This document shows, piece after piece, positions 1-64,000 of a stretch of DNA of 64,000 nt. The notes under the pieces were generated by a model, which did no database searches, was not told where the DNA came from, and saw only the letters and a program-made list of their open reading frames with translations. The stretch covers positions 48,908-112,907 of the forward strand of contig JADHMQ010000003.1 in NCBI GenBank assembly GCA_016779935.1, read 5' to 3'. The translations under genes were made by a program, and so were the position numbers. The first letter of the stretch is position 1, and the number at the start of each line of letters is the position of its first letter. The stretch comes from Flavobacteriales bacterium. Its GTDB lineage: Bacteria > Bacteroidota > Bacteroidia > Flavobacteriales > UBA7312.

Positions 1-2330
1 GCTCCTAGAGTTGCTAAGCTATTTATATAACCAGAAGAATCACCAAAACAATTTATCGTATCAGTATAATCAATAATACTAAGTTTAAAAGATGTAAAAT
101 CGTTTATATCAAATGATACGGTATCGGTACACATACTGTTATCTTCAACTTTTAAAACGTATGAAGTGTCATCAAGATTATCAATAATAAATTGATTGTT
201 TACATCTAAATTAACCGTTATAGGCTGATTATTTAACGTAAATGAAAAAGGTGGTGATATTCCTTCACTAAGTTCAAATTCCGCACTACCAAATAATGTT
301 TGACAATCTATATCCTCTACATTTAGAGTAATTAATTCAGGGGAAATTGGGTTTGTAACAATATTTGAAGTGATTTGACTCTTACAACCCAAAGAATCTG
401 TTACTTCAAAGACATATGTTCCAACTTGAAGGTCTATAAATTCATGAGGGTAATCGTAAGTAATCGTATCATTTACTATTCCAATGGAATAATCAGGGAT
501 ACCGCCACTAACATCAATTGTAACTTTTCCTAAACCTAATCCAACACATAATACATCTTGATGCAATGTAAAATCTTCAGATAAGTGTAGTTGAGGGTTT
601 TGATAGATACTAAATTGAACAGAATCAATACAAAGAACAGAATCAATTGCATTAATCTGATAATTTCCTGCTATTAAGTTTTGAAAGATAGTATCTGTTT
701 GAGTATATAAAAGTGTGTCGTTTCGTGAAATAGAATATTCTATTGGTCCAGTTGCACCAGATATACTAACTATAGCACTAGCTGTAGAATCACCATAGCA
801 CGTTAAAGTATCTGTTGTGTAAGAAGATAGACTCAAAACAAAATTCGAAGTACTCATTATATCAAACACCAATGTGTCTACACACAAGTTTGAATCCAAG
901 ACAGATAGCTCATAAGAATTTGGCAATAAATCAATAAGGCTAAAATCCCCAGTATTATTTAAAGTTATGTTTTGTAACGAATCGTTTAATTTAAATGTAT
1001 AATCTGCTACACCTCCTAAAAGTTGAAAATCAGCAGTACCAAATGGAGTTTGACAATTCGGGTTTGAAATATTTATGGGATTTAACATTAATTCATTTGG
1101 TTCAGTAATTTCAATATTCAAATATTTAGAGCAATTAAGACTATTAGTAATTTCAAATGAATAAATTCCGCTAACTAGACTATCAAAAATATGTGAATCA
1201 TTATATTTTAAAGTGTCGTTTAGCAAACCAACTTGATAAGGTGAGCCAATACCACTTATATCAAATCCAATTTCTCCTGAGCTATCTCCAAAACATAAAA
1301 TATTTTTATGCAATAATGAATCTTCATAAGCTAAAAAGTCAGGGTTCTGAAAAATATTTAATGCAACAGAATCTTGACAGCCATTTGTATCAGTTACAAA
1401 AACCTTATAATTACCTGCAGTCAATGAGCCAAAATAGTCACTAGTTTGGGAATAAAGTAATGTATCATTTTTAGAAATCTGGAAATTATATCCTGGAGTT
1501 CCACCAATCGCTGCAGTTTGAATAAATCCAGTTGAATCTCCAAAACAAACAATTGAATCTAAAGATGAAGTAATAGAGAATGATAATAAGGATGGCTCGA
1601 GAATTTGGAATGATTTGGAATAATAACATCCATTAACATCAAACACTTCAATAATATAAGAGTTTGGGAGTAGGTTATTAATAGTATAATAATCAAGTGA
1701 ATTAGGAGATAGATTTAGGGTGTCTCCATTTAAGCGAATAGTATACGATGGCGTACCACCAGCAATTTTGAAAGTTGCTTGACCAGAATTATCTCCAAAA
1801 CACAATATATTTTGAATATCTAATGAATCTATTTTTAAACTATCGGGTTGAGTAACATCAACAAGAGTAGAAACTGAACACATCCACTCGTCTAATAATT
1901 CAGCAGTATATTGATTTGAAGATAAACCGAAAATAGTATCAATTAAGTTATTTGAAATGTTGTTATATAGTTCGACCCCAAGAGAATCTCTTAAAATAAA
2001 ATGAGCTGTTGAAGACGAGGAGTCTGATGATAAAATTATATATGCATTACTATCACTATTACATACAAGGTTTGTATGATTTACATCTAAGATTGGCGAA
2101 TAGAAGTCAATACTAAAATCCAGAAAGCAATTTCCTAACTCTAAAACATAATTTGAGGATTGAGTAGGTGAAATTTCAATTACTGATGAATCTCCCAATG
2201 TTACAAAATTTTGGCCTACAACTCGATGCCATTCAACCACATAGTTACCACTTATAAATGGGCTAATATCAATATCAATTGAAGAGTCTGAGCTACATAA
2301 GGTATATACGCTCTTTATATAAGCTCCATT
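1..2330 (-). repeat. Tandem coding repeat modules of ~240-260 bp (~80-87 aa) inside the adhesin gene
   Basis: The conserved Cys codon of each unit sits at plus-strand positions 48, 303, 546, 798, 1053, 1293, 1545, 1800, 2061 and 2295, with spacings of 234-261 bp. The plus-strand signature ATC(T/A)CCAAAACA (= C-F-G-D on the minus strand) recurs at 39-50, 1284-1295, 1536-1547 and 1791-1802. Confidence 0.65.
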
Positions 2331-4154
2331 CGTGTTGGCTTGAATCAAATCAACGTAATCGTTTATAATAGAAATATGTACTGAATCAGAAACAGCAGGA
2401 CAACTATTAGAATCTAATGCTTCTACAAAAACGAATATATTCGAAGTATCTATAAGTAATTGTTGCCCAATAGTTCCATCAGTCCATTGATAGTTGGTGA
2501 ATCCAGAATCTGCAATTAGGTAGCTGTTTAAATCACAAGTTTGTGCAAAAAACAATCCATTAGTTAATTCGAAAATCAAACTAGTATCTCCGTTTAATGT
2601 TAAATTAATAAATGAACTACTTATTTCAATACTAATTAGTGTGTCAAAAATCACCTGAGAAACATCTGAGACTTCTAAGGTATAATCTCCCTCAGCCAAC
2701 TGAGAAATAGAGGTGTCGGTAGATGTGAAACCATTAGGCCCACTCCATAGAAAGGTGTACGAGTTAAGTGTTTGAACATCAAATAAAATTTGACCAGAAT
2801 TAGTGCCACTACAGGTATGTGTTACATCATAAGAATACGACTCCATAGGCGTAGTAAATGTGTAGGAAGAAGACCAGCCTTCAATACAATCTATCAAAGA
2901 ATTAGTTCTAACTTGCACTTCATAAGTCGTTGATGGAGAAAATCCTGAAATAGATTTACTAGACAACATTTCAGGAATATTATCATCAAAAATTCCAGAA
3001 GCTACAATTTGCCATGTTCCTCCTAATTCTCTGTATCTAAAGCGGTAGCCATCAACAGTAGAGTCGGCTTGCCAGTTTATCACAACTTCGAAAGGGGTAA
3101 GCCCTGTAAACCATAAAGTATCTGGAAGTGATGGCTCAGGAAAAACAAATACTGTATCGGACTTTTGACATCCTAATGAATCTTTTACTATCAAAGTATA
3201 AGAACCACTTGTCAATGAAGTGTACACGTTATCGGTTGAGAATAAACTGTTATTTACAGAATATTCATAAGGGGATAATCCTCCTGTTGAAGATATTTGT
3301 ATTTGACCGTCAGCTTGTTCTGGGCAACTAGCATCTGTAACGGTTGAAGAAATTGATAATGTATTACAAATTGTATCAACTAGTGTTACTGACACTTGAT
3401 CTTGTTCTGAAATAATAGACAGTAAATTTCCGCTTTGGTCGACATTCCATAACCTCAAGGAGGCTGTATATTCTCCTAATGGGGCTTCTGGATTAAACTG
3501 ATTAAATTTAACACGAACTGGCCGTACTCTTTCTTCTTCGCAATTGAGATTTTGACCACTTTGTCCACCCCAATACCCAACTGCATCGCCATTAGAATTA
3601 ATAGTGTATGGAATAACTTCCCATATAGATTGAGTATTAAAATACTCTATCGTAAAATCACCTTGTTCTAAAGGTTCTGATAGATGAGAAATTATAAACT
3701 CTGGCTTAAATGACACTTGACAACCAAGATTAGTCAGTTTTACATCACACTCAGTATAGGTGTTATAGCCTACTGGGTTAATATCAAACGGACTAGACAC
3801 TTCTAATTTTGCAGTGTCTGGATCACAGGAATAAGAAGTAAAAGTGTAAGAGGCCGAATCGGTGCAATTCTGAAACGTATCAGTTACAAACACCCAAATT
3901 GCTTGATTGGCTGGTAAAAAACTATTCGTAACAGAACTTGTTTGAGGCCCTCCAGGTAAGTTTCCTCCATTTTCATTTAACCATTGGTAAGTATAGAAAC
4001 CCGTTCCTCCTGAAACATTGGCTTGTAATTGCCCTCCGTTCAAACTGCCTGGACAATAGGGTTCAGATAAGACTTGAAAGTCAATCAGAACGCATTGAGA
4101 TAATGAAATAAAAGAGAAAAATAAAAAGAGAATAGAAAGAGAAAAATTCTTCAT
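1..4154 (-). CDS. Giant SprB-repeat cell-surface adhesin-like protein, N-terminal >=1384 codons; the 3' end lies beyond the left window edge
   Basis: Not in the ORF track because it is edge-truncated. I checked every in-frame minus-strand triplet from 4154 down to 3 and found no stop. The ATG is at 4154-4152, preceded by an in-frame TAA at 4166-4164. The N-terminus MKNFSLSILFLFFSFISLSQ looks like a signal peptide. The body has >=10 C-x-G-x-x-x-G...GG-x-x-x-Y units (ILCFGDSSGEIGFDISGIGSPY, IVCFGDSTGFIQTAAIGGTPGY, ASCPEQADGQIQISSTGGLSPYEY). These alternate with L-x-x-G-x-Y-x-x-x-V-x-D-x-x-G-C modules, as in SprB-type repeats. Confidence 0.8.
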   Translation of the reverse strand, partial: MKNFSLSILFLFFSFISLSQCVLIDFQVLSEPYCPGSLNGGQLQANVSGGTGFYTYQWLNENGGNLPGGPQTSSVTNSFLPANQAIWVFVTDTFQNCTDSASYTFTSYSCDPDTAKLEVSSPFDINPVGYNTYTECDVKLTNLGCQVSFKPEFIISHLSEPLEQGDFTIEYFNTQSIWEVIPYTINSNGDAVGYWGGQSGQNLNCEEERVRPVRVKFNQFNPEAPLGEYTASLRLWNVDQSGNLLSIISEQDQVSVTLVDTICNTLSISSTVTDASCPEQADGQIQISSTGGLSPYEYSVNNSLFSTDNVYTSLTSGSYTLIVKDSLGCQKSDTVFVFPEPSLPDTLWFTGLTPFEVVINWQADSTVDGYRFRYRELGGTWQIVASGIFDDNIPEMLSSKSISGFSPSTTYEVQVRTNSLIDCIEGWSSSYTFTTPMESYSYDVTHTCSGTNSGQILFDVQTLNSYTFLWSGPNGFTSTDTSISQLAEGDYTLEVSDVSQVIFDTLISIEISSSFINLTLNGDTSLIFELTNGLFFAQTCDLNSYLIADSGFTNYQWTDGTIGQQLLIDTSNIFVFVEALDSNSCPAVSDSVHISIINDYVDLIQANTNGAYIKSVYTLCSSDSSIDIDISPFISGNYVVEWHRVVGQNFVTLGDSSVIEISPTQSSNYVLELGNCFLDFSIDFYSPILDVNHTNLVCNSDSNAYIILSSDSSSSTAHFILRDSLGVELYNNISNNLIDTIFGLSSNQYTAELLDEWMCSVSTLVDVTQPDSLKIDSLDIQNILCFGDNSGQATFKIAGGTPSYTIRLNGDTLNLSPNSLDYYTINNLLPNSYIIEVFDVNGCYYSKSFQILEPSLLSFSITSSLDSIVCFGDSTGFIQTAAIGGTPGYNFQISKNDTLLYSQTSDYFGSLTAGNYKVFVTDTNGCQDSVALNIFQNPDFLAYEDSLLHKNILCFGDSSGEIGFDISGIGSPYQVGLLNDTLKYNDSHIFDSLVSGIYSFEITNSLNCSKYLNIEITEPNELMLNPINISNPNCQTPFGTADFQLLGGVADYTFKLNDSLQNITLNNTGDFSLIDLLPNSYELSVLDSNLCVDTLVFDIMSTSNFVLSLSSYTTDTLTCYGDSTASAIVSISGATGPIEYSISRNDTLLYTQTDTIFQNLIAGNYQINAIDSVLCIDSVQFSIYQNPQLHLSEDFTLHQDVLCVGLGLGKVTIDVSGGIPDYSIGIVNDTITYDYPHEFIDLQVGTYVFEVTDSLGCKSQITSNIVTNPISPELITLNVEDIDCQTLFGSAEFELSEGISPPFSFTLNNQPITVNLDVNNQFIIDNLDDTSYVLKVEDNSMCTDTVSFDINDFTSFKLSIIDYTDTINCFGDSSGYINSLATLG

Positions 4155-4178
4155 GATACAAGGGTTTTAAGAATAAAG

Positions 4179-4186
4179 CAAAGATA
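4179..4186 (-). promoter_or_regulatory. Candidate Bacteroidota sigma-A -7 box (TATCTTTG) for the adhesin gene
   Basis: Plus-strand CAAAGATA is TATCTTTG on the minus strand and matches TAnnTTTG. It lies 25 nt upstream of the ATG at 4154. I saw no clear -33 TTTG. Confidence 0.3.
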
Positions 4187-4202
4187 TAAAAAAGAAGACA
4201 AT

Positions 4203-5579
4203 CTAAACAGCATTTTTCTGAGTCTTGAAAAGGTTGACTATCGTTATAGAGATTAGTTTAACATCAAGCAATAAAGACCAATTTTCTATATACCAAACAT
4301 CGTATTTCACCCTATCTTCCATGTCTTTAATATTCTTTGTTTCGCCTCTAAAACCATAGGCTTGGGCAGCCCCAGTAATACCAGGAAATACGAGTTGCCT
4401 AACCATATATCCATCAATAATTTCAGAATAACTTTTAGTATGTTTTAACATGTGAGGCCTAGGCCCTACAACAGACATATTACCTATCAATGTGTTAAAG
4501 AACTGAGGCATTTCATCAATACTTGTTCTTCGTAAAAACCTGCCGAATTTTGTTATTCGTGGATCATCCTTGTACGCTTGTTTGACATCAGACAACTTAT
4601 TTAATGACATTGTCCTAAACTTATAACAGTCAAATTCTTTGTTATCTAATCCTGAACGCCTTTGAACAAAAAAGACTGGCCCCTTTGAAGTAAGCTTGAT
4701 TATCAAAGCTATTATTGGCGTTAACCATGATAAGATAAACACAATAACAAACAATGAAAATATGATATCGAATATTCTTTTTACGAACCTATTAAACTCA
4801 TCTTGTAAAGGCTCTTCTCTTAACGTAATAACGGGTATAACACCATACAAATCAATATTAATTTTTCGCTGTTTAAAGCTGGTAAAATCAGGTGTTATTT
4901 TAAGCCTAATCATATTATCATCACAAAATTTAATGATGCTCATTAGTAAACTTTCATCATAAATCGAATCAGAATAGAATATCTCCTCTACTCTATTATT
5001 TTTACAAAATTCATCTAATTCATCAATATGAAAACATGGGCAACTTAATTTCTGTGAAGAGGGTTTGGAGTAGAAGAATGCTTGAAGCTTATATCCATGC
5101 TCATTGTTTAGAAAAAATTGAGCGAGTTGGGTAGATTTTTCGGCAGCACCAACAATTACTATTTCTTTGTAATTATATCCAAGTCGCCTATATTTTTTAA
5201 TAAGAAAAACAGAAAATATTCTCCAAACAAATAGTATTAAATAACTCAGCCCAAAAGTATAATATAAATGGTCATAAGAAAAGGAGTTTGTTTTTAAAGA
5301 GAATAAAAGTGTAGAGATAATAAGAGCGTGAACAATTACTGCTTTTAATAAATTTGATAGTACTAATTCAAACCTAGAGGCTCGTTCGTAGTCAAATAAT
5401 CCAAAAAAGAACCCTAATAGCAACCAACTCAAGTTTACGATTATCAAAAGAAACAAGTATTTATCAGAAATATCAAGCGAAAAAAAAGTAATTCTGTAAG
5501 CCAACAAGAACGCAATGGTAAGGTGAAAAACATCACCAAAACTAAATAGCAAACGTAATTTTAATGCTTTAATATTCAT
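4203..5579 (-). CDS. Polyprenyl-phosphate glycosyl-1-phosphate transferase, large WbaP/WcaJ/WchA type (initiating transferase)
   Basis: 458 aa. It has an N-terminal multi-TM region followed by the bacterial sugar transferase block PVFFVQRRSG..YKFRTM..DPRITKFGRFLRRTSIDEMPQFFNTLIGNMSVVGPRPH. Confidence 0.85.
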   Translation of the reverse strand: MNIKALKLRLLFSFGDVFHLTIAFLLAYRITFFSLDISDKYLFLLIIVNLSWLLLGFFFGLFDYERASRFELVLSNLLKAVIVHALIISTLLFSLKTNSFSYDHLYYTFGLSYLILFVWRIFSVFLIKKYRRLGYNYKEIVIVGAAEKSTQLAQFFLNNEHGYKLQAFFYSKPSSQKLSCPCFHIDELDEFCKNNRVEEIFYSDSIYDESLLMSIIKFCDDNMIRLKITPDFTSFKQRKINIDLYGVIPVITLREEPLQDEFNRFVKRIFDIIFSLFVIVFILSWLTPIIALIIKLTSKGPVFFVQRRSGLDNKEFDCYKFRTMSLNKLSDVKQAYKDDPRITKFGRFLRRTSIDEMPQFFNTLIGNMSVVGPRPHMLKHTKSYSEIIDGYMVRQLVFPGITGAAQAYGFRGETKNIKDMEDRVKYDVWYIENWSLLLDVKLISITIVNLFKTQKNAV

Positions 5580-5638
5580 AAAAACTTGTTAAGAAAAGGC
5601 TAAATATAAATATAGTAAGAATCGTAACTAAATCAAAA

Positions 5639-6712
5639 TTAAATCAACAATTGCTCATACTGAGAGACTATTTTTGAATACTGATAATTATCGTTTATCT
5701 TTTTTGTATTGATTTTACACCAATTTAAGTGCTCAGTTTTATGGATTGAATTGACAATTTTAGTCACATCAAATTTTGAAATAAAATAAAACGCATGCTC
5801 CTGCAGTATTAATTTGTTAAACGAATTATCATGAGCACATATCAAACTACTTGAAGCCATTGCTTCTAATAAAGAAGGATTCGTTCCCCCAACAGTATGC
5901 CCATGAAAATACAAATTGGAATAATGTCTTAAATTGTTCAATAGGTCTATTGAAGAAACAAAACCCAAGAATATTATTCGAGAATCATTCACGTAAGTTT
6001 TTAATTCCTTACCTAAACTAGTATTCATATTGCCTACTACCACTAATTTTCTGGAAACATCTGAATCTAAAAAACCATCGATAATTGTTTTAACATTATT
6101 TTCTGGCTCAATTCGTGCAACAATCATATCATAAGCCTTAGGTTCTAATCCAAACCCCTCAAGGTATTTAATATTTGGAGAATTAAATACCGTTGCACCG
6201 TATGGAATAAATGTAGAGGAAACACAGTATTTTTCTTGAAGGTAATTTTTGATTCCAACAGAATCCGCTATTAATTTATCACTGTGTTTTACAGCTAATT
6301 TTTCAGCATACTTTAAATATAGCTTAGTAATTGAAGAATATTTAGTTCTTTTCCATTCTAAACCGTCCATATTAGTGACGAGCTTAATGTTATTTTTGAA
6401 TAAAAAATTCCAAATTGAGCTACTAGTATAACCTAATTGGAGAATAACATCAAAATCTCTTTTTCTAGAATCTAGAATACAATTTAAATCGTAAATAAAT
6501 TGACCAACTGTCCCAATCTTATATTCTGGATCAAAACAATGAATAATATTTACTTTTCTCCATTTTTTGTCCTTGAAAGGATGATTGTGCGAGTTGTAAA
6601 CATAGACATCGTGTCCTTGATTAGATAATCCATCAGACAAATATTCTGCAAATTGTTCGAACCCTCCGTAATTATTAGGGATTCCTCTAGTACCAATAAT
6701 GGCTAATTTCAT
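5639..6712 (-). CDS. GT-B glycosyltransferase (GT4/GT1, DUF1972-type N-terminus)
   Basis: 357 aa. MKLAIIGTRGIPNNYGGFEQFAEYLS is the typical DUF1972-type start. The C-terminal GGTNPSLLEAMA resembles the GT4 nucleotide-sugar binding region. Confidence 0.75.
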   Translation of the reverse strand: MKLAIIGTRGIPNNYGGFEQFAEYLSDGLSNQGHDVYVYNSHNHPFKDKKWRKVNIIHCFDPEYKIGTVGQFIYDLNCILDSRKRDFDVILQLGYTSSSIWNFLFKNNIKLVTNMDGLEWKRTKYSSITKLYLKYAEKLAVKHSDKLIADSVGIKNYLQEKYCVSSTFIPYGATVFNSPNIKYLEGFGLEPKAYDMIVARIEPENNVKTIIDGFLDSDVSRKLVVVGNMNTSLGKELKTYVNDSRIIFLGFVSSIDLLNNLRHYSNLYFHGHTVGGTNPSLLEAMASSSLICAHDNSFNKLILQEHAFYFISKFDVTKIVNSIHKTEHLNWCKINTKKINDNYQYSKIVSQYEQLLI

Positions 6713-6717
6713 TTCAG

Positions 6718-8577
6718 CTAATGTTTTGCTGGCTTGTACCCTTCAACATTTTCAATTAAAACCTTCCTCATCGATTTATCATCAAGATTTTCATGAATAG
6801 TTTTAATTTCTTCAATTAATGAACTCACCTTTTGCCAACTCAAAAAATCCTCATTTGCTTGCATGATTTGAGGGTGCTTCGATTGGGTAACATCCTTACC
6901 AATCAATAGTTCTTCATATAATTTCTCTCCTTCACGAAGGCCTGTGAATTTAATTTTTATATCTCCCTCAGGGTTCTCTGAGGTGATAGGACTAAGTCCA
7001 CTTAAATTAATCATTCGGTGTGCTAAATCAAGAATTCTAACAGGCTCTCCCATATCTAATACAAATACATCTCCTCCTTTTGCCATAGCTCCAGCTTGAA
7101 GCACTAATTGAACAGCTTCTGGTATAGACATAAAATATCGCGTAACTTTTGAGTGAGTAACGGTTACTGGTCCTCCCTCTTTTATTTGCCTTCTAAATAA
7201 AGGCACTACTGAGCCTGCAGAGTCTAGTACATTACCAAATCGAACCATACTAAAACAAGTATTCGATTTTTCAGAGTTTAAGGCTTGCAACACTAGTTCT
7301 GAAAAGCGTTTTGACGCTCCCATTACATTTGTAGGTCTTACGGCTTTATCGGTACTAATTAAAACCATATTCTCAACATTATTATCCCTAGCGCAAACAG
7401 CTACATTATAAGTGCCCATTACATTATTGAATACGCCTTCAACTGTGTTTTTTTCAACCATTGGAACATGCTTGTAGGCAGCCGCATGGTATATGGTATC
7501 AATGTTATTTTCTTTGATAGCATTATCAACCTTATTTATCGACTTAACATCCGCTAAAACTGGAATAATTTCACAATCCTTTTCAGCTAGTGATGTTAAT
7601 TCATAATCAATTGAATACAGATTAAATTCCGAGTGTTCAAAAAGGACTATCTTACTAGGCTTCAACTCCAATATTTGCCTACATAGTTCTGAGCCAATAC
7701 TCCCACCAGCTCCAGTGACTAAAACATTCTTGCTAGTAATATTTTTCTTGAGTAAAGATGTTTTGGGTTTTACTGGAGTTCTGCCAAGAATATCTTCAAC
7801 TTGTACGTGCCTAATGCTCTCCATAGACACTCTCCCGCTTACTATTTCTGAAAGCGATGGCAATAGCTTTACCTCAACAGGATACTTTGATAGTTTTTTA
7901 AGTAAATCTCGCTTTCTCTGTTCAGATAGTGAAGGAATTGCTAATAAAATTACCCTTACTTTTCTTTTCTTAATTATATCTTTTAAGTCCGAAAAAGGGT
8001 GAATTCTAGTAAAGTTAATGAATGTTCCTTGTTTACTTTTGTCGTCATCAATAAATGCAATTGGTGCGTATTCATGGTTTTTTCGTAAACTTTCTACAAT
8101 CTGTGCTCCTGCACTTCCTGCCCCAAAAATTATTGTTGGTTTTCTATCATTTACAAAATTGTCCCATGAATATAGGTAGCCTTTGTATAAAAATCGCATG
8201 ATAATAATTAGTATACTGGAGACAAACCAAAATATAAGAATGACCGTTCTCGGCATATCTGCTTCTCTAAATATCATCATTGTAAAACCAACTATAAGGC
8301 TTGTAATAGTTATGGACTGAAAAGCTGTAACAATAACTTTAGTACCCATAAATTTCAAAACTGACCTATATAGACCTAAGCGTATAAACAAGGGGATAGA
8401 TACTATTGGAATGAGAATGAAAATCCATTGATTCATGTACAACCTATCAGACCAAAATTCACCTAATCTCAAAGCAAAGGAAAGCCAGATAGAAAACAGT
8501 AAAATGAAAACATCAGAAAGTATCATTATGATTTGCTTCTGCTTTCTAGAGAGATGTGTGAACTTTTCTTTAAGCAT
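6718..8577 (-). CDS. Membrane-anchored nucleotide-sugar 4,6-dehydratase, CapD/WbpM/PglF family
   Basis: 619 aa. It has four N-terminal hydrophobic helices and two Rossmann motifs (FGAGSAGAQ; VTGAGGSIGSEL). AAAYKHVPMVE and TNVMGASKR are typical of CapD-like SDR dehydratases. Confidence 0.85.
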   Translation of the reverse strand: MLKEKFTHLSRKQKQIIMILSDVFILLFSIWLSFALRLGEFWSDRLYMNQWIFILIPIVSIPLFIRLGLYRSVLKFMGTKVIVTAFQSITITSLIVGFTMMIFREADMPRTVILIFWFVSSILIIIMRFLYKGYLYSWDNFVNDRKPTIIFGAGSAGAQIVESLRKNHEYAPIAFIDDDKSKQGTFINFTRIHPFSDLKDIIKKRKVRVILLAIPSLSEQRKRDLLKKLSKYPVEVKLLPSLSEIVSGRVSMESIRHVQVEDILGRTPVKPKTSLLKKNITSKNVLVTGAGGSIGSELCRQILELKPSKIVLFEHSEFNLYSIDYELTSLAEKDCEIIPVLADVKSINKVDNAIKENNIDTIYHAAAYKHVPMVEKNTVEGVFNNVMGTYNVAVCARDNNVENMVLISTDKAVRPTNVMGASKRFSELVLQALNSEKSNTCFSMVRFGNVLDSAGSVVPLFRRQIKEGGPVTVTHSKVTRYFMSIPEAVQLVLQAGAMAKGGDVFVLDMGEPVRILDLAHRMINLSGLSPITSENPEGDIKIKFTGLREGEKLYEELLIGKDVTQSKHPQIMQANEDFLSWQKVSSLIEEIKTIHENLDDKSMRKVLIENVEGYKPAKH

Positions 8578-9688
8578 TGTCTTTAATTACCTTTATTACT
8601 CGATTAAGGTCATCTTTAGTTAAATTAGAACCAGAAGGTAAACATAATCCTTTTTGAAAAAGCTCCTCGCAAACAGAACCACCATACATTTTGGCAGTTT
8701 TAAAAATTGGCTGCATATGCATCGGCTTCCATAATGGTCTAGATTCAATATTCTCATCTTCTAATGCCAATCTAATTTTCTCTCTTGAGTCGAAGTCTTC
8801 TAGAAGAATAGTAGTTATCCAACGATTGGAAAAATAAGCGGGCGGCTCACTAACAAATGATATGGTTGAAATATTTGATAAGGCTGTTTTATAAAAATCA
8901 TAATTACTTCGACGCTGAGATACCCTCTCGCTTAACACTTTTAATTGACCTAAACCTATTGCTGCACAAACATTGCTTAATCGATAGTTATAGCCTATTT
9001 CAGAGTGCTCATAATGAGGCGCATCATCTCTGGCTTGAGTTGATAGAAATTTGGCTTTTTGAATAAAGTCCAAATTATCGGAGATTAACGCACCGCCTCC
9101 TGAAGTTGTAATTATTTTATTTCCATTAAACGAATAAACACCTAACTCTCCAAATGTTCCTAAAGGCTGATTTTTGTACGAGGAACCAAGACCCTCAGCT
9201 GCATCTTCAATGATTGGAATTTTATACTCATCAGCTATTTTCACTAGCTCTTCCATTTTTGATGGCATACCATATAGGTGAACTAAAATAATTGCCTTTG
9301 GTTTCCTACCTATTGATATCCTATCTTTGATAGCTTTCAAAAGCGTATCTGGACACATATTCCATGTATCAAATTCTGAGTCTATAAAAACTGGGTTAGC
9401 CCCTTGATATATTATAGGATTAGCAGATGCTGCAAAAGTAAAGCTTGAACAAATTACATCATCGCCAGTCTTTACACCTAAAATGATTAAAGCAAGATGA
9501 ATAGCCGATGTCCCTGAACTAAGGGCAGCTACATGCTTACCATTAGATATATTTGAAAGCTCAACTTCAAAATTAATTAAATGTGGACCAACTGGAGCTA
9601 TCCAATTGGTTTCAAAGGCTTCTTTAACATTGGAAAATTCTTCATTTCCCATGTGTGGCGAAGACAACCAAATTTTTGACTTTGACAT
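8570..9688 (-). CDS. DegT/DnrJ/EryC1/StrS-family sugar aminotransferase (PglE/WcfR-like 4-aminotransferase candidate)
   Basis: 372 aa. It carries the PLP-lysine region YSFNGNKIITTSGGGALI and overlaps the dehydratase gene by 8 bp. Confidence 0.85.
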   Translation of the reverse strand: MSKSKIWLSSPHMGNEEFSNVKEAFETNWIAPVGPHLINFEVELSNISNGKHVAALSSGTSAIHLALIILGVKTGDDVICSSFTFAASANPIIYQGANPVFIDSEFDTWNMCPDTLLKAIKDRISIGRKPKAIILVHLYGMPSKMEELVKIADEYKIPIIEDAAEGLGSSYKNQPLGTFGELGVYSFNGNKIITTSGGGALISDNLDFIQKAKFLSTQARDDAPHYEHSEIGYNYRLSNVCAAIGLGQLKVLSERVSQRRSNYDFYKTALSNISTISFVSEPPAYFSNRWITTILLEDFDSREKIRLALEDENIESRPLWKPMHMQPIFKTAKMYGGSVCEELFQKGLCLPSGSNLTKDDLNRVIKVIKDNA

Positions 9689-10275
9689 TAATAATTGCTT
9701 CTAAAGATTGTAGCAAAGATAATTTTTATATCCAAAAGGAAATTCTGATTGTAATAATACTCTAAATTAATTCTAACTTTTTCTGGAAAAATTACATCCA
9801 TATTATATTTCTCAGGATTATCCACCTTTGCTAATAATTGTTCTTCATTAGCGTACTTCAAACTGGCTGGACCAGTTATTCCTGGTCTTAATTCTAAAAT
9901 TTTTCTGTCCTCTCCTTCCAATACATCTGCAAATCCAGGAACATCTGGTCTTGGACCTACTAAACTCATCTGACCAATCAAGACATTCCAAAGCTCAGGC
10001 AACTCATCTAACTTTGTTTTTCTTAGAAATGCACCAACTTTGGTTATTCGCTTATCTCCTTTAACAGAAACTGTTGATGCAGAATCCTGCTGTACAACCA
10101 TTGTTCTAAACTTAACCATGAAGAAAGTTTTAGCGTATCTACCAACACGTTTTTGTTTAAATAACACTGGTCCGTCTGAACCTATTTTAATCGCAAGTGC
10201 GATCAAAATAAATATTGGTAATAAAAGCACTATGCCAATAAAAGAGGATAAAAAATCAAAAAATCGCTTAACCAT
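9688..10275 (-). CDS. Small monotopic phosphoglycosyl transferase (PglC/WcfS-like initiating sugar transferase)
   Basis: 195 aa. It has one N-terminal hydrophobic helix plus GPVLFKQKRVG..FRTM..DKRITKVGAFLRKTKLDELPELWNVLIGQMSLVGPRP. Confidence 0.85.
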   Translation of the reverse strand: MVKRFFDFLSSFIGIVLLLPIFILIALAIKIGSDGPVLFKQKRVGRYAKTFFMVKFRTMVVQQDSASTVSVKGDKRITKVGAFLRKTKLDELPELWNVLIGQMSLVGPRPDVPGFADVLEGEDRKILELRPGITGPASLKYANEEQLLAKVDNPEKYNMDVIFPEKVRINLEYYYNQNFLLDIKIIFATIFRSNY

Positions 10276-11059
10276 TAATTTGTGTTTTGTTTAACAACCA
10301 TTTTAGTATTCGTTCTGGACATATTATTATAAAAATATGACGAATAATACCAGGAATAAATTCAAATAAACTCAAATATTTAAACTTAATACTAATGTTA
10401 TACCATTGTTCCTTCTTTCTACGACCGACCAGATTAGACTCATATCTAAAATACATGAGATTTTGAACTAAATTTCTTAACACCGCTCCATTCTTTGACG
10501 CTCTTAACCAAAGTTCATAATCTTGGGATTTTAGTAAAGATTCATCATAGAAGCCAAATTTTTGAAAAAAATCGCTTTTGAACATAACGGAAGGGTGAAT
10601 CATGTCGCAGTTAAACTTCAAATCTTGAAAACGAACAACTTCTCTTACTTTTTTAACTCCAATAGTAGAGCCCTTATCATTTATTAGGATAGCATTACTT
10701 CCTAAAACATCAATATGAGTATTTTTATCTAAATAGTCAGACTGAACACCTAATCTTTCTTTCATACTCAAATCATCTGCGTCCATACGTGCAATGTATT
10801 TGAAACCTTGGCTTAAAGCTATTCGAATTCCTCTGTTTAAAACAGTTGGCAAACCTTTATTTTCTTTATACGGGATAATACTTACCTTATCTTTTGGGTA
10901 AGTATCGCATAGCTTATTGAGTTCGTTTGTTAACAGTCCGTCTTGACAAATAAAAAGATGACACTCAACCGTTTGATTCAAAATACTCTTTACAGCTAAA
11001 TCAAATAAAAGTGGAGAATCCGCTTTATAAACTGGAAGAACTACTGCAATTTTAGTCAT
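10268..11059 (-). CDS. Family 2 glycosyltransferase (GT-A fold)
   Basis: 263 aa. It has N-terminal IAVVLPVYK and a DxD-type ARMDADD motif. Confidence 0.75.
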   Translation of the reverse strand: MTKIAVVLPVYKADSPLLFDLAVKSILNQTVECHLFICQDGLLTNELNKLCDTYPKDKVSIIPYKENKGLPTVLNRGIRIALSQGFKYIARMDADDLSMKERLGVQSDYLDKNTHIDVLGSNAILINDKGSTIGVKKVREVVRFQDLKFNCDMIHPSVMFKSDFFQKFGFYDESLLKSQDYELWLRASKNGAVLRNLVQNLMYFRYESNLVGRRKKEQWYNISIKFKYLSLFEFIPGIIRHIFIIICPERILKWLLNKTQING

Positions 11060-12341
11060 TATGTATCATGTATAAATTTCTTTGACCATCATGAACTGAA
11101 TCAATAAAAAAGTATTTCTTATCCTTAGATATTCTTGGGTGTAAGTCACATCTTGTTTCGCCATAAAAACTAAAAGGCTCATAAAACTCTGCTATTCTTT
11201 CCACTTCATTAGTTTCAAAATCATAGGATAATAACTCCTTCATTCTTGACTTATTCGGGTAGGTGTCAGTAATCATCAAATTTTCATTTATATTTGGGTG
11301 ACCATCACCATAACCATTAAGTGAGTCTAGAGTAATTACTTTGTCAGTTTGAATATTAATGACATAATATCTATCTTCTTTATTTTCTCCTCTAAGATAA
11401 CCAACGATTTCTTTGGAGTTTTTCCAGAAACAGTGACTGACCATTTCATTATCTGAAAGACAACGAAGGTGACTGCCGTCTTTATTACAAATCATTAGTG
11501 CATCGCTTCTAACACCACCGTTAAACCATCTATGAAGGAACATAAATCGTTGGCCATCAGGGCTAATCATTATGTGATTTACTAGATGATTTGCATTTTC
11601 CATGCTTTTTTGATAGTGGCTCTTGATTATATCTTCCAACGATAAAATTAAAACAGAAGAGTTATCAGTTAAATTGATTGATACTATTCCTTCATTTTTT
11701 AAGTCAAACTCCTCATCTATTCTTTTTTTAGAAAAATAACCATAATCCGGTCTTAACTTAGCTAAGCGATCAAAATTTAGCGTTAGTGCATAATCTTCAA
11801 AGACATCGTATATGGGTAAATCTATATTTCTAAATCGATTATCCTTTAGATTATAAATCTTTGATTGATACTTATCTTCAGCCTCTAAGTAATCGTTAAA
11901 AATTATTTCATCATCGTTCAGCCATTGTAATTTTGCGCCTTGTTGCCAGTTAAATGCTTTAGTAGAAGATATATAGTTAGCTTGGAGAGTTTCAATATCA
12001 AATATCATGATATCAATTTGCTTACACTTATTTGGTTTAATTTTTGTGTCGAATGATGTAGAATGAAACAATACTTTTCTCCCATCGTTACTCATCGGTG
12101 ATCGATCATAGTAACCAAAAAAAGAATTATCAGATTTATCATTGGATATTTTAATAACCTTATTTGACGACTTAAATTGATATGGCTTCTTGTATCTTAG
12201 ATAGTTTACTCTTTGATATACATACTTTATGAAAAGTTTTAGCTTAGGGAAGGTCGTTAAAAGTTTGGCGATTAACCTTTCGCTTGCACTATACCTCATG
12301 AGCGACCGCTTAAAAGTGAAAATAATTGTATTCTTATCCAA
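11052..12341 (-). CDS. PD40/TolB-like beta-propeller protein of unknown function. The likely true start is ATG 12299, which gives a 4-bp ATGA overlap with the upstream GT2 gene.
   Basis: 429 aa in the track. PD40-like blade motifs are present: RSPMSNDGRKVLFHS, MISPDGQRFMFLH and DLHPRISKDKKYFFIDSVHDGQRNLYMI. I saw no signal peptide. Confidence 0.5.
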   Translation of the reverse strand: MDKNTIIFTFKRSLMRYSASERLIAKLLTTFPKLKLFIKYVYQRVNYLRYKKPYQFKSSNKVIKISNDKSDNSFFGYYDRSPMSNDGRKVLFHSTSFDTKIKPNKCKQIDIMIFDIETLQANYISSTKAFNWQQGAKLQWLNDDEIIFNDYLEAEDKYQSKIYNLKDNRFRNIDLPIYDVFEDYALTLNFDRLAKLRPDYGYFSKKRIDEEFDLKNEGIVSINLTDNSSVLILSLEDIIKSHYQKSMENANHLVNHIMISPDGQRFMFLHRWFNGGVRSDALMICNKDGSHLRCLSDNEMVSHCFWKNSKEIVGYLRGENKEDRYYVINIQTDKVITLDSLNGYGDGHPNINENLMITDTYPNKSRMKELLSYDFETNEVERIAEFYEPFSFYGETRCDLHPRISKDKKYFFIDSVHDGQRNLYMIHND

Positions 12342-13168
12342 TATAACAATGCGCTACTATGAAAATAGTACCTTATCTTTTCAGAAAAACTAAGTCCTGT
12401 CATTAATAAAATTGCTATTGAATCTCCGTTAAATCTAAGTGTTTCTGCAGCAGAGAGAGCTTCAAGTTTATTGATGTTTTTAAGCTCTAAAACGTCACGG
12501 TATTTTTCTAAAAATAAACGGTATATAATAAATCGCTTATGCATAGCTACTGTTTTCAGATGAAAAGGGTTTGTTCTACTACTAGAATTATTTTCATGAA
12601 TTCTATAATTAATTCCAATGATTGGAACGTGAATAATTTTCGCAAAGGATTTAATATGCTCTACGGTCCATTTATCCTCATTTGGCAGTATTTGCGGTAG
12701 TGGAAAAATCTTATTACATAGTGCTCTTGTTAACATGATAGTACCTCCAAGCATCGATCCTTTATCTTTCGCTTTTGGTGTAACAACACCATCAAACTTT
12801 TTAATTTCTGAGATTGTTTTAACTTTAGAAACTGAAGCTAAAAGGTCTTGTTCTTTACCAATAAGTGGCTCTAGACGTTTTGATAAAGAATCCTTAGTTA
12901 ATAAATCATCACCGGCAAAGTAACAAATGAATTTGCCGTTTGATGCCTCATAACCCATATTAAAAGCAATATTTTTACCCACGCCTTTAGTATCAATTAA
13001 GCTTATTCTTTTATCATTAAAAGATTTAATTTTCTGTGATGTGGAGTCGCTAGAACCATCATTGATGATAATGAGTTCAAAGTTAGAATACGTCTGATCA
13101 AGAACACTCTTTATCGCTTCTTCAATATAACGTTCCTCATTCTTGACTGGCATTAATATTGATATCAT
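12296..13168 (-). CDS. Family 2 glycosyltransferase
   Basis: 290 aa. ISILMPVKNEERYIEEAIKSVLDQTYSNFELIIINDGSSD is a classic GT2 N-terminus, and FAGDD is the DxD region. Confidence 0.8.
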   Translation of the reverse strand: MISILMPVKNEERYIEEAIKSVLDQTYSNFELIIINDGSSDSTSQKIKSFNDKRISLIDTKGVGKNIAFNMGYEASNGKFICYFAGDDLLTKDSLSKRLEPLIGKEQDLLASVSKVKTISEIKKFDGVVTPKAKDKGSMLGGTIMLTRALCNKIFPLPQILPNEDKWTVEHIKSFAKIIHVPIIGINYRIHENNSSSRTNPFHLKTVAMHKRFIIYRLFLEKYRDVLELKNINKLEALSAAETLRFNGDSIAILLMTGLSFSEKIRYYFHSSALLYWIRIQLFSLLSGRS

Positions 13169-13171
13169 ATA

Positions 13172-14512
13172 CTAATATTTTGACTTAATTATGTTGTAAA
13201 TAAAATTTGAGGTTATGTGAGCAAAAATAAATCCAAAATAGAAAACAATTGGAATGATTAAACATGTAAAAAATGCAAATAACTTAAAATCTGCTGTAAA
13301 TACAAGCTTAACTACAAATAAAAAATATAGAGGAATGCCAATAAAAAGGTAACGTTTATATGCAAATAATAACTTATGAATCATAAAATAATTTAATGAC
13401 ACAATTAAAGGCCCTAGTATAAAACCTAAGTAACCATATGAGGCCCATGCTCCGGACATATAATGAGAGTTCATAACTCCAAGCTCTAACGCATTTCCTT
13501 CAAGTTTAATCATTATATCTTTAGCTGAGTTAATATCTTCTAAGCCTGATATATTAAGAAGAATTTCTGGGGCACCTTGGAGAGTGTATTGAAAGGTTTC
13601 AAATGCTGGGAAATATTCAAAGCTCAAAAATAATCCGCCAATTTGTGATATGAATATCCTACGTCCAACTCGATAAAATAGATATTCTATCTGATCAAAA
13701 CCGATGCCTTTTGCGAAGCTGTAAAGAAGTACTGAAGCAATGATAATGTATAATACATAAATCAAATATTTCTTTTTAAAACCATTGACAAAAATTTGAA
13801 TTAAAATAATTGTCAAAATGAAATCCAAAATTGGTGCTTTTTGTGTGTCATGTAGCAAAAATAATACCGCAAGAATTACTGAAAGTCTATAAAGCCACTT
13901 GCATGGATAAGACATGATTTTGTGCACAAAAAACAATACTAAAGCAACTGATGGGATATAGTATTTTGCGAAAACATTATAAATAGCATTTACCCCCTCA
14001 AAGGATTCTGCATTTTGTATCCTAAGGATGGCTGCTTTTTTTATATCACCAGAAAGCAGCTCAACTAGAGGAATCTCGTTAAGTCCAAAATAAATATAAA
14101 TACATAACAAAATATCTAGCAAGACAATCATGTAAAGAAAAATGGACATGGACCGAACATCAAATTCAGAAGATGAAGTTATTTTTGGAATAGATAGGTT
14201 TGAAAAAAGCTTAGTATAAAGCCACATAAATAGACTAAATAAAATCGTAGAGGTAATAAGTGCTGTGAAAGCATGTATTCTAGAGTATAAAGACGTTTCT
14301 TTAAAGAATGTATCCTCACTTACAACACCCGAAATAAATAAAACTGAGCCTAGTAAACAAAAGACTCCTAATTGCATATAAAAGTTATATGAAATTATAT
14401 TAATATTTGATAACTTCATGCTAATCACAAAGTTGTCAAGAAAATAAATGACAGAAAAATAGACTGTAAGTGTTATTAATAGAAATACGCTAAATGTAAC
14501 TACTACTTCCAT
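13172..14512 (-). CDS. Polytopic membrane protein, candidate Wzy-type repeat-unit polymerase
   Basis: 446 aa with >=10 hydrophobic segments, very AT-rich. It lies between a Wzy_C-type gene and the glycosyltransferases. I could not recognise a diagnostic motif by eye. Confidence 0.45.
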   Translation of the reverse strand: MEVVVTFSVFLLITLTVYFSVIYFLDNFVISMKLSNINIISYNFYMQLGVFCLLGSVLFISGVVSEDTFFKETSLYSRIHAFTALITSTILFSLFMWLYTKLFSNLSIPKITSSSEFDVRSMSIFLYMIVLLDILLCIYIYFGLNEIPLVELLSGDIKKAAILRIQNAESFEGVNAIYNVFAKYYIPSVALVLFFVHKIMSYPCKWLYRLSVILAVLFLLHDTQKAPILDFILTIILIQIFVNGFKKKYLIYVLYIIIASVLLYSFAKGIGFDQIEYLFYRVGRRIFISQIGGLFLSFEYFPAFETFQYTLQGAPEILLNISGLEDINSAKDIMIKLEGNALELGVMNSHYMSGAWASYGYLGFILGPLIVSLNYFMIHKLLFAYKRYLFIGIPLYFLFVVKLVFTADFKLFAFFTCLIIPIVFYFGFIFAHITSNFIYNIIKSKY

Positions 14513-15714
14513 TGTTTATTGAGATATAGTGTAGGAATAGCAGAAAATAACATCCAAATACCGCTATATAAAAATGAACGGGCAAATAGTGTAAGAATTA
14601 AACAATGAACTCCAAATAGAAAAAAGAATTCCATAGGTCTATTCCATTCTTTTTTTACTACAGAAAAAAACAACTTTAAATAATTTCGAACTATAATAAC
14701 AATAATGCATACGAATGGAAAAAAACCATATTGCCTCAAGTATGAAAGAAAATTATGAATATAAGTGCCCGTATTTTTCTCAATTAAGACATCGCCCATG
14801 AATTGTCCCCAAAGCCAATTATCCTTAATTTCATTTAGTCCACTGTTCAGAATGTTTGTCCTCATGATAGCGGAAGTGTCTTGACCAAATGTTGCTAATC
14901 TAAACATCCTATTATTTGAATTGAGTCTAAAAAACTCTCTCCAATCATAGGTGAGTAAGCTCACAAAAGCCCCAGCAAACAATAACCATAAAAATCGCTT
15001 ATTTATCAAAATTAGACCTATAAAATTGATAATTAAAAAAGTATATAAAGATGCTCTTGATTTTAAAAAATATAAACACAAAAAAGAGAATAAAATCACT
15101 CCAATTCTGTAAACGAGTTTTCGACTATCTGCAATAATAAAAAAAGAGAGCATGGCATATGCATCAGACATCATCAAATAATTGTTATGTTCTCTTGTAA
15201 CCTCAATGGATGAGGTGAAAAAAGCTGATTTGTAATCTGTATAAATTAGCACAATTGCAGTAAAAACACACCAAAAGAAAATAAACAAGCGCTTAATTTT
15301 TTGTTTATTTAAAATACTTACTAGATAAAAACCCGTTAATAAAAATAAAGCTGCCCTAACTACTGATTCTGAAAAATAAAATAAAAAGAAATCCTGAATA
15401 CGATAAATCGGTTGCGACGTTATATATGGGAAATTAAGCAATTCATATAAGCCAATAAAAGAGATTAAAAGTATAGCTAATGACTGACTTAAATCTTTTG
15501 GAATTGAAAGCCTTTTCGAATTAAGCTTTAATATTATTTCAATAATTGCAATAGAAAGTAAAATAGCATAAATAATAGAGATATTTACCCTAACACCCTC
15601 ATGATGCCATTCAAAATATTTGATTATTGGCCTTATACAAGCTTCAATAGACAAGTAAAAAATAGCTATTGCCTCTAATAATGGGCTTTTGATTATTTTC
15701 TCTGTATTATCCAA
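14503..15714 (-). CDS. O-antigen ligase-like (Wzy_C domain) polytopic membrane protein
   Basis: 403 aa, multi-TM. The loop GTYIHNFLSYLRQYGFF resembles the conserved His-containing Wzy_C/WaaL motif. The track start is TTG. Confidence 0.5.
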   Translation of the reverse strand: MDNTEKIIKSPLLEAIAIFYLSIEACIRPIIKYFEWHHEGVRVNISIIYAILLSIAIIEIILKLNSKRLSIPKDLSQSLAILLISFIGLYELLNFPYITSQPIYRIQDFFLFYFSESVVRAALFLLTGFYLVSILNKQKIKRLFIFFWCVFTAIVLIYTDYKSAFFTSSIEVTREHNNYLMMSDAYAMLSFFIIADSRKLVYRIGVILFSFLCLYFLKSRASLYTFLIINFIGLILINKRFLWLLFAGAFVSLLTYDWREFFRLNSNNRMFRLATFGQDTSAIMRTNILNSGLNEIKDNWLWGQFMGDVLIEKNTGTYIHNFLSYLRQYGFFPFVCIIVIIVRNYLKLFFSVVKKEWNRPMEFFFLFGVHCLILTLFARSFLYSGIWMLFSAIPTLYLNKQWK

Positions 15715-15765
15715 ATCAACTAACCGTTTAACAAAAATATTGCGTTTTATTTATAAGGATTAACA

Positions 15766-17043
15766 CTAATTCCATTTAATATGAGGTCTTTTTGCAATAT
15801 AAATTATAATAACAAAACGAAGGATATAAAACAAAACCATCAAAGTAGAAAATAGTATTAAAAAATATTCAAAATCTAACTTAAATATATAAGCAATATA
15901 CATACTTAAAGCTGATAATAAAAACATAAGGAATTGCAGAAGAAGGGATAGCTTATGTGCTTCAAAGACACTATGAATAAGAGTTAATGGTGAAACAACA
16001 AAACGTATCATAAACATTGGTATCAAATACTGTGCATATACCCCCGCAATTCTCCATTCTTCACCAAAAACAAAGACAAAAAGATATTCTACAATAAAGA
16101 ATAATAGTCCAAAACCAAAGAATGAAATTAATCCCATTTTTTTGACGACACCCCATATCACATTAGAAACGTTAATGTTTTGATTTTTTAGTTCTGAAAC
16201 TTCCTTGAAAAATACTTGACCTAAAGAAGTGCTTACTAGTGTAAATGGCAAAACCAAAACTCTATAAACTAATGCAAAAAAACCTAATATACTGGTAGAG
16301 TAAACAATTGGAATGACAAGATTATTAAAATTTAAAGCTAGGTTATTGAAAAGCCCTGCCCACATTGCATATTTAGGGAAATCAACATATCTTTTAGCGA
16401 CTGACAATATTTTCTCTTTTTCAAAAGAAATTTTCTCAGACTTTTTTAAATTAAATAATAAAAAAAATGGAGCAACGATGGCAGAAATTATTCTTCCAAT
16501 CACCAATCCAAAAGCACCTGACCTAATCAAATGAAAAATTAACTGAGATATAGATAAACTAATAGATTTAAACACATTAGCTTTCGCAACTTTTTGAAAT
16601 TCTTTTTTTCTAGAGAAGTAATAATTTAATGTATTAAATAAGCCTACTAAAAACAGTACTAAAGGCACAAAATAAAGCCATGTAGAAATTCTATCGTCAC
16701 CTAACAACTCAACAAAATAAGAATGAAAAAGTGCAATGAACACAAATAACACTGCACAAAAGGCGAAAGAAATTAGTATACATAAAGCAACAATTGACCT
16801 AGATTTCTCATCTTCTTTTGGTAACATTACAGCTAATTCATACCTACCTGTTACAACTGCGCCAAAGATTGTTGTAAGGGATACAAATAAAGCCAAAACT
16901 CCAAAATCTTCAGGTCCATAAATACGAGTTAAAATCGGGGAAATTGCAACAGGTATTGCTTGAGAAATAGTTGTCCCAGTCATTAATGTCAAAACATTTT
17001 TGGCAAAAGATGACTTTGGAATAATATTTTTAAGAAGGTTCAT
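15766..17043 (-). CDS. wzx: Wzx-type oligosaccharide flippase (MOP superfamily)
   Basis: 425 aa with ~12 hydrophobic helices. The N-terminus TLMTGTTISQAIPVAISPILTRIYGPEDFGVLALFVS is typical of polysaccharide flippases. Confidence 0.7.
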   Translation of the reverse strand: MNLLKNIIPKSSFAKNVLTLMTGTTISQAIPVAISPILTRIYGPEDFGVLALFVSLTTIFGAVVTGRYELAVMLPKEDEKSRSIVALCILISFAFCAVLFVFIALFHSYFVELLGDDRISTWLYFVPLVLFLVGLFNTLNYYFSRKKEFQKVAKANVFKSISLSISQLIFHLIRSGAFGLVIGRIISAIVAPFFLLFNLKKSEKISFEKEKILSVAKRYVDFPKYAMWAGLFNNLALNFNNLVIPIVYSTSILGFFALVYRVLVLPFTLVSTSLGQVFFKEVSELKNQNINVSNVIWGVVKKMGLISFFGFGLLFFIVEYLFVFVFGEEWRIAGVYAQYLIPMFMIRFVVSPLTLIHSVFEAHKLSLLLQFLMFLLSALSMYIAYIFKLDFEYFLILFSTLMVLFYILRFVIIIYIAKRPHIKWN

Positions 17044-18044
17044 TAAGGTTTATAATAAGATAAATACCAATCAACAAACTTATTTATACCCTCATCGATT
17101 TTTGTCTCTGGTGCGTAACCTAGATCAGAAATTAAATTATCAACATTAGCATAAGTAGTTGTTACATCTCCAGCTTGAATTGGCTCAAATTGCTTAATGG
17201 CTTTTTTACCTAATGCATTTTCAATATTTTCTATAAAATGTAAAAGATTTACTGGTTTATTATTGCCAATATTATAAAGTTTATATGGCGGCTCATTTTG
17301 AAATCTTTTTGGCTTATTATCGATGACTCGAACTACTCCTTCAACAATATCATCTATATAAGTAAAATCTCTTTGCATATCGCCATGATTAAATACTTTG
17401 ATGGGTTTATTATTTAATATTGCTTTAGTGAATAAAAAGTATGCCATATCAGGTCTTCCCCATGGCCCGTAAACTGTAAAAAAACGCAAACCAGTAACTG
17501 GCAAATCATATAGGTGACTATATGAATAGGCCATCAATTCATTGGATTTTTTAGTGGCCGCATATAGACTTATTGGTCGATCAACGTTATCTTCCACAGA
17601 AAAAGGGGTTTTCTTATTCAAGCCATAAACACTAGAACTACTTGCATATACGAGATGCTCTATCTTAGCGTTCTTGCAACACTCAAGTATATTAGCAAAC
17701 CCAACAATGTTTGATTGAATATATGCTGAAGGATTTTCTAAACTATATCGAACCCCAGCTTGAGCCGCTAAGTGACATACTACTTGAAAATCATTTTCTA
17801 CAAATAAATTACGAATATTTTCAGAATCTGAAATATCTAAGTGAATAAAAGTAAACTTGTCATAAACCGAACTTGAAGAGCTATTATTTTCAATTCCTAG
17901 AAGTTTGAGCCTATCTTTTTTAAGGTTAACATCATAATAATCATTAATATTATCTACGCCAACAACTTCATTTCCTCTTTTCAATAATGAAGTAGCAACA
18001 TACGAACCAACAAAACCTGCAACACCTGTTACTAATATCTTCAT
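17043..18044 (-). CDS. NAD-dependent epimerase, UDP-glucuronate 4-epimerase family
   Basis: 333 aa. Supporting motifs are MKILVTGVAGFVGS, DNINDYYDVNLK, HLAAQAGVRYS, YASSSSVYG, YAATKK and TGLRFFTVYGPWGRPDMA. Confidence 0.8.
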   Translation of the reverse strand: MKILVTGVAGFVGSYVATSLLKRGNEVVGVDNINDYYDVNLKKDRLKLLGIENNSSSSSVYDKFTFIHLDISDSENIRNLFVENDFQVVCHLAAQAGVRYSLENPSAYIQSNIVGFANILECCKNAKIEHLVYASSSSVYGLNKKTPFSVEDNVDRPISLYAATKKSNELMAYSYSHLYDLPVTGLRFFTVYGPWGRPDMAYFLFTKAILNNKPIKVFNHGDMQRDFTYIDDIVEGVVRVIDNKPKRFQNEPPYKLYNIGNNKPVNLLHFIENIENALGKKAIKQFEPIQAGDVTTTYANVDNLISDLGYAPETKIDEGINKFVDWYLSYYKP

Positions 18045-18095
18045 TTGACTATTTTTATAAAAAACTTCTCGTTTCTTAGTTAGGTATTATCTAAA

Positions 18096-18971
18096 TTATT
18101 TTTCAGCTTTCATCCTTTTATTATAGAATCTAATAAGTCCAACTATTATTCCAAGTAAAAAGAAAATAACCGTCATAAGTCCGATTCTGATCCAGACTCT
18201 ATTTGCTGGTTTTTCTGGGACAGCAAACTTTTCGAAAAATTCGATAGGCTTCAACAACAATGTATATTTAGCTATTTGTTGTTGTTTTATAAATAGATTA
18301 ATGATTTGATTGTCTGTTTGAGAATATTGACTACTCATTTTAATTTCACTATAGTCACCTGTAGACTTATTACCTGCTTGATCTCTAACTCTTTTCAAAT
18401 CATCAATCTCTTTTGAAATCCTTTCAACCAACTGATTGCTTTGATCTAAATGTAATTGATAGTACTTCTGTATGTATGAATTATTATTAACGAAATATTC
18501 AATTCCTTTTTCAATATCTCTGATGTACTCATTATCATAGACTTCTAAAACAATCTGAAATTTATCCCTCTTCTGTTGAATATTCTCTCCATCAACAAAA
18601 AATAATTCTTCTGCTTCTAAAAAGCGTATGCTATTGGTTGCCTCAGGTGAAAGGTTAAGTTTTCTAGCAACAACATCCATTTCATCTTCATCAACTAATC
18701 TAGAAATATCATTGATGATATCAACCATTGCTTGCTGATCAAGTATTATCTTTTTACTTTTATAATCTACTTCTTCCGTTTCAAAATATGAAAGAGCTGA
18801 AGTTGCATAAGCAGTTGACTCATAATATGGTTTTGAAATAGTATCATATACAAACCCTAATACGGCTCCTAATAAAATAAAGGTTAATAATAGCCGACTA
18901 TTTTTGTAAAAAAAACGATATAAATTTGAGAAGAATAATGATAGGTCTAACTCATTTGATTGTTGCTTCAT
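18096..18971 (-). CDS. Wzz-like polysaccharide co-polymerase (chain-length determinant)
   Basis: 291 aa. It has an N-terminal TM after ELDLSLFF..., a long helical middle section, and PEKPANRVWIRIGLMTVIFFLLGIIVGL at the C-terminus. This is PCP-1 topology. Confidence 0.55.
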   Translation of the reverse strand: MKQQSNELDLSLFFSNLYRFFYKNSRLLLTFILLGAVLGFVYDTISKPYYESTAYATSALSYFETEEVDYKSKKIILDQQAMVDIINDISRLVDEDEMDVVARKLNLSPEATNSIRFLEAEELFFVDGENIQQKRDKFQIVLEVYDNEYIRDIEKGIEYFVNNNSYIQKYYQLHLDQSNQLVERISKEIDDLKRVRDQAGNKSTGDYSEIKMSSQYSQTDNQIINLFIKQQQIAKYTLLLKPIEFFEKFAVPEKPANRVWIRIGLMTVIFFLLGIIVGLIRFYNKRMKAEK

Positions 18972-18974
18972 AAT

Positions 18975-20060
18975 CTAAAGGTATTTAACTATTAATTCTT
19001 GTTGTTCTTTAGTAATAAAAGGACTCATTGGAAGAGAAAATACTTCATTAGCTGCTTTTTCCGAAACTGGGAAATCACCTACACTATAATTTAAACTCTT
19101 GTAGCATTTTTGCAAATGTAGAGGGGTAGGATAATGTATCGCCGTTGGCACATCGTTCTCATTCAGTTTTTTTATTAAAGCCTGTCTATTCTCGGACTGT
19201 AAAGTGAATTGTGCAAATACACTTGTTCTTTCCTCTTTAATAGTTGGTAACTGAATACCTTTATCTCTTAGTAAGTCAATATAATACTGACCTATTTCTG
19301 CTCTAGATTGCACTTCATCGTCAAAATACTTGAGCTTTACATCTAATATAGCAGCTTGAATAGCATCTAAACGACCGTTTATACCAATCACTTCATGATC
19401 ATATCTTCTTTTTGAACCATGCGCTAAAAATAGTCTTGCTTTTTCTGCTAATTCATCATCGTTTGTGAAAAGTGCACCACCGTCACCATAGCAACCTAAA
19501 GGTTTAGAAGGGAAAAAACTGGTGCAACCAAAATGACTTAGATTACAACTTTTTTTACCTTTATAAGTAGCGCCAAAACTTTGTGCTGCATCTTCAATAA
19601 CAATAAGATTATGTCGTTCAGCAATGGAGTTAATTGCATCCATGTCAGCAATTTGACCATATAATGAAACTGGCATAATTGCTTTTGTTTTAGAAGTAAT
19701 TTTATCTTCTATCAGTTCTGCATTGATGTTGTATGTATCAGCTTCTATATCGACAAAAACTGGAACTGCACCTAGTAAACTTATAACTTCACTAGACGCT
19801 ATAAAAGTAAATGGTGTAGTAATAATTTCATCATTTGGTTTGATACCTATCGCCATTAAGGCCAATAGTAAAGCATCTGTTCCGCTAGCACAACCTATGG
19901 CGTGTTTGGCACCAACATATTGTGAAAGATTAGCTTCGAACTGCTTAACAGGTGGCCCCATTATGTACTGAGAAGTATCTAAAACATTTTGAATAGCTGA
20001 ATCTATTTCACTCTTGTATGCTCTATACTGTGATTGTAAATCAATGAATGGTATCTTCAT
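18975..20060 (-). CDS. wbpE: UDP-2-acetamido-2-deoxy-3-oxo-glucuronate aminotransferase (WbpE/PorR-like)
   Basis: 361 aa. Long colinear blocks match what I recall of WbpE: AIMPVSLYGQ, VIEDAAQSFGATYKGKKSCNLS, CTSFFPSKPLGCYGDGGALFTNDDELA. Confidence 0.85.
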   Translation of the reverse strand: MKIPFIDLQSQYRAYKSEIDSAIQNVLDTSQYIMGPPVKQFEANLSQYVGAKHAIGCASGTDALLLALMAIGIKPNDEIITTPFTFIASSEVISLLGAVPVFVDIEADTYNINAELIEDKITSKTKAIMPVSLYGQIADMDAINSIAERHNLIVIEDAAQSFGATYKGKKSCNLSHFGCTSFFPSKPLGCYGDGGALFTNDDELAEKARLFLAHGSKRRYDHEVIGINGRLDAIQAAILDVKLKYFDDEVQSRAEIGQYYIDLLRDKGIQLPTIKEERTSVFAQFTLQSENRQALIKKLNENDVPTAIHYPTPLHLQKCYKSLNYSVGDFPVSEKAANEVFSLPMSPFITKEQQELIVKYL

Positions 20061-20063
20061 AAA

Positions 20064-20633
20064 CTACAGAATTTGAATTGAATCATTAGACAACTTATAT
20101 TTCGTATTATCGAACGAATCAATTGCGATATTATTATCATTAAAAATTAGCCTATTCCCTGCTTTACTGACCCAACCTTGATGTTTAGCGGGAACGCCAT
20201 ATAACATTTCAAAAGGTTTTACATCTTTAGTAACAACACTACCTGCTCCTATTAAGGCATACTCACCAACTGTAATTCCACAAACTATTGTAGCATTTGC
20301 TCCAACTGAACAGCCCTTTTTTAGTAGTGTTTTTTTGAATTCTTCTTTACGGATAATGAAACTTCTAGGGTTGATGACGTTAGTAAAGACCATTGAAGGT
20401 CCTAAAAACACATCATCTTCAACCTCTACTCCTTCATAAATAGATATATTATTTTGAACTTTCACTCCACTTCCGATTGTAACATTAGGTCCAACGACAC
20501 AGTTTTGTCCAAAAGAACAACGCTCTCCAATTACCGTATTAGAAAGAATATGTGAAAAATGCCACACTTTTGTTTCATTACCGATTTCAACATTTTCATC
20601 GATTACAGAAGTATCATGAACAAAATAACTCAT
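20064..20633 (-). CDS. wbpD: UDP-2-acetamido-3-amino-2,3-dideoxy-glucuronate N-acetyltransferase (WbpD-like, left-handed beta-helix)
   Basis: 189 aa. It has hexapeptide repeats and the WbpD-like blocks VWHFSHI, GPSMVFTNVINPRS, GANATIVCG and GVPAKHQGWVSKAG. Confidence 0.85.
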   Translation of the reverse strand: MSYFVHDTSVIDENVEIGNETKVWHFSHILSNTVIGERCSFGQNCVVGPNVTIGSGVKVQNNISIYEGVEVEDDVFLGPSMVFTNVINPRSFIIRKEEFKKTLLKKGCSVGANATIVCGITVGEYALIGAGSVVTKDVKPFEMLYGVPAKHQGWVSKAGNRLIFNDNNIAIDSFDNTKYKLSNDSIQIL

Positions 20634-21580
20634 AATTTACAAAATGGATGATAATCACCTTTTAAGCCAACTGGCGTAGAATTTCTTATATTATGAACAA
20701 TATCAATCGATGTTTTCGCTTCCATTAAGCCAAACCCATTACCTGCTAATACAGCCTCGTAACTCTTAGTGTGAAGATCTGTAAACCCTCCACTAAATTC
20801 AATCTCCTCACCTTCAACGGTTATCGACCTAAATGTTCTTTGCCCTGTAGCTTTGATGTGATCAGGGATTAAATCATAATTTACGCTTAGAAACCAACGT
20901 ACTCTAGCTCTTTCTAATTCTAAAAAACCAGCTGCCTTATCTTCATCAGAAACATGACATACATTCTGCTTGACAGAGCCAAAAATCCATGTCAACATAT
21001 CGTAAAAATGAATCCCAATATTTGTAGCTATACCACCTGACTTAGAAATATCTCCTTTCCAAGAAATGAAATACCACTTTCCTCTGCTTGTTAAATACGA
21101 TAAATCGATATCATAGATTTTATCTTTTGGTCCGTTTTCAACTTTTTCTTTAAGAGCGATAATTGAAGGGTGAAATCGAAGTTGAAGAATGTTGTTTATC
21201 CTTTTACCTGTTCGATGTTCTACTTCGGCTAAAGCATCAATATTCCAAGGATTTAAAACTAAAGGCTTCTCGCAGATAACGTCAGAGCCACTCCTTAAAG
21301 CTAAACGAATATGTGCATCATGCAGATAATTTGGTGAACATATACTGACATAATCAATTGGTGACTCTGAACGCCTTAGCTTATCTAAATGACGATCAAA
21401 TCTCTCTGGTTCAGTAAAAAAATTAGCTTCAGGGAAATAACTATCAATTATCCCTACACTATCAAATTTATCAAGTGCAACAGATAAATTGTTACCCGTA
21501 TCTTTAATCGCCTTCATATGCCTTGAAGCAATATATCCAGCTGCACCTATTAATGCAAAATTTTTCATCATAATCTCCAA
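20630..21580 (-). CDS. wbpB: UDP-N-acetyl-glucosaminuronate 3-dehydrogenase (WbpB-like, Gfo/Idh/MocA). The likely start is ATG 21571 or 21568, which gives an ATGA overlap with wbpA.
   Basis: MKNFALIGAAGYIASRHMKAIKDTGN..DYVSICSPNYLH..VICEKPLV..NILQLRFHPSIIALKEKV closely follows the WbpB pattern. The track start is a TTG four codons upstream. Confidence 0.85.
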   Translation of the reverse strand: MEIMMKNFALIGAAGYIASRHMKAIKDTGNNLSVALDKFDSVGIIDSYFPEANFFTEPERFDRHLDKLRRSESPIDYVSICSPNYLHDAHIRLALRSGSDVICEKPLVLNPWNIDALAEVEHRTGKRINNILQLRFHPSIIALKEKVENGPKDKIYDIDLSYLTSRGKWYFISWKGDISKSGGIATNIGIHFYDMLTWIFGSVKQNVCHVSDEDKAAGFLELERARVRWFLSVNYDLIPDHIKATGQRTFRSITVEGEEIEFSGGFTDLHTKSYEAVLAGNGFGLMEAKTSIDIVHNIRNSTPVGLKGDYHPFCKL

Positions 21581-22833
21581 CTAGGCTCGTCAACTATTCC
21601 TTTTACATCTAATACGATTGGAATACCCAAAGAGACCGATTTATAATTTTCTGATTTGAGTCCTACAAATTGATGATGAGCAACACATACTATGATAGCA
21701 TCGTATGCTTTATCTGATTTGAATGGATCAGTAATTAGCTCTCTATCAAAAACTGCAGACATTTCTTTTTTATCAACCCAAGGGTCATAAATATCAATAT
21801 TACATCCAAAATCTTCTAACTCTTTAACAATATCAATTACCTTAGTGTTTCTGATGTCTGGGCAATTTTCCTTGAAAGTAAAGCCCATTATAAGTATTTC
21901 AGAATCTTTTATTTTTTTATCCTTATTTACTAAAAAATGAACCGCCTTCTTTGCAATGTAAGCAGACATTCCATTATTTATCTGTCTTGAAGAAAGAATT
22001 AAATTAGGCTTATATCCTAATTTCTGCGCTTTATACGTTAAATAATATGGGTCTACACCTATACAATGCCCACCCACCAAACCAGGTTGAAATTTTAAAA
22101 AATTCCATTTCGTTCCTGCTGCTTTTAAAACCTCATTGGATGAAATTCCCATAGCGTCAAAAATCAAAGCAAATTCGTTAACTAAAGCAATGTTAACATC
22201 TCTTTGAGTATTTTCAATAACCTTCGCAGCTTCAGCTACTTTAATGGATGATGCCTTATATGTACCTGCCTTGATAATAGAAGCATATAAATCGTCAACT
22301 ATTTCAGCAGTTTTCTCATCAGAACCACTAGTAATTTTTAAAATTTTTGTGAGAGTTCTCTCTTTATCTCCTGGATTTATTCGCTCTGGACTATAACCAC
22401 AGAAAAAATCTTTATTGAAAGTTAATCCAGAAACCTTTTCTAAAATAGGCACACACTCATCTTCGGTAACACCAGGGTATACGGTAGATTCATAGATAAT
22501 TATGTCCCCCTTTTTAATAATAGAACCAACGGAATGACTTGAACTTATCAATGGAGATAAATCTGGAAGATTTTTTTTATTGATTGGTGTTGGAACTGTA
22601 ATGATATAAATATTACAATCTTTAGTGTCATTAATATCCGCTGTATAACTTAATTTGACAGCAGACTCTAAATCTTCCTCAGACATTTCTAAGGTTCTGT
22701 CAAAGCCTGATTTTAACTCATCAATTCTCTCAAGATTTATGTCTAAACCAATTGTGGTATACTTCTTACCGAATTCTACAGCTAATGGGATTCCAACATA
22801 GCCCAACCCAATTACCGCAATTTTGTATTCCAT
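21568..22833 (-). CDS. wbpA: UDP-N-acetyl-hexosamine 6-dehydrogenase (WbpA/WbpO/TviB family)
   Basis: 421 aa. It has VIGLGYVGIPLAVEF, the catalytic-Cys block PGLVGGHCIGVDPYYL, and GFTFKENCPDIRNTK. Confidence 0.8.
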   Translation of the reverse strand: MEYKIAVIGLGYVGIPLAVEFGKKYTTIGLDINLERIDELKSGFDRTLEMSEEDLESAVKLSYTADINDTKDCNIYIITVPTPINKKNLPDLSPLISSSHSVGSIIKKGDIIIYESTVYPGVTEDECVPILEKVSGLTFNKDFFCGYSPERINPGDKERTLTKILKITSGSDEKTAEIVDDLYASIIKAGTYKASSIKVAEAAKVIENTQRDVNIALVNEFALIFDAMGISSNEVLKAAGTKWNFLKFQPGLVGGHCIGVDPYYLTYKAQKLGYKPNLILSSRQINNGMSAYIAKKAVHFLVNKDKKIKDSEILIMGFTFKENCPDIRNTKVIDIVKELEDFGCNIDIYDPWVDKKEMSAVFDRELITDPFKSDKAYDAIIVCVAHHQFVGLKSENYKSVSLGIPIVLDVKGIVDEPSWRL

Positions 22834-22873
22834 AAAAAAAATATAAATAAAAGAGTCTTCAATTGAAGACTCT
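22834..22873 (-). terminator. Rho-independent terminator after gldN
   Basis: A perfect 22-nt palindrome AGAGTCTTCAATTGAAGACTCT sits at 22852-22873. On the minus strand it is followed by TTTATTTATATTTTTTTT, and it lies 24 nt after the gldN stop. Confidence 0.6.
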
Positions 22874-22896
22874 AAAGTTTAAATCAAAAAAAAGTA

Positions 22897-23754
22897 TTAA
22901 TACTCCCAAAGATCGTGTTCGATATTGAATATCTCTTCCTTTATTTTTTCAGCCTCAAGCAAAGCATCAATACCTTCTTTATACTCTGATATTTTTCTGT
23001 CATATTTATTTGACTCCTTGACAATTCGACTACTGAAAAATCGCTTGTGAAAAATATCGTCATAAGTTAAACGAGCTGCATCATTTTTTCTGTGATTGAA
23101 AACTTCAGCTTTAGAAAGAATTTTTCTTGCTTCAGGAAAATACACCCAAAATAATGAGGTTTCACCAGTATAAACACCTTCTTCATTTTTACGGTCAATA
23201 ACCGGACATATTCCAATGATTCTAACTTCCATTACAGAACGTTGCTTGTCAAAAAACCATTCCTCTTTGATTCTATATTTCTTAACCTCATGTCTCTCAA
23301 AAATATTAAAAGTTGTATCTAAATAATATTCTTGCGTATCAGGGTCAAATCGTTCTTCAACAGACATTTTCTCGCCTTGCATAATACCAATCATCTCAAC
23401 TTCTGAAGGTGACATCGGAGATTGAAATTCATCATCGTTGGTTGCATTACCGTAAGCTGTAATTGTCCCTTCATCAATTGCTTGCATAAGCACATCAATT
23501 AAATTCTGACGGTCATTTATTGGTAAAAGAGGGTAATAGAATACCTGATTCATTTTCTCTCTTAAATCAATGATTCTTTCGATTTTTGTAGACCACATTA
23601 CATCTGCCTCGCGAACATGTTGATATGGCTGAATCATTCTTTCTTTTCCGCCATCACGAATATCTTTTTCATATGCACCGTCAAGAATGTCTTGCGCGGA
23701 TACAATCTGTGAAAAACATATCAATGAAATAATTACTAAAACAATATTTTTCAT
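22897..23754 (-). CDS. gldN: Gliding motility / T9SS protein GldN
   Basis: 285 aa with a signal peptide. PYQHVREADVMWSTKIERIIDLREKMNQVFYYP is the conserved GldN block, and the gene lies directly after gldM. Confidence 0.85.
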   Translation of the reverse strand: MKNIVLVIISLICFSQIVSAQDILDGAYEKDIRDGGKERMIQPYQHVREADVMWSTKIERIIDLREKMNQVFYYPLLPINDRQNLIDVLMQAIDEGTITAYGNATNDDEFQSPMSPSEVEMIGIMQGEKMSVEERFDPDTQEYYLDTTFNIFERHEVKKYRIKEEWFFDKQRSVMEVRIIGICPVIDRKNEEGVYTGETSLFWVYFPEARKILSKAEVFNHRKNDAARLTYDDIFHKRFFSSRIVKESNKYDRKISEYKEGIDALLEAEKIKEEIFNIEHDLWEY

Positions 23755-23764
23755 AATAATAGAT

Positions 23765-25429
23765 TTAATTTACGGTAAGCTTTACAGATGGCAACGACTT
23801 AGGCGCACCGTCTGGTCCCTTACATGTAATATTAGTAAAATAAATAACAGAACCAATCTGAAGTGATTCAAATAAGGTTTTCATTTCACCAGTAACCTTG
23901 TTTCCTTTGGCATACTTGGTAACTAACTCACCTCTTTGTGTAACATCAACAGAGAAACCTGTGATACTATATCTAATGTCAAAAACGAAATTACTTAACT
24001 CTGCATATAACTTAGCATTATTAGAAAGTAATTGGCTTTTCTTAATTTTTTGGTTCTTAGACCCTAAAAATTTTGGCTCTGGCTTAGGAGTTCTCATTAC
24101 TCTAAATTCGAGAGAGCCCATATTACGTCTTTTCCCATCAACTTCTGCAACTACATTAACTTTTGCACTACCTGTTTTCTTTGGGAAAACTTCCCATCCG
24201 CCACCAGCTACTTTTTTAACAACACCATTATCACAAGAAACGCTAATTTTATCTTTAGGTACACCAGGAACTGAAACGTCTATTGGGTTTCCAAGTGCAC
24301 CATTCTTTAGTGGGTGACTTGCTAAAATGTAAAATACATTCATCTTAGTTGGCGAGATAACTAAACTTGGTTTAGCAACTTGGTATTCACCATTAAAAGG
24401 GTAAATTTTATCACCAACATCTGTTTTCATAGATATTAAACCACCCCATTTCTTGTATCCTTGTGATGAGGTTTTAACAGCATATTTTCCTTTACCAGCT
24501 AGAACAGGTATAGAATCATAATCTCCAACCATTTTATACTTACCATCCTCACCAAGTTCATAATCTCCAACATAAATAATTGGGTTTTGGGTAGTATCCT
24601 TTGCTGCTAAAAATACATCTGCCTTAAAAGAGTCACCTAAAAACACATAGTTAGAAGTAGCAATTTGTATAGCATCAGCAGAAGTAAACTTTAAAGAACC
24701 TGCATCAATTTCTTGTTGTAAAAACTTAATAACATCCGACTCTGCGTTTCTTACATCTGTTTGTATTTTTGATAATATGGTAACAGCAGCAATAAGCGGC
24801 ATATCTTGAAAGTTTTGTTGCACCCAAGATAACATTCCTGAACCATATTTTTCTTTTCTTTCTTCAAATGTAAAAGTTGTAGATAATGACGATTGAATAG
24901 ATGGTTCATTTACCATTTCTTTCAAGAAGTCTCTGTATGCCTCCAAACTTTCTTGTAGAATTGCTCCATTACCTTTATTAATCATTAACTCCCCTGGTCT
25001 TTCTCTATCTTTTTTACTAATGACATCTACCATTAGTTTTTTCTTCTGAGCTGCTGATAAATCATCATATGTAACATCTTCTAATGGCTCTTCACCTTCG
25101 AAAGTAACTTGCTTATCTGAAAGCATTACCATATCAAATTTGAGCCTCTGAATGTCATCGACAATTTTGTCTGCTTTAGCCTTTACACTAAAAGCCTTGT
25201 CACGCCATGGACCAGCTTTAGCTTCGTTTGTCTCAGCTGCAGAAACAAATGAAGAATATACTTCATCATTTTTACTATTGAAATTTTGGGTTGTTTTTAC
25301 AATCCCACCATTAATTTTTTGAAAGGCATCAAGAACTTCTTTGGATACATTTAATGCTAACATTGCTGTTAGCACCAAATACATCATACCAATCATCTTT
25401 TGCCTTGGCGATAAATTATTTCCTGCCAT
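23765..25429 (-). CDS. gldM: Gliding motility / T9SS protein GldM (PorM)
   Basis: 554 aa. The N-terminus MAGNNLSPRQKMIGMMYLVLTAMLALNVSKEVLDAF is the canonical GldM start with a single TM. Confidence 0.9.
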   Translation of the reverse strand: MAGNNLSPRQKMIGMMYLVLTAMLALNVSKEVLDAFQKINGGIVKTTQNFNSKNDEVYSSFVSAAETNEAKAGPWRDKAFSVKAKADKIVDDIQRLKFDMVMLSDKQVTFEGEEPLEDVTYDDLSAAQKKKLMVDVISKKDRERPGELMINKGNGAILQESLEAYRDFLKEMVNEPSIQSSLSTTFTFEERKEKYGSGMLSWVQQNFQDMPLIAAVTILSKIQTDVRNAESDVIKFLQQEIDAGSLKFTSADAIQIATSNYVFLGDSFKADVFLAAKDTTQNPIIYVGDYELGEDGKYKMVGDYDSIPVLAGKGKYAVKTSSQGYKKWGGLISMKTDVGDKIYPFNGEYQVAKPSLVISPTKMNVFYILASHPLKNGALGNPIDVSVPGVPKDKISVSCDNGVVKKVAGGGWEVFPKKTGSAKVNVVAEVDGKRRNMGSLEFRVMRTPKPEPKFLGSKNQKIKKSQLLSNNAKLYAELSNFVFDIRYSITGFSVDVTQRGELVTKYAKGNKVTGEMKTLFESLQIGSVIYFTNITCKGPDGAPKSLPSVKLTVN

Positions 25430-25463
25430 TAGATTTTTCTAATTTAATAGTAAAAATTATTTT

Positions 25464-26090
25464 TTATTTATTGCTCATTGCGTTAAGCATATTCGCATAC
25501 ATTTTGTTAAGCGCTTCTAAATTAGCACCCAACTTAGATATTTCTGATTGGAATTTCTCAGAGTCACCAACAGAGTTACCCATATTTTGCATTGTCTTAA
25601 GTTGCAAATCATAGTATGTGTTCATTTCAGCTAATTTTCTAGCTGCTTCACGCATTTGGTCACTGTAATCTCCTGTAGCAGAAACAGCATCCATTGATTT
25701 ATTTACACCTTCAACAGTTTCATTAAATGATCTTAAGTTATCTCCTAATCGAGTAATAAGAGCTTGATCAACATTTGCTTTTCCAAGCATATCATCCAGT
25801 TCTTGAACAGGAGTATTTTTCTTAGAAGACGAAGATTTATCATCTGGATCTTTCATATATGCCAATTCTGGATATACTAAACTCCAATCCGGATCTTCGT
25901 GTGGTTTTTCAAAAGCAGAAAAGAAGAAAATTATTGCTTCTACAGTAAGACCAATAGTTAACATGGCTCCTGCTCCTGTCCAGTGTTGTAGCTTAAATAA
26001 TGCACCAAGGATTACAATAGCAGCACCAAACCCATACAGCTTGGCCATGTTATTTTTAAATTTCTTTGAATTGGGGTTGATTAATGCCAT
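25464..26090 (-). CDS. gldL: Gliding motility / T9SS protein GldL (PorL)
   Basis: 208 aa. It has two N-terminal TM helices (KLYGFGAAIVILGALFKLQHW; MLTIGLTVEAIIFFFSAFE) followed by a helical tail. Confidence 0.9.
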   Translation of the reverse strand: MALINPNSKKFKNNMAKLYGFGAAIVILGALFKLQHWTGAGAMLTIGLTVEAIIFFFSAFEKPHEDPDWSLVYPELAYMKDPDDKSSSSKKNTPVQELDDMLGKANVDQALITRLGDNLRSFNETVEGVNKSMDAVSATGDYSDQMREAARKLAEMNTYYDLQLKTMQNMGNSVGDSEKFQSEISKLGANLEALNKMYANMLNAMSNK

Positions 26091-26124
26091 AATACTATTT
26101 GCTAAAAAATTTAATTGTTAAAAA

Positions 26125-27444
26125 TTATCTAAAATCTACTTTATCTCTACCTAAGAAAGAAATCACGTTTCTAAACCCGATATATGATTTAGCCGTATCT
26201 TGAAATTCATAATCTCTTGTTCCTACTTGTATGAAGTGAGAAATATCTTTCCAAGAACCACCACGAATAACCTTTCTCTTTAAAATTTGAGGGTCGGAAT
26301 CCTGAGCGTCGTAGTTGAAATCCATATTCATATCGTGAGAGAAATTAAATGCTGACTCATCATAAGCATTACTTGTCCACTCTGAAACGTTACCAGCCAT
26401 ATCGTACAATCCAAAGTTATTCGGATTATAAGATGCAACCTTTACTGTTTTGATACCACCATCGGCTACATAGTTACCTCTCCTTGGCTTGAAGTTAGCA
26501 AGAAAACAACCTACCTCGTTGGTAGTATAAGGCCCTCCCCATGGATATGGCGATAAATCAAAACCACCTCTGGCTGCGTACTCCCACTCTGTTTCTGAAG
26601 GAAGACGAAACTCATCATGTAAAGGCTCTTCTCTTTCGATTAAATATTTATCAAGAATACTTGTTCTCCATTTTGAAAAAGCTACAGCCTGCTTCCAACT
26701 AACACCCACGACTGGGTAATCATCAAATGCTGGATGATGGAAATAATTTCTTGACCAAGGGTCATTGTACGAATAGGTATAATCCGAAGTCCAAACTAGT
26801 GTGTCTGGGAAAATATTAATTTCAGGTTTTTCAATGAAGACTGATCTGTCTTTTTTACCTTGAGCTTTATTTTCTCTAGAAGATGCACGCTGAATATCAA
26901 CATCTTCAAATCTAAAGTTATATTTTCTAGTATCAAATTCTCTTCTTGAATAGAATCTTTCGTGTTCTGGCAAATACATTTCATCCTCAAGAACTTCACG
27001 AACCTCAGTGTCATCCCATCTAATAGATCTACTCCAATCAATGTGAGGTGGGTCAATAAAGTTACCGTAGTCATCCTCTTCTATGAGTTCATAACCTTCG
27101 ACACCATTTTCTCCTAGTATAACTCTAGCGATTGAATCTCTAACCCACTCAACAAATTGTCGGTATTCATTATTTGTAATTTCAGTTTCATCAATGTAGA
27201 ATGCTGCTACAGAAACTGTTTTGTGTTGCGTTACATGAGCATAAGGAACATCTTGGTCACCAGGTCCCATGTTAAAACTTCCCTGAGGAATAAATACCAT
27301 TCCGTAAGGGTCAGTTGGATTCCAGATAGGTCTATTCTGAATACCTATCAGTTCGCCATTACCAGAAGTAGAGCAACTTGCCAATACTACTGCGACGAAT
27401 CCAAAGACAAATAAATTTTTCATAATACTTTTATTTTGCCTCAA
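26125..27444 (-). CDS. gldK: Gliding motility / T9SS lipoprotein GldK (PorK, FGE-sulfatase fold). The likely start is ATG 27423.
   Basis: It has the lipobox MKNLFVFGFVAVVLASC followed by PYGMVFIPQGSFNMG, plus SUMF1-like motifs (GNVSEWT; RGGSW). The track start at 27444 is a TTG. Confidence 0.9.
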   Translation of the reverse strand: MRQNKSIMKNLFVFGFVAVVLASCSTSGNGELIGIQNRPIWNPTDPYGMVFIPQGSFNMGPGDQDVPYAHVTQHKTVSVAAFYIDETEITNNEYRQFVEWVRDSIARVILGENGVEGYELIEEDDYGNFIDPPHIDWSRSIRWDDTEVREVLEDEMYLPEHERFYSRREFDTRKYNFRFEDVDIQRASSRENKAQGKKDRSVFIEKPEINIFPDTLVWTSDYTYSYNDPWSRNYFHHPAFDDYPVVGVSWKQAVAFSKWRTSILDKYLIEREEPLHDEFRLPSETEWEYAARGGFDLSPYPWGGPYTTNEVGCFLANFKPRRGNYVADGGIKTVKVASYNPNNFGLYDMAGNVSEWTSNAYDESAFNFSHDMNMDFNYDAQDSDPQILKRKVIRGGSWKDISHFIQVGTRDYEFQDTAKSYIGFRNVISFLGRDKVDFR

Positions 27445-27475
27445 ATAAGAGGGTTATTATTTCATTCAAAGCCAC

Positions 27476-27527
27476 AAAATCACCACTTAAAAAAGTGATG
27501 ATTTTACTTTGGAAAGCAACAAATATA
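27476..27527 (-). promoter_or_regulatory. Candidate -7 box (TATATTTG, 27527-27520) followed by a 13-bp stem-loop (27505-27476) between porP-like and gldK
   Basis: Plus-strand CAAATATA at 27520-27527 is a minus-strand TAnnTTTG. The hairpin AAAATCACCACTT/AAGTGATGATTTT has one mismatch and a 4-nt loop. It could be a gldK 5' leader structure or the porP terminator. Confidence 0.35.
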
Positions 27528-27533
27528 ACATTT

Positions 27534-28514
27534 TTATAGATATCTAGGGTTTTTAAATCCTTTGACAACCTTGTTATAATCTATTTTAAAGCAATATCCC
27601 AACATAAATTCAAAGCTTCCAGATGTAGAAACGTTTGTAGTAGGAATATCGTATGAGAATCCAAATTTCAAATCATCGTTGATGTGCATACCGAGTAATA
27701 GTACTGCACGGGAACTAGGTCTATATGTAACTCCACCCCACAACTTTTTATTGTATTCGAGTATTGAAGTTAAGTCTAGAGTAGTTGTAACTCCCTCTGT
27801 TTTAACAAGTAAGGAGGGTTTTACATCAATTTTTGGATTTAATTCGTGAACGTATCCAGCCGTTAAATAATAATGCCTTTTAACGTCAAATATATCTAAA
27901 GAGGTGGTAATTGTTGGCTCATTTATGTGCTTAGATGATAAGCCAACATAAACCTTATCGGAGTTAAAAAATAAACCAGCTCCTAGGTCAAAGCTTGAAC
28001 CTTTTTCAGTTGAAGTTGGTATGGAAGGGTCTGGATTTTCAGTGATTATGCCACTTCCGTCTAAACCGTCTTGCATTACACCAACAGAAACACCAATTCC
28101 AAGTTTACCACCAGCGACATCAAATCTGTAAGCGTAAGAAAGATTCAGAGATAAAAATTCGTTTTGACCAATTTTATCAGTAAGTATATTTAGACCTACA
28201 CCACCATGCAATAATTGTAATGGGGATTGAACTGACAAGTTAGTTGTTACAGGAGCATCTTCAAAACCAACCCACTGAGAACGGTGAAGAGCCGTAGCAC
28301 ATATTGCTTCCTCATATCCAGACGATCCAGGGTTAAACGATAGATTGTTAAAGATATATTGACTAAATTGAGGATCTTGCTGCGCTTTAGAATGAAAAGC
28401 AAGAGTAAACAACAAGAAAAGCAAAAAATATTTTTTCATAAAAGGTAACGACAAAACGTTTATCACAATTAATATTCGGCTAAAATAACTATTTTTTTTT
28501 AGTAGAAAAAGCAA
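27534..28514 (-). CDS. PorP/SprF-family T9SS outer-membrane beta-barrel protein. The likely start is ATG 28439.
   Basis: MKKYFLLFLLFTLAFHSKAQQDPQFSQYIFNNLSFNPGSSG is the typical PorP/SprF start. The body has an alternating beta-strand pattern and ends FKNPRYL. Confidence 0.8.
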   Translation of the reverse strand: MLFLLKKNSYFSRILIVINVLSLPFMKKYFLLFLLFTLAFHSKAQQDPQFSQYIFNNLSFNPGSSGYEEAICATALHRSQWVGFEDAPVTTNLSVQSPLQLLHGGVGLNILTDKIGQNEFLSLNLSYAYRFDVAGGKLGIGVSVGVMQDGLDGSGIITENPDPSIPTSTEKGSSFDLGAGLFFNSDKVYVGLSSKHINEPTITTSLDIFDVKRHYYLTAGYVHELNPKIDVKPSLLVKTEGVTTTLDLTSILEYNKKLWGGVTYRPSSRAVLLLGMHINDDLKFGFSYDIPTTNVSTSGSFEFMLGYCFKIDYNKVVKGFKNPRYL

Positions 28515-28535
28515 ATAGAATTTATCAATGAAAGA

Positions 28536-29690
28536 TTAATTCATTTTCTGAAACGCTTTCCACCATCTTTCGGGAACATCACCCTTAACCGCTTGCTTGT
28601 AATCTGAATAAGAACAAGGGATAAAATAACCCTCATCGATTGATTTTGCATTATTATTTAGCAAAGGTATCTCCATCCACCATTTATTCATTTTTTTGTT
28701 TTTGAAAAAACATGCATTATACTCGCCATCTCTCATGGAAACGTGGTATTTTGCCATATCTTTATCAGTGGGTTTAAATGTTTTCATCTTATGAAAAAAC
28801 CCATCAAAGAAACACCATATCATTTGTGAAATAAGCTTTGCTGTTTTAGAACTATCGTCATTATTTGAATCATAATGATAAATCCCCAAGGATTTTATTC
28901 GGCCACTTATTCCAGCATAGCGCATTATCTGACAAATCTCTTCAGAATAAAAACCGTTTGGTGAACCATCATCATTGGCAGGAGAATCTGACAATCGAAC
29001 ACTATTCATATCAATTGACACTAAATCGGCATTACGTAATATGGGTTCCACTTCCTCTAAATCTCGTCTAATCTCTCCTAATCTAAAGGCGTCAAAATAC
29101 AAGTCGTTTATCAACTTTACAGAGGTTTGAGGATTTAAGTAAGACTGATAGCCAATGTTAGAAAAATTAAACAACACATTAGGCTTAGAGTTTATTATTT
29201 CTGAAAGATAAGAATTTGAAGATTTGGCATTTTTAACAAGCCCTAAATCTAATCTTGAATCGACACTCACTATATTAGATAATTTACCCAATTGTTTACA
29301 TGAATTGTATTGCGCTATCGTCAAATCTTGTGTACCTCCTATAACAAGAGAAAACAAATTACGATGTTCGCATTCAGTCAAAACATCAGCTAACAACTGG
29401 TAAGTGTCTGTTATTTTTTCGCCAAGCACTAAATTACCTAAGTCAGCAATTCTTAATCGCTCTGGACCTTCAAATAGTTCATATAACTCTAACCTAATTT
29501 TTTCGAAATTTTCAGACGAGTTTTCAATAGAATTCCCTCGGTATTCTGGCACGCAGAATATAACTAAATCAGCTTCTGAAAGGTTAGGGAAATTTCCTTG
29601 AGTGTAAGCCATAACTTGATTACCTAGCTGAGCGGCTTGATAATCATTCTCATCATGAGAAATCGGACTAAAACTCAATTCAAATTCCAT
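28536..29690 (-). CDS. Arginase/formiminoglutamase-fold protein with degenerate metal-ligand motifs
   Basis: 384 aa. Ureohydrolase-like spacing is retained with altered motifs: VIGGTQD at residues 117-122 (versus GGDHS), VDSRLD at 143-148 (versus DAHxD), and SIDMN at 225-229 (versus SxDxD). The ATG directly abuts the topA stop. Confidence 0.65.
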   Translation of the reverse strand: MEFELSFSPISHDENDYQAAQLGNQVMAYTQGNFPNLSEADLVIFCVPEYRGNSIENSSENFEKIRLELYELFEGPERLRIADLGNLVLGEKITDTYQLLADVLTECEHRNLFSLVIGGTQDLTIAQYNSCKQLGKLSNIVSVDSRLDLGLVKNAKSSNSYLSEIINSKPNVLFNFSNIGYQSYLNPQTSVKLINDLYFDAFRLGEIRRDLEEVEPILRNADLVSIDMNSVRLSDSPANDDGSPNGFYSEEICQIMRYAGISGRIKSLGIYHYDSNNDDSSKTAKLISQMIWCFFDGFFHKMKTFKPTDKDMAKYHVSMRDGEYNACFFKNKKMNKWWMEIPLLNNNAKSIDEGYFIPCSYSDYKQAVKGDVPERWWKAFQKMN

Positions 29691-32000
29691 CTACTTATTC
29701 TTACTTTTTTCGGCCAACTCCAGGCACATTTCTCTAGTCAAAGACTTTGGCTCAATATCCTTTGGGATTTTAACGTTCGTCTTATTTTTTCTGGCGCCTT
29801 CACCGATTTGAATAAATGGACCGTATCTTCCGTTTAAAACTTGAACAAGTGGGTCACCTTCAAAGCGATTGATTGTCTTTTCCGCCTCTGCTTTTCTGTG
29901 AGCTAAAATAAGTTCTGTTGCTCTTTCAATTTTAATAGTTAGAGGGTCATCTCCATCATCTTTTTTAATGGACACAAATTTTCCTTTAAACCTCAAATAT
30001 GGACCAAAACGACCGACTGATGCGACAACCTCCTCACCCTCAAACTCACCTACTGTCCTTGGCAATTTAAACAATTCTAAGGCTTGTTCAAGATTTATTG
30101 TTGCAATGCTTTGATCGGCCAATAATGATGCAAATCTAGGCTTCTTCTCATCACTTACTTCGCCAATTTGTGCCATCGGTCCAAAACGACCAATTTTAAC
30201 ATATACATTTTCTCCGGTTACAGGCTCTTGACCTAGTAAACGTTGCCCTTTAGCAGCTTCAGAATTGTCTGCTACCTCATTTACCGTTTTAGCAAAACCG
30301 TCATAAAACTGACTAATCATATCGTTCCAAACCTTCTCTCCTCTTGCTATATCATCAAACTCTTTTTCAACATCTGCCGTAAAACCATAATCCATAACCT
30401 CAGAAAAATGACTTTTTAGAAAATCTGTAACTACAATTCCAATATCTGTAGGCTTCATCTTGGATTTATCAGAGCCCGTTTTTTCTGTCTTCACAGATTC
30501 TTCAACTTGACTGTCTTTTAAGGTTAAGAAGACATATGGCTTTTTAACACCTTCACTTTGTCCCTTAACCACGTAACCTCTGTTTTGAACGGTAGTAATT
30601 GTTGAAGCATACGTAGATGGTCGACCTATGCCTAATTCCTCCAGCCTCTTTACTAAACTTGCTTCAGTATATCTTGCTTTAGGCTTACTAAATCGTTCAA
30701 TAGCATTTATTTCTTTAGAACTTACAACTTCTCCCTCTACTAGATTTGGCAACATACCGTCTTGCTCTTCATTTTCTTCGTCAGTACTTTCTAAATACAC
30801 CTTTAGAAAACCATCAAATTTTATCATTTCACCCTTAGCAACAAATTTTTCTTGTCGATTTGAAATGATAATTTCAGCCACAGTACGTTCGAGTTGTGCA
30901 TCTGACATTTGAGAAGCAATTGTTCGTTTCCAGATTAAGTCATACAGTCTCATTTGATTACGTTCGCCTTCAACAGATGAGTTGGCTAAATTAGTAGGCC
31001 GAATGGCTTCGTGAGCTTCTTGAGCTCCTTTTGACTTCGTAGAGTATGTTCTACTTTTAGAATAGTCCGCACCAAAAGTTGACTCTATATATTGAGAAGC
31101 TGATTTTACAGCGTCTCCCGAAAGATTAACACTATCGGTTCTCATATATGTGATTTTTCCAGACTCATACAGCTTCTGAGCAACACTCATTGTTTGGCCA
31201 ACAGTAAAGCCTAATTTTCTCGACGCTTCTTGTTGTAGCGTAGAAGTTGTAAAAGGAGCAGAAGGTGATTTTTTAGCAGGTTTTTTGTTTAAAGACGAAA
31301 TACTAAAGTCTGAAGAAACGCATGAACTTAGAAAGTTAATAGCTTCTTCTTTAGTGTCGAATCTATTGGATAAATCCGCTTTAAATACATTTCCTTGACT
31401 TGAAAGGAATTGTGCAGAAACCTTGTAAGTAGATTTGCTTACAAAGTCAATAATTTCTTTTTCTCTTTCAACTATTAAACGTACAGCAACAGATTGAACT
31501 CTACCAGCGGATAAACCGTATTTAACTTTTTTCCAAAGAACCGGTGACAATTCAAAACCTACAAGTCTATCTAATACTCTTCGGGCTTGTTGTGCATTAA
31601 CTAGATTAACATCTATTTTCCTGGGATTTTCAACAGCTTTATTGATAGCTGTTTTAGTAATTTCATTGAAAACAATTCTTTTGGTCTTACTTTCATCAAG
31701 ATTCAATGCCTCAAGCAAATGCCATGCTATGGCTTCTCCCTCGCGGTCCTCATCCGTTGCAAGCCAAACTAAATCTGATTTCTTTGAAAGTTTTGTGAGT
31801 TCATCTACCACCTTTTTTTTGTCAGTAGAAACTTCATAGGTAGGTTTAAATCCATTTTCAATATCAATAGCCATACTTCCTTTTTTAGGTAAATCACGAA
31901 TATGACCAATACTTGATTTTACAATGAAATCCTTGCCCAAAAAGCCTTCAATAGTCTTAGCTTTAGCAGGTGACTCGACAATTACTAGATTTTTTGCCAT
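29691..32000 (-). CDS. topA: DNA topoisomerase I
   Basis: 769 aa. It has the Toprim start LVIVESPAKAKTIEGFLG, DEDREGEAI, and the active-site region ITYMRTDS. The C-terminal GRFGP(M/Y)/GRYGPF repeats replace Zn fingers. Confidence 0.95.
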   Translation of the reverse strand: MAKNLVIVESPAKAKTIEGFLGKDFIVKSSIGHIRDLPKKGSMAIDIENGFKPTYEVSTDKKKVVDELTKLSKKSDLVWLATDEDREGEAIAWHLLEALNLDESKTKRIVFNEITKTAINKAVENPRKIDVNLVNAQQARRVLDRLVGFELSPVLWKKVKYGLSAGRVQSVAVRLIVEREKEIIDFVSKSTYKVSAQFLSSQGNVFKADLSNRFDTKEEAINFLSSCVSSDFSISSLNKKPAKKSPSAPFTTSTLQQEASRKLGFTVGQTMSVAQKLYESGKITYMRTDSVNLSGDAVKSASQYIESTFGADYSKSRTYSTKSKGAQEAHEAIRPTNLANSSVEGERNQMRLYDLIWKRTIASQMSDAQLERTVAEIIISNRQEKFVAKGEMIKFDGFLKVYLESTDEENEEQDGMLPNLVEGEVVSSKEINAIERFSKPKARYTEASLVKRLEELGIGRPSTYASTITTVQNRGYVVKGQSEGVKKPYVFLTLKDSQVEESVKTEKTGSDKSKMKPTDIGIVVTDFLKSHFSEVMDYGFTADVEKEFDDIARGEKVWNDMISQFYDGFAKTVNEVADNSEAAKGQRLLGQEPVTGENVYVKIGRFGPMAQIGEVSDEKKPRFASLLADQSIATINLEQALELFKLPRTVGEFEGEEVVASVGRFGPYLRFKGKFVSIKKDDGDDPLTIKIERATELILAHRKAEAEKTINRFEGDPLVQVLNGRYGPFIQIGEGARKNKTNVKIPKDIEPKSLTREMCLELAEKSKNK

Positions 32001-32033
32001 GAGAGAATAAGTTGTTTTCGTTTAATTTTGGTG

Positions 32034-32041
32034 CAAATATA
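32034..32041 (-). promoter_or_regulatory. Candidate -7 box TATATTTG for topA
   Basis: Plus-strand CAAATATA is a minus-strand TAnnTTTG, 34 nt upstream of the topA ATG at 32000. Confidence 0.3.
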
Positions 32042-32152
32042 TTACTCCTTTACCCAAATTTCCAAACCATGACATTGTATAATCTCAATTATATTATTAT
32101 ATAATATAAGATTTTTGAAAAAAATATTTTCTGTCAATTTGTCAGTTTTTAT

Positions 32153-32160
32153 TAATTTTG
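32153..32160 (+). promoter_or_regulatory. Candidate -7 box TAATTTTG for miaB, with a second identical box at 32023-32030
   Basis: This TAnnTTTG match lies 24 nt upstream of the ATG at 32184. There is no well-spaced -33 TTTG. Confidence 0.3.
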
Positions 32161-32183
32161 CAGACTAATACTGAAGTAGATTT

Positions 32184-33629
32184 ATGAGCGAAGAGAAAAT
32201 AATTGATGCCAGCAGACAAGGAGAAGCCCTATCGATTGAAAGCCATTCAAAGAATAGCAAAAAGATGTATATTGAAAGCTATGGGTGTCAAATGAACTTT
32301 TCTGATAGCGAAATCGTAGCGTCAATTTTAAGCAAAGAAGGGTTTTCGACAACGCCAAACCTTGAAGATGCCGATATCGTATTTGTAAACACTTGCTCTA
32401 TACGTGAAAAAGCTGAGCAGACCGTTCGTAATCGATTGAAAGTGTATCGCGCAATCAAGAAAAAACAAAATCCAAAAATGCTTGTAGGCGTATTGGGCTG
32501 TATGGCGGAACGCTTAAAAGATAAATTTCTTGAAGAAGAAAAATTAGTCGATATGGTTGTTGGTCCTGATGCATACCGCGATTTACCAAACCTCATCGAT
32601 GAAGTTACTGACGGAAGAAAAGCAGTAAATGTTATTCTTTCTAAGGAGGAGACTTATGCGGAAATTAGCCCCGTTCGATTAGGCGGAAACGGTATTACCG
32701 CTTTTGTCTCAATCACTAGAGGGTGCGATAATATGTGCACGTTTTGTGTTGTTCCCTTTACTAGAGGAAGAGAAAGAAGTAGAGACCCTAAAAGTATTGT
32801 TCAAGAATGCCAACAACTTGTAAACGATGGCTATAAAGAAGTAACGCTTCTAGGACAAAATGTTGACTCATACCTATGGCATGGGGGTGGATTAAAGAAA
32901 GACTTCAACAAGCTCAGTAAGGAAGAGCAAGAAAACAGCACAAACTTCGCTCAACTGTTAGCAATGGTGGCAGAGGTAAGCCCTGAACTCAGAGTACGTT
33001 TTTCAACCTCTCACCCTAAAGATATGCAAGACGATGTGCTTCATACTATAGCTGAATACGAAAACATCTGTAACTATATTCACTTGCCAGTACAATCTGG
33101 AAATAGTCGTATTTTAGAATTAATGAATCGTGGCTACAGCAGAGAATGGTACCTCAACAGAATAGAATCTATCAGAAAAATTATTCCTGATTGCGCTATT
33201 TCTATGGACATTATTTCCGGCTTTTGTTCTGAGACTGAAGAGGAACACCAAGATACACTCAGCCTCATGGACATTGTAAAATATGACTTTGGCTATATGT
33301 TTAGTTATTCCGAACGTCCAAACACACAAGCTCAAAGAAAGTTTGAAGACGATGTTCCAGTAGATGTAAAGAAAAGACGTTTGCAAGAAATTATTGACAA
33401 GCAAATGGGACATTCATTAATTAGAAACCAAAATCATGTAGGTAAAACTCACAAAGTTTTAGTTGAAGGTGTATCCAAAAAATCCAAAGAAGAATTATTT
33501 GGAAGAAATACTCAGAATACAGTTGTTGTTTTCCCTAAGGAAGACTACAAGATTGGGGACTATGTTTTAGTTGAAGTAGACCAATGTACATCTGCAACCC
33601 TAAAAGGTAAAGCAATAAAAAAAGCATGA
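32184..33629 (+). CDS. miaB: tRNA-2-methylthio-N6-dimethylallyladenosine synthase MiaB
   Basis: 481 aa. It has [15 protein letters not shown], the radical-SAM motif [11 protein letters not shown], and a C-terminal TRAM domain. Confidence 0.95.
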
Positions 33630-34777
33630 CGCTACATCAAGACATAAAACAACGTTTTGGTATTGTTGGTCAATCCAGCAAGTTAGAGCGTGCTATAGAA
33701 ATTGCGGTTCAAGTTGCTCCAACTGATATCTCTGTCTTGATAACAGGTGAAAGTGGTACTGGTAAAGAATCTATGCCTAAAATCATTCACCACAGTAGTC
33801 AACGCAAACACAACAACTATATAGCGGTAAATTGTGGAGCTATTCCAGAGGGCACTATTGACAGTGAACTTTTCGGTCATGAAAAAGGAGCATTTACTGG
33901 AGCTAGTGACAAAAGAAAAGGGTATTTTGAAGTAGCCAATGGCGGCACTATTTTTCTGGATGAAGTAGGTGAATTACCAATGAGCACACAGGTTAGACTC
34001 TTAAGAGTTCTTGAAAGTGGTGAGTTTATGAAAGTTGGGTCTAGCGAACTCATTAAAGTTGATGTTAGAGTAGTCGCCGCTACCAATGTTAACATTGAAA
34101 AAGCCATTCAAAACGGCAAATTCAGAGAAGACCTCTACTACAGGCTCAATACTATAAACATTAAAATGCCTTCTTTAAAAGAAAGAAAAGAAGACATTCA
34201 TCTTTTGTTTAGAAAATTTGCTGCCGACTTCGCCGACAAATACAGAATCCCTGCCATAAGACTAAATGAAGAAGCCATAGATTTATTGGAAAGTTATTCT
34301 TGGCCAGGAAACATTAGACAACTGAAAAACATTTGCGAACAAATTTCTGCAGTTGAACAAAACAGAAGCGTTGACAAAGAAACATTGAGCCATTACATTC
34401 CAAAAGAGAATGCTACTCCAGTATTATTTGGAAAAGGAAAGGCTGAAAACGATTTTTCAGAAAGGGAGATTTTATATAAAGTCCTCTTTGATATGAAAAA
34501 TGATTTAAATGATTTGAAGAGGGTTACCAAAGAGTTAATGGAAGGCAATGTGGTTGTTCCTGAGGAAAATACATTAAAAGAAAAATTCTTCATTCAGCCA
34601 AAGGAAGAAGCATCCCAAAAATTGCCTGAGAAAGAAATCTTGACCCTGCAAGAACAAGAGAAAATTCTAATCGAAGAATCTTTAATTCGACATCAAGGCA
34701 GACGAAAGGATGCCGCTGACGAGCTAGGTATTTCAGAACGAACACTTTACCGAAAAATTAAAGAATACTTACTTTGA
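33626..34777 (+). CDS. Sigma-54-dependent transcriptional activator (AAA+ plus Fis-type HTH, no N-terminal sensor/receiver domain)
   Basis: 383 aa. It has Walker A GESGTGKE, the GAFTGA loop (EKGAFTGAS), Walker B IFLDEV, the [12 protein letters not shown] motif, and the C-terminal [19 protein letters not shown]. The AAA+ core begins about 10 residues after the start. Confidence 0.85.
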
Positions 34778-35274
34778 AAAACGTGAAAAAATACATAGCA
34801 ATACTATCCTTAGCAATTAGCTCCTGTGGAGTATATACATTTTCTGGGGCATCAATTTCTTCTGATGTAAAGACTGTTAACATTCAATTTTTTGAAAATA
34901 AAACTGCTCTTTCACCGTCCAATTTATCAAATAACTTCACAGAAGCTCTTAAAGACAAATTATCTTCTGAAACAAACCTTAATCCAGTATCATCAGATGG
35001 AGACTTAACTTATTCTGGATATATTTCAAATTATGTTATAAAACCCATAGCCATTCAGGCTAATGAAACAGCTGCTAAAAACAGATTAACCATTTCTGTT
35101 AGAGTAACTTTTACCAATAGCGTACAGGAAGAATATAATTTTGAGAAAACATTCAGTCGATATGCAGACTACGATAGTAGTGATGATTTTAAATCGGTAG
35201 AAGAAACTTTAAACGAAGAAATTACCGAGCAATTGATAGATAATATTTTTAACGAATCCATTTCAAATTGGTAA
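34774..35274 (+). CDS. lptE: LptE-like outer-membrane lipoprotein
   Basis: 166 aa. It has the lipobox LAISSCG and the pattern YTFSGASI..VKTVNIQFFENKT..LTYSGYISNY..RLTISVRVTF seen in Bacteroidota LptE-family proteins. The miaB-EBP-lptE order is one I recall as conserved. Confidence 0.55.
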   Translation: MKNVKKYIAILSLAISSCGVYTFSGASISSDVKTVNIQFFENKTALSPSNLSNNFTEALKDKLSSETNLNPVSSDGDLTYSGYISNYVIKPIAIQANETAAKNRLTISVRVTFTNSVQEEYNFEKTFSRYADYDSSDDFKSVEETLNEEITEQLIDNIFNESISNW

Positions 35275-35990
35275 ATCTTCAAGAGAAATATACACAATGG
35301 GTTAAGCAACCACATACTCTCAAAAGAGAGGATTCAGAAACTTTAAAAGAATTGGTTGATAAATACCCTTTTTGCCAGACTAGCCGATTGCTTTACCTTA
35401 AAAGTTTACAAAACATAAATAGCATTCATTTTAACCAAAGTTTAAAGGTTACAGCTGCCCACGCTTCTGATAGGCATCAGCTGTTTCATTTGCTTACCGA
35501 AAAGAAATCGAAAGTAGAAAAGAGTAAAATTAAGAACGTTGACAAAATTGATTCACAAAAAACTGATGAGACACCCAAAGAAGTCATTAAAGAATCATTA
35601 AACATCGGTCAACCTTTAGAGTTTGAAAAAGAAGAAACACACTCCTTTAGTCAATGGTTAAAACTTAGTCAGGCTAAACCAATAGTAAGAGAAAAAGAAG
35701 AAAATAAATTACAGGAAAAGGTTAGCCTTATTGAAGACTTTATTGCCAACAGAGAAAGAAAACCGCAAAAGAAAGAATTTTACTCGGCTACTAATCAAGC
35801 CAAAAAAAGTGAGAAATTTGAATTTGATATTGTTACAGAAACCCTCGCTAAAGTATATCTAGAACAAGAACATTACGAAAAAGCCAAAGAAGCATATCGT
35901 CAACTTTGTTTGAAATATCCCCAAAAAAGTTCTTTATTTGCATCCCAAATTGAATTAATCGATCAATTAATTGATCAAAACAATAAATAA
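35268..35990 (+). CDS. Hypothetical protein with a C-terminal TPR-like motif
   Basis: 240 aa with a TTG start overlapping the lptE-like stop. The middle is Lys/Glu-rich. YLEQEHYEKAKEAYRQLCLKYPQ looks like a single TPR. Confidence 0.4.
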   Translation: MVNLQEKYTQWVKQPHTLKREDSETLKELVDKYPFCQTSRLLYLKSLQNINSIHFNQSLKVTAAHASDRHQLFHLLTEKKSKVEKSKIKNVDKIDSQKTDETPKEVIKESLNIGQPLEFEKEETHSFSQWLKLSQAKPIVREKEENKLQEKVSLIEDFIANRERKPQKKEFYSATNQAKKSEKFEFDIVTETLAKVYLEQEHYEKAKEAYRQLCLKYPQKSSLFASQIELIDQLIDQNNK

Positions 35991-35995
35991 GAGTT

Positions 35996-36331
35996 ATGTA
36001 CACTATATTTTCAGTTCTAATCATCATCACATGTATTCTGCTTCTTTTAGTAGTATTAGTTCAAAATCCTAAAGGCGGTGGTCTTTCGGCAACTTTTGGT
36101 GGTGGAAATCAGGTAATGGGTGTCAAAAAAACAGCTGACTTTTTAGAAAAAGCCACTTGGTATTTAGCTATAGCACTATTATTCTTTTCATTAATGTCTA
36201 ATTTAAGTATTTCGTCAACTGTTGATGAAAACGGTCAAAATGAATCTATTATTCAAGAGCAATTAGACGAAACGCCAATACCCACTCAGAGTTTACCAGC
36301 ACTGCCAATTCAGGAAGCACCTGAAGAATAG
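35996..36331 (+). CDS. secG: Preprotein translocase subunit SecG
   Basis: 111 aa. It has LLLLVVLVQNPKGGGLSATFGG followed by a second TM. Confidence 0.85.
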   Translation: MYTIFSVLIIITCILLLLVVLVQNPKGGGLSATFGGGNQVMGVKKTADFLEKATWYLAIALLFFSLMSNLSISSTVDENGQNESIIQEQLDETPIPTQSLPALPIQEAPEE

Positions 36332-36386
36332 TCATATACTTTCTGACATAATTTCAAACTGGCTGAAAAAAAGTCATCAAATCTAT

Positions 36387-36416
36387 AAAGTGTGTCCTTG
36401 TGGCACACTTTTTGTC
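36387..36416 (+). promoter_or_regulatory. 8-bp inverted repeat with a 9-nt spacer (AAAGTGTG-N9-CACACTTT) overlapping TGGCAC-N5-TTGT (sigma-54-like -24/-12), upstream of groES
   Basis: The arms are at 36387-36394 and 36404-36411. TGGCAC is at 36401-36406 and TTGT at 36412-36415. The groES ATG is at 36458. Alternative reading: a weak intrinsic terminator of secG. Confidence 0.35.
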
Positions 36417-36457
36417 TTAATACTAAATGTCGAACATTAACAATTAAATTTAATCTT

Positions 36458-36727
36458 ATGAATGTAAAACCACTAGCAGACAGAGTATTAGTAGAACCTG
36501 CACAAGCTGAAACTACTACAGCTTCTGGAATTATCATTCCAGATACTGCACAGGAAAAACCACAAAAAGGCACAATTGTTGCCGTAGGTGATGGCAAAAA
36601 AGACGAGCCACTAACAGTAAAAGTTGGCGATACTGTACTTTATGGAAAGTACTCGGGAACAGAACTAAAATTTGAAGGAAAAGACTACATGATTATGAGA
36701 GAGTCTGATATCCTTGCAATTATTTAA
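36458..36727 (+). CDS. groES: Co-chaperonin GroES
   Basis: [35 protein letters not shown]. The track ORF (36392) is extended upstream by 22 codons to a GTG start. Confidence 0.95.
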
Positions 36728-36735
36728 AAAATTAA

Positions 36736-38370
<1,635 letters not shown>

Positions 38371-38388
38371 GATTATATAATCATTAAT

Positions 38389-38421
38389 AAAAAAAGGCTC
38401 AATTAAATTGAGCCTTTTTTT
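38389..38421. terminator. Bidirectional Rho-independent terminator between groEL and the convergent acidic-protein gene
   Basis: The sequence is AAAAAAA-GGCTCAA-TTAAA-TTGAGCC-TTTTTTT. It has a perfect stem and is flanked by A7 and T7, so it can work on both strands. Confidence 0.8.
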
Positions 38422-38446
38422 ATTAATAACTTAAATAGGAGAACTC

Positions 38447-39043
38447 TTACCTTTCTAAAGTCATTCTTTTTTCTGCTGATCCATCACTATAGATATAAAT
38501 TAAAGGCTGATTTTGTATGAATGGAACTCTTCTACCTTGTAAATCAAGAACATCTAATAATTCTCTTTTTTGAATATTAGATTTAATGACTTTATTATTA
38601 TAGAAATATGAAATGCTATTAAAAAAATCAGAAAATATTGTGTCATTAATTACTATCGTATCACCAATCACATCAAAATCATCTATATCAGTGCCAGTAA
38701 ATGTAGAGTTTTCTAATTCGGAAATTAATTCATTTAAATCATTACCGAAATTATTAGTTAGAAAATCAATGACGTCATCTAGACTCAAAAATTCAAGTTC
38801 GTCAGAGTCCGAATCATCTTCAAAATCTGAGTCGAAAGATAAATCATCACAATTGAAAAACAATTGTAAATCAGCATCATTAAATTCTCCATCGTTATTG
38901 AAATCAATTTGTGAAAGATTCTCGTATTCCTCAAACGAAATTATGAAATCTTGACCTCCACAATCAAAGGTGTAAGTCTCTTCTGCCTGAACTATTACTA
39001 GAGTGGTTAAAAAGGCAATTAATGAAAGGATTGGTTTTTTCAT
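38447..39043 (-). CDS. Small, extremely acidic secreted protein with one EF-hand/dockerin-like Ca-binding loop and a possible short T9SS C-terminal signal
   Basis: 198 aa with signal peptide MKKPILSLIAFLTTLVIVQA. The loop DFNNDGEFNDAD (nt 38870-38905) fits DxNxDGxxxxxD. There are long D/E/F/S runs. The C-terminus VLDLQGRRV..LIYIYSDGSAEKRMTL weakly resembles a T9SS CTD end. Confidence 0.5.
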   Translation of the reverse strand: MKKPILSLIAFLTTLVIVQAEETYTFDCGGQDFIISFEEYENLSQIDFNNDGEFNDADLQLFFNCDDLSFDSDFEDDSDSDELEFLSLDDVIDFLTNNFGNDLNELISELENSTFTGTDIDDFDVIGDTIVINDTIFSDFFNSISYFYNNKVIKSNIQKRELLDVLDLQGRRVPFIQNQPLIYIYSDGSAEKRMTLER

Positions 39044-39184
39044 AGTCTAAATGTTTATAAATTAATAATTAAATTAAATCACAACAAATTTAGTCATTTA
39101 GCACATTAATGAAAAGAAGGTGTTATTTACAATCTTACCATTTCAAAGGTTTTTTTAACGCAATAAGTTAGTATATTACTAAAA

Positions 39185-40195
39185 TTAATGATGACTCTTA
39201 GTCCTAAACACCTGTAAACTTAGATTTCCAAATAGAATAGTAGCAAACACCAAATGAGCCGTTTGTACTAAGCCAGGCATATTAAAGTGTGCTAAAAGAA
39301 CACCTGACAACAATTCTATAAGAAGAATAGCATATAACCATCGAACAATTCGATACTTCTTGTTTCTTTCATTTTGGTAAGCAATGAACGTCAGTAAAAC
39401 CAAAACAAACCACGAAAAACTACGATGAATGAAGAAAGGAACACTTAAATACTCCGTCCACTGTTCACGTCCAATACCCATACGCGTCAACTCATCAATA
39501 GACTCTCGAACTTGTGTGCCTAAAAACAATTGCACAACTGTAATTATAAAACACAGCCAAATCAAATTAAAATTCAGTTTATTAAACAAAAGATTATTCG
39601 ATTGACTTGGAGCAACTAATCGAATTATATACAATTGAATAAAAATAATTAGTAAGGCAAAAAATAGATGAACTGTAATTGTCCAAGGCACCAAATTAGA
39701 GGCTACTACAATAGATCCAAACCAGGCCTGAAAGGCCATGAAAATAAGATTAATGAATGACAGAAACAGTAAAACCCTATGCTTTCTGTAAAATAAAACT
39801 ATCCAAGCAAAAATGAAAAGCACCGAGTTACCTGCCAGAAAGCCAAACAATCGGTTAATGTATTCCGTCCATGTTTTGCGAACATTAAAGTCTTCTTCCT
39901 TTGTAAGGTTAGGATCATTTTGCATCTGAGTCGCCACATCGGACATGCCAATAGCAGACAAGAATTTCCCGAACTTTACTACTTTTTCTTGGCGTTGCTC
40001 CACGAATTTTTCTTTGTAATTATCTGGCACTTGACTAATATCAGTGGGAGGAATCCATTGATCAAAGCACTTAGGCCAATCGGGACAACCCATACCACTA
40101 CCAGTAATTCGCACAAAGCTACCAGCAATAACCACCAAAAAAATGAGGACTAAAGCCAGCCAATTAAACCGAACAAAACGTTTAGAAAAATTCAT
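39185..40195 (-). CDS. ctaA: Heme A synthase (COX15/CtaA family)
   Basis: 336 aa. It has GSFVRITGSGMGCPDWPKCF, multiple TM helices, and conserved His residues (FFIHRS; TAHLVFA). Confidence 0.85.
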   Translation of the reverse strand: MNFSKRFVRFNWLALVLIFLVVIAGSFVRITGSGMGCPDWPKCFDQWIPPTDISQVPDNYKEKFVEQRQEKVVKFGKFLSAIGMSDVATQMQNDPNLTKEEDFNVRKTWTEYINRLFGFLAGNSVLFIFAWIVLFYRKHRVLLFLSFINLIFMAFQAWFGSIVVASNLVPWTITVHLFFALLIIFIQLYIIRLVAPSQSNNLLFNKLNFNLIWLCFIITVVQLFLGTQVRESIDELTRMGIGREQWTEYLSVPFFIHRSFSWFVLVLLTFIAYQNERNKKYRIVRWLYAILLIELLSGVLLAHFNMPGLVQTAHLVFATILFGNLSLQVFRTKSHH

Positions 40196-40202
40196 TTAAA
40201 AA

Positions 40203-40574
40203 TTAATGCGTGTCAATTTTCACTTGCTCAACAGCTTGCAGAATTTCTACTTCTACCGAACTTACAGTGTACAAACTATCCTTAAGTGTATTAATTAAAT
40301 CAATCATAGCATACTCGCTTATTAAACTATTATCATAATCTACAACAGCCAGCTTACTTTCAAAATCTACTTCGGCCTTTACAACACCCTCTAATTTCTC
40401 AAGTTCCTCGTCAATGTAAGCTGCACAGCCAACCTGACAGCTCATACCATCAATTATAAATTCAGCTTTTGCATCAGCTAAAGCCATAACTTCAGATTCA
40501 ACATTCGAAGTAGTGTTTTGTCCACAGCTAACAAGAACTAAGATTGATAAGAGAGTTAAAAAGTTTTTGAACAT
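40203..40574 (-). CDS. Heavy-metal-associated (HMA) domain lipoprotein; the track ORF extends to 40622
   Basis: It has the lipobox LVLVSCG after MFKNFLTLLSI. The HMA-like IIDGMSCQVGCAAYIDEELEKLEGV has a C-x3-C pair instead of CxxC. The gene lies 7 bp upstream of ctaA. Confidence 0.7.
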   Translation of the reverse strand: MFKNFLTLLSILVLVSCGQNTTSNVESEVMALADAKAEFIIDGMSCQVGCAAYIDEELEKLEGVVKAEVDFESKLAVVDYDNSLISEYAMIDLINTLKDSLYTVSSVEVEILQAVEQVKIDTH

Positions 40575-40628
40575 AATTTTATATTTATAATAGGTTACAA
40601 AAATACTAACATATCTTCGCAAAAATTA

Positions 40629-41507
40629 TTGTTTGTGTCATTATCTAACAAAAAAGTTTTTACGTGGCTTCTACTTATCCTGCTCGCCTTCATTTGGGGA
40701 AGCTCCTTTATTCTCATGAAAAAGGGACTTATTGTGTTTAATGACATTGAGGTTGCACAATTAAGAATGGGTATCGCATGGCTTAGTTTATTGCCCTTCG
40801 TTTGGAAAAAGATTGCTAAAATCGAGAAGCGTCACATATTGCCAATAATCATTGTAGGCTTGTTTGGAAACGGAATACCTGCCTTTTTATTTACCAAAGC
40901 ACAAACGTATCTTGACAGTTCACTTGTTGGTATTTTGAATGCCTTAGTGCCTATATTCACATTTATAATTGCCGTTTTCTTATTCAAAAACAAAGTGAAA
41001 AGGAGTCAGGTATTAGGAATTATTATTGGACTTTGCGGAGCAGTATCGCTTATTGCATACGGAGGAGTGAATTTTGAAAACATGAACTATTCCTATTATG
41101 TCATTGCTGCGACATTGTGCTATGCCATAAGTTTAAACACCATCAAAAATTCATTGCAAGACATGTCTGCTATTGACATCTCTGGCTTGGCATTTTTTGT
41201 TATCGGACCATTCTGTTTGTTAGCACTCTATTTTTCAGACTTTAGTTACAAAATGGAAAACAGTGAAGATGCTCTTACAGCTTTTCTCTATATAGTTTTA
41301 TTATCTACAATAGGCACTTCCATTGCTCTTGTTGCTTTTAATGTTTTAGTAAAGAATACAACGGCAATATTCGCTTCATCGGTAACATACCTCATTCCAA
41401 TAGTTGCAATTTTTTGGGGCTTTGTGGACGGTGAAAATATTACGCTGAACCACTTCCTAAGTATAGGTATTATTTTAGGAGGCATCCACCTAGTAAACAA
41501 AGGGTAA
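40629..41507 (+). CDS. EamA/DMT-family transporter
   Basis: 292 aa with ~10 TM helices in two EamA-like halves. It has a TTG (or GTG 40635) start. Confidence 0.8.
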   Translation: MFVSLSNKKVFTWLLLILLAFIWGSSFILMKKGLIVFNDIEVAQLRMGIAWLSLLPFVWKKIAKIEKRHILPIIIVGLFGNGIPAFLFTKAQTYLDSSLVGILNALVPIFTFIIAVFLFKNKVKRSQVLGIIIGLCGAVSLIAYGGVNFENMNYSYYVIAATLCYAISLNTIKNSLQDMSAIDISGLAFFVIGPFCLLALYFSDFSYKMENSEDALTAFLYIVLLSTIGTSIALVAFNVLVKNTTAIFASSVTYLIPIVAIFWGFVDGENITLNHFLSIGIILGGIHLVNKG

Positions 41508-41513
41508 TTTTAT

Positions 41514-41544
41514 TTTGCAAGTTGTTGATTAATTATTACATTTG
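41514..41544 (+). promoter_or_regulatory. Bacteroidota sigma-A promoter for rplU-rpmA: TTTG-N19-TACATTTG
   Basis: The -33 TTTG is at 41514-41517, followed by a 19-nt spacer and the -7 TACATTTG at 41537-41544. This places it 40 nt upstream of the rplU ATG at 41584. Confidence 0.5.
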
Positions 41545-41583
41545 CACCCCACAAAAAATAGTGGATTAAAAAAAACATTTAGA

Positions 41584-42111
41584 ATGTATGCAATTGTAGA
41601 AATAGCAGGGCAACAATTCAAAGTTGAAAAAGACCAACAAATCTTTGTTCATCGTCTAGATAGCAAAGAAGGTTCTAAAGTTGAATTCGATAAAGTTTTA
41701 TTGATTGACAATGGCGGAAAAATAAATGTTGGCGCCCCAGCTATCAGTGGTGCAAAAGTAACTGCAAAAGTGCTTGGCCACATGAAAGGTGACAAGGTAA
41801 TTGTCTTCAAAAAGAAAAGGAGAAAGGGATACAAAGTGAAAAATGGTCACAGACAATCGTTTTCTCAAATTGAAATTCAAAGCATTGTTGAAAAAGGTGC
41901 TTCTGCCAAAAAAGCTACTCCAAAAGAAGAAGCTAAGCCAGTAGAAAAAAAGGCAACAGCAGCTAAAGCAACTGCCAAAAAAGATGCAGCTCCTAAAAAA
42001 GCAGCACCAAAAAAGGCAGTGGCAGCAAAGCCTAAAGCAGCAGCTAAAAAGCCTGCCGCTAAAAAAGCAACAACTGCTAAGAAGACAGCAGCTAAAAAAA
42101 CTGACAAATAG
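41584..42111 (+). CDS. rplU: Ribosomal protein bL21 with a ~70-aa Lys/Ala-rich C-terminal extension
   Basis: MYAIVEIAGQQFKVEKDQ..GHRQSFSQIEI is the bL21 core. The tail is KKATPKEEAKPVEKKATAAKATAKKDAAPKKAAPKKAVAAKPKAAAKKPAAKKATTAKKTAAKKTDK. The track start at 41542 is a TTG inside the promoter box. Confidence 0.9.
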   Translation: MYAIVEIAGQQFKVEKDQQIFVHRLDSKEGSKVEFDKVLLIDNGGKINVGAPAISGAKVTAKVLGHMKGDKVIVFKKKRRKGYKVKNGHRQSFSQIEIQSIVEKGASAKKATPKEEAKPVEKKATAAKATAKKDAAPKKAAPKKAVAAKPKAAAKKPAAKKATTAKKTAAKKTDK

Positions 42112-42135
42112 TTTAACATATAAAAATCAAATACT

Positions 42136-42393
42136 ATGGCTCATAAGAAAGGTGTAGGAAGTAGTAAGAACGGAAGAGAATCAGAAAGTAAACGACTTGG
42201 CGTGAAGATATTCGGTGGTCAAGGTGCTATTGCTGGAAACATTATCGTTCGTCAAAGAGGAACTAAGCATCATCCAGGTGAAAATGTTGGTATTGGTAAA
42301 GACCATACTCTTTTCGCATTAACCGATGGTATTGTTCAATTTACTAAGAAATCAAACAATCGTTCATACGTATCCGTAGACCCTATTAACTAA
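42136..42393 (+). CDS. rpmA: Ribosomal protein bL27
   Basis: [39 protein letters not shown]. Confidence 0.95.
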
Positions 42394-42418
42394 AAGGTAG
42401 CGTATTAATAAAATAGTT

Positions 42419-42453
42419 AAACTCCCTGCTTTTTAAGTTAGGGAGTTTTTTTT
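42419..42453 (+). terminator. Rho-independent terminator after rpmA
   Basis: A 9-bp stem AAACTCCCT/AGGGAGTTT with a 12-nt loop runs into a T8 tract. Confidence 0.75.
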
Positions 42454-42492
42454 GATTAAGAATGTTATTTTTGTAATTCTAGAAACACAAGC

Positions 42493-43764
42493 ATGTTACA
42501 GATCAACTACATAAGAGAACACAAGACAGAAGCATTAGAACGCTTAAAAAAGAGGAATATTCATGCAGATGAACTCTTTAATGAAATTATCAGCAAAGAT
42601 GATTTAAGAAAAGATACACAAAGTAAGCTTGATAATATTTTGTCTCAGTCCAATCAAATTGCCAAAGAGATTGGACAATACTTTAAAAATGGTGAGAAAG
42701 AAAAAGCCGAAGAAGCTAAACTGAAAACCGTAGAACTTAAACAAACGAGCAAGTCATTAGGTGAATTGCTAAATAAAGTCAGTGACGAACTCACTGATTT
42801 ACTTACTCAAATTCCGAATGTTCCTCACGAAAGTGTTCCTTCCGGAAAATCTGCTAACGATAACGAAACTGTATCTCAAGAAGGTGACATTCCTAAACTT
42901 CATGAGAATGCCCTACCACATTGGGAATTAGCACAAAAATACGACCTCATAGATTTTGAATTGGGCAATAAAATATCTGGTGCAGGGTTCCCTGTTTATA
43001 AAGGGAAGGGTGCAAAACTACAACGTGCTTTAATCAATTATTTCTTGGATAAAAATACAGCAGCAGGCTATCAAGAAATCCAACCTCCACATCTTGTTAA
43101 TGAAGCCAGTGGATTTGGCACAGGGCAACTTCCTGACAAAGAAGGACAAATGTATCACATTACCGTTGATAATTTATACCTAATACCAACTGCCGAAGTT
43201 CCCGTTACTAATATTTTTAGAGATGTAATCGTAAAAAGCGAAGACTTCCCTATAAAATACACAGCATATACCCCTTGCTTTAGAAGAGAAGCAGGCTCTT
43301 ACGGAAAAGATGTAAGAGGACTAAATCGACTGCACCAATTTGATAAAGTAGAAATTGTGCAAGTGCAAAAACCTGAGCAATCCTACCAAACACTAGACAG
43401 CATGGTAGAACACGTTACTCAAATACTAAGAGAACTTGAGCTGCCGTTCAGAATATTAAAACTTTGCGGTGGAGACATGAGCTTTACCTCTGCCCTAACC
43501 TATGACATGGAAGTGTATTCAGCTGCTCAAGAACGATGGTTGGAAGTGAGCTCTATTTCAAATTTTGAAAGCTATCAAGCAAATAGACTCAAACTGAGGT
43601 ATAAAGACGAGAATAAGAATAATATACTTTGTCATACACTAAACGGAAGTGCTCTAGCATTACCTAGAATAGTAGCCTCATTATTAGAAAATAATCAGGA
43701 CGAAAAAGGAATTAGAATACCTAAAGTTCTTGTTCCTTACACTGGATTTGAATACATATACTAA
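42493..43764 (+). CDS. serS: Seryl-tRNA synthetase
   Basis: 423 aa. It has an N-terminal coiled-coil arm and the class II motifs FRREAGSYGKDVRGLNRLHQFDKVE and TLNGSALALPR. Confidence 0.95.
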   Translation: MLQINYIREHKTEALERLKKRNIHADELFNEIISKDDLRKDTQSKLDNILSQSNQIAKEIGQYFKNGEKEKAEEAKLKTVELKQTSKSLGELLNKVSDELTDLLTQIPNVPHESVPSGKSANDNETVSQEGDIPKLHENALPHWELAQKYDLIDFELGNKISGAGFPVYKGKGAKLQRALINYFLDKNTAAGYQEIQPPHLVNEASGFGTGQLPDKEGQMYHITVDNLYLIPTAEVPVTNIFRDVIVKSEDFPIKYTAYTPCFRREAGSYGKDVRGLNRLHQFDKVEIVQVQKPEQSYQTLDSMVEHVTQILRELELPFRILKLCGGDMSFTSALTYDMEVYSAAQERWLEVSSISNFESYQANRLKLRYKDENKNNILCHTLNGSALALPRIVASLLENNQDEKGIRIPKVLVPYTGFEYIY

Positions 43765-44288
43765 TGAAATACTTTTTAATACTTTTAATTGCTACAGCAA
43801 TAGGCTGTGCCAACTCCAACTTTCAAAGCGAGAAAGAAGCAATCAATGATTTAATAATCAAGTACGACAGCTTATTTACTTCAGTAAAAAGTATTGATAT
43901 CTCATCGGCTAAGCCCAACCTAAAGAAATACAATGAATCGCTAGAATATTCTAAAGCTCAACTTAGCACAGGATCCAAACCAAGTTTGAAAACGATGAAC
44001 TTCATGAACGATATGAAGTTGATGAAACGTCAATTCAAAAATGCATCTATAACAAAGAAAAATCTTCTATCAAATACAGTAAGAAATCAAGAACAACTGA
44101 ACAATCTATTAAACGATATTGATAACGGCATTTTTGAAAAAGACGAAATCAATCTTATTTTAACTAGAGAAAAACAGGCTATTGAAGAGGTGTCAAACTC
44201 ACTAATTCAATTTGAAGAAACCTTTAATAATGCTGAAAGTCGTTTTGACAGTCTTTATCAGCTATCCAAAACTTTCCAATACAACTAA
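43764..44288 (+). CDS. Hypothetical helical lipoprotein
   Basis: 174 aa with lipobox LIATAIGCAN. The stop/start overlaps serS by 1 nt. Confidence 0.45.
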   Translation: MKYFLILLIATAIGCANSNFQSEKEAINDLIIKYDSLFTSVKSIDISSAKPNLKKYNESLEYSKAQLSTGSKPSLKTMNFMNDMKLMKRQFKNASITKKNLLSNTVRNQEQLNNLLNDIDNGIFEKDEINLILTREKQAIEEVSNSLIQFEETFNNAESRFDSLYQLSKTFQYN

Positions 44289-46106
44289 ATGAAGTGGCTA
44301 GCAACATTAACCTTAACACTCATTTTATGCTTTCAAGCATACACACAATCCAATAGCGATTTACGAATTGCTAATAAATATGCCTACAGCGGACAATGTA
44401 CCAATGCGATTGAGATGTATGAAACATTTGAATCAAAATTAAGCCTTCAAAAATACTATCCTAATTATCTTAAATGTTTGCTTGAAGAAAAGAAATATAC
44501 TGAAGCCATTACACTAGTTAAAAAAGCAAGAAACAAATACCCCAATCAAATCATATACATCTTTGACCTTGGACTAGTCTATAAGCAGAAAGGCGACAAA
44601 TACCGAGCAGACAAAGAGTTTAGGAAAAGTTTGGATAATCTCAGGACCGGCAGAACTAATGATGTGAATGCATTAGCTTCTAAATTCTCAAAGAATGGCG
44701 AAAGCGAATGGCTTTACAAAGTTTACCAAAGGGGACAAGAATTAAACCCCAATTATGAGTTCGGCTTCCAACAAGCATCTTCTCTAGCAAATTTAGGTCA
44801 AACAGAGAAAATGATAGGCGTTTACCTTGACCTTATTGAAAAAAATCCAAACAACTTAAACACCGTAAAAATTAAACTCCAAAACAGTTTGGGACGAACA
44901 AAAAGCAGCAAAGACAATTACGACTTATTGCGAAAAAAACTTTTGCTTCGAGTACAAAAAACAAATAACAGCGAACTTACCGAGTTACTTATTTGGCTAT
45001 ACATTCAATCTAACGAATACGATGCTGCCTATATTTATACTAAAGCCCTTGACAAACGATTGAAAGAAAATGGCGATCGCATGTTCGATTTAGCCTATGT
45101 GGCCTATGAAAATAAAGCCTATCAAAGTGCTATTAAATGCTATCAGTACATTGTCAACTTAGGTACTGAAAACCCATACTATAAGGATGCCAAAATATCG
45201 GAGTTGATTGTAGCTGGCGAAGCACTTGTGGAAACAGACTATACTAATGATGAATTGCTAGAACTTGACAAAAATTACCAATCCGTAATTAGTGAGTTGG
45301 GTCAAACAAGAGAAATGGTCTATTTGATGAAAGACTACGCTAAAATAAAAGCCTTCTATTTATACGACTACCCCTCAGCAATTCAGCTTCTTGAAAAATC
45401 CATTCAATTGTTAGATGACGGAAAGCTACAAGCAGAATGTAAACTCATGCTAGGCGATATTTTACTAATTACAAATGAAGAATGGGACGCTATCTTGCTA
45501 TATTCACAGGTAGAAAAATCGTTCAAAGAAAATCCCATTGGTCATCAAGCCAAGTACAATCGTGCTAAAGTATCTTATTATCAAGGTCAATTTGATTGGG
45601 CTCAAGCTCAACTCGACGTTTTAAAAGCATCAACAACAAAGCTTATTTCGAACAATGCTATGAAGCTATCCCTTTTTATAACAGATAATTTAGGGCTAGA
45701 CACCTCTGCAATGGCAATGAATATGTACGCAAAAGCAGATCTTTTAAGCTTTCAAAACAAACTTGACGAAAGCTTAAATCTACTTGATAGTATGCTCAGT
45801 ATTTTTCCAGGACATACACTTACAGACGACATTATTTTCAAAAAAGCCGATATTCATTTTAACCGAAAAGAATACGCTAAAGCAGCAGCACTATATGAAA
45901 AAGTAGCTACTGACTTCTCGTATGATATTTTAGCCGATGATGCTTTATTCAATTGGGCAGATTTACTTGAAAATAAATTGGATAATAAAGAAAAAGCTAT
46001 GGAGATTTTTGAGAAAATTGTCTTAGACTATTCTGATAGCATATATACAAGCGAAGCTAGAAAACGATTTAGAAACTTAAGAGGTGATGAAAATATTGAA
46101 TTATGA
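44289..46106 (+). CDS. Secreted tetratricopeptide-repeat protein
   Basis: 605 aa with a signal peptide. It has many TPR-like A-x-x-x-Y/F..A..Y helices. Confidence 0.6.
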   Translation: MKWLATLTLTLILCFQAYTQSNSDLRIANKYAYSGQCTNAIEMYETFESKLSLQKYYPNYLKCLLEEKKYTEAITLVKKARNKYPNQIIYIFDLGLVYKQKGDKYRADKEFRKSLDNLRTGRTNDVNALASKFSKNGESEWLYKVYQRGQELNPNYEFGFQQASSLANLGQTEKMIGVYLDLIEKNPNNLNTVKIKLQNSLGRTKSSKDNYDLLRKKLLLRVQKTNNSELTELLIWLYIQSNEYDAAYIYTKALDKRLKENGDRMFDLAYVAYENKAYQSAIKCYQYIVNLGTENPYYKDAKISELIVAGEALVETDYTNDELLELDKNYQSVISELGQTREMVYLMKDYAKIKAFYLYDYPSAIQLLEKSIQLLDDGKLQAECKLMLGDILLITNEEWDAILLYSQVEKSFKENPIGHQAKYNRAKVSYYQGQFDWAQAQLDVLKASTTKLISNNAMKLSLFITDNLGLDTSAMAMNMYAKADLLSFQNKLDESLNLLDSMLSIFPGHTLTDDIIFKKADIHFNRKEYAKAAALYEKVATDFSYDILADDALFNWADLLENKLDNKEKAMEIFEKIVLDYSDSIYTSEARKRFRNLRGDENIEL

Positions 46107-46399
46107 TACTATATAACGTAACAGTAAGTTTAGACCCAAGCATCCATACCGATTGGTTAGAATGGATGAGAAATGTTCATATTCCTGAAGTAATGGCAAC
46201 AGGCTATTTTGTTGAATATAAAATCTGTAAATTATTAGTAGACGATGAAATTACCTATGCCATACAATACAACTGCGAAAGTCTAGAAAAGCTTAACGAA
46301 TATCAAGAGAAACATTCTCCTGCACTACAACAAAAGCATAAAGACAGATATAAAGGTAAATTTGGTGCATTCCGAACCTTATTAGAAATCATAGAGTAA
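46103..46399 (+). CDS. DUF4286-family small protein
   Basis: 98 aa. MILYNVTVSLDPSIHTDWLEWMRNVHIPEVMATGYF matches what I recall of DUF4286. Confidence 0.55.
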   Translation: MILYNVTVSLDPSIHTDWLEWMRNVHIPEVMATGYFVEYKICKLLVDDEITYAIQYNCESLEKLNEYQEKHSPALQQKHKDRYKGKFGAFRTLLEIIE

Positions 46400-46400
46400 G

Positions 46401-47165
46401 ATGAGCAAAGTAAGAGCAAAAAAACACCTAGGACAACACTTTCTTACCGACTTAGAAATTGCTCAAAATATAGCTTACAGCTTAGATACAAACCGTCACC
46501 AGTCAATATTAGAGGTAGGCCCGGGTATGGGTGTGCTTACAAAGTATCTATTAAATCTTGATTCGGAAGTTTTTGTAATTGAGATAGATAAAGAATCCGT
46601 ACGCTACCTTAAAAATCACTTTCCAAAGTTAGAAAACCATATCATTGAAGGTGATTTTTTACAATTGCCTATCGAAGAAATTTTTGACGATAAGGTCGGA
46701 ATTATTGGCAATTTCCCTTACAACATATCCTCACAAATACTTTTTAAAGCGCTCGACCATAAAAACACCATAACAGAAATTGTGGGAATGTTTCAAAAAG
46801 AAGTAGCTGAAAGGGTAGCCTCTCCTCCAGGCAAAAAAGCCTATGGAATAATTAGTGTTTTATTACAATGCTACTACGATATTGAGTACTTATTTACCGT
46901 CAATGAAGACGTCTTTGACCCTCCGCCAAAAGTAAAATCTGCCGTCATTAGACTAAGACGAAACCAAAGAAAAGACCTTCCGTGTGATGAGAAAAAATTC
47001 ATACGAACAGTAAAGACGGCTTTCTCGATGAGAAGAAAGACTTTGAGAAATGCTTTGAAAAGTCTTAACTTGGTGGACGAAATAAAAGCAAAAAAGTTTC
47101 TGGACTTAAGAGCAGAACAACTTAGTGTGGAAGACTTTTTTGAACTAACAGATTGCTTTGAATGA
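46401..47165 (+). CDS. rsmA: 16S rRNA (adenine1518/1519-N6)-dimethyltransferase RsmA/KsgA
   Basis: 254 aa. It has KKHLGQHFL, the SAM site VLEVGPGMGVLT equivalent (ILEVGPGMGVLT), and GNFPYNISS. Confidence 0.9.
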   Translation: MSKVRAKKHLGQHFLTDLEIAQNIAYSLDTNRHQSILEVGPGMGVLTKYLLNLDSEVFVIEIDKESVRYLKNHFPKLENHIIEGDFLQLPIEEIFDDKVGIIGNFPYNISSQILFKALDHKNTITEIVGMFQKEVAERVASPPGKKAYGIISVLLQCYYDIEYLFTVNEDVFDPPPKVKSAVIRLRRNQRKDLPCDEKKFIRTVKTAFSMRRKTLRNALKSLNLVDEIKAKKFLDLRAEQLSVEDFFELTDCFE

Positions 47166-48514
47166 TGAAGTTTGACCTAACAAAAGACTATTTAAGTGAA
47201 CTAAACTCGCTTATTGACAGCAAAAAAGCGACCTCTGTTTTGTCATTAATAGAAGAATGTCACCCTGCTGATATTGCTGAAATTCTTGACCAACTTGACT
47301 TCGAAAATGCTAGTTTCCTTTTTGAGCTTTTAGAAGACGAAATTGCAGCAGATGTATTAGTAGAATTAGAAGATGACCTTCGTGAGGAATTACTTAAAAT
47401 ACATTCCCCAAAAGAAATTGCAGAGGAATTTGTGGACAACCTTGATTCTGATGATGCTGCCGATATTATTTCTGAGCTTCCTGAAAATAAAAAGCAAGAA
47501 GTACTCTCTCATATTGAAGACCAAGAACACGCTAGTGATATCGTAGATTTATTAAAATACGACGAAGATACTGCTGGTGGGCTGATGGCAAAAGAGCTGA
47601 TTAAAGTCAATACTAATTGGTCGGTAATGCGTTGCGTGAAAGAAATGCGTAAACAAGCCGAAGACCTTGACTTTGTATACACCATTTATGTCGTGAACGA
47701 CAACAACATCCTTCTTGGAACATTATCTCTTAAAAAGCTATTATTAACCGATTCTAAAGCTGTGATTTCTGGCATTATGAAAGAAGACATCATTAAAGTT
47801 GATGCCACATTAAGCCAGGAAGAAGTTGCCCACACTATGAACAAATATGACCTTATTGTATTGCCTGTTGTTAATAATAAAGGTCAGCTTATTGGTCGAA
47901 TTACTGGTGATGATGTAATGGAAGTGATGAAAGAAGAAGCCGAAAAAGATTATCAAATGGCATCTGGTATTTCTGAAGATGTAGAGTCAAGCGATAGCGT
48001 ATGGGAAATTACTAGAGCTCGATTGCCTTGGCTACTAATTGGTATGGTCGGCGGACTATTCGGCGCAAAGGTCATTGGTATTTTTGACATCGAAAAAAAT
48101 TACGAAATGGCGTTTTTCATTCCGCTAATTGCAGCGATGGGCGGAAACGTAGGTGTACAATCTGCTGCTATCGTTGTGCAAAGTTTAGCTAGTGGCGCTA
48201 GCTCATTAGGAAATATTTCTCAACGACTGATAAAAGAATTAGGCGTTGCCCTTGTTAATGGCATCATTTGCTCGACTATTATTTTATGCTCATCATACCT
48301 TCTAGGCTATGGCTTTGACTTAAGCTTAACGGTAAGCATTGCACTCTTGTCTGTAATTATATTCGCAGCACTATTCGGTACTTTTATCCCATTAACACTT
48401 AACAAATACAAGATTGACCCAGCACTAGCAACCGGTCCATTTATTACCACAGTAAATGACGTTCTTGGGCTATTCATCTACTTCCTTATTGGTCAGCTGA
48501 TATTATCCATATGA
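47162..48514 (+). CDS. mgtE: Magnesium transporter MgtE
   Basis: 450 aa. It has an acidic N-domain, tandem CBS domains, and a C-terminal TM domain with GGNVGVQSAA and PFITTVNDVLG. Confidence 0.9.
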   Translation: MMKFDLTKDYLSELNSLIDSKKATSVLSLIEECHPADIAEILDQLDFENASFLFELLEDEIAADVLVELEDDLREELLKIHSPKEIAEEFVDNLDSDDAADIISELPENKKQEVLSHIEDQEHASDIVDLLKYDEDTAGGLMAKELIKVNTNWSVMRCVKEMRKQAEDLDFVYTIYVVNDNNILLGTLSLKKLLLTDSKAVISGIMKEDIIKVDATLSQEEVAHTMNKYDLIVLPVVNNKGQLIGRITGDDVMEVMKEEAEKDYQMASGISEDVESSDSVWEITRARLPWLLIGMVGGLFGAKVIGIFDIEKNYEMAFFIPLIAAMGGNVGVQSAAIVVQSLASGASSLGNISQRLIKELGVALVNGIICSTIILCSSYLLGYGFDLSLTVSIALLSVIIFAALFGTFIPLTLNKYKIDPALATGPFITTVNDVLGLFIYFLIGQLILSI

Positions 48515-49437
48515 AAAAAGTTCTTTTTGTTGACACCGTTCATCCCATCCTTTGGGAGGAATTAGAAAAAAAAGGATATCACTGCCTTGAAGCATACGAC
48601 TTAAGTAAAGAAGAAGTAAAAGCCATAAGTTCAGATGTTTACGGTATAATCATACGTTCACGATTTAAAATTGACGCCTCTTTTTTAGAGTCTTGCCAAG
48701 AATTACGCTTTGTAGCTCGTGCAGGTTCTGGCATGGAAAATATTGATGAATCATACGCCACATCAAAAGAAATTGCTTGTTTGAATGCTCCAGAAGGAAA
48801 TCGACAAGCCGTTGCTGAACACGCTTTGGGAATGCTTCTAAGCCTATTCAACACCCTAAATACTGCCGACTCAGAAGTAAGACAAGGACTTTGGAAAAGA
48901 GAAGAAAACAGAGGCGTAGAACTAAGTGGAAAAACGCTAGGCATAATCGGCTACGGACATAATGGCTCAGCCTTTGCAAAGGTTCTGAGTGGCTTTGGAG
49001 TTAAAGTCTTAGCCTACGACAAATACAAAAGCAACTATTCAGAAAAAGGGATTGAAAGTGATATGCAAACTATCTTTGAGGAAGCCGATATCCTTAGCTT
49101 GCACATTCCTTTGACAAACGAAACACATCATTTAGTCAATGATGAATTTATAATGCAATTCAAAAAACCTTTTTACCTCATCAATACCTCTAGAGGACAA
49201 TGTGTAAAAACTGCCGACCTCTTAGACGCTATGCAAGAAGGCAAGGTTTTAGGAGCTTGTTTGGATGTATTGGAAGATGAAAAAACATCCTTCGAAAAGC
49301 TAGAAAACTCTAAGGATTTCCAGCGACTTATTCAGTCAAAGAATGTCATCCTCTCCCCTCATGTGGCTGGCTGGACGGAAGAAAGCAAATTAAAACTAGC
49401 ACAAGTTCTTCTGCAAAAAATTAAAGGTTTAAAATAA
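48511..49437 (+). CDS. D-isomer-specific 2-hydroxyacid dehydrogenase (phosphoglycerate dehydrogenase-like)
   Basis: 308 aa. It has the NAD motif LGIIGYGHNGSAFA and a catalytic SPHVAGWT region. Confidence 0.8.
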   Translation: MKKVLFVDTVHPILWEELEKKGYHCLEAYDLSKEEVKAISSDVYGIIIRSRFKIDASFLESCQELRFVARAGSGMENIDESYATSKEIACLNAPEGNRQAVAEHALGMLLSLFNTLNTADSEVRQGLWKREENRGVELSGKTLGIIGYGHNGSAFAKVLSGFGVKVLAYDKYKSNYSEKGIESDMQTIFEEADILSLHIPLTNETHHLVNDEFIMQFKKPFYLINTSRGQCVKTADLLDAMQEGKVLGACLDVLEDEKTSFEKLENSKDFQRLIQSKNVILSPHVAGWTEESKLKLAQVLLQKIKGLK

Positions 49438-49440
49438 GCC

Positions 49441-51150
49441 TTAATGCAAGATTAGACGTCTTGTTGCCATTTTATTAGCCGAGCTTAATTTCAAAACATA
49501 CAGCCCTTTTTTCAAATGCGATAAATCCAGATGCTTGTTCAAATGAGTAAACTTTGAAAAGGATTGTTCACTATAAACTACTTTACCCAATGTATTAATA
49601 ACATCAATAGCAAATACTTCTCCTGCTTCCATATCTTGAACATCTATTGAAACTACACCAGAGCTAGGGTTTGGAAAAACGCATAGAGTCTGAAAGGTAT
49701 TTTCAGCTATGTCACCACCACCATACTGAACAACCATAGTACTGTCTATATTAGTACATCCATTAGTATCCACTACTTCCAAAATAATCCACCTTTCAAT
49801 AGCTACACATCCAAAAGATGACAGCCCATAATCATACGTTAGAGCAATAGATGAATCACTAGATGAGTCACATGGAGAATAAGAATCTTTAATAATATAA
49901 TTATAAGACTGAAAGGACTCAACTGTAGTTAAATAAATTGACTGAAAACTATCATAATCAATATTAGTATAATTAACCAATCCATTTTCGTTTTCATACA
50001 ATGTGTCTCCCTCATATATTCCAATAAAAGTTATCTCTGGTTTTACATAGTCCACCACTACCATAGCTGTATCGTAATAACACAAATTATGAGCCTCTAT
50101 TTGAAATACAGTATCACTCTCCGGAAACACCAACAATTGCTGCGTGGTATCTGCCGTATTCCAAGAAAAGTAATCGGCACCACTTACTTGAGCCTCTAAG
50201 AGCAAACTATCGTCGTCATGACAATAAACAACGTATTCTTCTAACTGAATAGAAATGCTGTCATCGTTATATAATTCAATGCTATACGTTAAGGTATCGC
50301 TGTTCACTATAGTATCTTCAGCAGACCACGCCTTAAAGTGATACGTTCCTACTTGAGACAAATCCAATTCTTCAGAAAAGACAAATGACAAGCTATCTCC
50401 TTTAGCAACACTTTGGCTAAGTGTATCACTCAAAAGTAAAGTGTCGTTAGATTGAAAAAAGACTATTAGGCTATCTATCGTATTTGAATAACTTATGTTT
50501 TTTATCTGTAAAGTAATGCTTTCATTTTCACCCAAAACACAAGACGAACTGTCAAACTGAAGAGCTGATAATTCTACTTTAGTTTGGCAAAAACTTTGGT
50601 TGGTGTTTATGTGTCCAAAACTAGACACCGACGAAAGCCATACAAAGGAACTGTCCAAGCTGCCTTGTAACTGCAAACTACTTCCAATAGGGTCTGCATT
50701 TTGAGATACGCCAATATCAGTAGAAACTGAACCAGAAAAAGGACCGTTGGTCGCCGTAATAATCCCCTCATAACTTATGAACTGAATCAATGTGTCATCG
50801 CAAACATTGTATAAGGCTACACCATCCCCTTGCGTTGATGAACCATTTTGAATAGACGACTTAGGGTAGAATAAAAAACCCATACCACAATCACTATCAG
50901 GCATAATGGTATCTAAAGTGATAGTTGAATAATATTCTCCATTATTACCATTAACGAAGTATACTTTATAACAGGACAAATCGGTGCCAGATAAAGCAGC
51001 AATTTCTATGCCTTCCAAAGTATCTCCCCCTACATTATCGTAATGAAGTTCATTTATTAAAACAGTAGTTGAATCGTTTAGCACAAATGGATTTTGAGAA
51101 AATATCACGCACGGAAAAAGCATGACTGCTAGTAGGTGTAAGAGTTTCAT
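49441..51150 (-). CDS. Secreted lamin-tail-domain (LTD) protein with a type-A T9SS C-terminal sorting domain
   Basis: 569 aa with a signal peptide. The N-terminal module is LINELHYDNVGGDTLEGIEIA..GTDLSCYKV..IQNGSSTQGDGVALY..IQFISYEG..SLQLQGS. The C-terminus is CVFPNPSSGVVSIDV..IDVINTLGKVVY..LDLSHLKKGLYVLKL (nt ~49444-49700). Confidence 0.7.
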   Translation of the reverse strand: MKLLHLLAVMLFPCVIFSQNPFVLNDSTTVLINELHYDNVGGDTLEGIEIAALSGTDLSCYKVYFVNGNNGEYYSTITLDTIMPDSDCGMGFLFYPKSSIQNGSSTQGDGVALYNVCDDTLIQFISYEGIITATNGPFSGSVSTDIGVSQNADPIGSSLQLQGSLDSSFVWLSSVSSFGHINTNQSFCQTKVELSALQFDSSSCVLGENESITLQIKNISYSNTIDSLIVFFQSNDTLLLSDTLSQSVAKGDSLSFVFSEELDLSQVGTYHFKAWSAEDTIVNSDTLTYSIELYNDDSISIQLEEYVVYCHDDDSLLLEAQVSGADYFSWNTADTTQQLLVFPESDTVFQIEAHNLCYYDTAMVVVDYVKPEITFIGIYEGDTLYENENGLVNYTNIDYDSFQSIYLTTVESFQSYNYIIKDSYSPCDSSSDSSIALTYDYGLSSFGCVAIERWIILEVVDTNGCTNIDSTMVVQYGGGDIAENTFQTLCVFPNPSSGVVSIDVQDMEAGEVFAIDVINTLGKVVYSEQSFSKFTHLNKHLDLSHLKKGLYVLKLSSANKMATRRLILH

Positions 51151-51184
51151 AGTTGAATGGATTTGACAACTAAATTAAATAAAA

Positions 51185-52420
51185 TTAGTACACAAATTGG
51201 ACAGTATGCCTACTTTTTTGCTCAAATACTATTGATTTATCACTTATTACCTTTGTGATATCTTCTTCGCTATAATGTCTAATGGTGCAAAGTGTTAGAG
51301 CCTCATTGTATTTCACCAAATACTCCGATTGCAGTTCACTAATTAGCGCTGGCACTTTCTGAACGTCATTGTCGGTACAAGCTGAAAAGCTTACTGCCGA
51401 ATTTTGCATAACATTAATCCTTAATCCGTGTTTTGAAAATAAAGCGAAAATATGGCTCATGTGGTCTTCCACAATAAAGGATAAGTCCTTTGCAGATATG
51501 GAAATCAAAATCTGATTTTCTTTAATAATAAATGAGGGCAAAAAAGGAATCATCTCTGCATCTTCAAAAATGATTGTGCCTTCATTGCTAGGATTTAAAA
51601 ATGACTTTACTCTCAATGGAATATTTTTTTCTTTTAATGGCTGAATGGTTTTAGGGTGTATGACTTTAGCTCCAAAATAAGCCAACTCTATTGCCTCAGA
51701 AAAAGACAATTGATTGAGCAATTTAGCATCTTCAAAAAAACGCGGATCAGCATTTAGCATCCCATCAACATCTTTCCAGATAACAACTTCCTCTGTCTCC
51801 AAAACGTAAGACAATATAGCTGCTGTAAAGTCAGAACCCTCACGCCCCAAAGTAGTGGTAAAATTCTCTGAGGTACAGCCAATAAATCCCTGAGTGATGT
51901 ACACCCCCTGCGGCGAAATGACTTTGTGTATCAAGTCTGTGGTTAACTCCCAATCTATTCGAGCATTTCTATAAGTATTATCTGTTCTGATAATATCCCT
52001 AGCATCCAGCCAATAATTAGCATAATTTTCTTGCTTAAGAAAGGCACTTACAATCTTAGTAGACAATAATTCCCCAACAGAAACAATTTGGTCATACTCA
52101 AAATCATATGTAGATGTCGGAGAATCCTCAATAGCCCATTCGATTTCAACAAATAAATTATTTACCTCATCAAAAATGGAATGATTTTCTGGAAATAGTT
52201 CTTTGATAATATCATAGTGAAACCCTTTAACATCTTCTAATGAAGGAGACAGTCCGTTTACATAGTCATTGACCACGACCTCTAACATATTGGTCGTTTT
52301 ACCCATTGCAGAAATAACAACAACCTTATCGGAACTGGCATCTTCTTTTAAAATAGAATACACATTCCTTATGCCCTTAGCATCTTTTACCGAAGCTCCA
52401 CCAAATTTATATACTTTCAT
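51185..52420 (-). CDS. Aspartate kinase
   Basis: 411 aa. It has MKVYKFGGASVKDAKGIRNV, TTLGREGSDFTAA, and C-terminal ACT-like domains. The start shares 1 nt (TAATG) with the GNAT stop. Confidence 0.9.
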   Translation of the reverse strand: MKVYKFGGASVKDAKGIRNVYSILKEDASSDKVVVISAMGKTTNMLEVVVNDYVNGLSPSLEDVKGFHYDIIKELFPENHSIFDEVNNLFVEIEWAIEDSPTSTYDFEYDQIVSVGELLSTKIVSAFLKQENYANYWLDARDIIRTDNTYRNARIDWELTTDLIHKVISPQGVYITQGFIGCTSENFTTTLGREGSDFTAAILSYVLETEEVVIWKDVDGMLNADPRFFEDAKLLNQLSFSEAIELAYFGAKVIHPKTIQPLKEKNIPLRVKSFLNPSNEGTIIFEDAEMIPFLPSFIIKENQILISISAKDLSFIVEDHMSHIFALFSKHGLRINVMQNSAVSFSACTDNDVQKVPALISELQSEYLVKYNEALTLCTIRHYSEEDITKVISDKSIVFEQKSRHTVQFVY

Positions 52421-52908
52421 TAGAGTGTAAACTGTTTAAGCTGTTCATGAGTGAGTTTCCCATTATACCATTCTGCACTAATATCAGAATTATATTTTTC
52501 ATAAAATCGAATAGCGTTTTTATTCCAATCCAATACTTGCCAAGTCATTCCTTTCACATCCAATTTTTTAGCAATACGGATAGTTTCTTCAAAAAGTAAT
52601 GCCCCTATGCCTTTATTCCTATACGACTCTTTCACCACAAAATCTTCTAAAAAAAGAAAACGCCCTTTCCACGTTGAGTACCTAATAAAATAAAAGGATA
52701 AGCCAATAATTTCGCCCTCTTGCTCCGCCACAATAAACCAATAATAAGGATGTTTTCCGAAGCCGTCTTTCTCCAAATCCTCCAAGGTAACCGTAACTTC
52801 ATTTAGGGCCTTCTCAAAGTCAGCCAATTCCTTAATTAGCTCCAAAACTGAGGGGAGATCTGATTTCACCCCTTTTCTAATTACTACATCCATAATGACA
52901 GAAGGCAA
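52420..52908 (-). CDS. GNAT N-acetyltransferase (spermidine/diamine acetyltransferase-like). The likely start is ATG 52893.
   Basis: YSTWKGRFLFLEDFVVKESYRNKGIGALL..WQVLDWNKNAIRFYEKY is an SSAT-like acetyl-CoA motif. The track start is a TTG. Confidence 0.8.
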   Translation of the reverse strand: MPSVIMDVVIRKGVKSDLPSVLELIKELADFEKALNEVTVTLEDLEKDGFGKHPYYWFIVAEQEGEIIGLSFYFIRYSTWKGRFLFLEDFVVKESYRNKGIGALLFEETIRIAKKLDVKGMTWQVLDWNKNAIRFYEKYNSDISAEWYNGKLTHEQLKQFTL

Positions 52909-52923
52909 AGTTAATTATTTTTG
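52906..52923. promoter_or_regulatory. Back-to-back divergent -7 boxes: TAACTTTG (minus, 52913-52906) and TATTTTTG (plus, 52916-52923)
   Basis: Both match TAnnTTTG. The minus box is 13 nt from the GNAT ATG at 52893. The plus box is 53 nt from the fbp ATG at 52976. Confidence 0.3.
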
Positions 52924-52975
52924 GACGCTGTTTTTTATTTAAAAATTCGATATTTGCTAAATATTTAATGTTGAA

Positions 52976-53974
52976 ATGAGCAAAATCACAACACTAGCAG
53001 AATTTATTACTGAACAACAAATTCTAAAACCCGAAGCTACAGGAAATCTTACTCGATTATTGTACGATATTTCAATAGCTGCCAAAATAGTAAATAGAGA
53101 AATTAATAAAGCTGGTTTAGTAGATATATTAGGTGAGGTAGGTGATGAAAATGTACAAGGAGAGACCGTTAAAAAACTAGACATTTACGCCAATGATGCT
53201 TTTATTTCTTCTTTAAACGCTGGCGGACAATGTGCTGCTATAGCTTCTGAAGAAAACGAAGACATAATTGTTTTAGATGGTACTAATGCTGAAAAAGGAA
53301 GATACCTCGTCTGTATGGATCCATTAGACGGCTCATCAAATATTGATGTAAACGTTTCAGTAGGAACAATCTTTTCAGTTCTAAAAAGAAAAGAAACAAA
53401 TGTAAAAGTAACGGAAGATGAATTTTTTGTAGCAGGAACAGAACAAGTAGCTGCAGGCTATGTCATCTATGGCTCATCAACCATGTTGGTATATACTACT
53501 GGTAATGGGGTAAATGGATTTACTTTAGACCCATCCATTGGTGAGTTTTGCCTTTCACATCCAAATATAAAAACACCTTTAAATGGAGAGATTTTCTCTA
53601 TCAATGAAGCTAATGAAAAAGTGATGCCTGAAGGTGTTAGAAAATACGCACAGTTCTGCCACGAAACAAAAGACGGAAAACGTACACATACTGCTCGTTT
53701 CATGGGTTCATTAGTTGCTGATTTCCATAGAAATATGCTTAAAGGTGGAATTTATATTTACCCTAATACCAATGCTGCTCCTACAGGTAGGCTAAGACTT
53801 TTATACGAATGCTCACCACTAGCATGGATTATCGAAGAGGCAGGCGGAAAAGCATCAGACGGCTTTAAGAGAATTATGGACATCAAGGCAAACGATTTGC
53901 ACCAAAGAGTGCCCTTCTTTATTGGCTCAACGGAAATGGTTGAGAAAGCCGAAAAATTCATGCAGGATAATTGA
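52976..53974 (+). CDS. fbp: Fructose-1,6-bisphosphatase class 1
   Basis: 332 aa. It has [35 protein letters not shown] and [19 protein letters not shown]. Confidence 0.92.
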
Positions 53975-56900
53975 AATCAACGGAGCTAAAAGACATTTAT
54001 AAAAACCATCCGTGTTTTACCTCAATAACGAAATGTTTCGAGGAAAATTCCTCTGCAAAATACCACATCAAAAATTTAGTCGGTGCTCAAAGTGTACTAA
54101 TTGCTACACAAAGCGTTAAGTCCATAAAACGCCCACAATTTTTCATTTTAAACGACAAAGAAGAAGCGGCTTATTTCCTTAATGACTTAGAAACATTACT
54201 TCAAAAAAAAGCACTCTTTTACCCAAGCTCATACCGAAGACCTTATCAGCTTGAAGAAACGGATAATGCTAATATCCTTTTAAGAACTGAAGTATTAAAC
54301 AGTCTAAACCATAGAAACCTACCCATAATAGTAAGTTACCCAGAGGCTATTTTTGAAAAAGTAATTAGTCAAGAACAACTCAAAAAAAATTCACTGGACA
54401 TACAAGTCAACGACACTATTTCAATAGACTTTTTAAACGATTGCCTACAAGAATATCATTTTGAGCTAGTCGACTTTGTTATTGAGCCTGGACAATACTC
54501 TATTAGAGGAGGTATTGTAGATATCTTTTCGTTTTCAAATGAATTACCATATAGAATTGAGTTTTTTGACGAAGATGTAGAAAGCATTAGAACATTTGAC
54601 ATTAATACTCAACGCTCTAAAGACAAACAAAAAAAAGTTAGTATAGTTCCTCGATTTCCTGTTTTCAGCGATAACGCACAAGAAAGTATTTTAGAGTTTC
54701 TGCCAAAAAACTCCAAGATATGGATAGTTGATACAGATTCTACTAGACAAAAATTAAATGACCTTTACGAAAAAGCAACTACACATTTCGACACCATAAA
54801 AGACAATACAGTAAATCATATTGAACCTAAAAAATTGTTTTTAGATGGCGATAATTTCATCAAACAATTGCATGGCTTTGGAGTCGTTGAGTTTGGCAAT
54901 CAATTTTATTTTGAAGCCAATGAATCTTATGAATTCCGTTCATCCCCTCAACCCGTTTTCAATAAGCAGTTTGATTTATTAATTGACGATTTAGAAGATT
55001 CTCATAAAAAAGGCTACAATAATTTTATTCTATGCTCGGGTAAAGAACAAATAAATCGATTCGATAGTATTATTCAAGATTTTGAAAAAGAAGTTTATTT
55101 CACTCCTTTACTTCTAAGTCTTAGTAAAGGCTTTATTGATCATCAACAAAAAATATGCTTTTATACTGACCATCAGATATTTGAACGTTATCATAAGTTC
55201 CATTTAAAAACAAGCTTCGCCAACAAAAACGCCATTACCCTTCAGCAACTCAATAGCCTTCAACCTGGCGATTATGTCACTCATATTGACCATGGTATCG
55301 GAAAATTCGCTGGCTTACACACTATTGATATAAATAATAAAAAACAAGAGGCAATAAAGCTGATTTACAAGGATAATGACACCTTATTCATCAGCATTCA
55401 TTCCTTACATAAAATTGCTAAATATAGTGGTAAGGATGGTGCAGAGCCTAAGACAAATAAATTGGGTTCAGGAGCTTGGCAAAAGACAAAAGCAAAAACA
55501 AAAAGCAGGGTTAAAACCATTGCTTACGACCTCATCCAGCTTTATGCTAAACGTAAGGAACAAAAAGGCCATGAGTTTTCTCCCGATAGCTTTTTACAAC
55601 ATGAACTTGAAGCCTCGTTTATGTTTGAAGATACGCCTGATCAATACAAGGCAACACAAGATGTGAAAAAAGACATGGAGCATAGTATGCCAATGGATAG
55701 ACTCATATGCGGTGACGTTGGCTTTGGAAAAACTGAAATTGCCATACGTGCAGCCTTTAAAGCAGTAGCAGACAACAAGCAAGTCGCTGTATTAGTTCCG
55801 ACTACTATTCTGGCTATGCAACACGCTAAAACGTTCAGAAAAAGACTGAAAGGACTTCCTTGTAAGGTCGATTATATTAACCGATTTAGAACAGCCAAAG
55901 AACAAAGGGAAACGCTGAAAGCCGTAGCTGAAGGTGAAGTTGATATCCTTATTGGTACACATAGAATTGTTGGTAAAGATGTATCCTTTGATGATTTAGG
56001 TCTACTCATTATTGATGAAGAACAAAAGTTTGGTGTTGCAGTGAAGGATAAGTTAAAAACCTTCAAAGCCAATGTAGATACCCTAACACTAACAGCAACA
56101 CCCATACCAAGAACTCTACAGTTTTCATTAATGGGGGCTCGAGACTTATCCGTAATAAATACTCCGCCACCAAATAGATATCCAGTTGAAACAGAAATAT
56201 GCACTTTTGATGAAGAAACAATTAGAGATGCCATCAGTTATGAAATTTCTAGAGGTGGTCAAGTGTATTTTGTTCATAATAGAATAGAAAATATAAAAGA
56301 AGTTGCTGGACTGATTCAACGCCTTTGTCCTGATGCAAAGATTGGTATTGGTCATGGGCAAATGGACGGAAAGAAGCTAGAAGAACTAATGGTTTCATTT
56401 ATGGAAAATGAATTTGATGTTTTAGTTTCAACAACAATTATCGAAAGTGGTTTAGATATTCCCAATGCCAACACTATCATCATAAATAATGCTAATACTT
56501 TTGGGTTGAGCGACTTACATCAGATGCGTGGCCGTGTCGGAAGGTCCAACAAAAAATCATTCTGCTACCTCATCTCCCCACCTAACTATTCATTAACTGC
56601 AGACGCCAGAAAACGACTCAACGCATTGGAACAGTTTTCTGAATTAGGTAGTGGATTTAATATTTCTATGCGTGACCTTGACATCAGAGGTGCTGGTGAT
56701 TTACTTGGAGCAGAACAAAGCGGATTTATTAGTGACATCGGCTTTGAGATGTATCAAAAAATTCTCGATGAGGCTATTTCTGAATTGAAAGAGGAAGAAT
56801 TTAAAGAGCTATACGCCGATGAAAAAAATGAAGATACTTTCATTGAAGATTGTCAACTGGATACTGATATGGAAATACTTATTCCAAACAATTATGTAAA

Positions 56901-57291
56901 CAGTATTAGTGAGCGACTTAAACTTTACAATGAACTGGGTAGCTTTGAAACAGAAGAAGAATTAGTTGAATTCGAAGCGAAACTTACAGACAGGTTTGGA
57001 CAGATTCCAGTCGAAGTAAATGAACTTATTAGATCGGTCAAATTAAGGAGGCTAGCGAAGAAAATAGGCTTCCAACGCTTATCCTTAAAGAATACTAATA
57101 TGACGGGCTATTTCCCCTCACAAGATAGCCCCTACTTTCAGTCACCAACATTTGGAAAAGTACTTGACTACCTGAAGCATAATCATCAACATTGTGAGAT
57201 GAAAGAATTGAAAGGTAAACTGATTTTTAGACTGAGAAAAATTGAAAGTATACAAGAAGCTATTGACTCATGTCAAAAGCTTATCTCGTAA
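53971..57291 (+). CDS. mfd: Transcription-repair coupling factor Mfd
   Basis: 1106 aa. It has the helicase motifs [28 protein letters not shown] and QMRGRVGRS, plus the TRG region. Confidence 0.95.
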
Positions 57292-57299
57292 AAGAATTT

Positions 57300-58598
57300 T
57301 TATCGTCTTATTGCTTCAACAGGGTCAAGCTTCGATGCAGACAGAGCAGGAACTATTCCTGAAACAATCCCTATAATAGCTGAAACTGATAATCCCAAAA
57401 AGATGTTTTCAATAGTTAAGACAATTTCAAAGTCTGAAAAATTGTTGATGATTGCAGTCAAAATAAACACAAGAAAAAGGCCCAAAATGCCTCCAATCAG
57501 ACACAAAAAAACAGACTCAAATAAAAATTGATACAAAATGAAGCTATTCTTAGCTCCAAGTGATTTTTGAATACCAATTAGCTTGGTTCTTTCTTTTACG
57601 GAAACAAACATGATGTTTGCAATACCAAACCCCCCAACAAGGATTGAGAACCCACCAATAATCCAACCTGCTAAGCCTATTACTGAGAAAAGACCATCAA
57701 GTTGATTGCTTATCAAACTAATTTCGTTCATGGCAAAATTATTAGGCAGTGTTGGTTTCAATCGGCGTATTGACCTCATAATACCAGAGAGCTCATCTTT
57801 CATTTCTTCATTAGAAACACCAACCTTTGCCTTAGCAATAATTCTTGGATTACTACGTCTTTTATTCATTAGTCTTTGCCCAAAAGTGACTGGAACTACA
57901 ACAGTATTATCAAGCGAATTGCCAGTTATATCTTCCCCCTCCAAAGAAAATACTCCTACAACAAGAGCTTTCTCGCCTCTGATTTTTATAGTTTCACCAA
58001 AGCTATCGTAACTATTAAACAACGCTCTTGCCACATTACTTCCGATTATAACCTGATTTTTTCCGCTTTCAATTTCTTGCTCGGTAAAATACCGTCCATT
58101 AATCAAATCAAAACTTCTAATATCTTTCCAGTCATAAGAGACGGCAAGAACATCTACACCTTCAATACTATTATTGCCATATTTTAAGGTTCGATTGGCA
58201 CTATTCATAAATGCTATCGCTTGTGACTTTTGAGACTTAGCCGACAATTTTCGCATCTCAGAGATTTCAACCTCTGGTCTACTCATGAAATCCCACCATT
58301 TGTATTCTCCTCCGTCAGACGAACCCCAAGGCCATTTTTGAATGTAAAGCACATCACTACCCAATTTGTTGATGCTGTCTCTCACATTCCTCTCCAACGA
58401 ATCAACAATTGTAAATACTGAGATAACGGCTAATATTCCGATGGTAACACCAAGGAGTGACAAAAAAGTACGCAACTTATTGTTAACAATAGCGTGCCAT
58501 GCAAAACGAAGACTTTCAGAAAATAATCGAAATAAAATCATGAATGAAAATAGGTCACCAAAGATAAATAAAATAGTCTGAATGAAAGTTATTAACAA
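57300..58598 (-). CDS. ABC transporter permease, FtsX/MacB type. The likely start is ATG 58541.
   Basis: It has the FAWHAIVNNKLRTFLSLLGVTIG start, a large periplasmic domain, and C-terminal FtsX helices ending PALSASKLDPVEAIR. No ATPase gene is adjacent. Confidence 0.8.
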   Translation of the reverse strand: MLITFIQTILFIFGDLFSFMILFRLFSESLRFAWHAIVNNKLRTFLSLLGVTIGILAVISVFTIVDSLERNVRDSINKLGSDVLYIQKWPWGSSDGGEYKWWDFMSRPEVEISEMRKLSAKSQKSQAIAFMNSANRTLKYGNNSIEGVDVLAVSYDWKDIRSFDLINGRYFTEQEIESGKNQVIIGSNVARALFNSYDSFGETIKIRGEKALVVGVFSLEGEDITGNSLDNTVVVPVTFGQRLMNKRRSNPRIIAKAKVGVSNEEMKDELSGIMRSIRRLKPTLPNNFAMNEISLISNQLDGLFSVIGLAGWIIGGFSILVGGFGIANIMFVSVKERTKLIGIQKSLGAKNSFILYQFLFESVFLCLIGGILGLFLVFILTAIINNFSDFEIVLTIENIFLGLSVSAIIGIVSGIVPALSASKLDPVEAIRR

Positions 58599-58673
58599 AC
58601 GCTAAAAACCTTTTAATAGTGGTTGATTGTAAGATAGTATTTAGGTAATATTGCAGTATAACTGTCAAATTTC

Positions 58674-60191
58674 ATGAACAATTTTATTCAACCCAAAAAT
58701 GCTCTAATTTCCGTTTTCTATAAAGATGGATTAGGACCAATCGTAGAAGAGTTAAGTCGATTGGGAGTTAATATTTATTCAACCGGAGGCACACAAGCCT
58801 TTATTGAAGATTTAGGAGCTGAAGTTAAGCGTGTAGAAGATTTAACGTCATACCCCTCAATTTTGGGTGGTAGAGTAAAGACATTACACCCAAAAGTTTT
58901 TGGAGGTATACTAAGCCGAAGAGAATTAAAATCTGACAATGAGCAGTTGAAAGAATATGATATTCCTGAATTTGATATAGTAATTGTTGACCTTTATCCT
59001 TTTGAAGAAACCGTTGCCTCTGGAGCTGATGAGCAGTCCATTATTGAAAAAATTGATATTGGCGGGATTTCTCTCATACGAGCTGCAGCTAAAAACTTCA
59101 AAGACGTAACAGTCATTTCTTCAAAAGACGATTATTCAGAATTTCACTCAATATTAAAAGAGAAAAATGGAACGACTATTGAAGAGCGAAGACGCTTTGC
59201 TACTAAGTCATTTCATATCTCATCTCATTATGACAGTGCTATATTCTCATACTTTGATAATGATGATTCAGCTTTTAAATTCAGTATACCAAACGGCACA
59301 GCTTTACGATATGGAGAAAACCCTCACCAAAAAGGCGTTTTCTATGGAAATTTAGACGGCTTTTTTGATCAGCTTCATGGGAAAGCATTATCCTACAATA
59401 ATTTACTTGACGTAGATGCTGCTGTACATATCATCTCTGAATTTGAAGATACAACCTTTGCTATTCTAAAACATAATAACGCTTGTGGTATTGCCTCAAG
59501 AGACGCTTTGAAAGAGGCCTATATTGATGCTCTAGCGGGAGACCCTATTTCTGCTTTTGGAGGCATTCTTGTTTGCAACTCTGAGCTTGATTTAGAAACA
59601 GCAAATCAAATTAACACATTATTCTTCGAAATTATTATTGCTCCATCCTATCAAAATGAAGCCCTCGAAGTGTTGAAATCCAAGAAAAATCGTATTATAT
59701 TAGTGCAGAAGGAAACGGTTCTACCAAACAGACAATTCCGTACAATACTAAACGGTGTTCTTGAGCAAGATAAAGACGTTTCTATTGACAGGGTAGAAAA
59801 CATGAAAACGGTAACAAAAATTGAACCAAGTAAACAGCAATTAGCCGATTTAGAATTTGCCAGTAAAGTGTGTAAAAATACTAAATCAAATGCAATTGTA
59901 TTAGTTAAAAACAATCAACTGCTAGCGAGTGGAGTAGGACAAACATCAAGAGTTGATGCCTTAAAACAAGCTATTGCAAAGGCAAAACAATTTGATTTTG
60001 AACTTGAAGGTTGTGTTATGGCTTCTGATGCATTCTTCCCCTTTGCAGATTGTGTAGAGATTGCACACGAAGCTGGTGTAAAAGCAGTAATACAACCCGG
60101 CGGGTCAATAAAAGATCAACTATCAATTGATTATTGCGATGAAAATAAAATGGTTATGGTAATGACCGGAACTAGACACTTTAAACATTAA
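58674..60191 (+). CDS. purH: Bifunctional AICAR transformylase / IMP cyclohydrolase PurH
   Basis: 505 aa. It has ALISVFYKDG, STGGT, VKTLHPKVFGGIL, and the C-terminal QPGGSIKD..TGTRHFKH. Confidence 0.95.
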   Translation: MNNFIQPKNALISVFYKDGLGPIVEELSRLGVNIYSTGGTQAFIEDLGAEVKRVEDLTSYPSILGGRVKTLHPKVFGGILSRRELKSDNEQLKEYDIPEFDIVIVDLYPFEETVASGADEQSIIEKIDIGGISLIRAAAKNFKDVTVISSKDDYSEFHSILKEKNGTTIEERRRFATKSFHISSHYDSAIFSYFDNDDSAFKFSIPNGTALRYGENPHQKGVFYGNLDGFFDQLHGKALSYNNLLDVDAAVHIISEFEDTTFAILKHNNACGIASRDALKEAYIDALAGDPISAFGGILVCNSELDLETANQINTLFFEIIIAPSYQNEALEVLKSKKNRIILVQKETVLPNRQFRTILNGVLEQDKDVSIDRVENMKTVTKIEPSKQQLADLEFASKVCKNTKSNAIVLVKNNQLLASGVGQTSRVDALKQAIAKAKQFDFELEGCVMASDAFFPFADCVEIAHEAGVKAVIQPGGSIKDQLSIDYCDENKMVMVMTGTRHFKH

Positions 60192-60202
60192 AACTTAATA
60201 AT

Positions 60203-61225
60203 ATGGGTTTTTTCGATTTTATGACGCAAGAGATTGCAATTGACTTAGGCACTGCAAATACTCTAATTATACACAACGACAAAGTGGTTGTAGATGAACC
60301 CTCAATTGTTGCAAAAGACATCATACTTGGAAAAGTAGTCGCTATTGGTAAAAAAGCCCAGCAAATGCATGGGAAAACGCATAAGACAATTGAAACTATT
60401 CGTCCTCTAAAAGACGGTGTAATTGCAGACTTCTCTGCAGCTGAGCAAATGATTCGTGGAATGATTAAAATGATTCCTAGACGTAAAACATTATTTTCTC
60501 CATCTTTAAAAATGGTAGTTTGTATTCCATCTGGTATTACTGAGGTTGAAAAAAGAGCCGTAAAAGATTCTGCCGAACATGCTGGTGCTAAGGAAGTTTT
60601 CTTGATCCATGAACCAATGGCTGCCGCTATTGGAATTGGAGTAGATGTTCTTGAGCCTAAAGGAAATATGATTATTGATATAGGTGGTGGGACATCAGAA
60701 ATTGCTGTTATTTCATTAGGGGGTATTGTCACTGACCGCTCTATAAGGGTTGCTGGAGATAACTTCACTACGGATATTCGCATTTACATGAGAAATCATC
60801 ACAATATAGATATCGGTGAACGAATGGCTGAAAAGATTAAAATTAATGTAGGCGCAGCTCTTCAAGAACTAGATGAGCCACCACCGAACTTTGCTGTACA
60901 TGGTAGAGATTTAATGAGTGGTATTCCTAAGGAAATCATTGTTACTTACAAGGAAATTGCACGTGCCTTGGATCAAACCATATCTCAAATTGAACAAGCA
61001 GTTTTAGCCGCATTAGGTCAAACACCTCCTGAATTATCTGCTGACATTTATAACACTGGAATATATTTAACTGGTGGTGGATCAATGCTCAGAGGACTTG
61101 ACAAAAGAATTTCTTTGAAAACAAAACTGCCTGTTTACGTTGCTGAAGATCCTCTGAGAGCAGTAGCAAGGGGAACAGGTATTGCACTTAAAAATACGGA
61201 TAACTTCCCATTTTTAATTCGATAA
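60203..61225 (+). CDS. mreB: Rod shape-determining protein MreB
   Basis: 340 aa. It has IAIDLGTANTLI, EPMAAAIG, DIGGGTSEIAVISLGG and LTGGGSMLRGLD. Confidence 0.95.
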   Translation: MGFFDFMTQEIAIDLGTANTLIIHNDKVVVDEPSIVAKDIILGKVVAIGKKAQQMHGKTHKTIETIRPLKDGVIADFSAAEQMIRGMIKMIPRRKTLFSPSLKMVVCIPSGITEVEKRAVKDSAEHAGAKEVFLIHEPMAAAIGIGVDVLEPKGNMIIDIGGGTSEIAVISLGGIVTDRSIRVAGDNFTTDIRIYMRNHHNIDIGERMAEKIKINVGAALQELDEPPPNFAVHGRDLMSGIPKEIIVTYKEIARALDQTISQIEQAVLAALGQTPPELSADIYNTGIYLTGGGSMLRGLDKRISLKTKLPVYVAEDPLRAVARGTGIALKNTDNFPFLIR

Positions 61226-61239
61226 TTATTGAGTAGATA

Positions 61240-62043
61240 ATGCGAAACTTAATAGAATTAATAAATAAATACAATCATCAGATTTTATTTATTCTTCTTG
61301 AAATTTTTGCATTCTTTTTAATTATTCAGAATAATAGTTTTCAAAAAGCTGCCTTCATCAATTCAACAAATGGCGTAACTGCCACTAGCTTTTTAGTAAT
61401 CAGTAATGTAAAGAGTTACTTTTCTTTAAAAAGCACTAATGAGCTTTTACTGATGGAGAATGCAAAACTTAAAAGTTTAATAAGTTATCAGCAAAATGAT
61501 AGCATTAGCTCAACATCACCTAGTCATTTTATCCCTGCAACCATCATTAACAATTCAGTAGCTCGCGCTGATAATTATATTACCATTGATAAAGGTAAAG
61601 TTGATGGCATAAAGAAAGGTATGGGAGTAATAAGCAATAATGGCGTCATTGGTATTGTAAAAGAAACCTCAAAACACTTTAGCAGTGTATTATCTATTTT
61701 ACATACTAAAAGTAAAGTAAGTGTTGTCATCAAAAAAAACAACCACTTTGGCTCATTACAATGGGATGGAAAAAATTATAAAAAAGCTAAAATTTATGAC
61801 ATTCCTTCTCATGTAAACTTGCAATTAGGCGATACAATAACTACAAGCGGATTTTCATATATTTTTCCATCCAATACCATAGTAGGTGTAATTAGTGATA
61901 TTAAAACTAAGGAAGCCGATAAATTTCATAACTTAAGAATGTCGTTTGTTGAAGATTTAAAAGAGGTGAAATATGTTAACGTTTGTCAACTTTTAAAAAA
62001 AGAGGAAAAAGAATTGTTAGAAAAACAAATAAACAATGAATAA
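61240..62043 (+). CDS. mreC: Rod shape-determining protein MreC
   Basis: 267 aa. It has an N-terminal TM, a coiled coil, and the beta-domain GVISNNGVIGIV. It lies between mreB and mreD. Confidence 0.85.
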   Translation: MRNLIELINKYNHQILFILLEIFAFFLIIQNNSFQKAAFINSTNGVTATSFLVISNVKSYFSLKSTNELLLMENAKLKSLISYQQNDSISSTSPSHFIPATIINNSVARADNYITIDKGKVDGIKKGMGVISNNGVIGIVKETSKHFSSVLSILHTKSKVSVVIKKNNHFGSLQWDGKNYKKAKIYDIPSHVNLQLGDTITTSGFSYIFPSNTIVGVISDIKTKEADKFHNLRMSFVEDLKEVKYVNVCQLLKKEEKELLEKQINNE

Positions 62044-62557
62044 GTTTATTTTTAATCATATTATAAATTTCGTAGTATTTGTTTCTTTACAAGTACTGAT
62101 TTTTAATAATATCTTTTTTATGGGCTATATCAACCCATACATTTACCTCATGTTCTTGTTCCTTTTACCAGTAAGTAAGAAAAACCAAAACTTTTTACTA
62201 CTGATAGCATTTTTAACAGGAATAATCATAGATGGCTTTCAAAACTCTATGGGATTACACACCTTTGCGTGTGTTCTTGTCATGTACCTAAAGCGTCCAA
62301 TATTACTTTCATTAATTCCTCAATTGAAGAATAAAACTCAAAACAATATTGTCTTCTCATTAAATGAGTTTGGCTTACCAGTTACAATTATATACACCTC
62401 AAGTTTAGTGTTTATTCATCATTTTGCATTGTTTTTTATTGAAGCATTTCAATTCGATTTAGGAAATATTCTTTTACGAACAATAGCTAGCGGATTGGTA
62501 AGCTCCATTTTGCTAATTATTTTCCAATTTTTGAACGTTAGAAATTCATTGAAGTGA
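62036..62557 (+). CDS. mreD: Rod shape-determining protein MreD
   Basis: 173 aa with 4-5 TM helices. It overlaps mreC by 8 bp and mrdA by 4 bp. Confidence 0.7.
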   Translation: MNKFIFNHIINFVVFVSLQVLIFNNIFFMGYINPYIYLMFLFLLPVSKKNQNFLLLIAFLTGIIIDGFQNSMGLHTFACVLVMYLKRPILLSLIPQLKNKTQNNIVFSLNEFGLPVTIIYTSSLVFIHHFALFFIEAFQFDLGNILLRTIASGLVSSILLIIFQFLNVRNSLK

Positions 62558-64000
62558 GAAAGTTTGAAAATAGACCCTATATAATTGGTGGATTTTTCAG
62601 TGTTATAATAATCATTTTTATAGTTCGATTGTTTTCTATTCAAGTTGTTGACGATAGCTTCAAAACGTCTTCAGAAAATAATGTTATTAGAAAAGAAACA
62701 GACCACCCCAGAAGAGGTCTTATTTATGACAGAAACAATGAACTCATTGTATATAATGAAGCTGCGTACGATTTAATGATAACTCCTAATCAAGCCAACA
62801 AAATTGACACTAACTTAATTTGCTCGTTATTAGAAATTGACACACTAGCATTAGACAGAAGACTTGAAAAAGCAAAGACATATTCCATGTATAAGTCTAG
62901 TGTTTTTATGAAACAAATTTCTGTCGAAACGTACACCAAGTTACAAGAGAATATGTTTTTGATGCCTGGTTTCTATGTTCAAGCCAGAACATTAAGAAAA
63001 TACCCCTATTCAACTGCAAGTCACCTATTGGGTTATGTTGGAGAAGTCAATCAACGAATTATTAAGAAAGACCCGTATTATAAGGAAGGCGATTATATGG
63101 GGATTAGTGGTATCGAAAAGGCTTATGAAGACAAGCTCAAAGGCATCAAAGGTGAAAAGTTATTGCTCAGGGATGTTCATAATAACATTAAAGGAAGTTT
63201 CAAAAATGGAAAGTTTGATACAAAATCTATTTCTGGAAAAAACCTAACTTCTACAATTGATATTTTTCTTCAAAATTATGGCGAACAACTTATGAAAAAT
63301 AAGCGAGGGAGCATAGTAGCAATCGAGCCCTCAACAGGTGAAATTTTATGTCTAGTTTCAGCCCCTAGTTACGACCCCAATACTCTTGTTGGACGTAAGC
63401 GTTCTGAAAACTATACTATTTTAAATAATGATAGTATTAGCAAACCATTATTTAATAGAGCAGCACTTGCCCAGTATCCACCAGGCTCAACCTTTAAACT
63501 CATTAATGCCCTAATTGGCTTGCAAGAAAAAGTAATAAGCCGCAACACTCATTTCGAATGTGACGATGGCTTTGTTTATGGCGAAGAAAAAAGAAAAATG
63601 AAATGCCATGAGCACCGTTCTCCTCTAAATTTGGAAGAATCCATTGCAACTTCGTGTAACGCTTATTTTTGTAACGTTTACAAATCCATTATTGAAAACT
63701 ACCCTTCCACTTATGAAGGCTATGATGCTTGGCGAAACTATGTAGTAAGTTTCGGTCTTGGAAATTGGTTAAACAATGATTTACCAACTGGACAGAAAGG
63801 CTTTGTTCCTAAAAAAAACTACTACGATAGGATTTATGGTAAAAAACGATGGAAGTCATTAACAAACCTATCCTTGTCTATTGGCCAAGATGCTCTTCTG
63901 ACAACCCCTATTCAAATGGCGAATATGACAGCTGCCATAGCAAATAGAGGCTATTATTATACTCCTCACATCATCAAGGAAATAGAAAACGATAGTGTTG
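62554..64000 (+). CDS. mrdA: Penicillin-binding protein 2 (MrdA), N-terminal 482 codons; continues past the right edge
   Basis: Not in the ORF track because it is edge-truncated. The GTG at 62554 overlaps the mreD TGA. I checked the frame line by line and it is open to 64000. It has a TM anchor YIIGGFFSVIIIIFIVRLF, RGLIYDRNNELI, the SxxK active site PPGSTFK (~63484-63498) and the SxN motif TSCN. Confidence 0.88.
   Translation, partial: MRKFENRPYIIGGFFSVIIIIFIVRLFSIQVVDDSFKTSSENNVIRKETDHPRRGLIYDRNNELIVYNEAAYDLMITPNQANKIDTNLICSLLEIDTLALDRRLEKAKTYSMYKSSVFMKQISVETYTKLQENMFLMPGFYVQARTLRKYPYSTASHLLGYVGEVNQRIIKKDPYYKEGDYMGISGIEKAYEDKLKGIKGEKLLLRDVHNNIKGSFKNGKFDTKSISGKNLTSTIDIFLQNYGEQLMKNKRGSIVAIEPSTGEILCLVSAPSYDPNTLVGRKRSENYTILNNDSISKPLFNRAALAQYPPGSTFKLINALIGLQEKVISRNTHFECDDGFVYGEEKRKMKCHEHRSPLNLEESIATSCNAYFCNVYKSIIENYPSTYEGYDAWRNYVVSFGLGNWLNNDLPTGQKGFVPKKNYYDRIYGKKRWKSLTNLSLSIGQDALLTTPIQMANMTAAIANRGYYYTPHIIKEIENDSV

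Follow-up and report, generated by a model that had tools for sequence, protein, structure and literature searches.

The 64-kb stretch of DNA analyzed here (the window) comes from a MAG of an uncultured marine Flavobacteriales bacterium and contains 25 consecutive minus-strand genes, running from topA (29691-32000) down to an adhesin gene (1-4154) that continues beyond the window edge. They form three units side by side: a T9SS core block, an 18.7-kb Wzx/Wzy-type glycan locus, and the SprB-repeat adhesin gene. Gene content was assigned by homology, and conservation and variability were assessed by comparison of related loci; the features are as follows.

29691-32000, minus strand: topA, DNA topoisomerase I (Pfam Topoisom_bac, Toprim, Toprim_C_rpt), first gene of a deeply conserved block
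28536-29690, minus strand: arginase/ureohydrolase-fold protein, formimidoylglutamase-like, below cut-offs (PF00491, 44 bits; hutG, 51.6 bits vs. a cut-off of 229)
27534-28514, minus strand: PorP/SprF-family T9SS outer-membrane protein (PF11751, 240 bits; TIGR03519, 261 bits vs. a cut-off of 90.55)
26125-27444, minus strand: gldK, T9SS motor/ring core (TIGR03525, 570 bits)
25464-26090, minus strand: gldL, T9SS motor/ring core (Pfam GldL_N)
23765-25429, minus strand: gldM, T9SS motor/ring core (four GldM domains in Pfam)
22897-23754, minus strand: gldN, T9SS motor/ring core (Pfam GldN)
22834-22896, minus strand: gldN-wbpA intergenic gap (63 nt) with an intrinsic-terminator-like stem-loop at 22852-22873
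21568-22833, minus strand: wbpA, UDP-GlcNAc 6-dehydrogenase-like (TIGR03026, 396 bits, above cut-off; TviB, 554 bits vs. a cut-off of 592)
20630-21580, minus strand: wbpB (PDB 3oa2, E=7e-113, full length)
20064-20633, minus strand: wbpD (WbpD/WlbB; PDB 3mqg, E=2e-57, full length)
18975-20060, minus strand: wbpE (PDB 3nu7, E=9e-118, full length)
18096-18971, minus strand: candidate Wzz/PCP-like chain-length regulator, 291 aa (PF02706, 21.9 bits, below the cut-off of 25.5)
17043-18044, minus strand: SDR nucleotide-sugar 4-epimerase-like enzyme, 333 aa (Pfam Epimerase, GDP_Man_Dehyd)
15766-17043, minus strand: Wzx, MOP-family flippase (PF13440, 101.8 bits, cut-off 23; PF01943, 53.7 bits, cut-off 28.2)
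14503-15714, minus strand: Wzy_C-domain membrane protein, O-antigen polymerase or ligase type (PF04932, 31.5 bits vs. a cut-off of 31.7)
13172-14512, minus strand: polytopic membrane protein, second Wzy-like candidate, strain-specific (9-10 predicted TM segments)
12296-13168, minus strand: GT2 glycosyltransferase (PF00535)
11052-12299 from its ATG start, minus strand: soluble orphan protein (no TM segment)
10268-11059, minus strand: GT2 glycosyltransferase (PF00535)
9688-10275, minus strand: PglC-like small phosphoglycosyl transferase (PF02397, 202 bits)
8570-9688, minus strand: PglE/LegC-like sugar aminotransferase (PF01041, 316 bits; LegC family, 386 bits vs. a cut-off of 420)
6718-8577, minus strand: PglF/WbpM-like membrane-anchored UDP-GlcNAc 4,6-dehydratase (PF02719, 412 bits)
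5639-6712, minus strand: GT4/DUF1972 glycosyltransferase (DUF1972, 92 bits)
4203-5579, minus strand: WbaP/WcaJ-type large initiating phosphotransferase (TIGR03023 WcaJ equivalog, 440 bits vs. a cut-off of 410.75)
4155-4202, minus strand: wbaP-adhesin gap with a Bacteroidota -7-type promoter box, TATCTTTG, at 4179-4186 (sequence motif)
1-4154, minus strand: SprB-repeat adhesin, N-terminal 1,384 of 2,336 aa (signal peptide, five SprB repeats, fn3)

The number and order of the genes and the gaps of 63 and 48 nt agree, by ORF map and measured distances, with an earlier sequence-only reading of this region. The non-overlapping gaps are 0, 21, 89, 34, 34, 10, 63, 3, 3, 51, 51, 3, 5, 59, and 48 nt, so that the earlier description of tiny gaps or overlaps of 1-10 bp holds only roughly: six gaps measure 48-89 nt and the overlaps 1-13 nt. 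An apparent 46-nt overlap is an artefact of a TTG-extended ORF; the 415-aa call in a 99.7%-identical MAG reduces it to 4 nt. The window is 99.7% identical to locus L084 over 14 kb.

The array had also been described as unbroken, and this is not supported. The single hairpin reported between gldN and wbpA is real, with a 9-bp stem, a 4-nt loop, and a T-rich tail (MFE -13.4 kcal/mol, z=-4.9; matched by none of 200 shuffled sequences), and is the best terminator-like site on the minus strand within 4000-23900. Every clade examined has a canonical terminator after gldN; at the same position, hairpins with a T-run but differing stem sequences were found in L004-L007, L012, L013, L017, L018, and L042. 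The putative -7-type box before the adhesin lies ~25 nt from its ATG and appears to serve as the adhesin's own promoter, and the same box occurs 25-60 nt upstream of several other window genes. Because of this terminator and this box, the array would be split, with the three blocks as separate transcription units. Further TAnnTTTG boxes were found upstream of topA (32034-32041) and of the Wzy_C-domain gene (15732-15739), and a predicted promoter box, TATATTTG, lies in the porP-gldK gap (27520-27527).

The T9SS core block is ancient. Its genes (topA, the arginase-fold gene, porP, and gldKLMN) have the same order in 55 of the 59 Bacteroidota loci compared, and in related loci the arginase-fold gene always separates topA from porP. 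All five genes of the core operon porP-porK-porL-porM-porN are present in order on one strand, and the earlier assignments of porP/sprF and gldKLMN, ending at 22897, are borne out by the domain matches listed above.

Both ends of the glycan locus are conserved. By homology, wbpA-B-D-E (18975-22833) at its 5' end would direct synthesis of UDP-2,3-diacetamido-2,3-dideoxy-glucuronic acid. All four enzymes of this Wbp/Wlb pathway for UDP-GlcNAc3NAcA were found, as previously called, and are 74-91% identical in L004-L007. A WbpI-type 2-epimerase (manno form) was not detected, since no PF02350 protein occurs in the window, whereas L085, L086, L088, and L092 have one. At the 3' end (4203-8577), identities in L085, L086, L088, and L090 are 69-78% for the WbpM-like protein, 60-66% for the DUF1972 enzyme, and 54-68% for WbaP, and this gene order is kept next to every adhesin orthologue examined. 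The earlier calls of a PglF/E/C-like trio, of glycosyltransferases (the two GT2 genes and the GT4/DUF1972 gene), and of a WbaP-like gene are thereby upheld by Pfam and TIGR03023.

Between the conserved flanks lies a strain-variable center of lower GC (0.29-0.32 per gene vs. 0.33-0.37 in the flanks), as in serotype loci. Six middle genes lack homologues in L004-L007, L085, L086, L088, and L090; by the identity table, the strain-specific genes include the SDR epimerase-like gene, the Wzy_C-domain gene, and the GT2/orphan/GT2 stretch (10268-13168). The Wzx call is sound (~12 hydrophobic segments), and identity to the Wzx of relatives is only 43-45%, against 71-97% for GldN. Other earlier labels in this region have weaker family matches. 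The Wzz-like candidate falls short of the family cut-off, but its topology, with one N-terminal and one C-terminal TM segment around a long soluble middle, fits PCP-1, and homologues of 36-37% identity occur elsewhere within the loci of relatives. Similarly, the Wzy_C protein named ligase-like scores just under its cut-off and has 10-11 hydrophobic segments; it may be a polymerase or a WaaL-type ligase. The second Wzy-like candidate, the lowest-GC part of the locus, has 9 hydrophobic segments but no Pfam or NCBIfam match. For the enzyme labeled uronate 4-epimerase-like, the PDB matches (5u4q, 1e-120; 6zl6, 2e-51, of the 6zl6/6zla epimerase group; WbgU; WbpP) fit that label without proving it. 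The orphan protein gave no family match at E<=1 beyond noise, and its AF2 single-sequence model is unusable (pLDDT 40). The PglC-like and PglE-like proteins (8570-10275), judged by their families, are the initiator pair of the variable unit. This pair is retained in L088 and replaced by a Glycos_transf_4 (WecA/WbpL-like) initiator in L085, L086, L090, L092, and L093.

The adhesin starts 48 nt past wbaP, as reported. Its C-terminal T9SS sorting domain lies beyond the window edge and was read from the full-length, 99%-identical P0121, in which the CTD is of type A (PF18962, 47 bits; TIGR04183, 44 bits vs. a cut-off of 23). On these domain matches, the adhesin is a real T9SS cargo, in agreement with the earlier proposal of a giant SprB-repeat cargo protein. 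Among the marks of SprB-type gliding adhesins, the SprB repeats are present; a type B CTD and a cognate SprF/PorP-like gene downstream are not, the downstream gene encoding a 535-aa TPR protein. A second gene for type A CTD cargo was found in the window at 49441-51150.

As judged from sequence comparison, this three-part layout is conserved in one uncultured marine Flavobacteriales lineage, in which the order gldN, wbpABDE, variable middle, WbpM-like, DUF1972 glycosyltransferase, WbaP, adhesin, TPR recurs while identity declines from 97 to 67% for GldN and from 99 to 30% for the adhesin. The gldN-wbpA adjacency is thus no single-strain accident. Among 66 loci compared, only 13 carry glycan genes in the 3 kb that follow gldN; the others examined, 48 loci, have mixed housekeeping genes there. 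A sister clade has two tandem glycan loci after gldN, without wbpB/D/E; its DUF1972 gene belongs to the second of these, itself a full polysaccharide locus that has wzx and Wzy_C genes of its own. Relatives of the window have other cassettes in this position, with GT4 genes, WecA/WbpL-like initiators, and an Epimerase_2 gene; two wzx and two Wzy_C genes are present in some of them. For the relative with 90% GldN identity, L096 and L085 together give the complete locus, which runs wbpABDE, wzx, wzx, GT4, Wzy_C, Wzy_C, wzz-like, GT4, Epimerase_2, GT4, WbpL-like, WbpM-like; we take this to be the P. aeruginosa O5 B-band layout. Because relatives carry this O5-like set of a WbpI-like epimerase, GT4 enzymes, and WbpL-like and WbpM-like proteins, the gene content suggests that the repeat unit simply includes the Wbp sugar.

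Some features of the region sit uneasily with an ordinary polysaccharide locus. Its three-part synteny over such divergence exceeds expectation for unrelated neighbors; the parts conserved, the Wbp pathway and WbaP, have functions in P. gingivalis that are specific to A-LPS (PMC7468200, PMC13086638); and WbaP also lies directly after gldN in one distant lineage (L042).

Taken together, the region 4203-22833 is very probably the main Wzx/Wzy-dependent surface-polysaccharide locus (O-antigen or capsule type) of this bacterium. Its chromosomal site is fixed in this lineage, flanked by the ancient topA-arginase-fold-porP-gldKLMN block and by the conserved gene for a type A CTD adhesin. The locus encodes two initiating polyprenyl-phosphate glycosyl-phosphate transferases, PglC-like and WbaP/WcaJ, and a MOP-family Wzx flippase. 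The chemistry and the glycan destination (LPS or capsule), like the transcription structure, are what we infer. WbpA, WbpB, WbpE, and WbpD would, by family, produce UDP-GlcNAc3NAcA, and the strain-specific SDR 4-epimerase may modify a uronate. The PglF-like and PglE-like enzymes would form a 4-amino-4,6-dideoxy-HexNAc that the PglC-like transferase loads onto undecaprenyl phosphate; the unit would then be extended by the GT2 enzymes, flipped by Wzx, and polymerized by a Wzy-like protein, with chain length set by the Wzz-like protein. The second, conserved initiator (WbaP/WcaJ type) and the adjoining DUF1972 glycosyltransferase would build a second lipid-linked glycan. Since the locus has no Wza/Wzc export genes, an O-antigen is favored over a capsule; the product may be lipid A-core-attached, capsular, or protein-linked.

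Among the closest known systems are the O-antigen clusters of P. aeruginosa O5 (B-band) and of the Bordetella band-A type, which use the Wbp/Wlb pathway and share with the window the full WbpA-B-D-E set (the top PDB matches being characterized WbpB, WlbB, and WbpE), the Wzx/Wzy/Wzz-type architecture, the distal WbpM-like dehydratase, and conserved flanks around a variable center; relatives of the window also share the WbpI-like epimerase, GT4 pairs, and WbpL-like initiator. Unlike these clusters, the window combines a PglC/PglE-type initiator pair and GT2 enzymes with the lack of a WbpI-like 2-epimerase, contains an extra WbaP/WcaJ initiator and the DUF1972 glycosyltransferase, and has its locus flanked by T9SS core genes and a gene for T9SS cargo. 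Bacteroides fragilis capsule loci (PSA locus) end in WcfR/WcfS, an aminotransferase and a small initiating transferase for an amino-dideoxy-hexose. Loci of this type resemble the window in placing a PglE-like aminotransferase beside a PglC-like small phosphoglycosyl transferase, with no adjoining PglD-type acetyltransferase; they differ in that the window shows no UpxY/UpxZ regulators or invertible promoter and has extra Wbp and WbaP modules. The Flavobacterium johnsoniae SprB/sprCDBF system likewise includes a giant T9SS-secreted surface protein of SprB repeats, but the CTD of the window adhesin is of type A (PF18962/TIGR04183), not type B, and a TPR gene, not an sprF-like gene, follows it. 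In F. johnsoniae, type A CTDs lead to static anchoring or release rather than gliding-track loading (PMC12618676).

The sequence-only reading had proposed a dedicated cargo-anchor glycan module in a gliding Flavobacteriia, gliding being presumptive for a source represented by an uncultured MAG. A dedicated or dual-use anchor analogous to A-LPS seems unlikely here, although several features recall the P. gingivalis A-LPS/A-linking-saccharide system (Wbp/Vim pathway, WbaP, GtfC, GtfF, VimF, PorS, Wzy, WzzP, WaaL). The window shares with it the Wbp pathway, a WbaP-family initiator, Wzx, Wzy-like and Wzz-like genes, and type A CTD cargo, the class that P. gingivalis links to A-LPS; its genes are clustered and adjoin gldKLMN, unlike those of P. 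gingivalis. Under such a scheme, the Wbp pathway with the WbaP and DUF1972 frame would build an invariant linker oligosaccharide capping a strain-variable O-polysaccharide, and a PorU-type sortase would join type A cargo, the neighboring adhesin included, to it. For such cargo, no covalent anchoring route other than LPS conjugation is known (PMC9143113), and the adhesin has a TPR neighbor in place of an SprF/PorP partner. The two initiators of the window imply two lipid-linked units and, with its two Wzy-like genes (two wzx and two Wzy_C in relatives), match the P. gingivalis model of 2026, where a WbaP-initiated A-LS caps a WbaQ-initiated O-PS (PMC13086638). Synteny with gldKLMN and the adhesin is kept across the lineage, and LPS-dependent anchoring extends beyond Bacteroidales, since 67% of CTD proteins are mislocalised in an O-antigen ligase mutant of Cytophaga hutchinsonii (PMC11611037). 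However, in P. gingivalis the Wbp product becomes the linking sugar through VimA, VimE, and VimF, its free amine coming from VimA (FemAB-like aminoacyl transferase) and VimE (CE4 deacetylase). No homologue of these or of WbpS was found in the locus, elsewhere in the window, or in the related cassettes examined; for VimA and VimE there was no family match in the locus or related cassettes, nor among the window ORFs scanned (most of at least 100 aa, up to 58.6 kb). The DUF1972 enzyme belongs to GT4 and is not homologous to the GT2 enzyme GtfC (PMC7755767), the sister clade retains the position without wbpB/D/E, the O5-like cassettes point to a repeat-unit role for the Wbp sugar, and a terminator separates the gld genes from the locus. 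PorU, PorV, PorZ, and PorQ homologues are absent from the 64-kb window, A-LPS was not found in Flavobacterium, and there is no biochemical evidence of a cargo-glycan linkage for any Flavobacteriia (PMC9950754). The conserved adjacency and type A cargo thus stand, while the dedicated module is unproven given the missing Vim and Por homologues, and nothing shows the sugar to be a dedicated anchor for secreted proteins. By that reading's own standard, the hypervariable O-antigen cassette in the middle (identity table, GC) speaks against a dedicated unit.

Far less probable still is that WbaP and the DUF1972 enzyme serve general protein O-glycosylation of the Bacteroides lfg-like kind, decorating the adjacent adhesin rather than LPS or capsule. 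Such glycosylation is widespread in Bacteroidota (reviewed in PMC11611037), the pair invariably adjoins the adhesin gene, and no dedicated polymerase is assigned to it; but the pair adjoins the WbpM-like gene and the remainder of the Wzy/Wzz-containing locus just as closely, the sister-clade DUF1972 gene lies within a full polysaccharide locus, and neither an oligosaccharyltransferase nor an lfg-like gene set was seen at the glycan locus.

The ORF map of the window agrees with the array described in the sequence-only reading: 25 successive genes lie on the minus strand, from topA to the adhesin gene that leaves the window at position 1. Their spacing is as tight as had been described overall, although six gaps measure 48–89 nt; an apparent overlap of 46 nt was rejected as an artefact of a TTG-extended ORF. 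The features concerned are as follows.

1–4154, minus strand: SprB-repeat adhesin gene, cut by the window edge
4203–22833, minus strand: glycan locus
11052–12299, minus strand: orphan gene within the glycan locus
27480–27502, minus strand: hairpin in the porP–gldK gap
28536–29690, minus strand: arginase/ureohydrolase-fold gene
29691–32000, minus strand: topA
32184–35274, plus strand: genes divergent from topA
49441–51150, minus strand: gene of a second type A CTD protein

Nearly all of the gene names proposed from the sequence were borne out by Pfam, NCBIfam, and PDB searches. Pfam and NCBIfam support the identities of PorP/SprF, GldK, GldL, GldM, and GldN, and family searches identify a WbpA/TviB-type UDP-GlcNAc 6-dehydrogenase, Wzx, two GT2 genes, a PglF/E/C-like trio, and a GT4/DUF1972 transferase. 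PDB matches were obtained for WbpB (3oa2, E=7e-113), WbpD/WlbB (3mqg, E=2e-57), and WbpE (3nu7, E=9e-118), and the PDB relatives of the "uronate 4-epimerase-like" gene are compatible with that assignment. The WbaP-like protein exceeds the WcaJ equivalog cut-off. The Wzz-like, Wzy_C, and second Wzy-like assignments are weak and based mostly on membrane topology. Rfam and tRNA scans of the window gave no matches. At the DNA level, the window is 99.7% identical to CBFHUG010000001.1 (marine Flavobacteriales MAG GCA_965658975.1) and 99.97% identical to one contig of GCA_016777425.1. The description of the organism as gliding is an assumption, because the source organism is uncultured.

The conservation of the array was assessed in 80 GTDB species-representative loci collected with GldN as the anchor. 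The genes topA, the arginase-fold gene, porP, and gldK-L-M occur on the same strand and in the same order in 55 of the 59 loci with enough upstream sequence, and this conservation breaks off 3' of gldN. A same-strand glycan gene within 3 kb after gldN was found in only 13 of 66 loci, namely four of the window's own clade (GldN 71–97% identical), eight of a sister clade (about 50–53%), and the distant locus L042. The first two ORFs past gldN in the other 48 loci are mixed housekeeping genes (e.g., Der GTPase, ABC transporters, and LytB). The idea that glycan genes recurrently follow gldN in distant Bacteroidota was rejected, as the 94 downstream ORFs from these 48 loci represent housekeeping functions, with Der GTPase as the top family (7 members). 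Judged by gene order, gldN closes an ancient T9SS block.

Several further observations concern this block and its surroundings. The arginase-fold gene falls below the cut-offs for every named enzyme; it lies between topA and porP in the same 55 of 59 Bacteroidota loci, a position as conserved as those of the T9SS core genes (loci L004–L083), and a literature search found no role described for such a gene beside porP. Tandem gldO-like paralogues of gldN occur in many distant lineages (L010, L011, L015, L019, L020, L059, L063, L066, L067, L070, L075, and L082), with two copies in most and three in L066; the window's clade has one. In L042 (10847–15628; a distant Bacteroidota MAG, GldN 48% identical), gldN is followed by a terminator, a WbaP-family gene, and two proteins of ~530 aa without a Pfam family. 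The plus-strand genes divergent from topA encode a MiaB-like radical SAM methylthiotransferase and a sigma-54-dependent activator, both of which are likewise encoded beside topA in the related loci L001 and L096, as well as LptE (LPS assembly).

A gene-by-gene identity comparison with relatives' loci divides the glycan locus into constant ends and an exchangeable middle.

Table. Identity of the window's glycan-locus products to those of relatives' loci
wbpA-B-D-E: 74–91%
WbpM/PglF-like: 69–78%
DUF1972 transferase: 60–66%
WbaP: 54–68%
Wzx: 43–45%, including the relative with 97% GldN identity
Wzz-like: 36–37%
Epimerase, Wzy_C, second polytopic protein, both GT2s, soluble orphan: no homologue in relatives' loci

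The GC content is lowest in the middle genes (0.29–0.32 vs. 0.33–0.37 in the flanks), and elsewhere in the lineage the site is occupied by other cassettes. The complete locus of a relative with 90% GldN identity, obtained from L096 plus L085, contains wbpABDE, two wzx, GT4, two Wzy_C, wzz-like, GT4, Epimerase_2, GT4, a WecA/WbpL-like initiator, WbpM-like, DUF1972 GT, and WbaP. From wbpABDE through the WbpM-like gene, this order corresponds to that of the B-band cluster of P. aeruginosa O5, in which the Wbp sugar is an ordinary member of the repeat unit. Constant ends with a swapped middle are, in comparative terms, typical of O-antigen or capsule loci that determine serotype. The sequence-only reading had set its dedicated module against a hypervariable O-antigen cassette; by its identities and the alternative cassettes, the middle of the locus is of the latter kind.

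The soluble orphan (415 aa) of the variable middle has neither a family match nor a homologue in related cassettes, and AlphaFold2 without alignment gave an unusable model (pLDDT 40). In L005, a relative with 88% GldN identity, only a wbpA remnant of approximately the first 40 residues is present (10871–11074), directly followed by wbpB; this could be a genuine loss of the first step in the Wbp pathway or an error of assembly.

After gldN in the sister clade come a terminator and genes for a WbpA-like dehydrogenase, a Wzz-like protein, another sugar dehydrogenase, a flippase, a polymerase, glycosyltransferases, and PglC/E/F; these are followed by gpsA, beyond which lies a further complete polysaccharide locus with a DUF1972 gene among its members. 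WbpB, WbpD, and WbpE were not found at these loci; therefore, the family-level constant is the presence of surface-polysaccharide loci downstream of gldN and not that of the Wbp pathway there. The second of the tandem loci split by gpsA carries sulfotransferase or NeuB/CMP-sugar genes along with the DUF1972 transferase in L094 and L095.

The region beyond the left edge of the window was read through the adhesin orthologue P0121 (an exact look-up of the window's WbaP gave no match). This protein of 2,336 aa is 99% identical to the window adhesin, is encoded on the near-identical MAG contig, and has a T9SS sorting domain of type A at its C-terminus (PF18962, 47 bits; TIGR04183, 44 bits). Further orthologues, at 55, 46, 43, 39, and 30% identity, are all encoded directly after the WbpM-like, DUF1972 GT, and WbaP genes; by this placement, the adhesin gene is part of the conserved frame. 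Downstream, in place of an SprF-like gene, lies one for a TPR protein of 535 aa that has a signal peptide, and then come convergent pheT and recG. The TPR protein gene (17071–18678 in L084, the near-identical relative, just past the window's left edge) is always 3' of the adhesin in this lineage, and its product may act with the adhesin as a partner or chaperone. The second type A CTD protein of the window has 569 aa (PF18962, 54 bits), and its N-terminal part has no recognisable family.

Predicted transcription signals subdivide the array. The hairpin in the 63-nt gldN–wbpA gap (9-bp stem, 4-nt loop, T-rich tail, z=-4.9) is the top terminator-like site on that strand across 20 kb. A hairpin with a T-run directly past the gldN stop codon recurs in L042 and in both the near and the sister clade, with stem sequences that vary between clades, as expected of a functional intrinsic terminator; this is most likely the end of the gldKLMN operon. 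The 48-nt gap ahead of the adhesin gene contains TATCTTTG, which fits the -7 consensus of Bacteroidota (TAnnTTTG) and lies some 25 nt upstream of the ATG; boxes of this type also precede topA, gldK, the Wzy_C gene, and several unrelated window genes. The consensus is not enriched across the window (90 sites vs. 96 expected), and its placement 25–60 nt upstream of start codons is the only aspect from which we infer promoters; a sigma-70 scan was uninformative (102 sites vs. 100 expected). The adhesin gene probably has its own promoter, and the three blocks are probably transcribed separately. The hairpin in the porP–gldK gap has a 10-bp stem followed by TTTGTGG and lies just downstream of a TATATTTG box, in the would-be gldK 5' leader; it may serve as a terminator for porP or as a structured element of that leader.

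The locus is most likely an ordinary surface-polysaccharide locus of the Wzx/Wzy type that varies from strain to strain; within a single lineage of uncultured marine Flavobacteriales, its position between the T9SS core operon and the gene of a type A CTD adhesin is fixed. The dedicated cargo-anchor module proposed from the sequence, akin to the A-LPS system of P. gingivalis, is in our judgment unlikely, although the conserved synteny, the type A cargo, and the presence of two initiators lend it partial support. In P. gingivalis, cargo is amide-linked to 2-N-seryl-3-N-acetylglucuronamide, which is made by WbpA/B/E/D together with the deacetylase VimE, the aminoacyl transferase VimA, and the non-essential WbpS (PMC7468200). 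According to a 2026 model, this linking sugar sits on a single WbaP-initiated pentasaccharide, made by WbaP, GtfC, GtfF, and VimF, which caps an ordinary O-polysaccharide initiated by WbaQ (PMC13086638). The window shares with this system the Wbp pathway, a WbaP-family initiator, Wzx, Wzy-like and Wzz-like proteins, and cargo of type A, here adjacent and in conserved synteny; moreover, the two initiators and two Wzy-like genes of the window, and the two flippases of its relatives, parallel the two-unit model. However, no VimA-, VimE-, VimF-, or WbpS-like genes were found in the locus, the related cassettes examined, or the other window ORFs scanned (most of those of at least 100 aa up to 58.6 kb), so that the module would lack its defining Vim functions, and PorU, PorV, PorZ, and PorQ are absent from the 64-kb window. 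The DUF1972 enzyme, which has no relative with a solved structure, was rejected as a GtfC homologue, since it belongs to GT4 whereas GtfC belongs to GT2.

A specific form of anchoring, which we regard as quite improbable, is that the frame (WbpA-B-D-E and WbpM-like, DUF1972 glycosyltransferase, WbaP) makes an invariant linker resembling the A-LPS linking saccharide that caps the strain-variable O-polysaccharide, to which a PorU-type sortase would attach type A CTD cargo, e.g., the 2,336-aa adhesin. If true, this would be the first A-LPS-like anchoring in Flavobacteriia, genomically consolidated with the T9SS core, and its linking chemistry would dispense with VimA/VimE, e.g., via the free 4-amino group of the PglE/PglF sugar.

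Literature searches that combined gldN with either wbpA or an O-antigen cluster turned up no account of the adjacency, which by itself is a lineage-specific fact of gene order and not a new kind of system. CTD protein retention was reported to be LPS-dependent in Cytophaga hutchinsonii (PMC11611037), A-LPS was not found in Flavobacterium (PMC9950754), and type A CTDs of F. johnsoniae lead to static surface anchoring or release (PMC12618676). For the surface retention of type A CTD cargo outside Bacteroidales, this lineage brings together a small set of candidate genes beside gldKLMN, namely those of the Wbp pathway, WbaP, and an adhesin of type A; if the anchor link is real, the locus would indicate where to seek the anchor in Flavobacteriia.

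Follow-up and report, generated by a model that had tools for sequence, protein, structure and literature searches.

About 30 bp upstream of groES in the DNA analyzed here (a stretch of 64,000 nt, hereafter the 64-kb window) carry two overlapping features, an inverted repeat and a sequence resembling a sigma-54 −24/−12 element, and the question raised by this locus is what each of them does and for which gene. A preliminary description of the sequence read them as a novel heat-shock operator of CIRCE geometry, a sigma-54-driven groESL promoter, or both, and named a weak intrinsic terminator of secG as the competing explanation. We assessed these readings against orthologous loci, predicted RNA structure and published transcription start sites.

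Gene organization around secG and groES

The genes on either side of the site were assigned as follows.

32184–33629, + strand: miaB (from Pfam or translation)
33626–34777, + strand: sigma-54 activator (enhancer-binding protein, EBP) gene (Pfam Sigma54_activat, AAA_lid_14 and HTH_8)
34774–35274, + strand: lptE (from Pfam or translation)
35996–36331, + strand: secG (Pfam SecG), final gene of the operon upstream
36458–36727, + strand: groES (Cpn10; 76–87% identity to GroES of Flavobacteriia and Cytophagia)
36739–38370, + strand: groEL, with a strong bidirectional terminator downstream (38389–38421)

The ORF between lptE and secG encodes 240 aa with weak TPR matches that lie under the Pfam curated cut-offs. 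The start of the activator gene overlaps the miaB stop by 4 nt (33626–33629), its end overlaps the lptE start by 4 nt (34774–34777), and 7 nt are shared by lptE and the next ORF; these overlaps suggest a tightly coupled operon, miaB–EBP–lptE–TPR–secG. For comparison we used 80 groES loci from one-genome-per-species collections (Flavobacteriia, Cytophagia and other Bacteroidota) and 80 secG loci taken from metagenomes, together L001–L160, with groES present in 140. The order miaB–EBP–lptE–TPR–secG–groES–groEL is kept in most of these 140 loci, Cytophagia included. The secG–groES gap measures 126 nt in the window and 93–131 nt in its relatives, versus 140–200 nt elsewhere.

The terminator at 38389–38421 is a near-palindrome (AAAAAAAGGCTCAATT.AATTGAGCCTTTTTTT, −16.4 kcal/mol on both strands) that sits between the convergent groEL and ORF 38447–39043. 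An Rfam scan of 35000–38600 at E up to 1 gave no match at the hairpin site described below and returned only weak sRNA matches over the groEL terminator, which are explained by that terminator.

A conserved sigma-54 element precedes groES

The promoter features are the following.

36401–36415, + strand: sigma-54 −24/−12 element TGGCAC-ACTTT-TTGT of groES-groEL (TGGCACACTTTTTGT), assigned by exact match and conservation
36428 (accuracy about 2 nt), + strand: predicted groES transcription start, from an offset transferred from Flavobacterium psychrophilum, giving a 30-nt leader

The element has its GG at 36402–36403 and its −12 G at 36414, and it matches TGGCAC-N5-TTGC at 9 of 10 defined positions with the correct GG-to-G(C) spacing of exactly 10 nt, as the preliminary description had reported. 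It is the only exact TGGCAC-N5-TTGY site in the 64 kb and, at 17.6 bits, the top-scoring site of the window under a position weight matrix (PWM) of the 80 genome loci (training range 9.4–25). TGGCAC strings occur 14 times on both strands of the window, 8 of them on the + strand, which equals the chance frequency; the earlier tally of three was too low. Of the 14, only the groES copy has a −12 element. What makes the motif significant is its conservation rather than the number of copies in the window.

That conservation is extensive. TGGCA followed by C or T precedes the groES ATG in all 80 genome loci, at a distance of 49–123 nt (median 71), and the next base is A in 75 of them, ahead of a T-rich spacer. 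The −12 G, at a fixed spacing from the GG, is kept in 79 of the 80 orthologous sites; A follows it in 40 of them, C in 27 and T in 12, and with T in 12 of 80 the TTGT of the window is normal for this promoter family. Sites scoring at least 9 were found in 133 of the 140 groES-containing loci. In one close relative (L173:479-603, alignment A2 column 76) the −24 reads TGGTAC instead of TGGCAC, with the corresponding hairpin pair retained as G·U, and one F. psychrophilum promoter of the class described below has TTGGTA; together these indicate that promoters of this group tolerate replacement of the C of GGC.

The sigma-A −7 box TAnnTTTG is absent from the + strand of the 126-nt secG–groES gap, in agreement with what had been noted before. 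A sigma-70 scan of the same gap gave no match, a result that is uninformative since Bacteroidota sigma-A uses TAnnTTTG.

Published data place a sigma-54 start at the orthologous position. Guerin et al. (2021, ISME Commun; PMC9723704) mapped 5′ ends in F. psychrophilum and identified the motif SM4 as the sigma-54 −24/−12 element, with SM4 promoters that include those of groES-groEL, lon, dnaK, grpE-dnaJ, htpG, skp and clpB. The groS entry of their Table S2 gives a start at 867211, an SM4/Sig54 probability of 1 and a 30-nt leader, and the promoter sequence listed there (AAAaaatgtcagttttaaatccTTGGCATAATTTCTGAAAAG...; aaatgtcag...TTGGCATAATTTCTGA) has the architecture of the window (PMC9723704). 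By that entry, the distance from the T of TGGCA to the mapped start is 27 nt, and the ATG follows 30 nt further on. Transferring this offset would put the start in the window near 36428, again with 30 nt between it and the ATG (36458); the preliminary estimate of about 30 nt thus agrees with the leader measured in F. psychrophilum. A 2025 PSSM survey likewise reported sigma-54 promoters enriched at GroES, GroEL, DnaK, DnaJ, GrpE and IbpA genes in Flavobacteriia, Bacteroidia and Cytophagia (PMC12316311), and control of Bacteroidota chaperone genes by sigma-54, which takes the place of sigma-32 or HrcA, has been described before (PMC9723704, PMC12316311). Conserved in every relative examined and orthologous to a promoter with a published start, 36401–36415 is the predicted sigma-54 promoter of groESL, as had been proposed.

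Elsewhere in the window, the second-best PWM match (TGGCATAATCACTGA, 28039–28053, − strand, 15.7 bits) lies inside a PorP/SprF-family ORF (27534–28514), about 600 nt upstream of gldK-gldL-gldM-gldN (22897–27444), and may represent either an internal promoter or a match by chance. A gliding operon is among the sigma-54 targets of F. psychrophilum. The remaining PWM matches in the window score 13.3 or less, and there is no second clear promoter among them.

The inverted repeat forms a terminator-like RNA hairpin at the end of secG

Two further features overlap the promoter.

36387–36411, + strand: RNA hairpin with a 10-bp stem that includes G·U pairing, AAAGUGUGUC / GGCACACUUU (36387–36396 / 36402–36411), and a 5-nt loop, CUUGU
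36412–36420, + strand: T-rich tail of the hairpin, TTGTCTTAA, which is also the promoter −12 region

At the DNA level, the feature is a perfect 8-bp inverted repeat, AAAGTGTG (36387–36394) and CACACTTT (36404–36411), with a 9-nt spacer and its end 47 nt before the groES ATG, exactly as first described. In RNA the stem continues through wobble pairs to the 5-nt loop, which makes the 9-nt spacing incidental. The window shows no excess of perfect 8-bp inverted repeats whose spacers measure 3–12 nt (17 observed versus 18.7 expected), and about 0.037 would be expected in a 126-nt gap; on its own, the repeat is only mildly unlikely.

The hairpin has a predicted stability of −11.9 kcal/mol (z = −3.7 to −3.9), with 4–5 G–C pairs in the 10-bp stem, and it starts 56 nt downstream of the secG stop codon. 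Its tail plus the last three stem bases read UUUUUGUCUU; this U-tract is interrupted and has three of its U's inside the stem, from which termination may be only partial. The tract passes both the rule of the terminator scan, which flags 36387–36411 as terminator-like, and a whole-window filter for + strand hairpins of −9 kcal/mol or better with a U-rich tail. Only three + strand features pass that filter, located after secG (36387–36411), after groEL (38389–38421) and after the gene at 41542–42111. Among the loci where secG abuts groES, 81 of 106 have a separate secG terminator, a hairpin plus T-run, upstream of the promoter; the secG–groES gap of the window contains no other candidate for one. 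The inverted repeat is thus most likely the intrinsic terminator of secG and its operon, overlapping the −24 element, and transcripts would end there.

A role as an RNA thermometer or groES leader structure was also considered and rejected: with the predicted start downstream of it, the hairpin would not be transcribed into the groES mRNA.

Conservation separates the hairpin from the promoter

Among the loci compared, the −24/−12 element is conserved widely and the arms only within the genus-level clade. Across the 133 orthologous promoters scoring at least 9, the longest perfect repeat overlapping the −24/−12 element is 3–5 bp in 116; repeats of at least 8 bp over the promoter occur only in the window (8 bp) and in L085 (unrelated sequence, 14 bp in full), and the repeat of the window is absent from 131 of the 132 other promoters in this set.

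The five nearest metagenomic relatives (L081–L085), whose SecG is 67–82% identical to that of the window, all keep the promoter, with L084 carrying TGGGAC for TGGCAC (PWM 8.6, just below threshold), and none keeps the left arm of the repeat. The repeat is absent from L082, L081 and L083, where folding is no better than in shuffled sequences (−4.3, −5.4 and −1.5 kcal/mol, respectively), and no hairpin whatever is seen in L082 and L083, which belong to the nearest of the more distant relatives, indicating that some lineages can dispense with a terminator at this position. In L085 and L084, strong but non-homologous hairpins with T-runs enclose the same promoter (−16.5 and −15.8 kcal/mol, respectively).

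Ten genus-level contigs with identical GroES retain the repeat, in an alignment that is 89% identical overall. In their nine distinct sequences, all 90 stem cells pair (alignment columns 59–68 / 74–83): the three stem substitutions (UA to UG, GC to GU, and CG/UG) are all one-sided wobble changes, none of the nine sequences has a double compensatory change in the stem, and two loop positions vary freely. Statistically, the support from wobble changes alone is weak, with p roughly estimated at 0.02–0.1, and the right arm is under promoter constraint as well. Substitutions of this kind keep the RNA helix and break the symmetry of the DNA dyad, which points to an RNA hairpin rather than a DNA binding site.

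The sequence of the repeat is equally unlike a known operator. CIRCE has the consensus TTAGCACTC-N9-GAGTGCTAA, with 9-bp arms. The arms AAAGTGTG and CACACTTT are unrelated to it, as the preliminary description itself had recognized, and no CIRCE-like site occurs anywhere in the 64-kb window at up to 3 mismatches. The repeat is also absent at four Flavobacterium dnaK promoters.

Helically phased boxes and a candidate activator

Upstream of the hairpin, two candidate activator sites were identified.

36343–36349, + strand: distal box CTGACAT, with TGACA at 36344–36348, 57 nt before the T of TGGCA
36363–36377, + strand: proximal box CTGAAAAAAAGTCAT, with AGTCA at 36372–36376, 29 nt before the T of TGGCA

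These boxes belong to a wider pattern. In the 100 nt upstream of the groES sigma-54 element in L001–L160, TGTCA/TGACA occurs 1.99 times per 100 nt versus 0.27 in other non-ORF DNA of the same loci, about a 7-fold difference. TGTCA starts cluster at −17, −27, −38, −47, −58, −68 and −78 relative to the T of TGGCA, with a best period of 10.2–10.3 bp (Rayleigh R 0.81, and 0.73 without the dominant −17 class), and TGACA has a period of 10.5 (R 0.61); since the loci are phylogenetically related, the nominal p-values of this phasing overstate its significance. The 5-mers with the strongest periodicity are without exception contained in TTGTCAGT or its complement. The proximal box of the window is invariant in 10 close relatives and fills the −27/−28 phase class of the TGTCA boxes, and the box CTGAAAAAAAGTCA is kept in four of the five nearest metagenomic relatives, the L084 version having diverged. 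The distal box falls on the −57 peak of TGACA/TGTCA positions, where relatives have TGTCA or TGACA.

The same arrangement recurs at a second chaperone gene. Four Flavobacterium dnaK loci (L161–L164) have a sigma-54 site, TGGCAC-N5-TTGC or TTGA, 68–71 nt before the ATG, and each has 3–5 boxes, at −25/−26, −59, −67, −93 and −103, in the same phases as at groES. According to the entries considered in Table S2 of PMC9723704, which give about 23 nt upstream of the −24 element, F. psychrophilum has a box at −17 that reads TGTCA at groS and TGTCC at clpB; five non-chaperone SM4 promoters show no such box in the roughly 23 nt available. The chaperone-restricted pattern that these entries describe is suggestive only. 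Across the flanks of the 160 loci, only 11 other sigma-54 sites score at least 15, and these are mostly not upstream of genes.

The activator gene at 33626–34777 ends 1.6 kb upstream of the site on the same strand, where the preliminary description had placed a sigma-54 activator, and the Pfam domains listed above support that identification. Its translation contains the GAFTGA motif, whose presence implies that sigma-54 (rpoN) is encoded in the genome. The AAA+ domain begins at residue 13, with no N-terminal regulatory domain, and the protein aligns end to end with the PspF model at 273 bits against an equivalog cut-off of 443 bits; the score below the cut-off indicates a PspF-like layout, not a PspF orthologue. 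Together, these observations suggest that the boxes are a chaperone-specific protein site dependent on the face of the helix, with the linked activator as the obvious candidate to bind it. Judged by gene order and motif statistics, this PspF-like protein is the most likely candidate for an activator of the groESL promoter. Our literature search found no described enhancer or activator specific to the Bacteroidota chaperone regulon.

Across genera, most Flavobacteriia share a secG terminator hairpin of conserved sequence (for example L004, L008, L026, L055 and L112), with stems of ATGTCAG/CTGACAT or ATGCCAAC/GTTGGCAT and often an extra TGTCA/TGACA in the loop. Hairpins built from the box words, with a cross-genus conservation unusual for a plain terminator, may double as palindromic protein sites.

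Discussion

We consider it probable that two ordinary signals of neighboring transcription units, a sigma-54 promoter of groESL and a terminator of secG, share the same 30 bp. Under this model, sigma-54 RNA polymerase would bind 36401–36415 as a closed complex and start near 36428, giving a 30-nt leader, and would fire only after remodelling by an AAA+ enhancer-binding protein. The PspF-like activator encoded 1.6 kb upstream may act through the helically phased boxes at −29 and −57. Transcripts of miaB–EBP–lptE–TPR–secG would fold the 10-bp hairpin, followed by UUUUUGUCUU, and terminate, which would insulate groESL from read-through; the 3′ arm of the hairpin and its U-tract would be encoded by the −24 element and the T-rich sigma-54 spacer. 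The short secG–groES gap in the lineage of the window would explain why the terminator overlies the promoter.

Three other explanations were weighed against this model. That TGGCAC-N5-TTGT is a chance match, with secG read-through or an overlooked sigma-A promoter supplying the groESL transcripts, could draw on the chance-level frequency of TGGCAC in the window, on the missing canonical C of the −12 element, and on the apparent risk of sole reliance on an activator-gated promoter for an essential chaperonin. A motif that all relatives examined, from two classes, have unchanged and at nearly the same distance, together with a mapped start at the orthologous site, makes this extremely improbable, and its two alternative sources of transcripts face a terminator-like hairpin between secG and groES and a gap without TAnnTTTG. 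If the repeat were a DNA operator bound by a heat-shock repressor, in the manner of CIRCE/HrcA, and occluded or modulated the sigma-54 promoter, this would explain why a perfect 8-bp dyad with a 9-nt spacer lies exactly over the −24 element, why the 10 closest contigs keep it, and why it stands where so few repeats are expected by chance. We nevertheless regard an operator as very unlikely: it shares no sequence with CIRCE, it is missing from all but one of the 132 other promoters, the exception being L085, whose repeat is of unrelated sequence, and it is absent from L081–L083. The L084 and L085 hairpins differ from it in sequence and register, which fits a structural RNA signal, and variation within the clade loses DNA symmetry and retains RNA pairing by G·U, in a stem whose extension to the 5-nt loop renders the 9-nt spacer incidental. 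The proposal of a novel heat-shock operator of CIRCE geometry is therefore set aside.

The repeat might instead be functionless, a chance product of an AT-rich spacer beside a constrained promoter that has been kept through low divergence. The chance-level number of 8-bp repeats in the window is compatible with this, as are the lack of double compensatory change and the hairpin-free L082 and L083, and conservation weighs little in an alignment that is 89% identical. Against it stand a stability of z about −3.8, membership in a set of three strong + strand hairpin-plus-T-run features that all lie at gene ends, a position equivalent to the secG terminator of 81 of 106 relatives, and three stem substitutions that all keep pairing beside a loop free to vary; we judge a functionless repeat unlikely. 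The same stability, gene-end position and wobble-preserved pairing favor the secG terminator that had originally been offered as the competing explanation.

The model of a promoter and a terminator sharing one site allows groESL of an uncultured marine flavobacterial MAG to be annotated firmly as under sigma-54 control, as in F. psychrophilum, and it reduces an apparent new operator to an ordinary terminator packed onto a promoter in a compact genome. Given that sigma-54 chaperone control is already published, the instance in the window adds little new biology. The testable lead is the phased TGTCA box common to groES and dnaK, together with a candidate activator linked by gene order. We put forward tentatively, as a possibility that may well not hold, that the TTGTCAG / CTGACA phased boxes at groES and dnaK are the enhancer through which the sensor-less PspF-like activator beside groESL drives a heat-shock circuit common to the phylum Bacteroidota, and that in many Flavobacteriia the secG hairpin may double as a palindromic enhancer. 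This lead could reveal the way in which heat or unfolded protein is sensed in Bacteroidota, a matter that we did not find settled in the literature searched.

Comparison with known systems

CIRCE/HrcA, which acts at groESL and dnaK operons in Firmicutes and many other phyla, resembles the window in having an inverted repeat with a 9-nt spacer before groES. The arms in the window are 8 bp rather than 9 bp and unrelated to TTAGCACTC; in addition, the repeat is not conserved across orthologous loci, varies by RNA wobble rules, and overlaps a sigma-54 promoter, not one of the sigma-70 type. Rho-independent terminators provide the closer likeness: a stable 10-bp stem-loop with 4–5 G–C pairs, a flanking AAA...UUU extension and U-rich tail as in the A-tract/U-tract type, and a location 56 nt past a stop codon, equivalent to that of the secG terminators of relatives. 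The hairpin of the window differs from them in its interrupted U-tract and in being superimposed on the promoter of the next operon, so that its right arm is promoter-constrained too.

The E. coli pspA promoter and its activator PspF share with the window a TGGCAC-N5-TTGC-type element, a stress-response regulon, and an activator composed of only an AAA+ domain and a C-terminal HTH, without an N-terminal sensory domain. In contrast to the PspF system, no PspA-like partner is evident beside the activator of the window, the regulon consists of cytoplasmic chaperones, and the candidate sites lie in helical phase from −17 to about −100, whereas PspF uses a distal UAS with IHF bending.

The closest counterpart is groS-groL of F. 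psychrophilum. It has the gene order activator–lptE–x–secG–groES–groEL as in the window, the same −24/−12 layout (TTGGCATAATTTCTGA in F. psychrophilum and GTGGCACACTTTTTGT in the window), a TGTCA-type box upstream, and membership in a chaperone/protease sigma-54 regulon; the 30-nt leader is shared as well, provided that the start offset is transferred to the window. The two loci differ in the base after the −12 G, which is A in F. psychrophilum and T in the window, and in the position of the box, which is TGTCA at −17 in the former and AGTCA at −29 in the latter, 12 bp further upstream or about one helical turn. They differ also in the secG terminator, which lies upstream of the promoter in F. 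psychrophilum and, as predicted from sequence for the window, overlaps it here.
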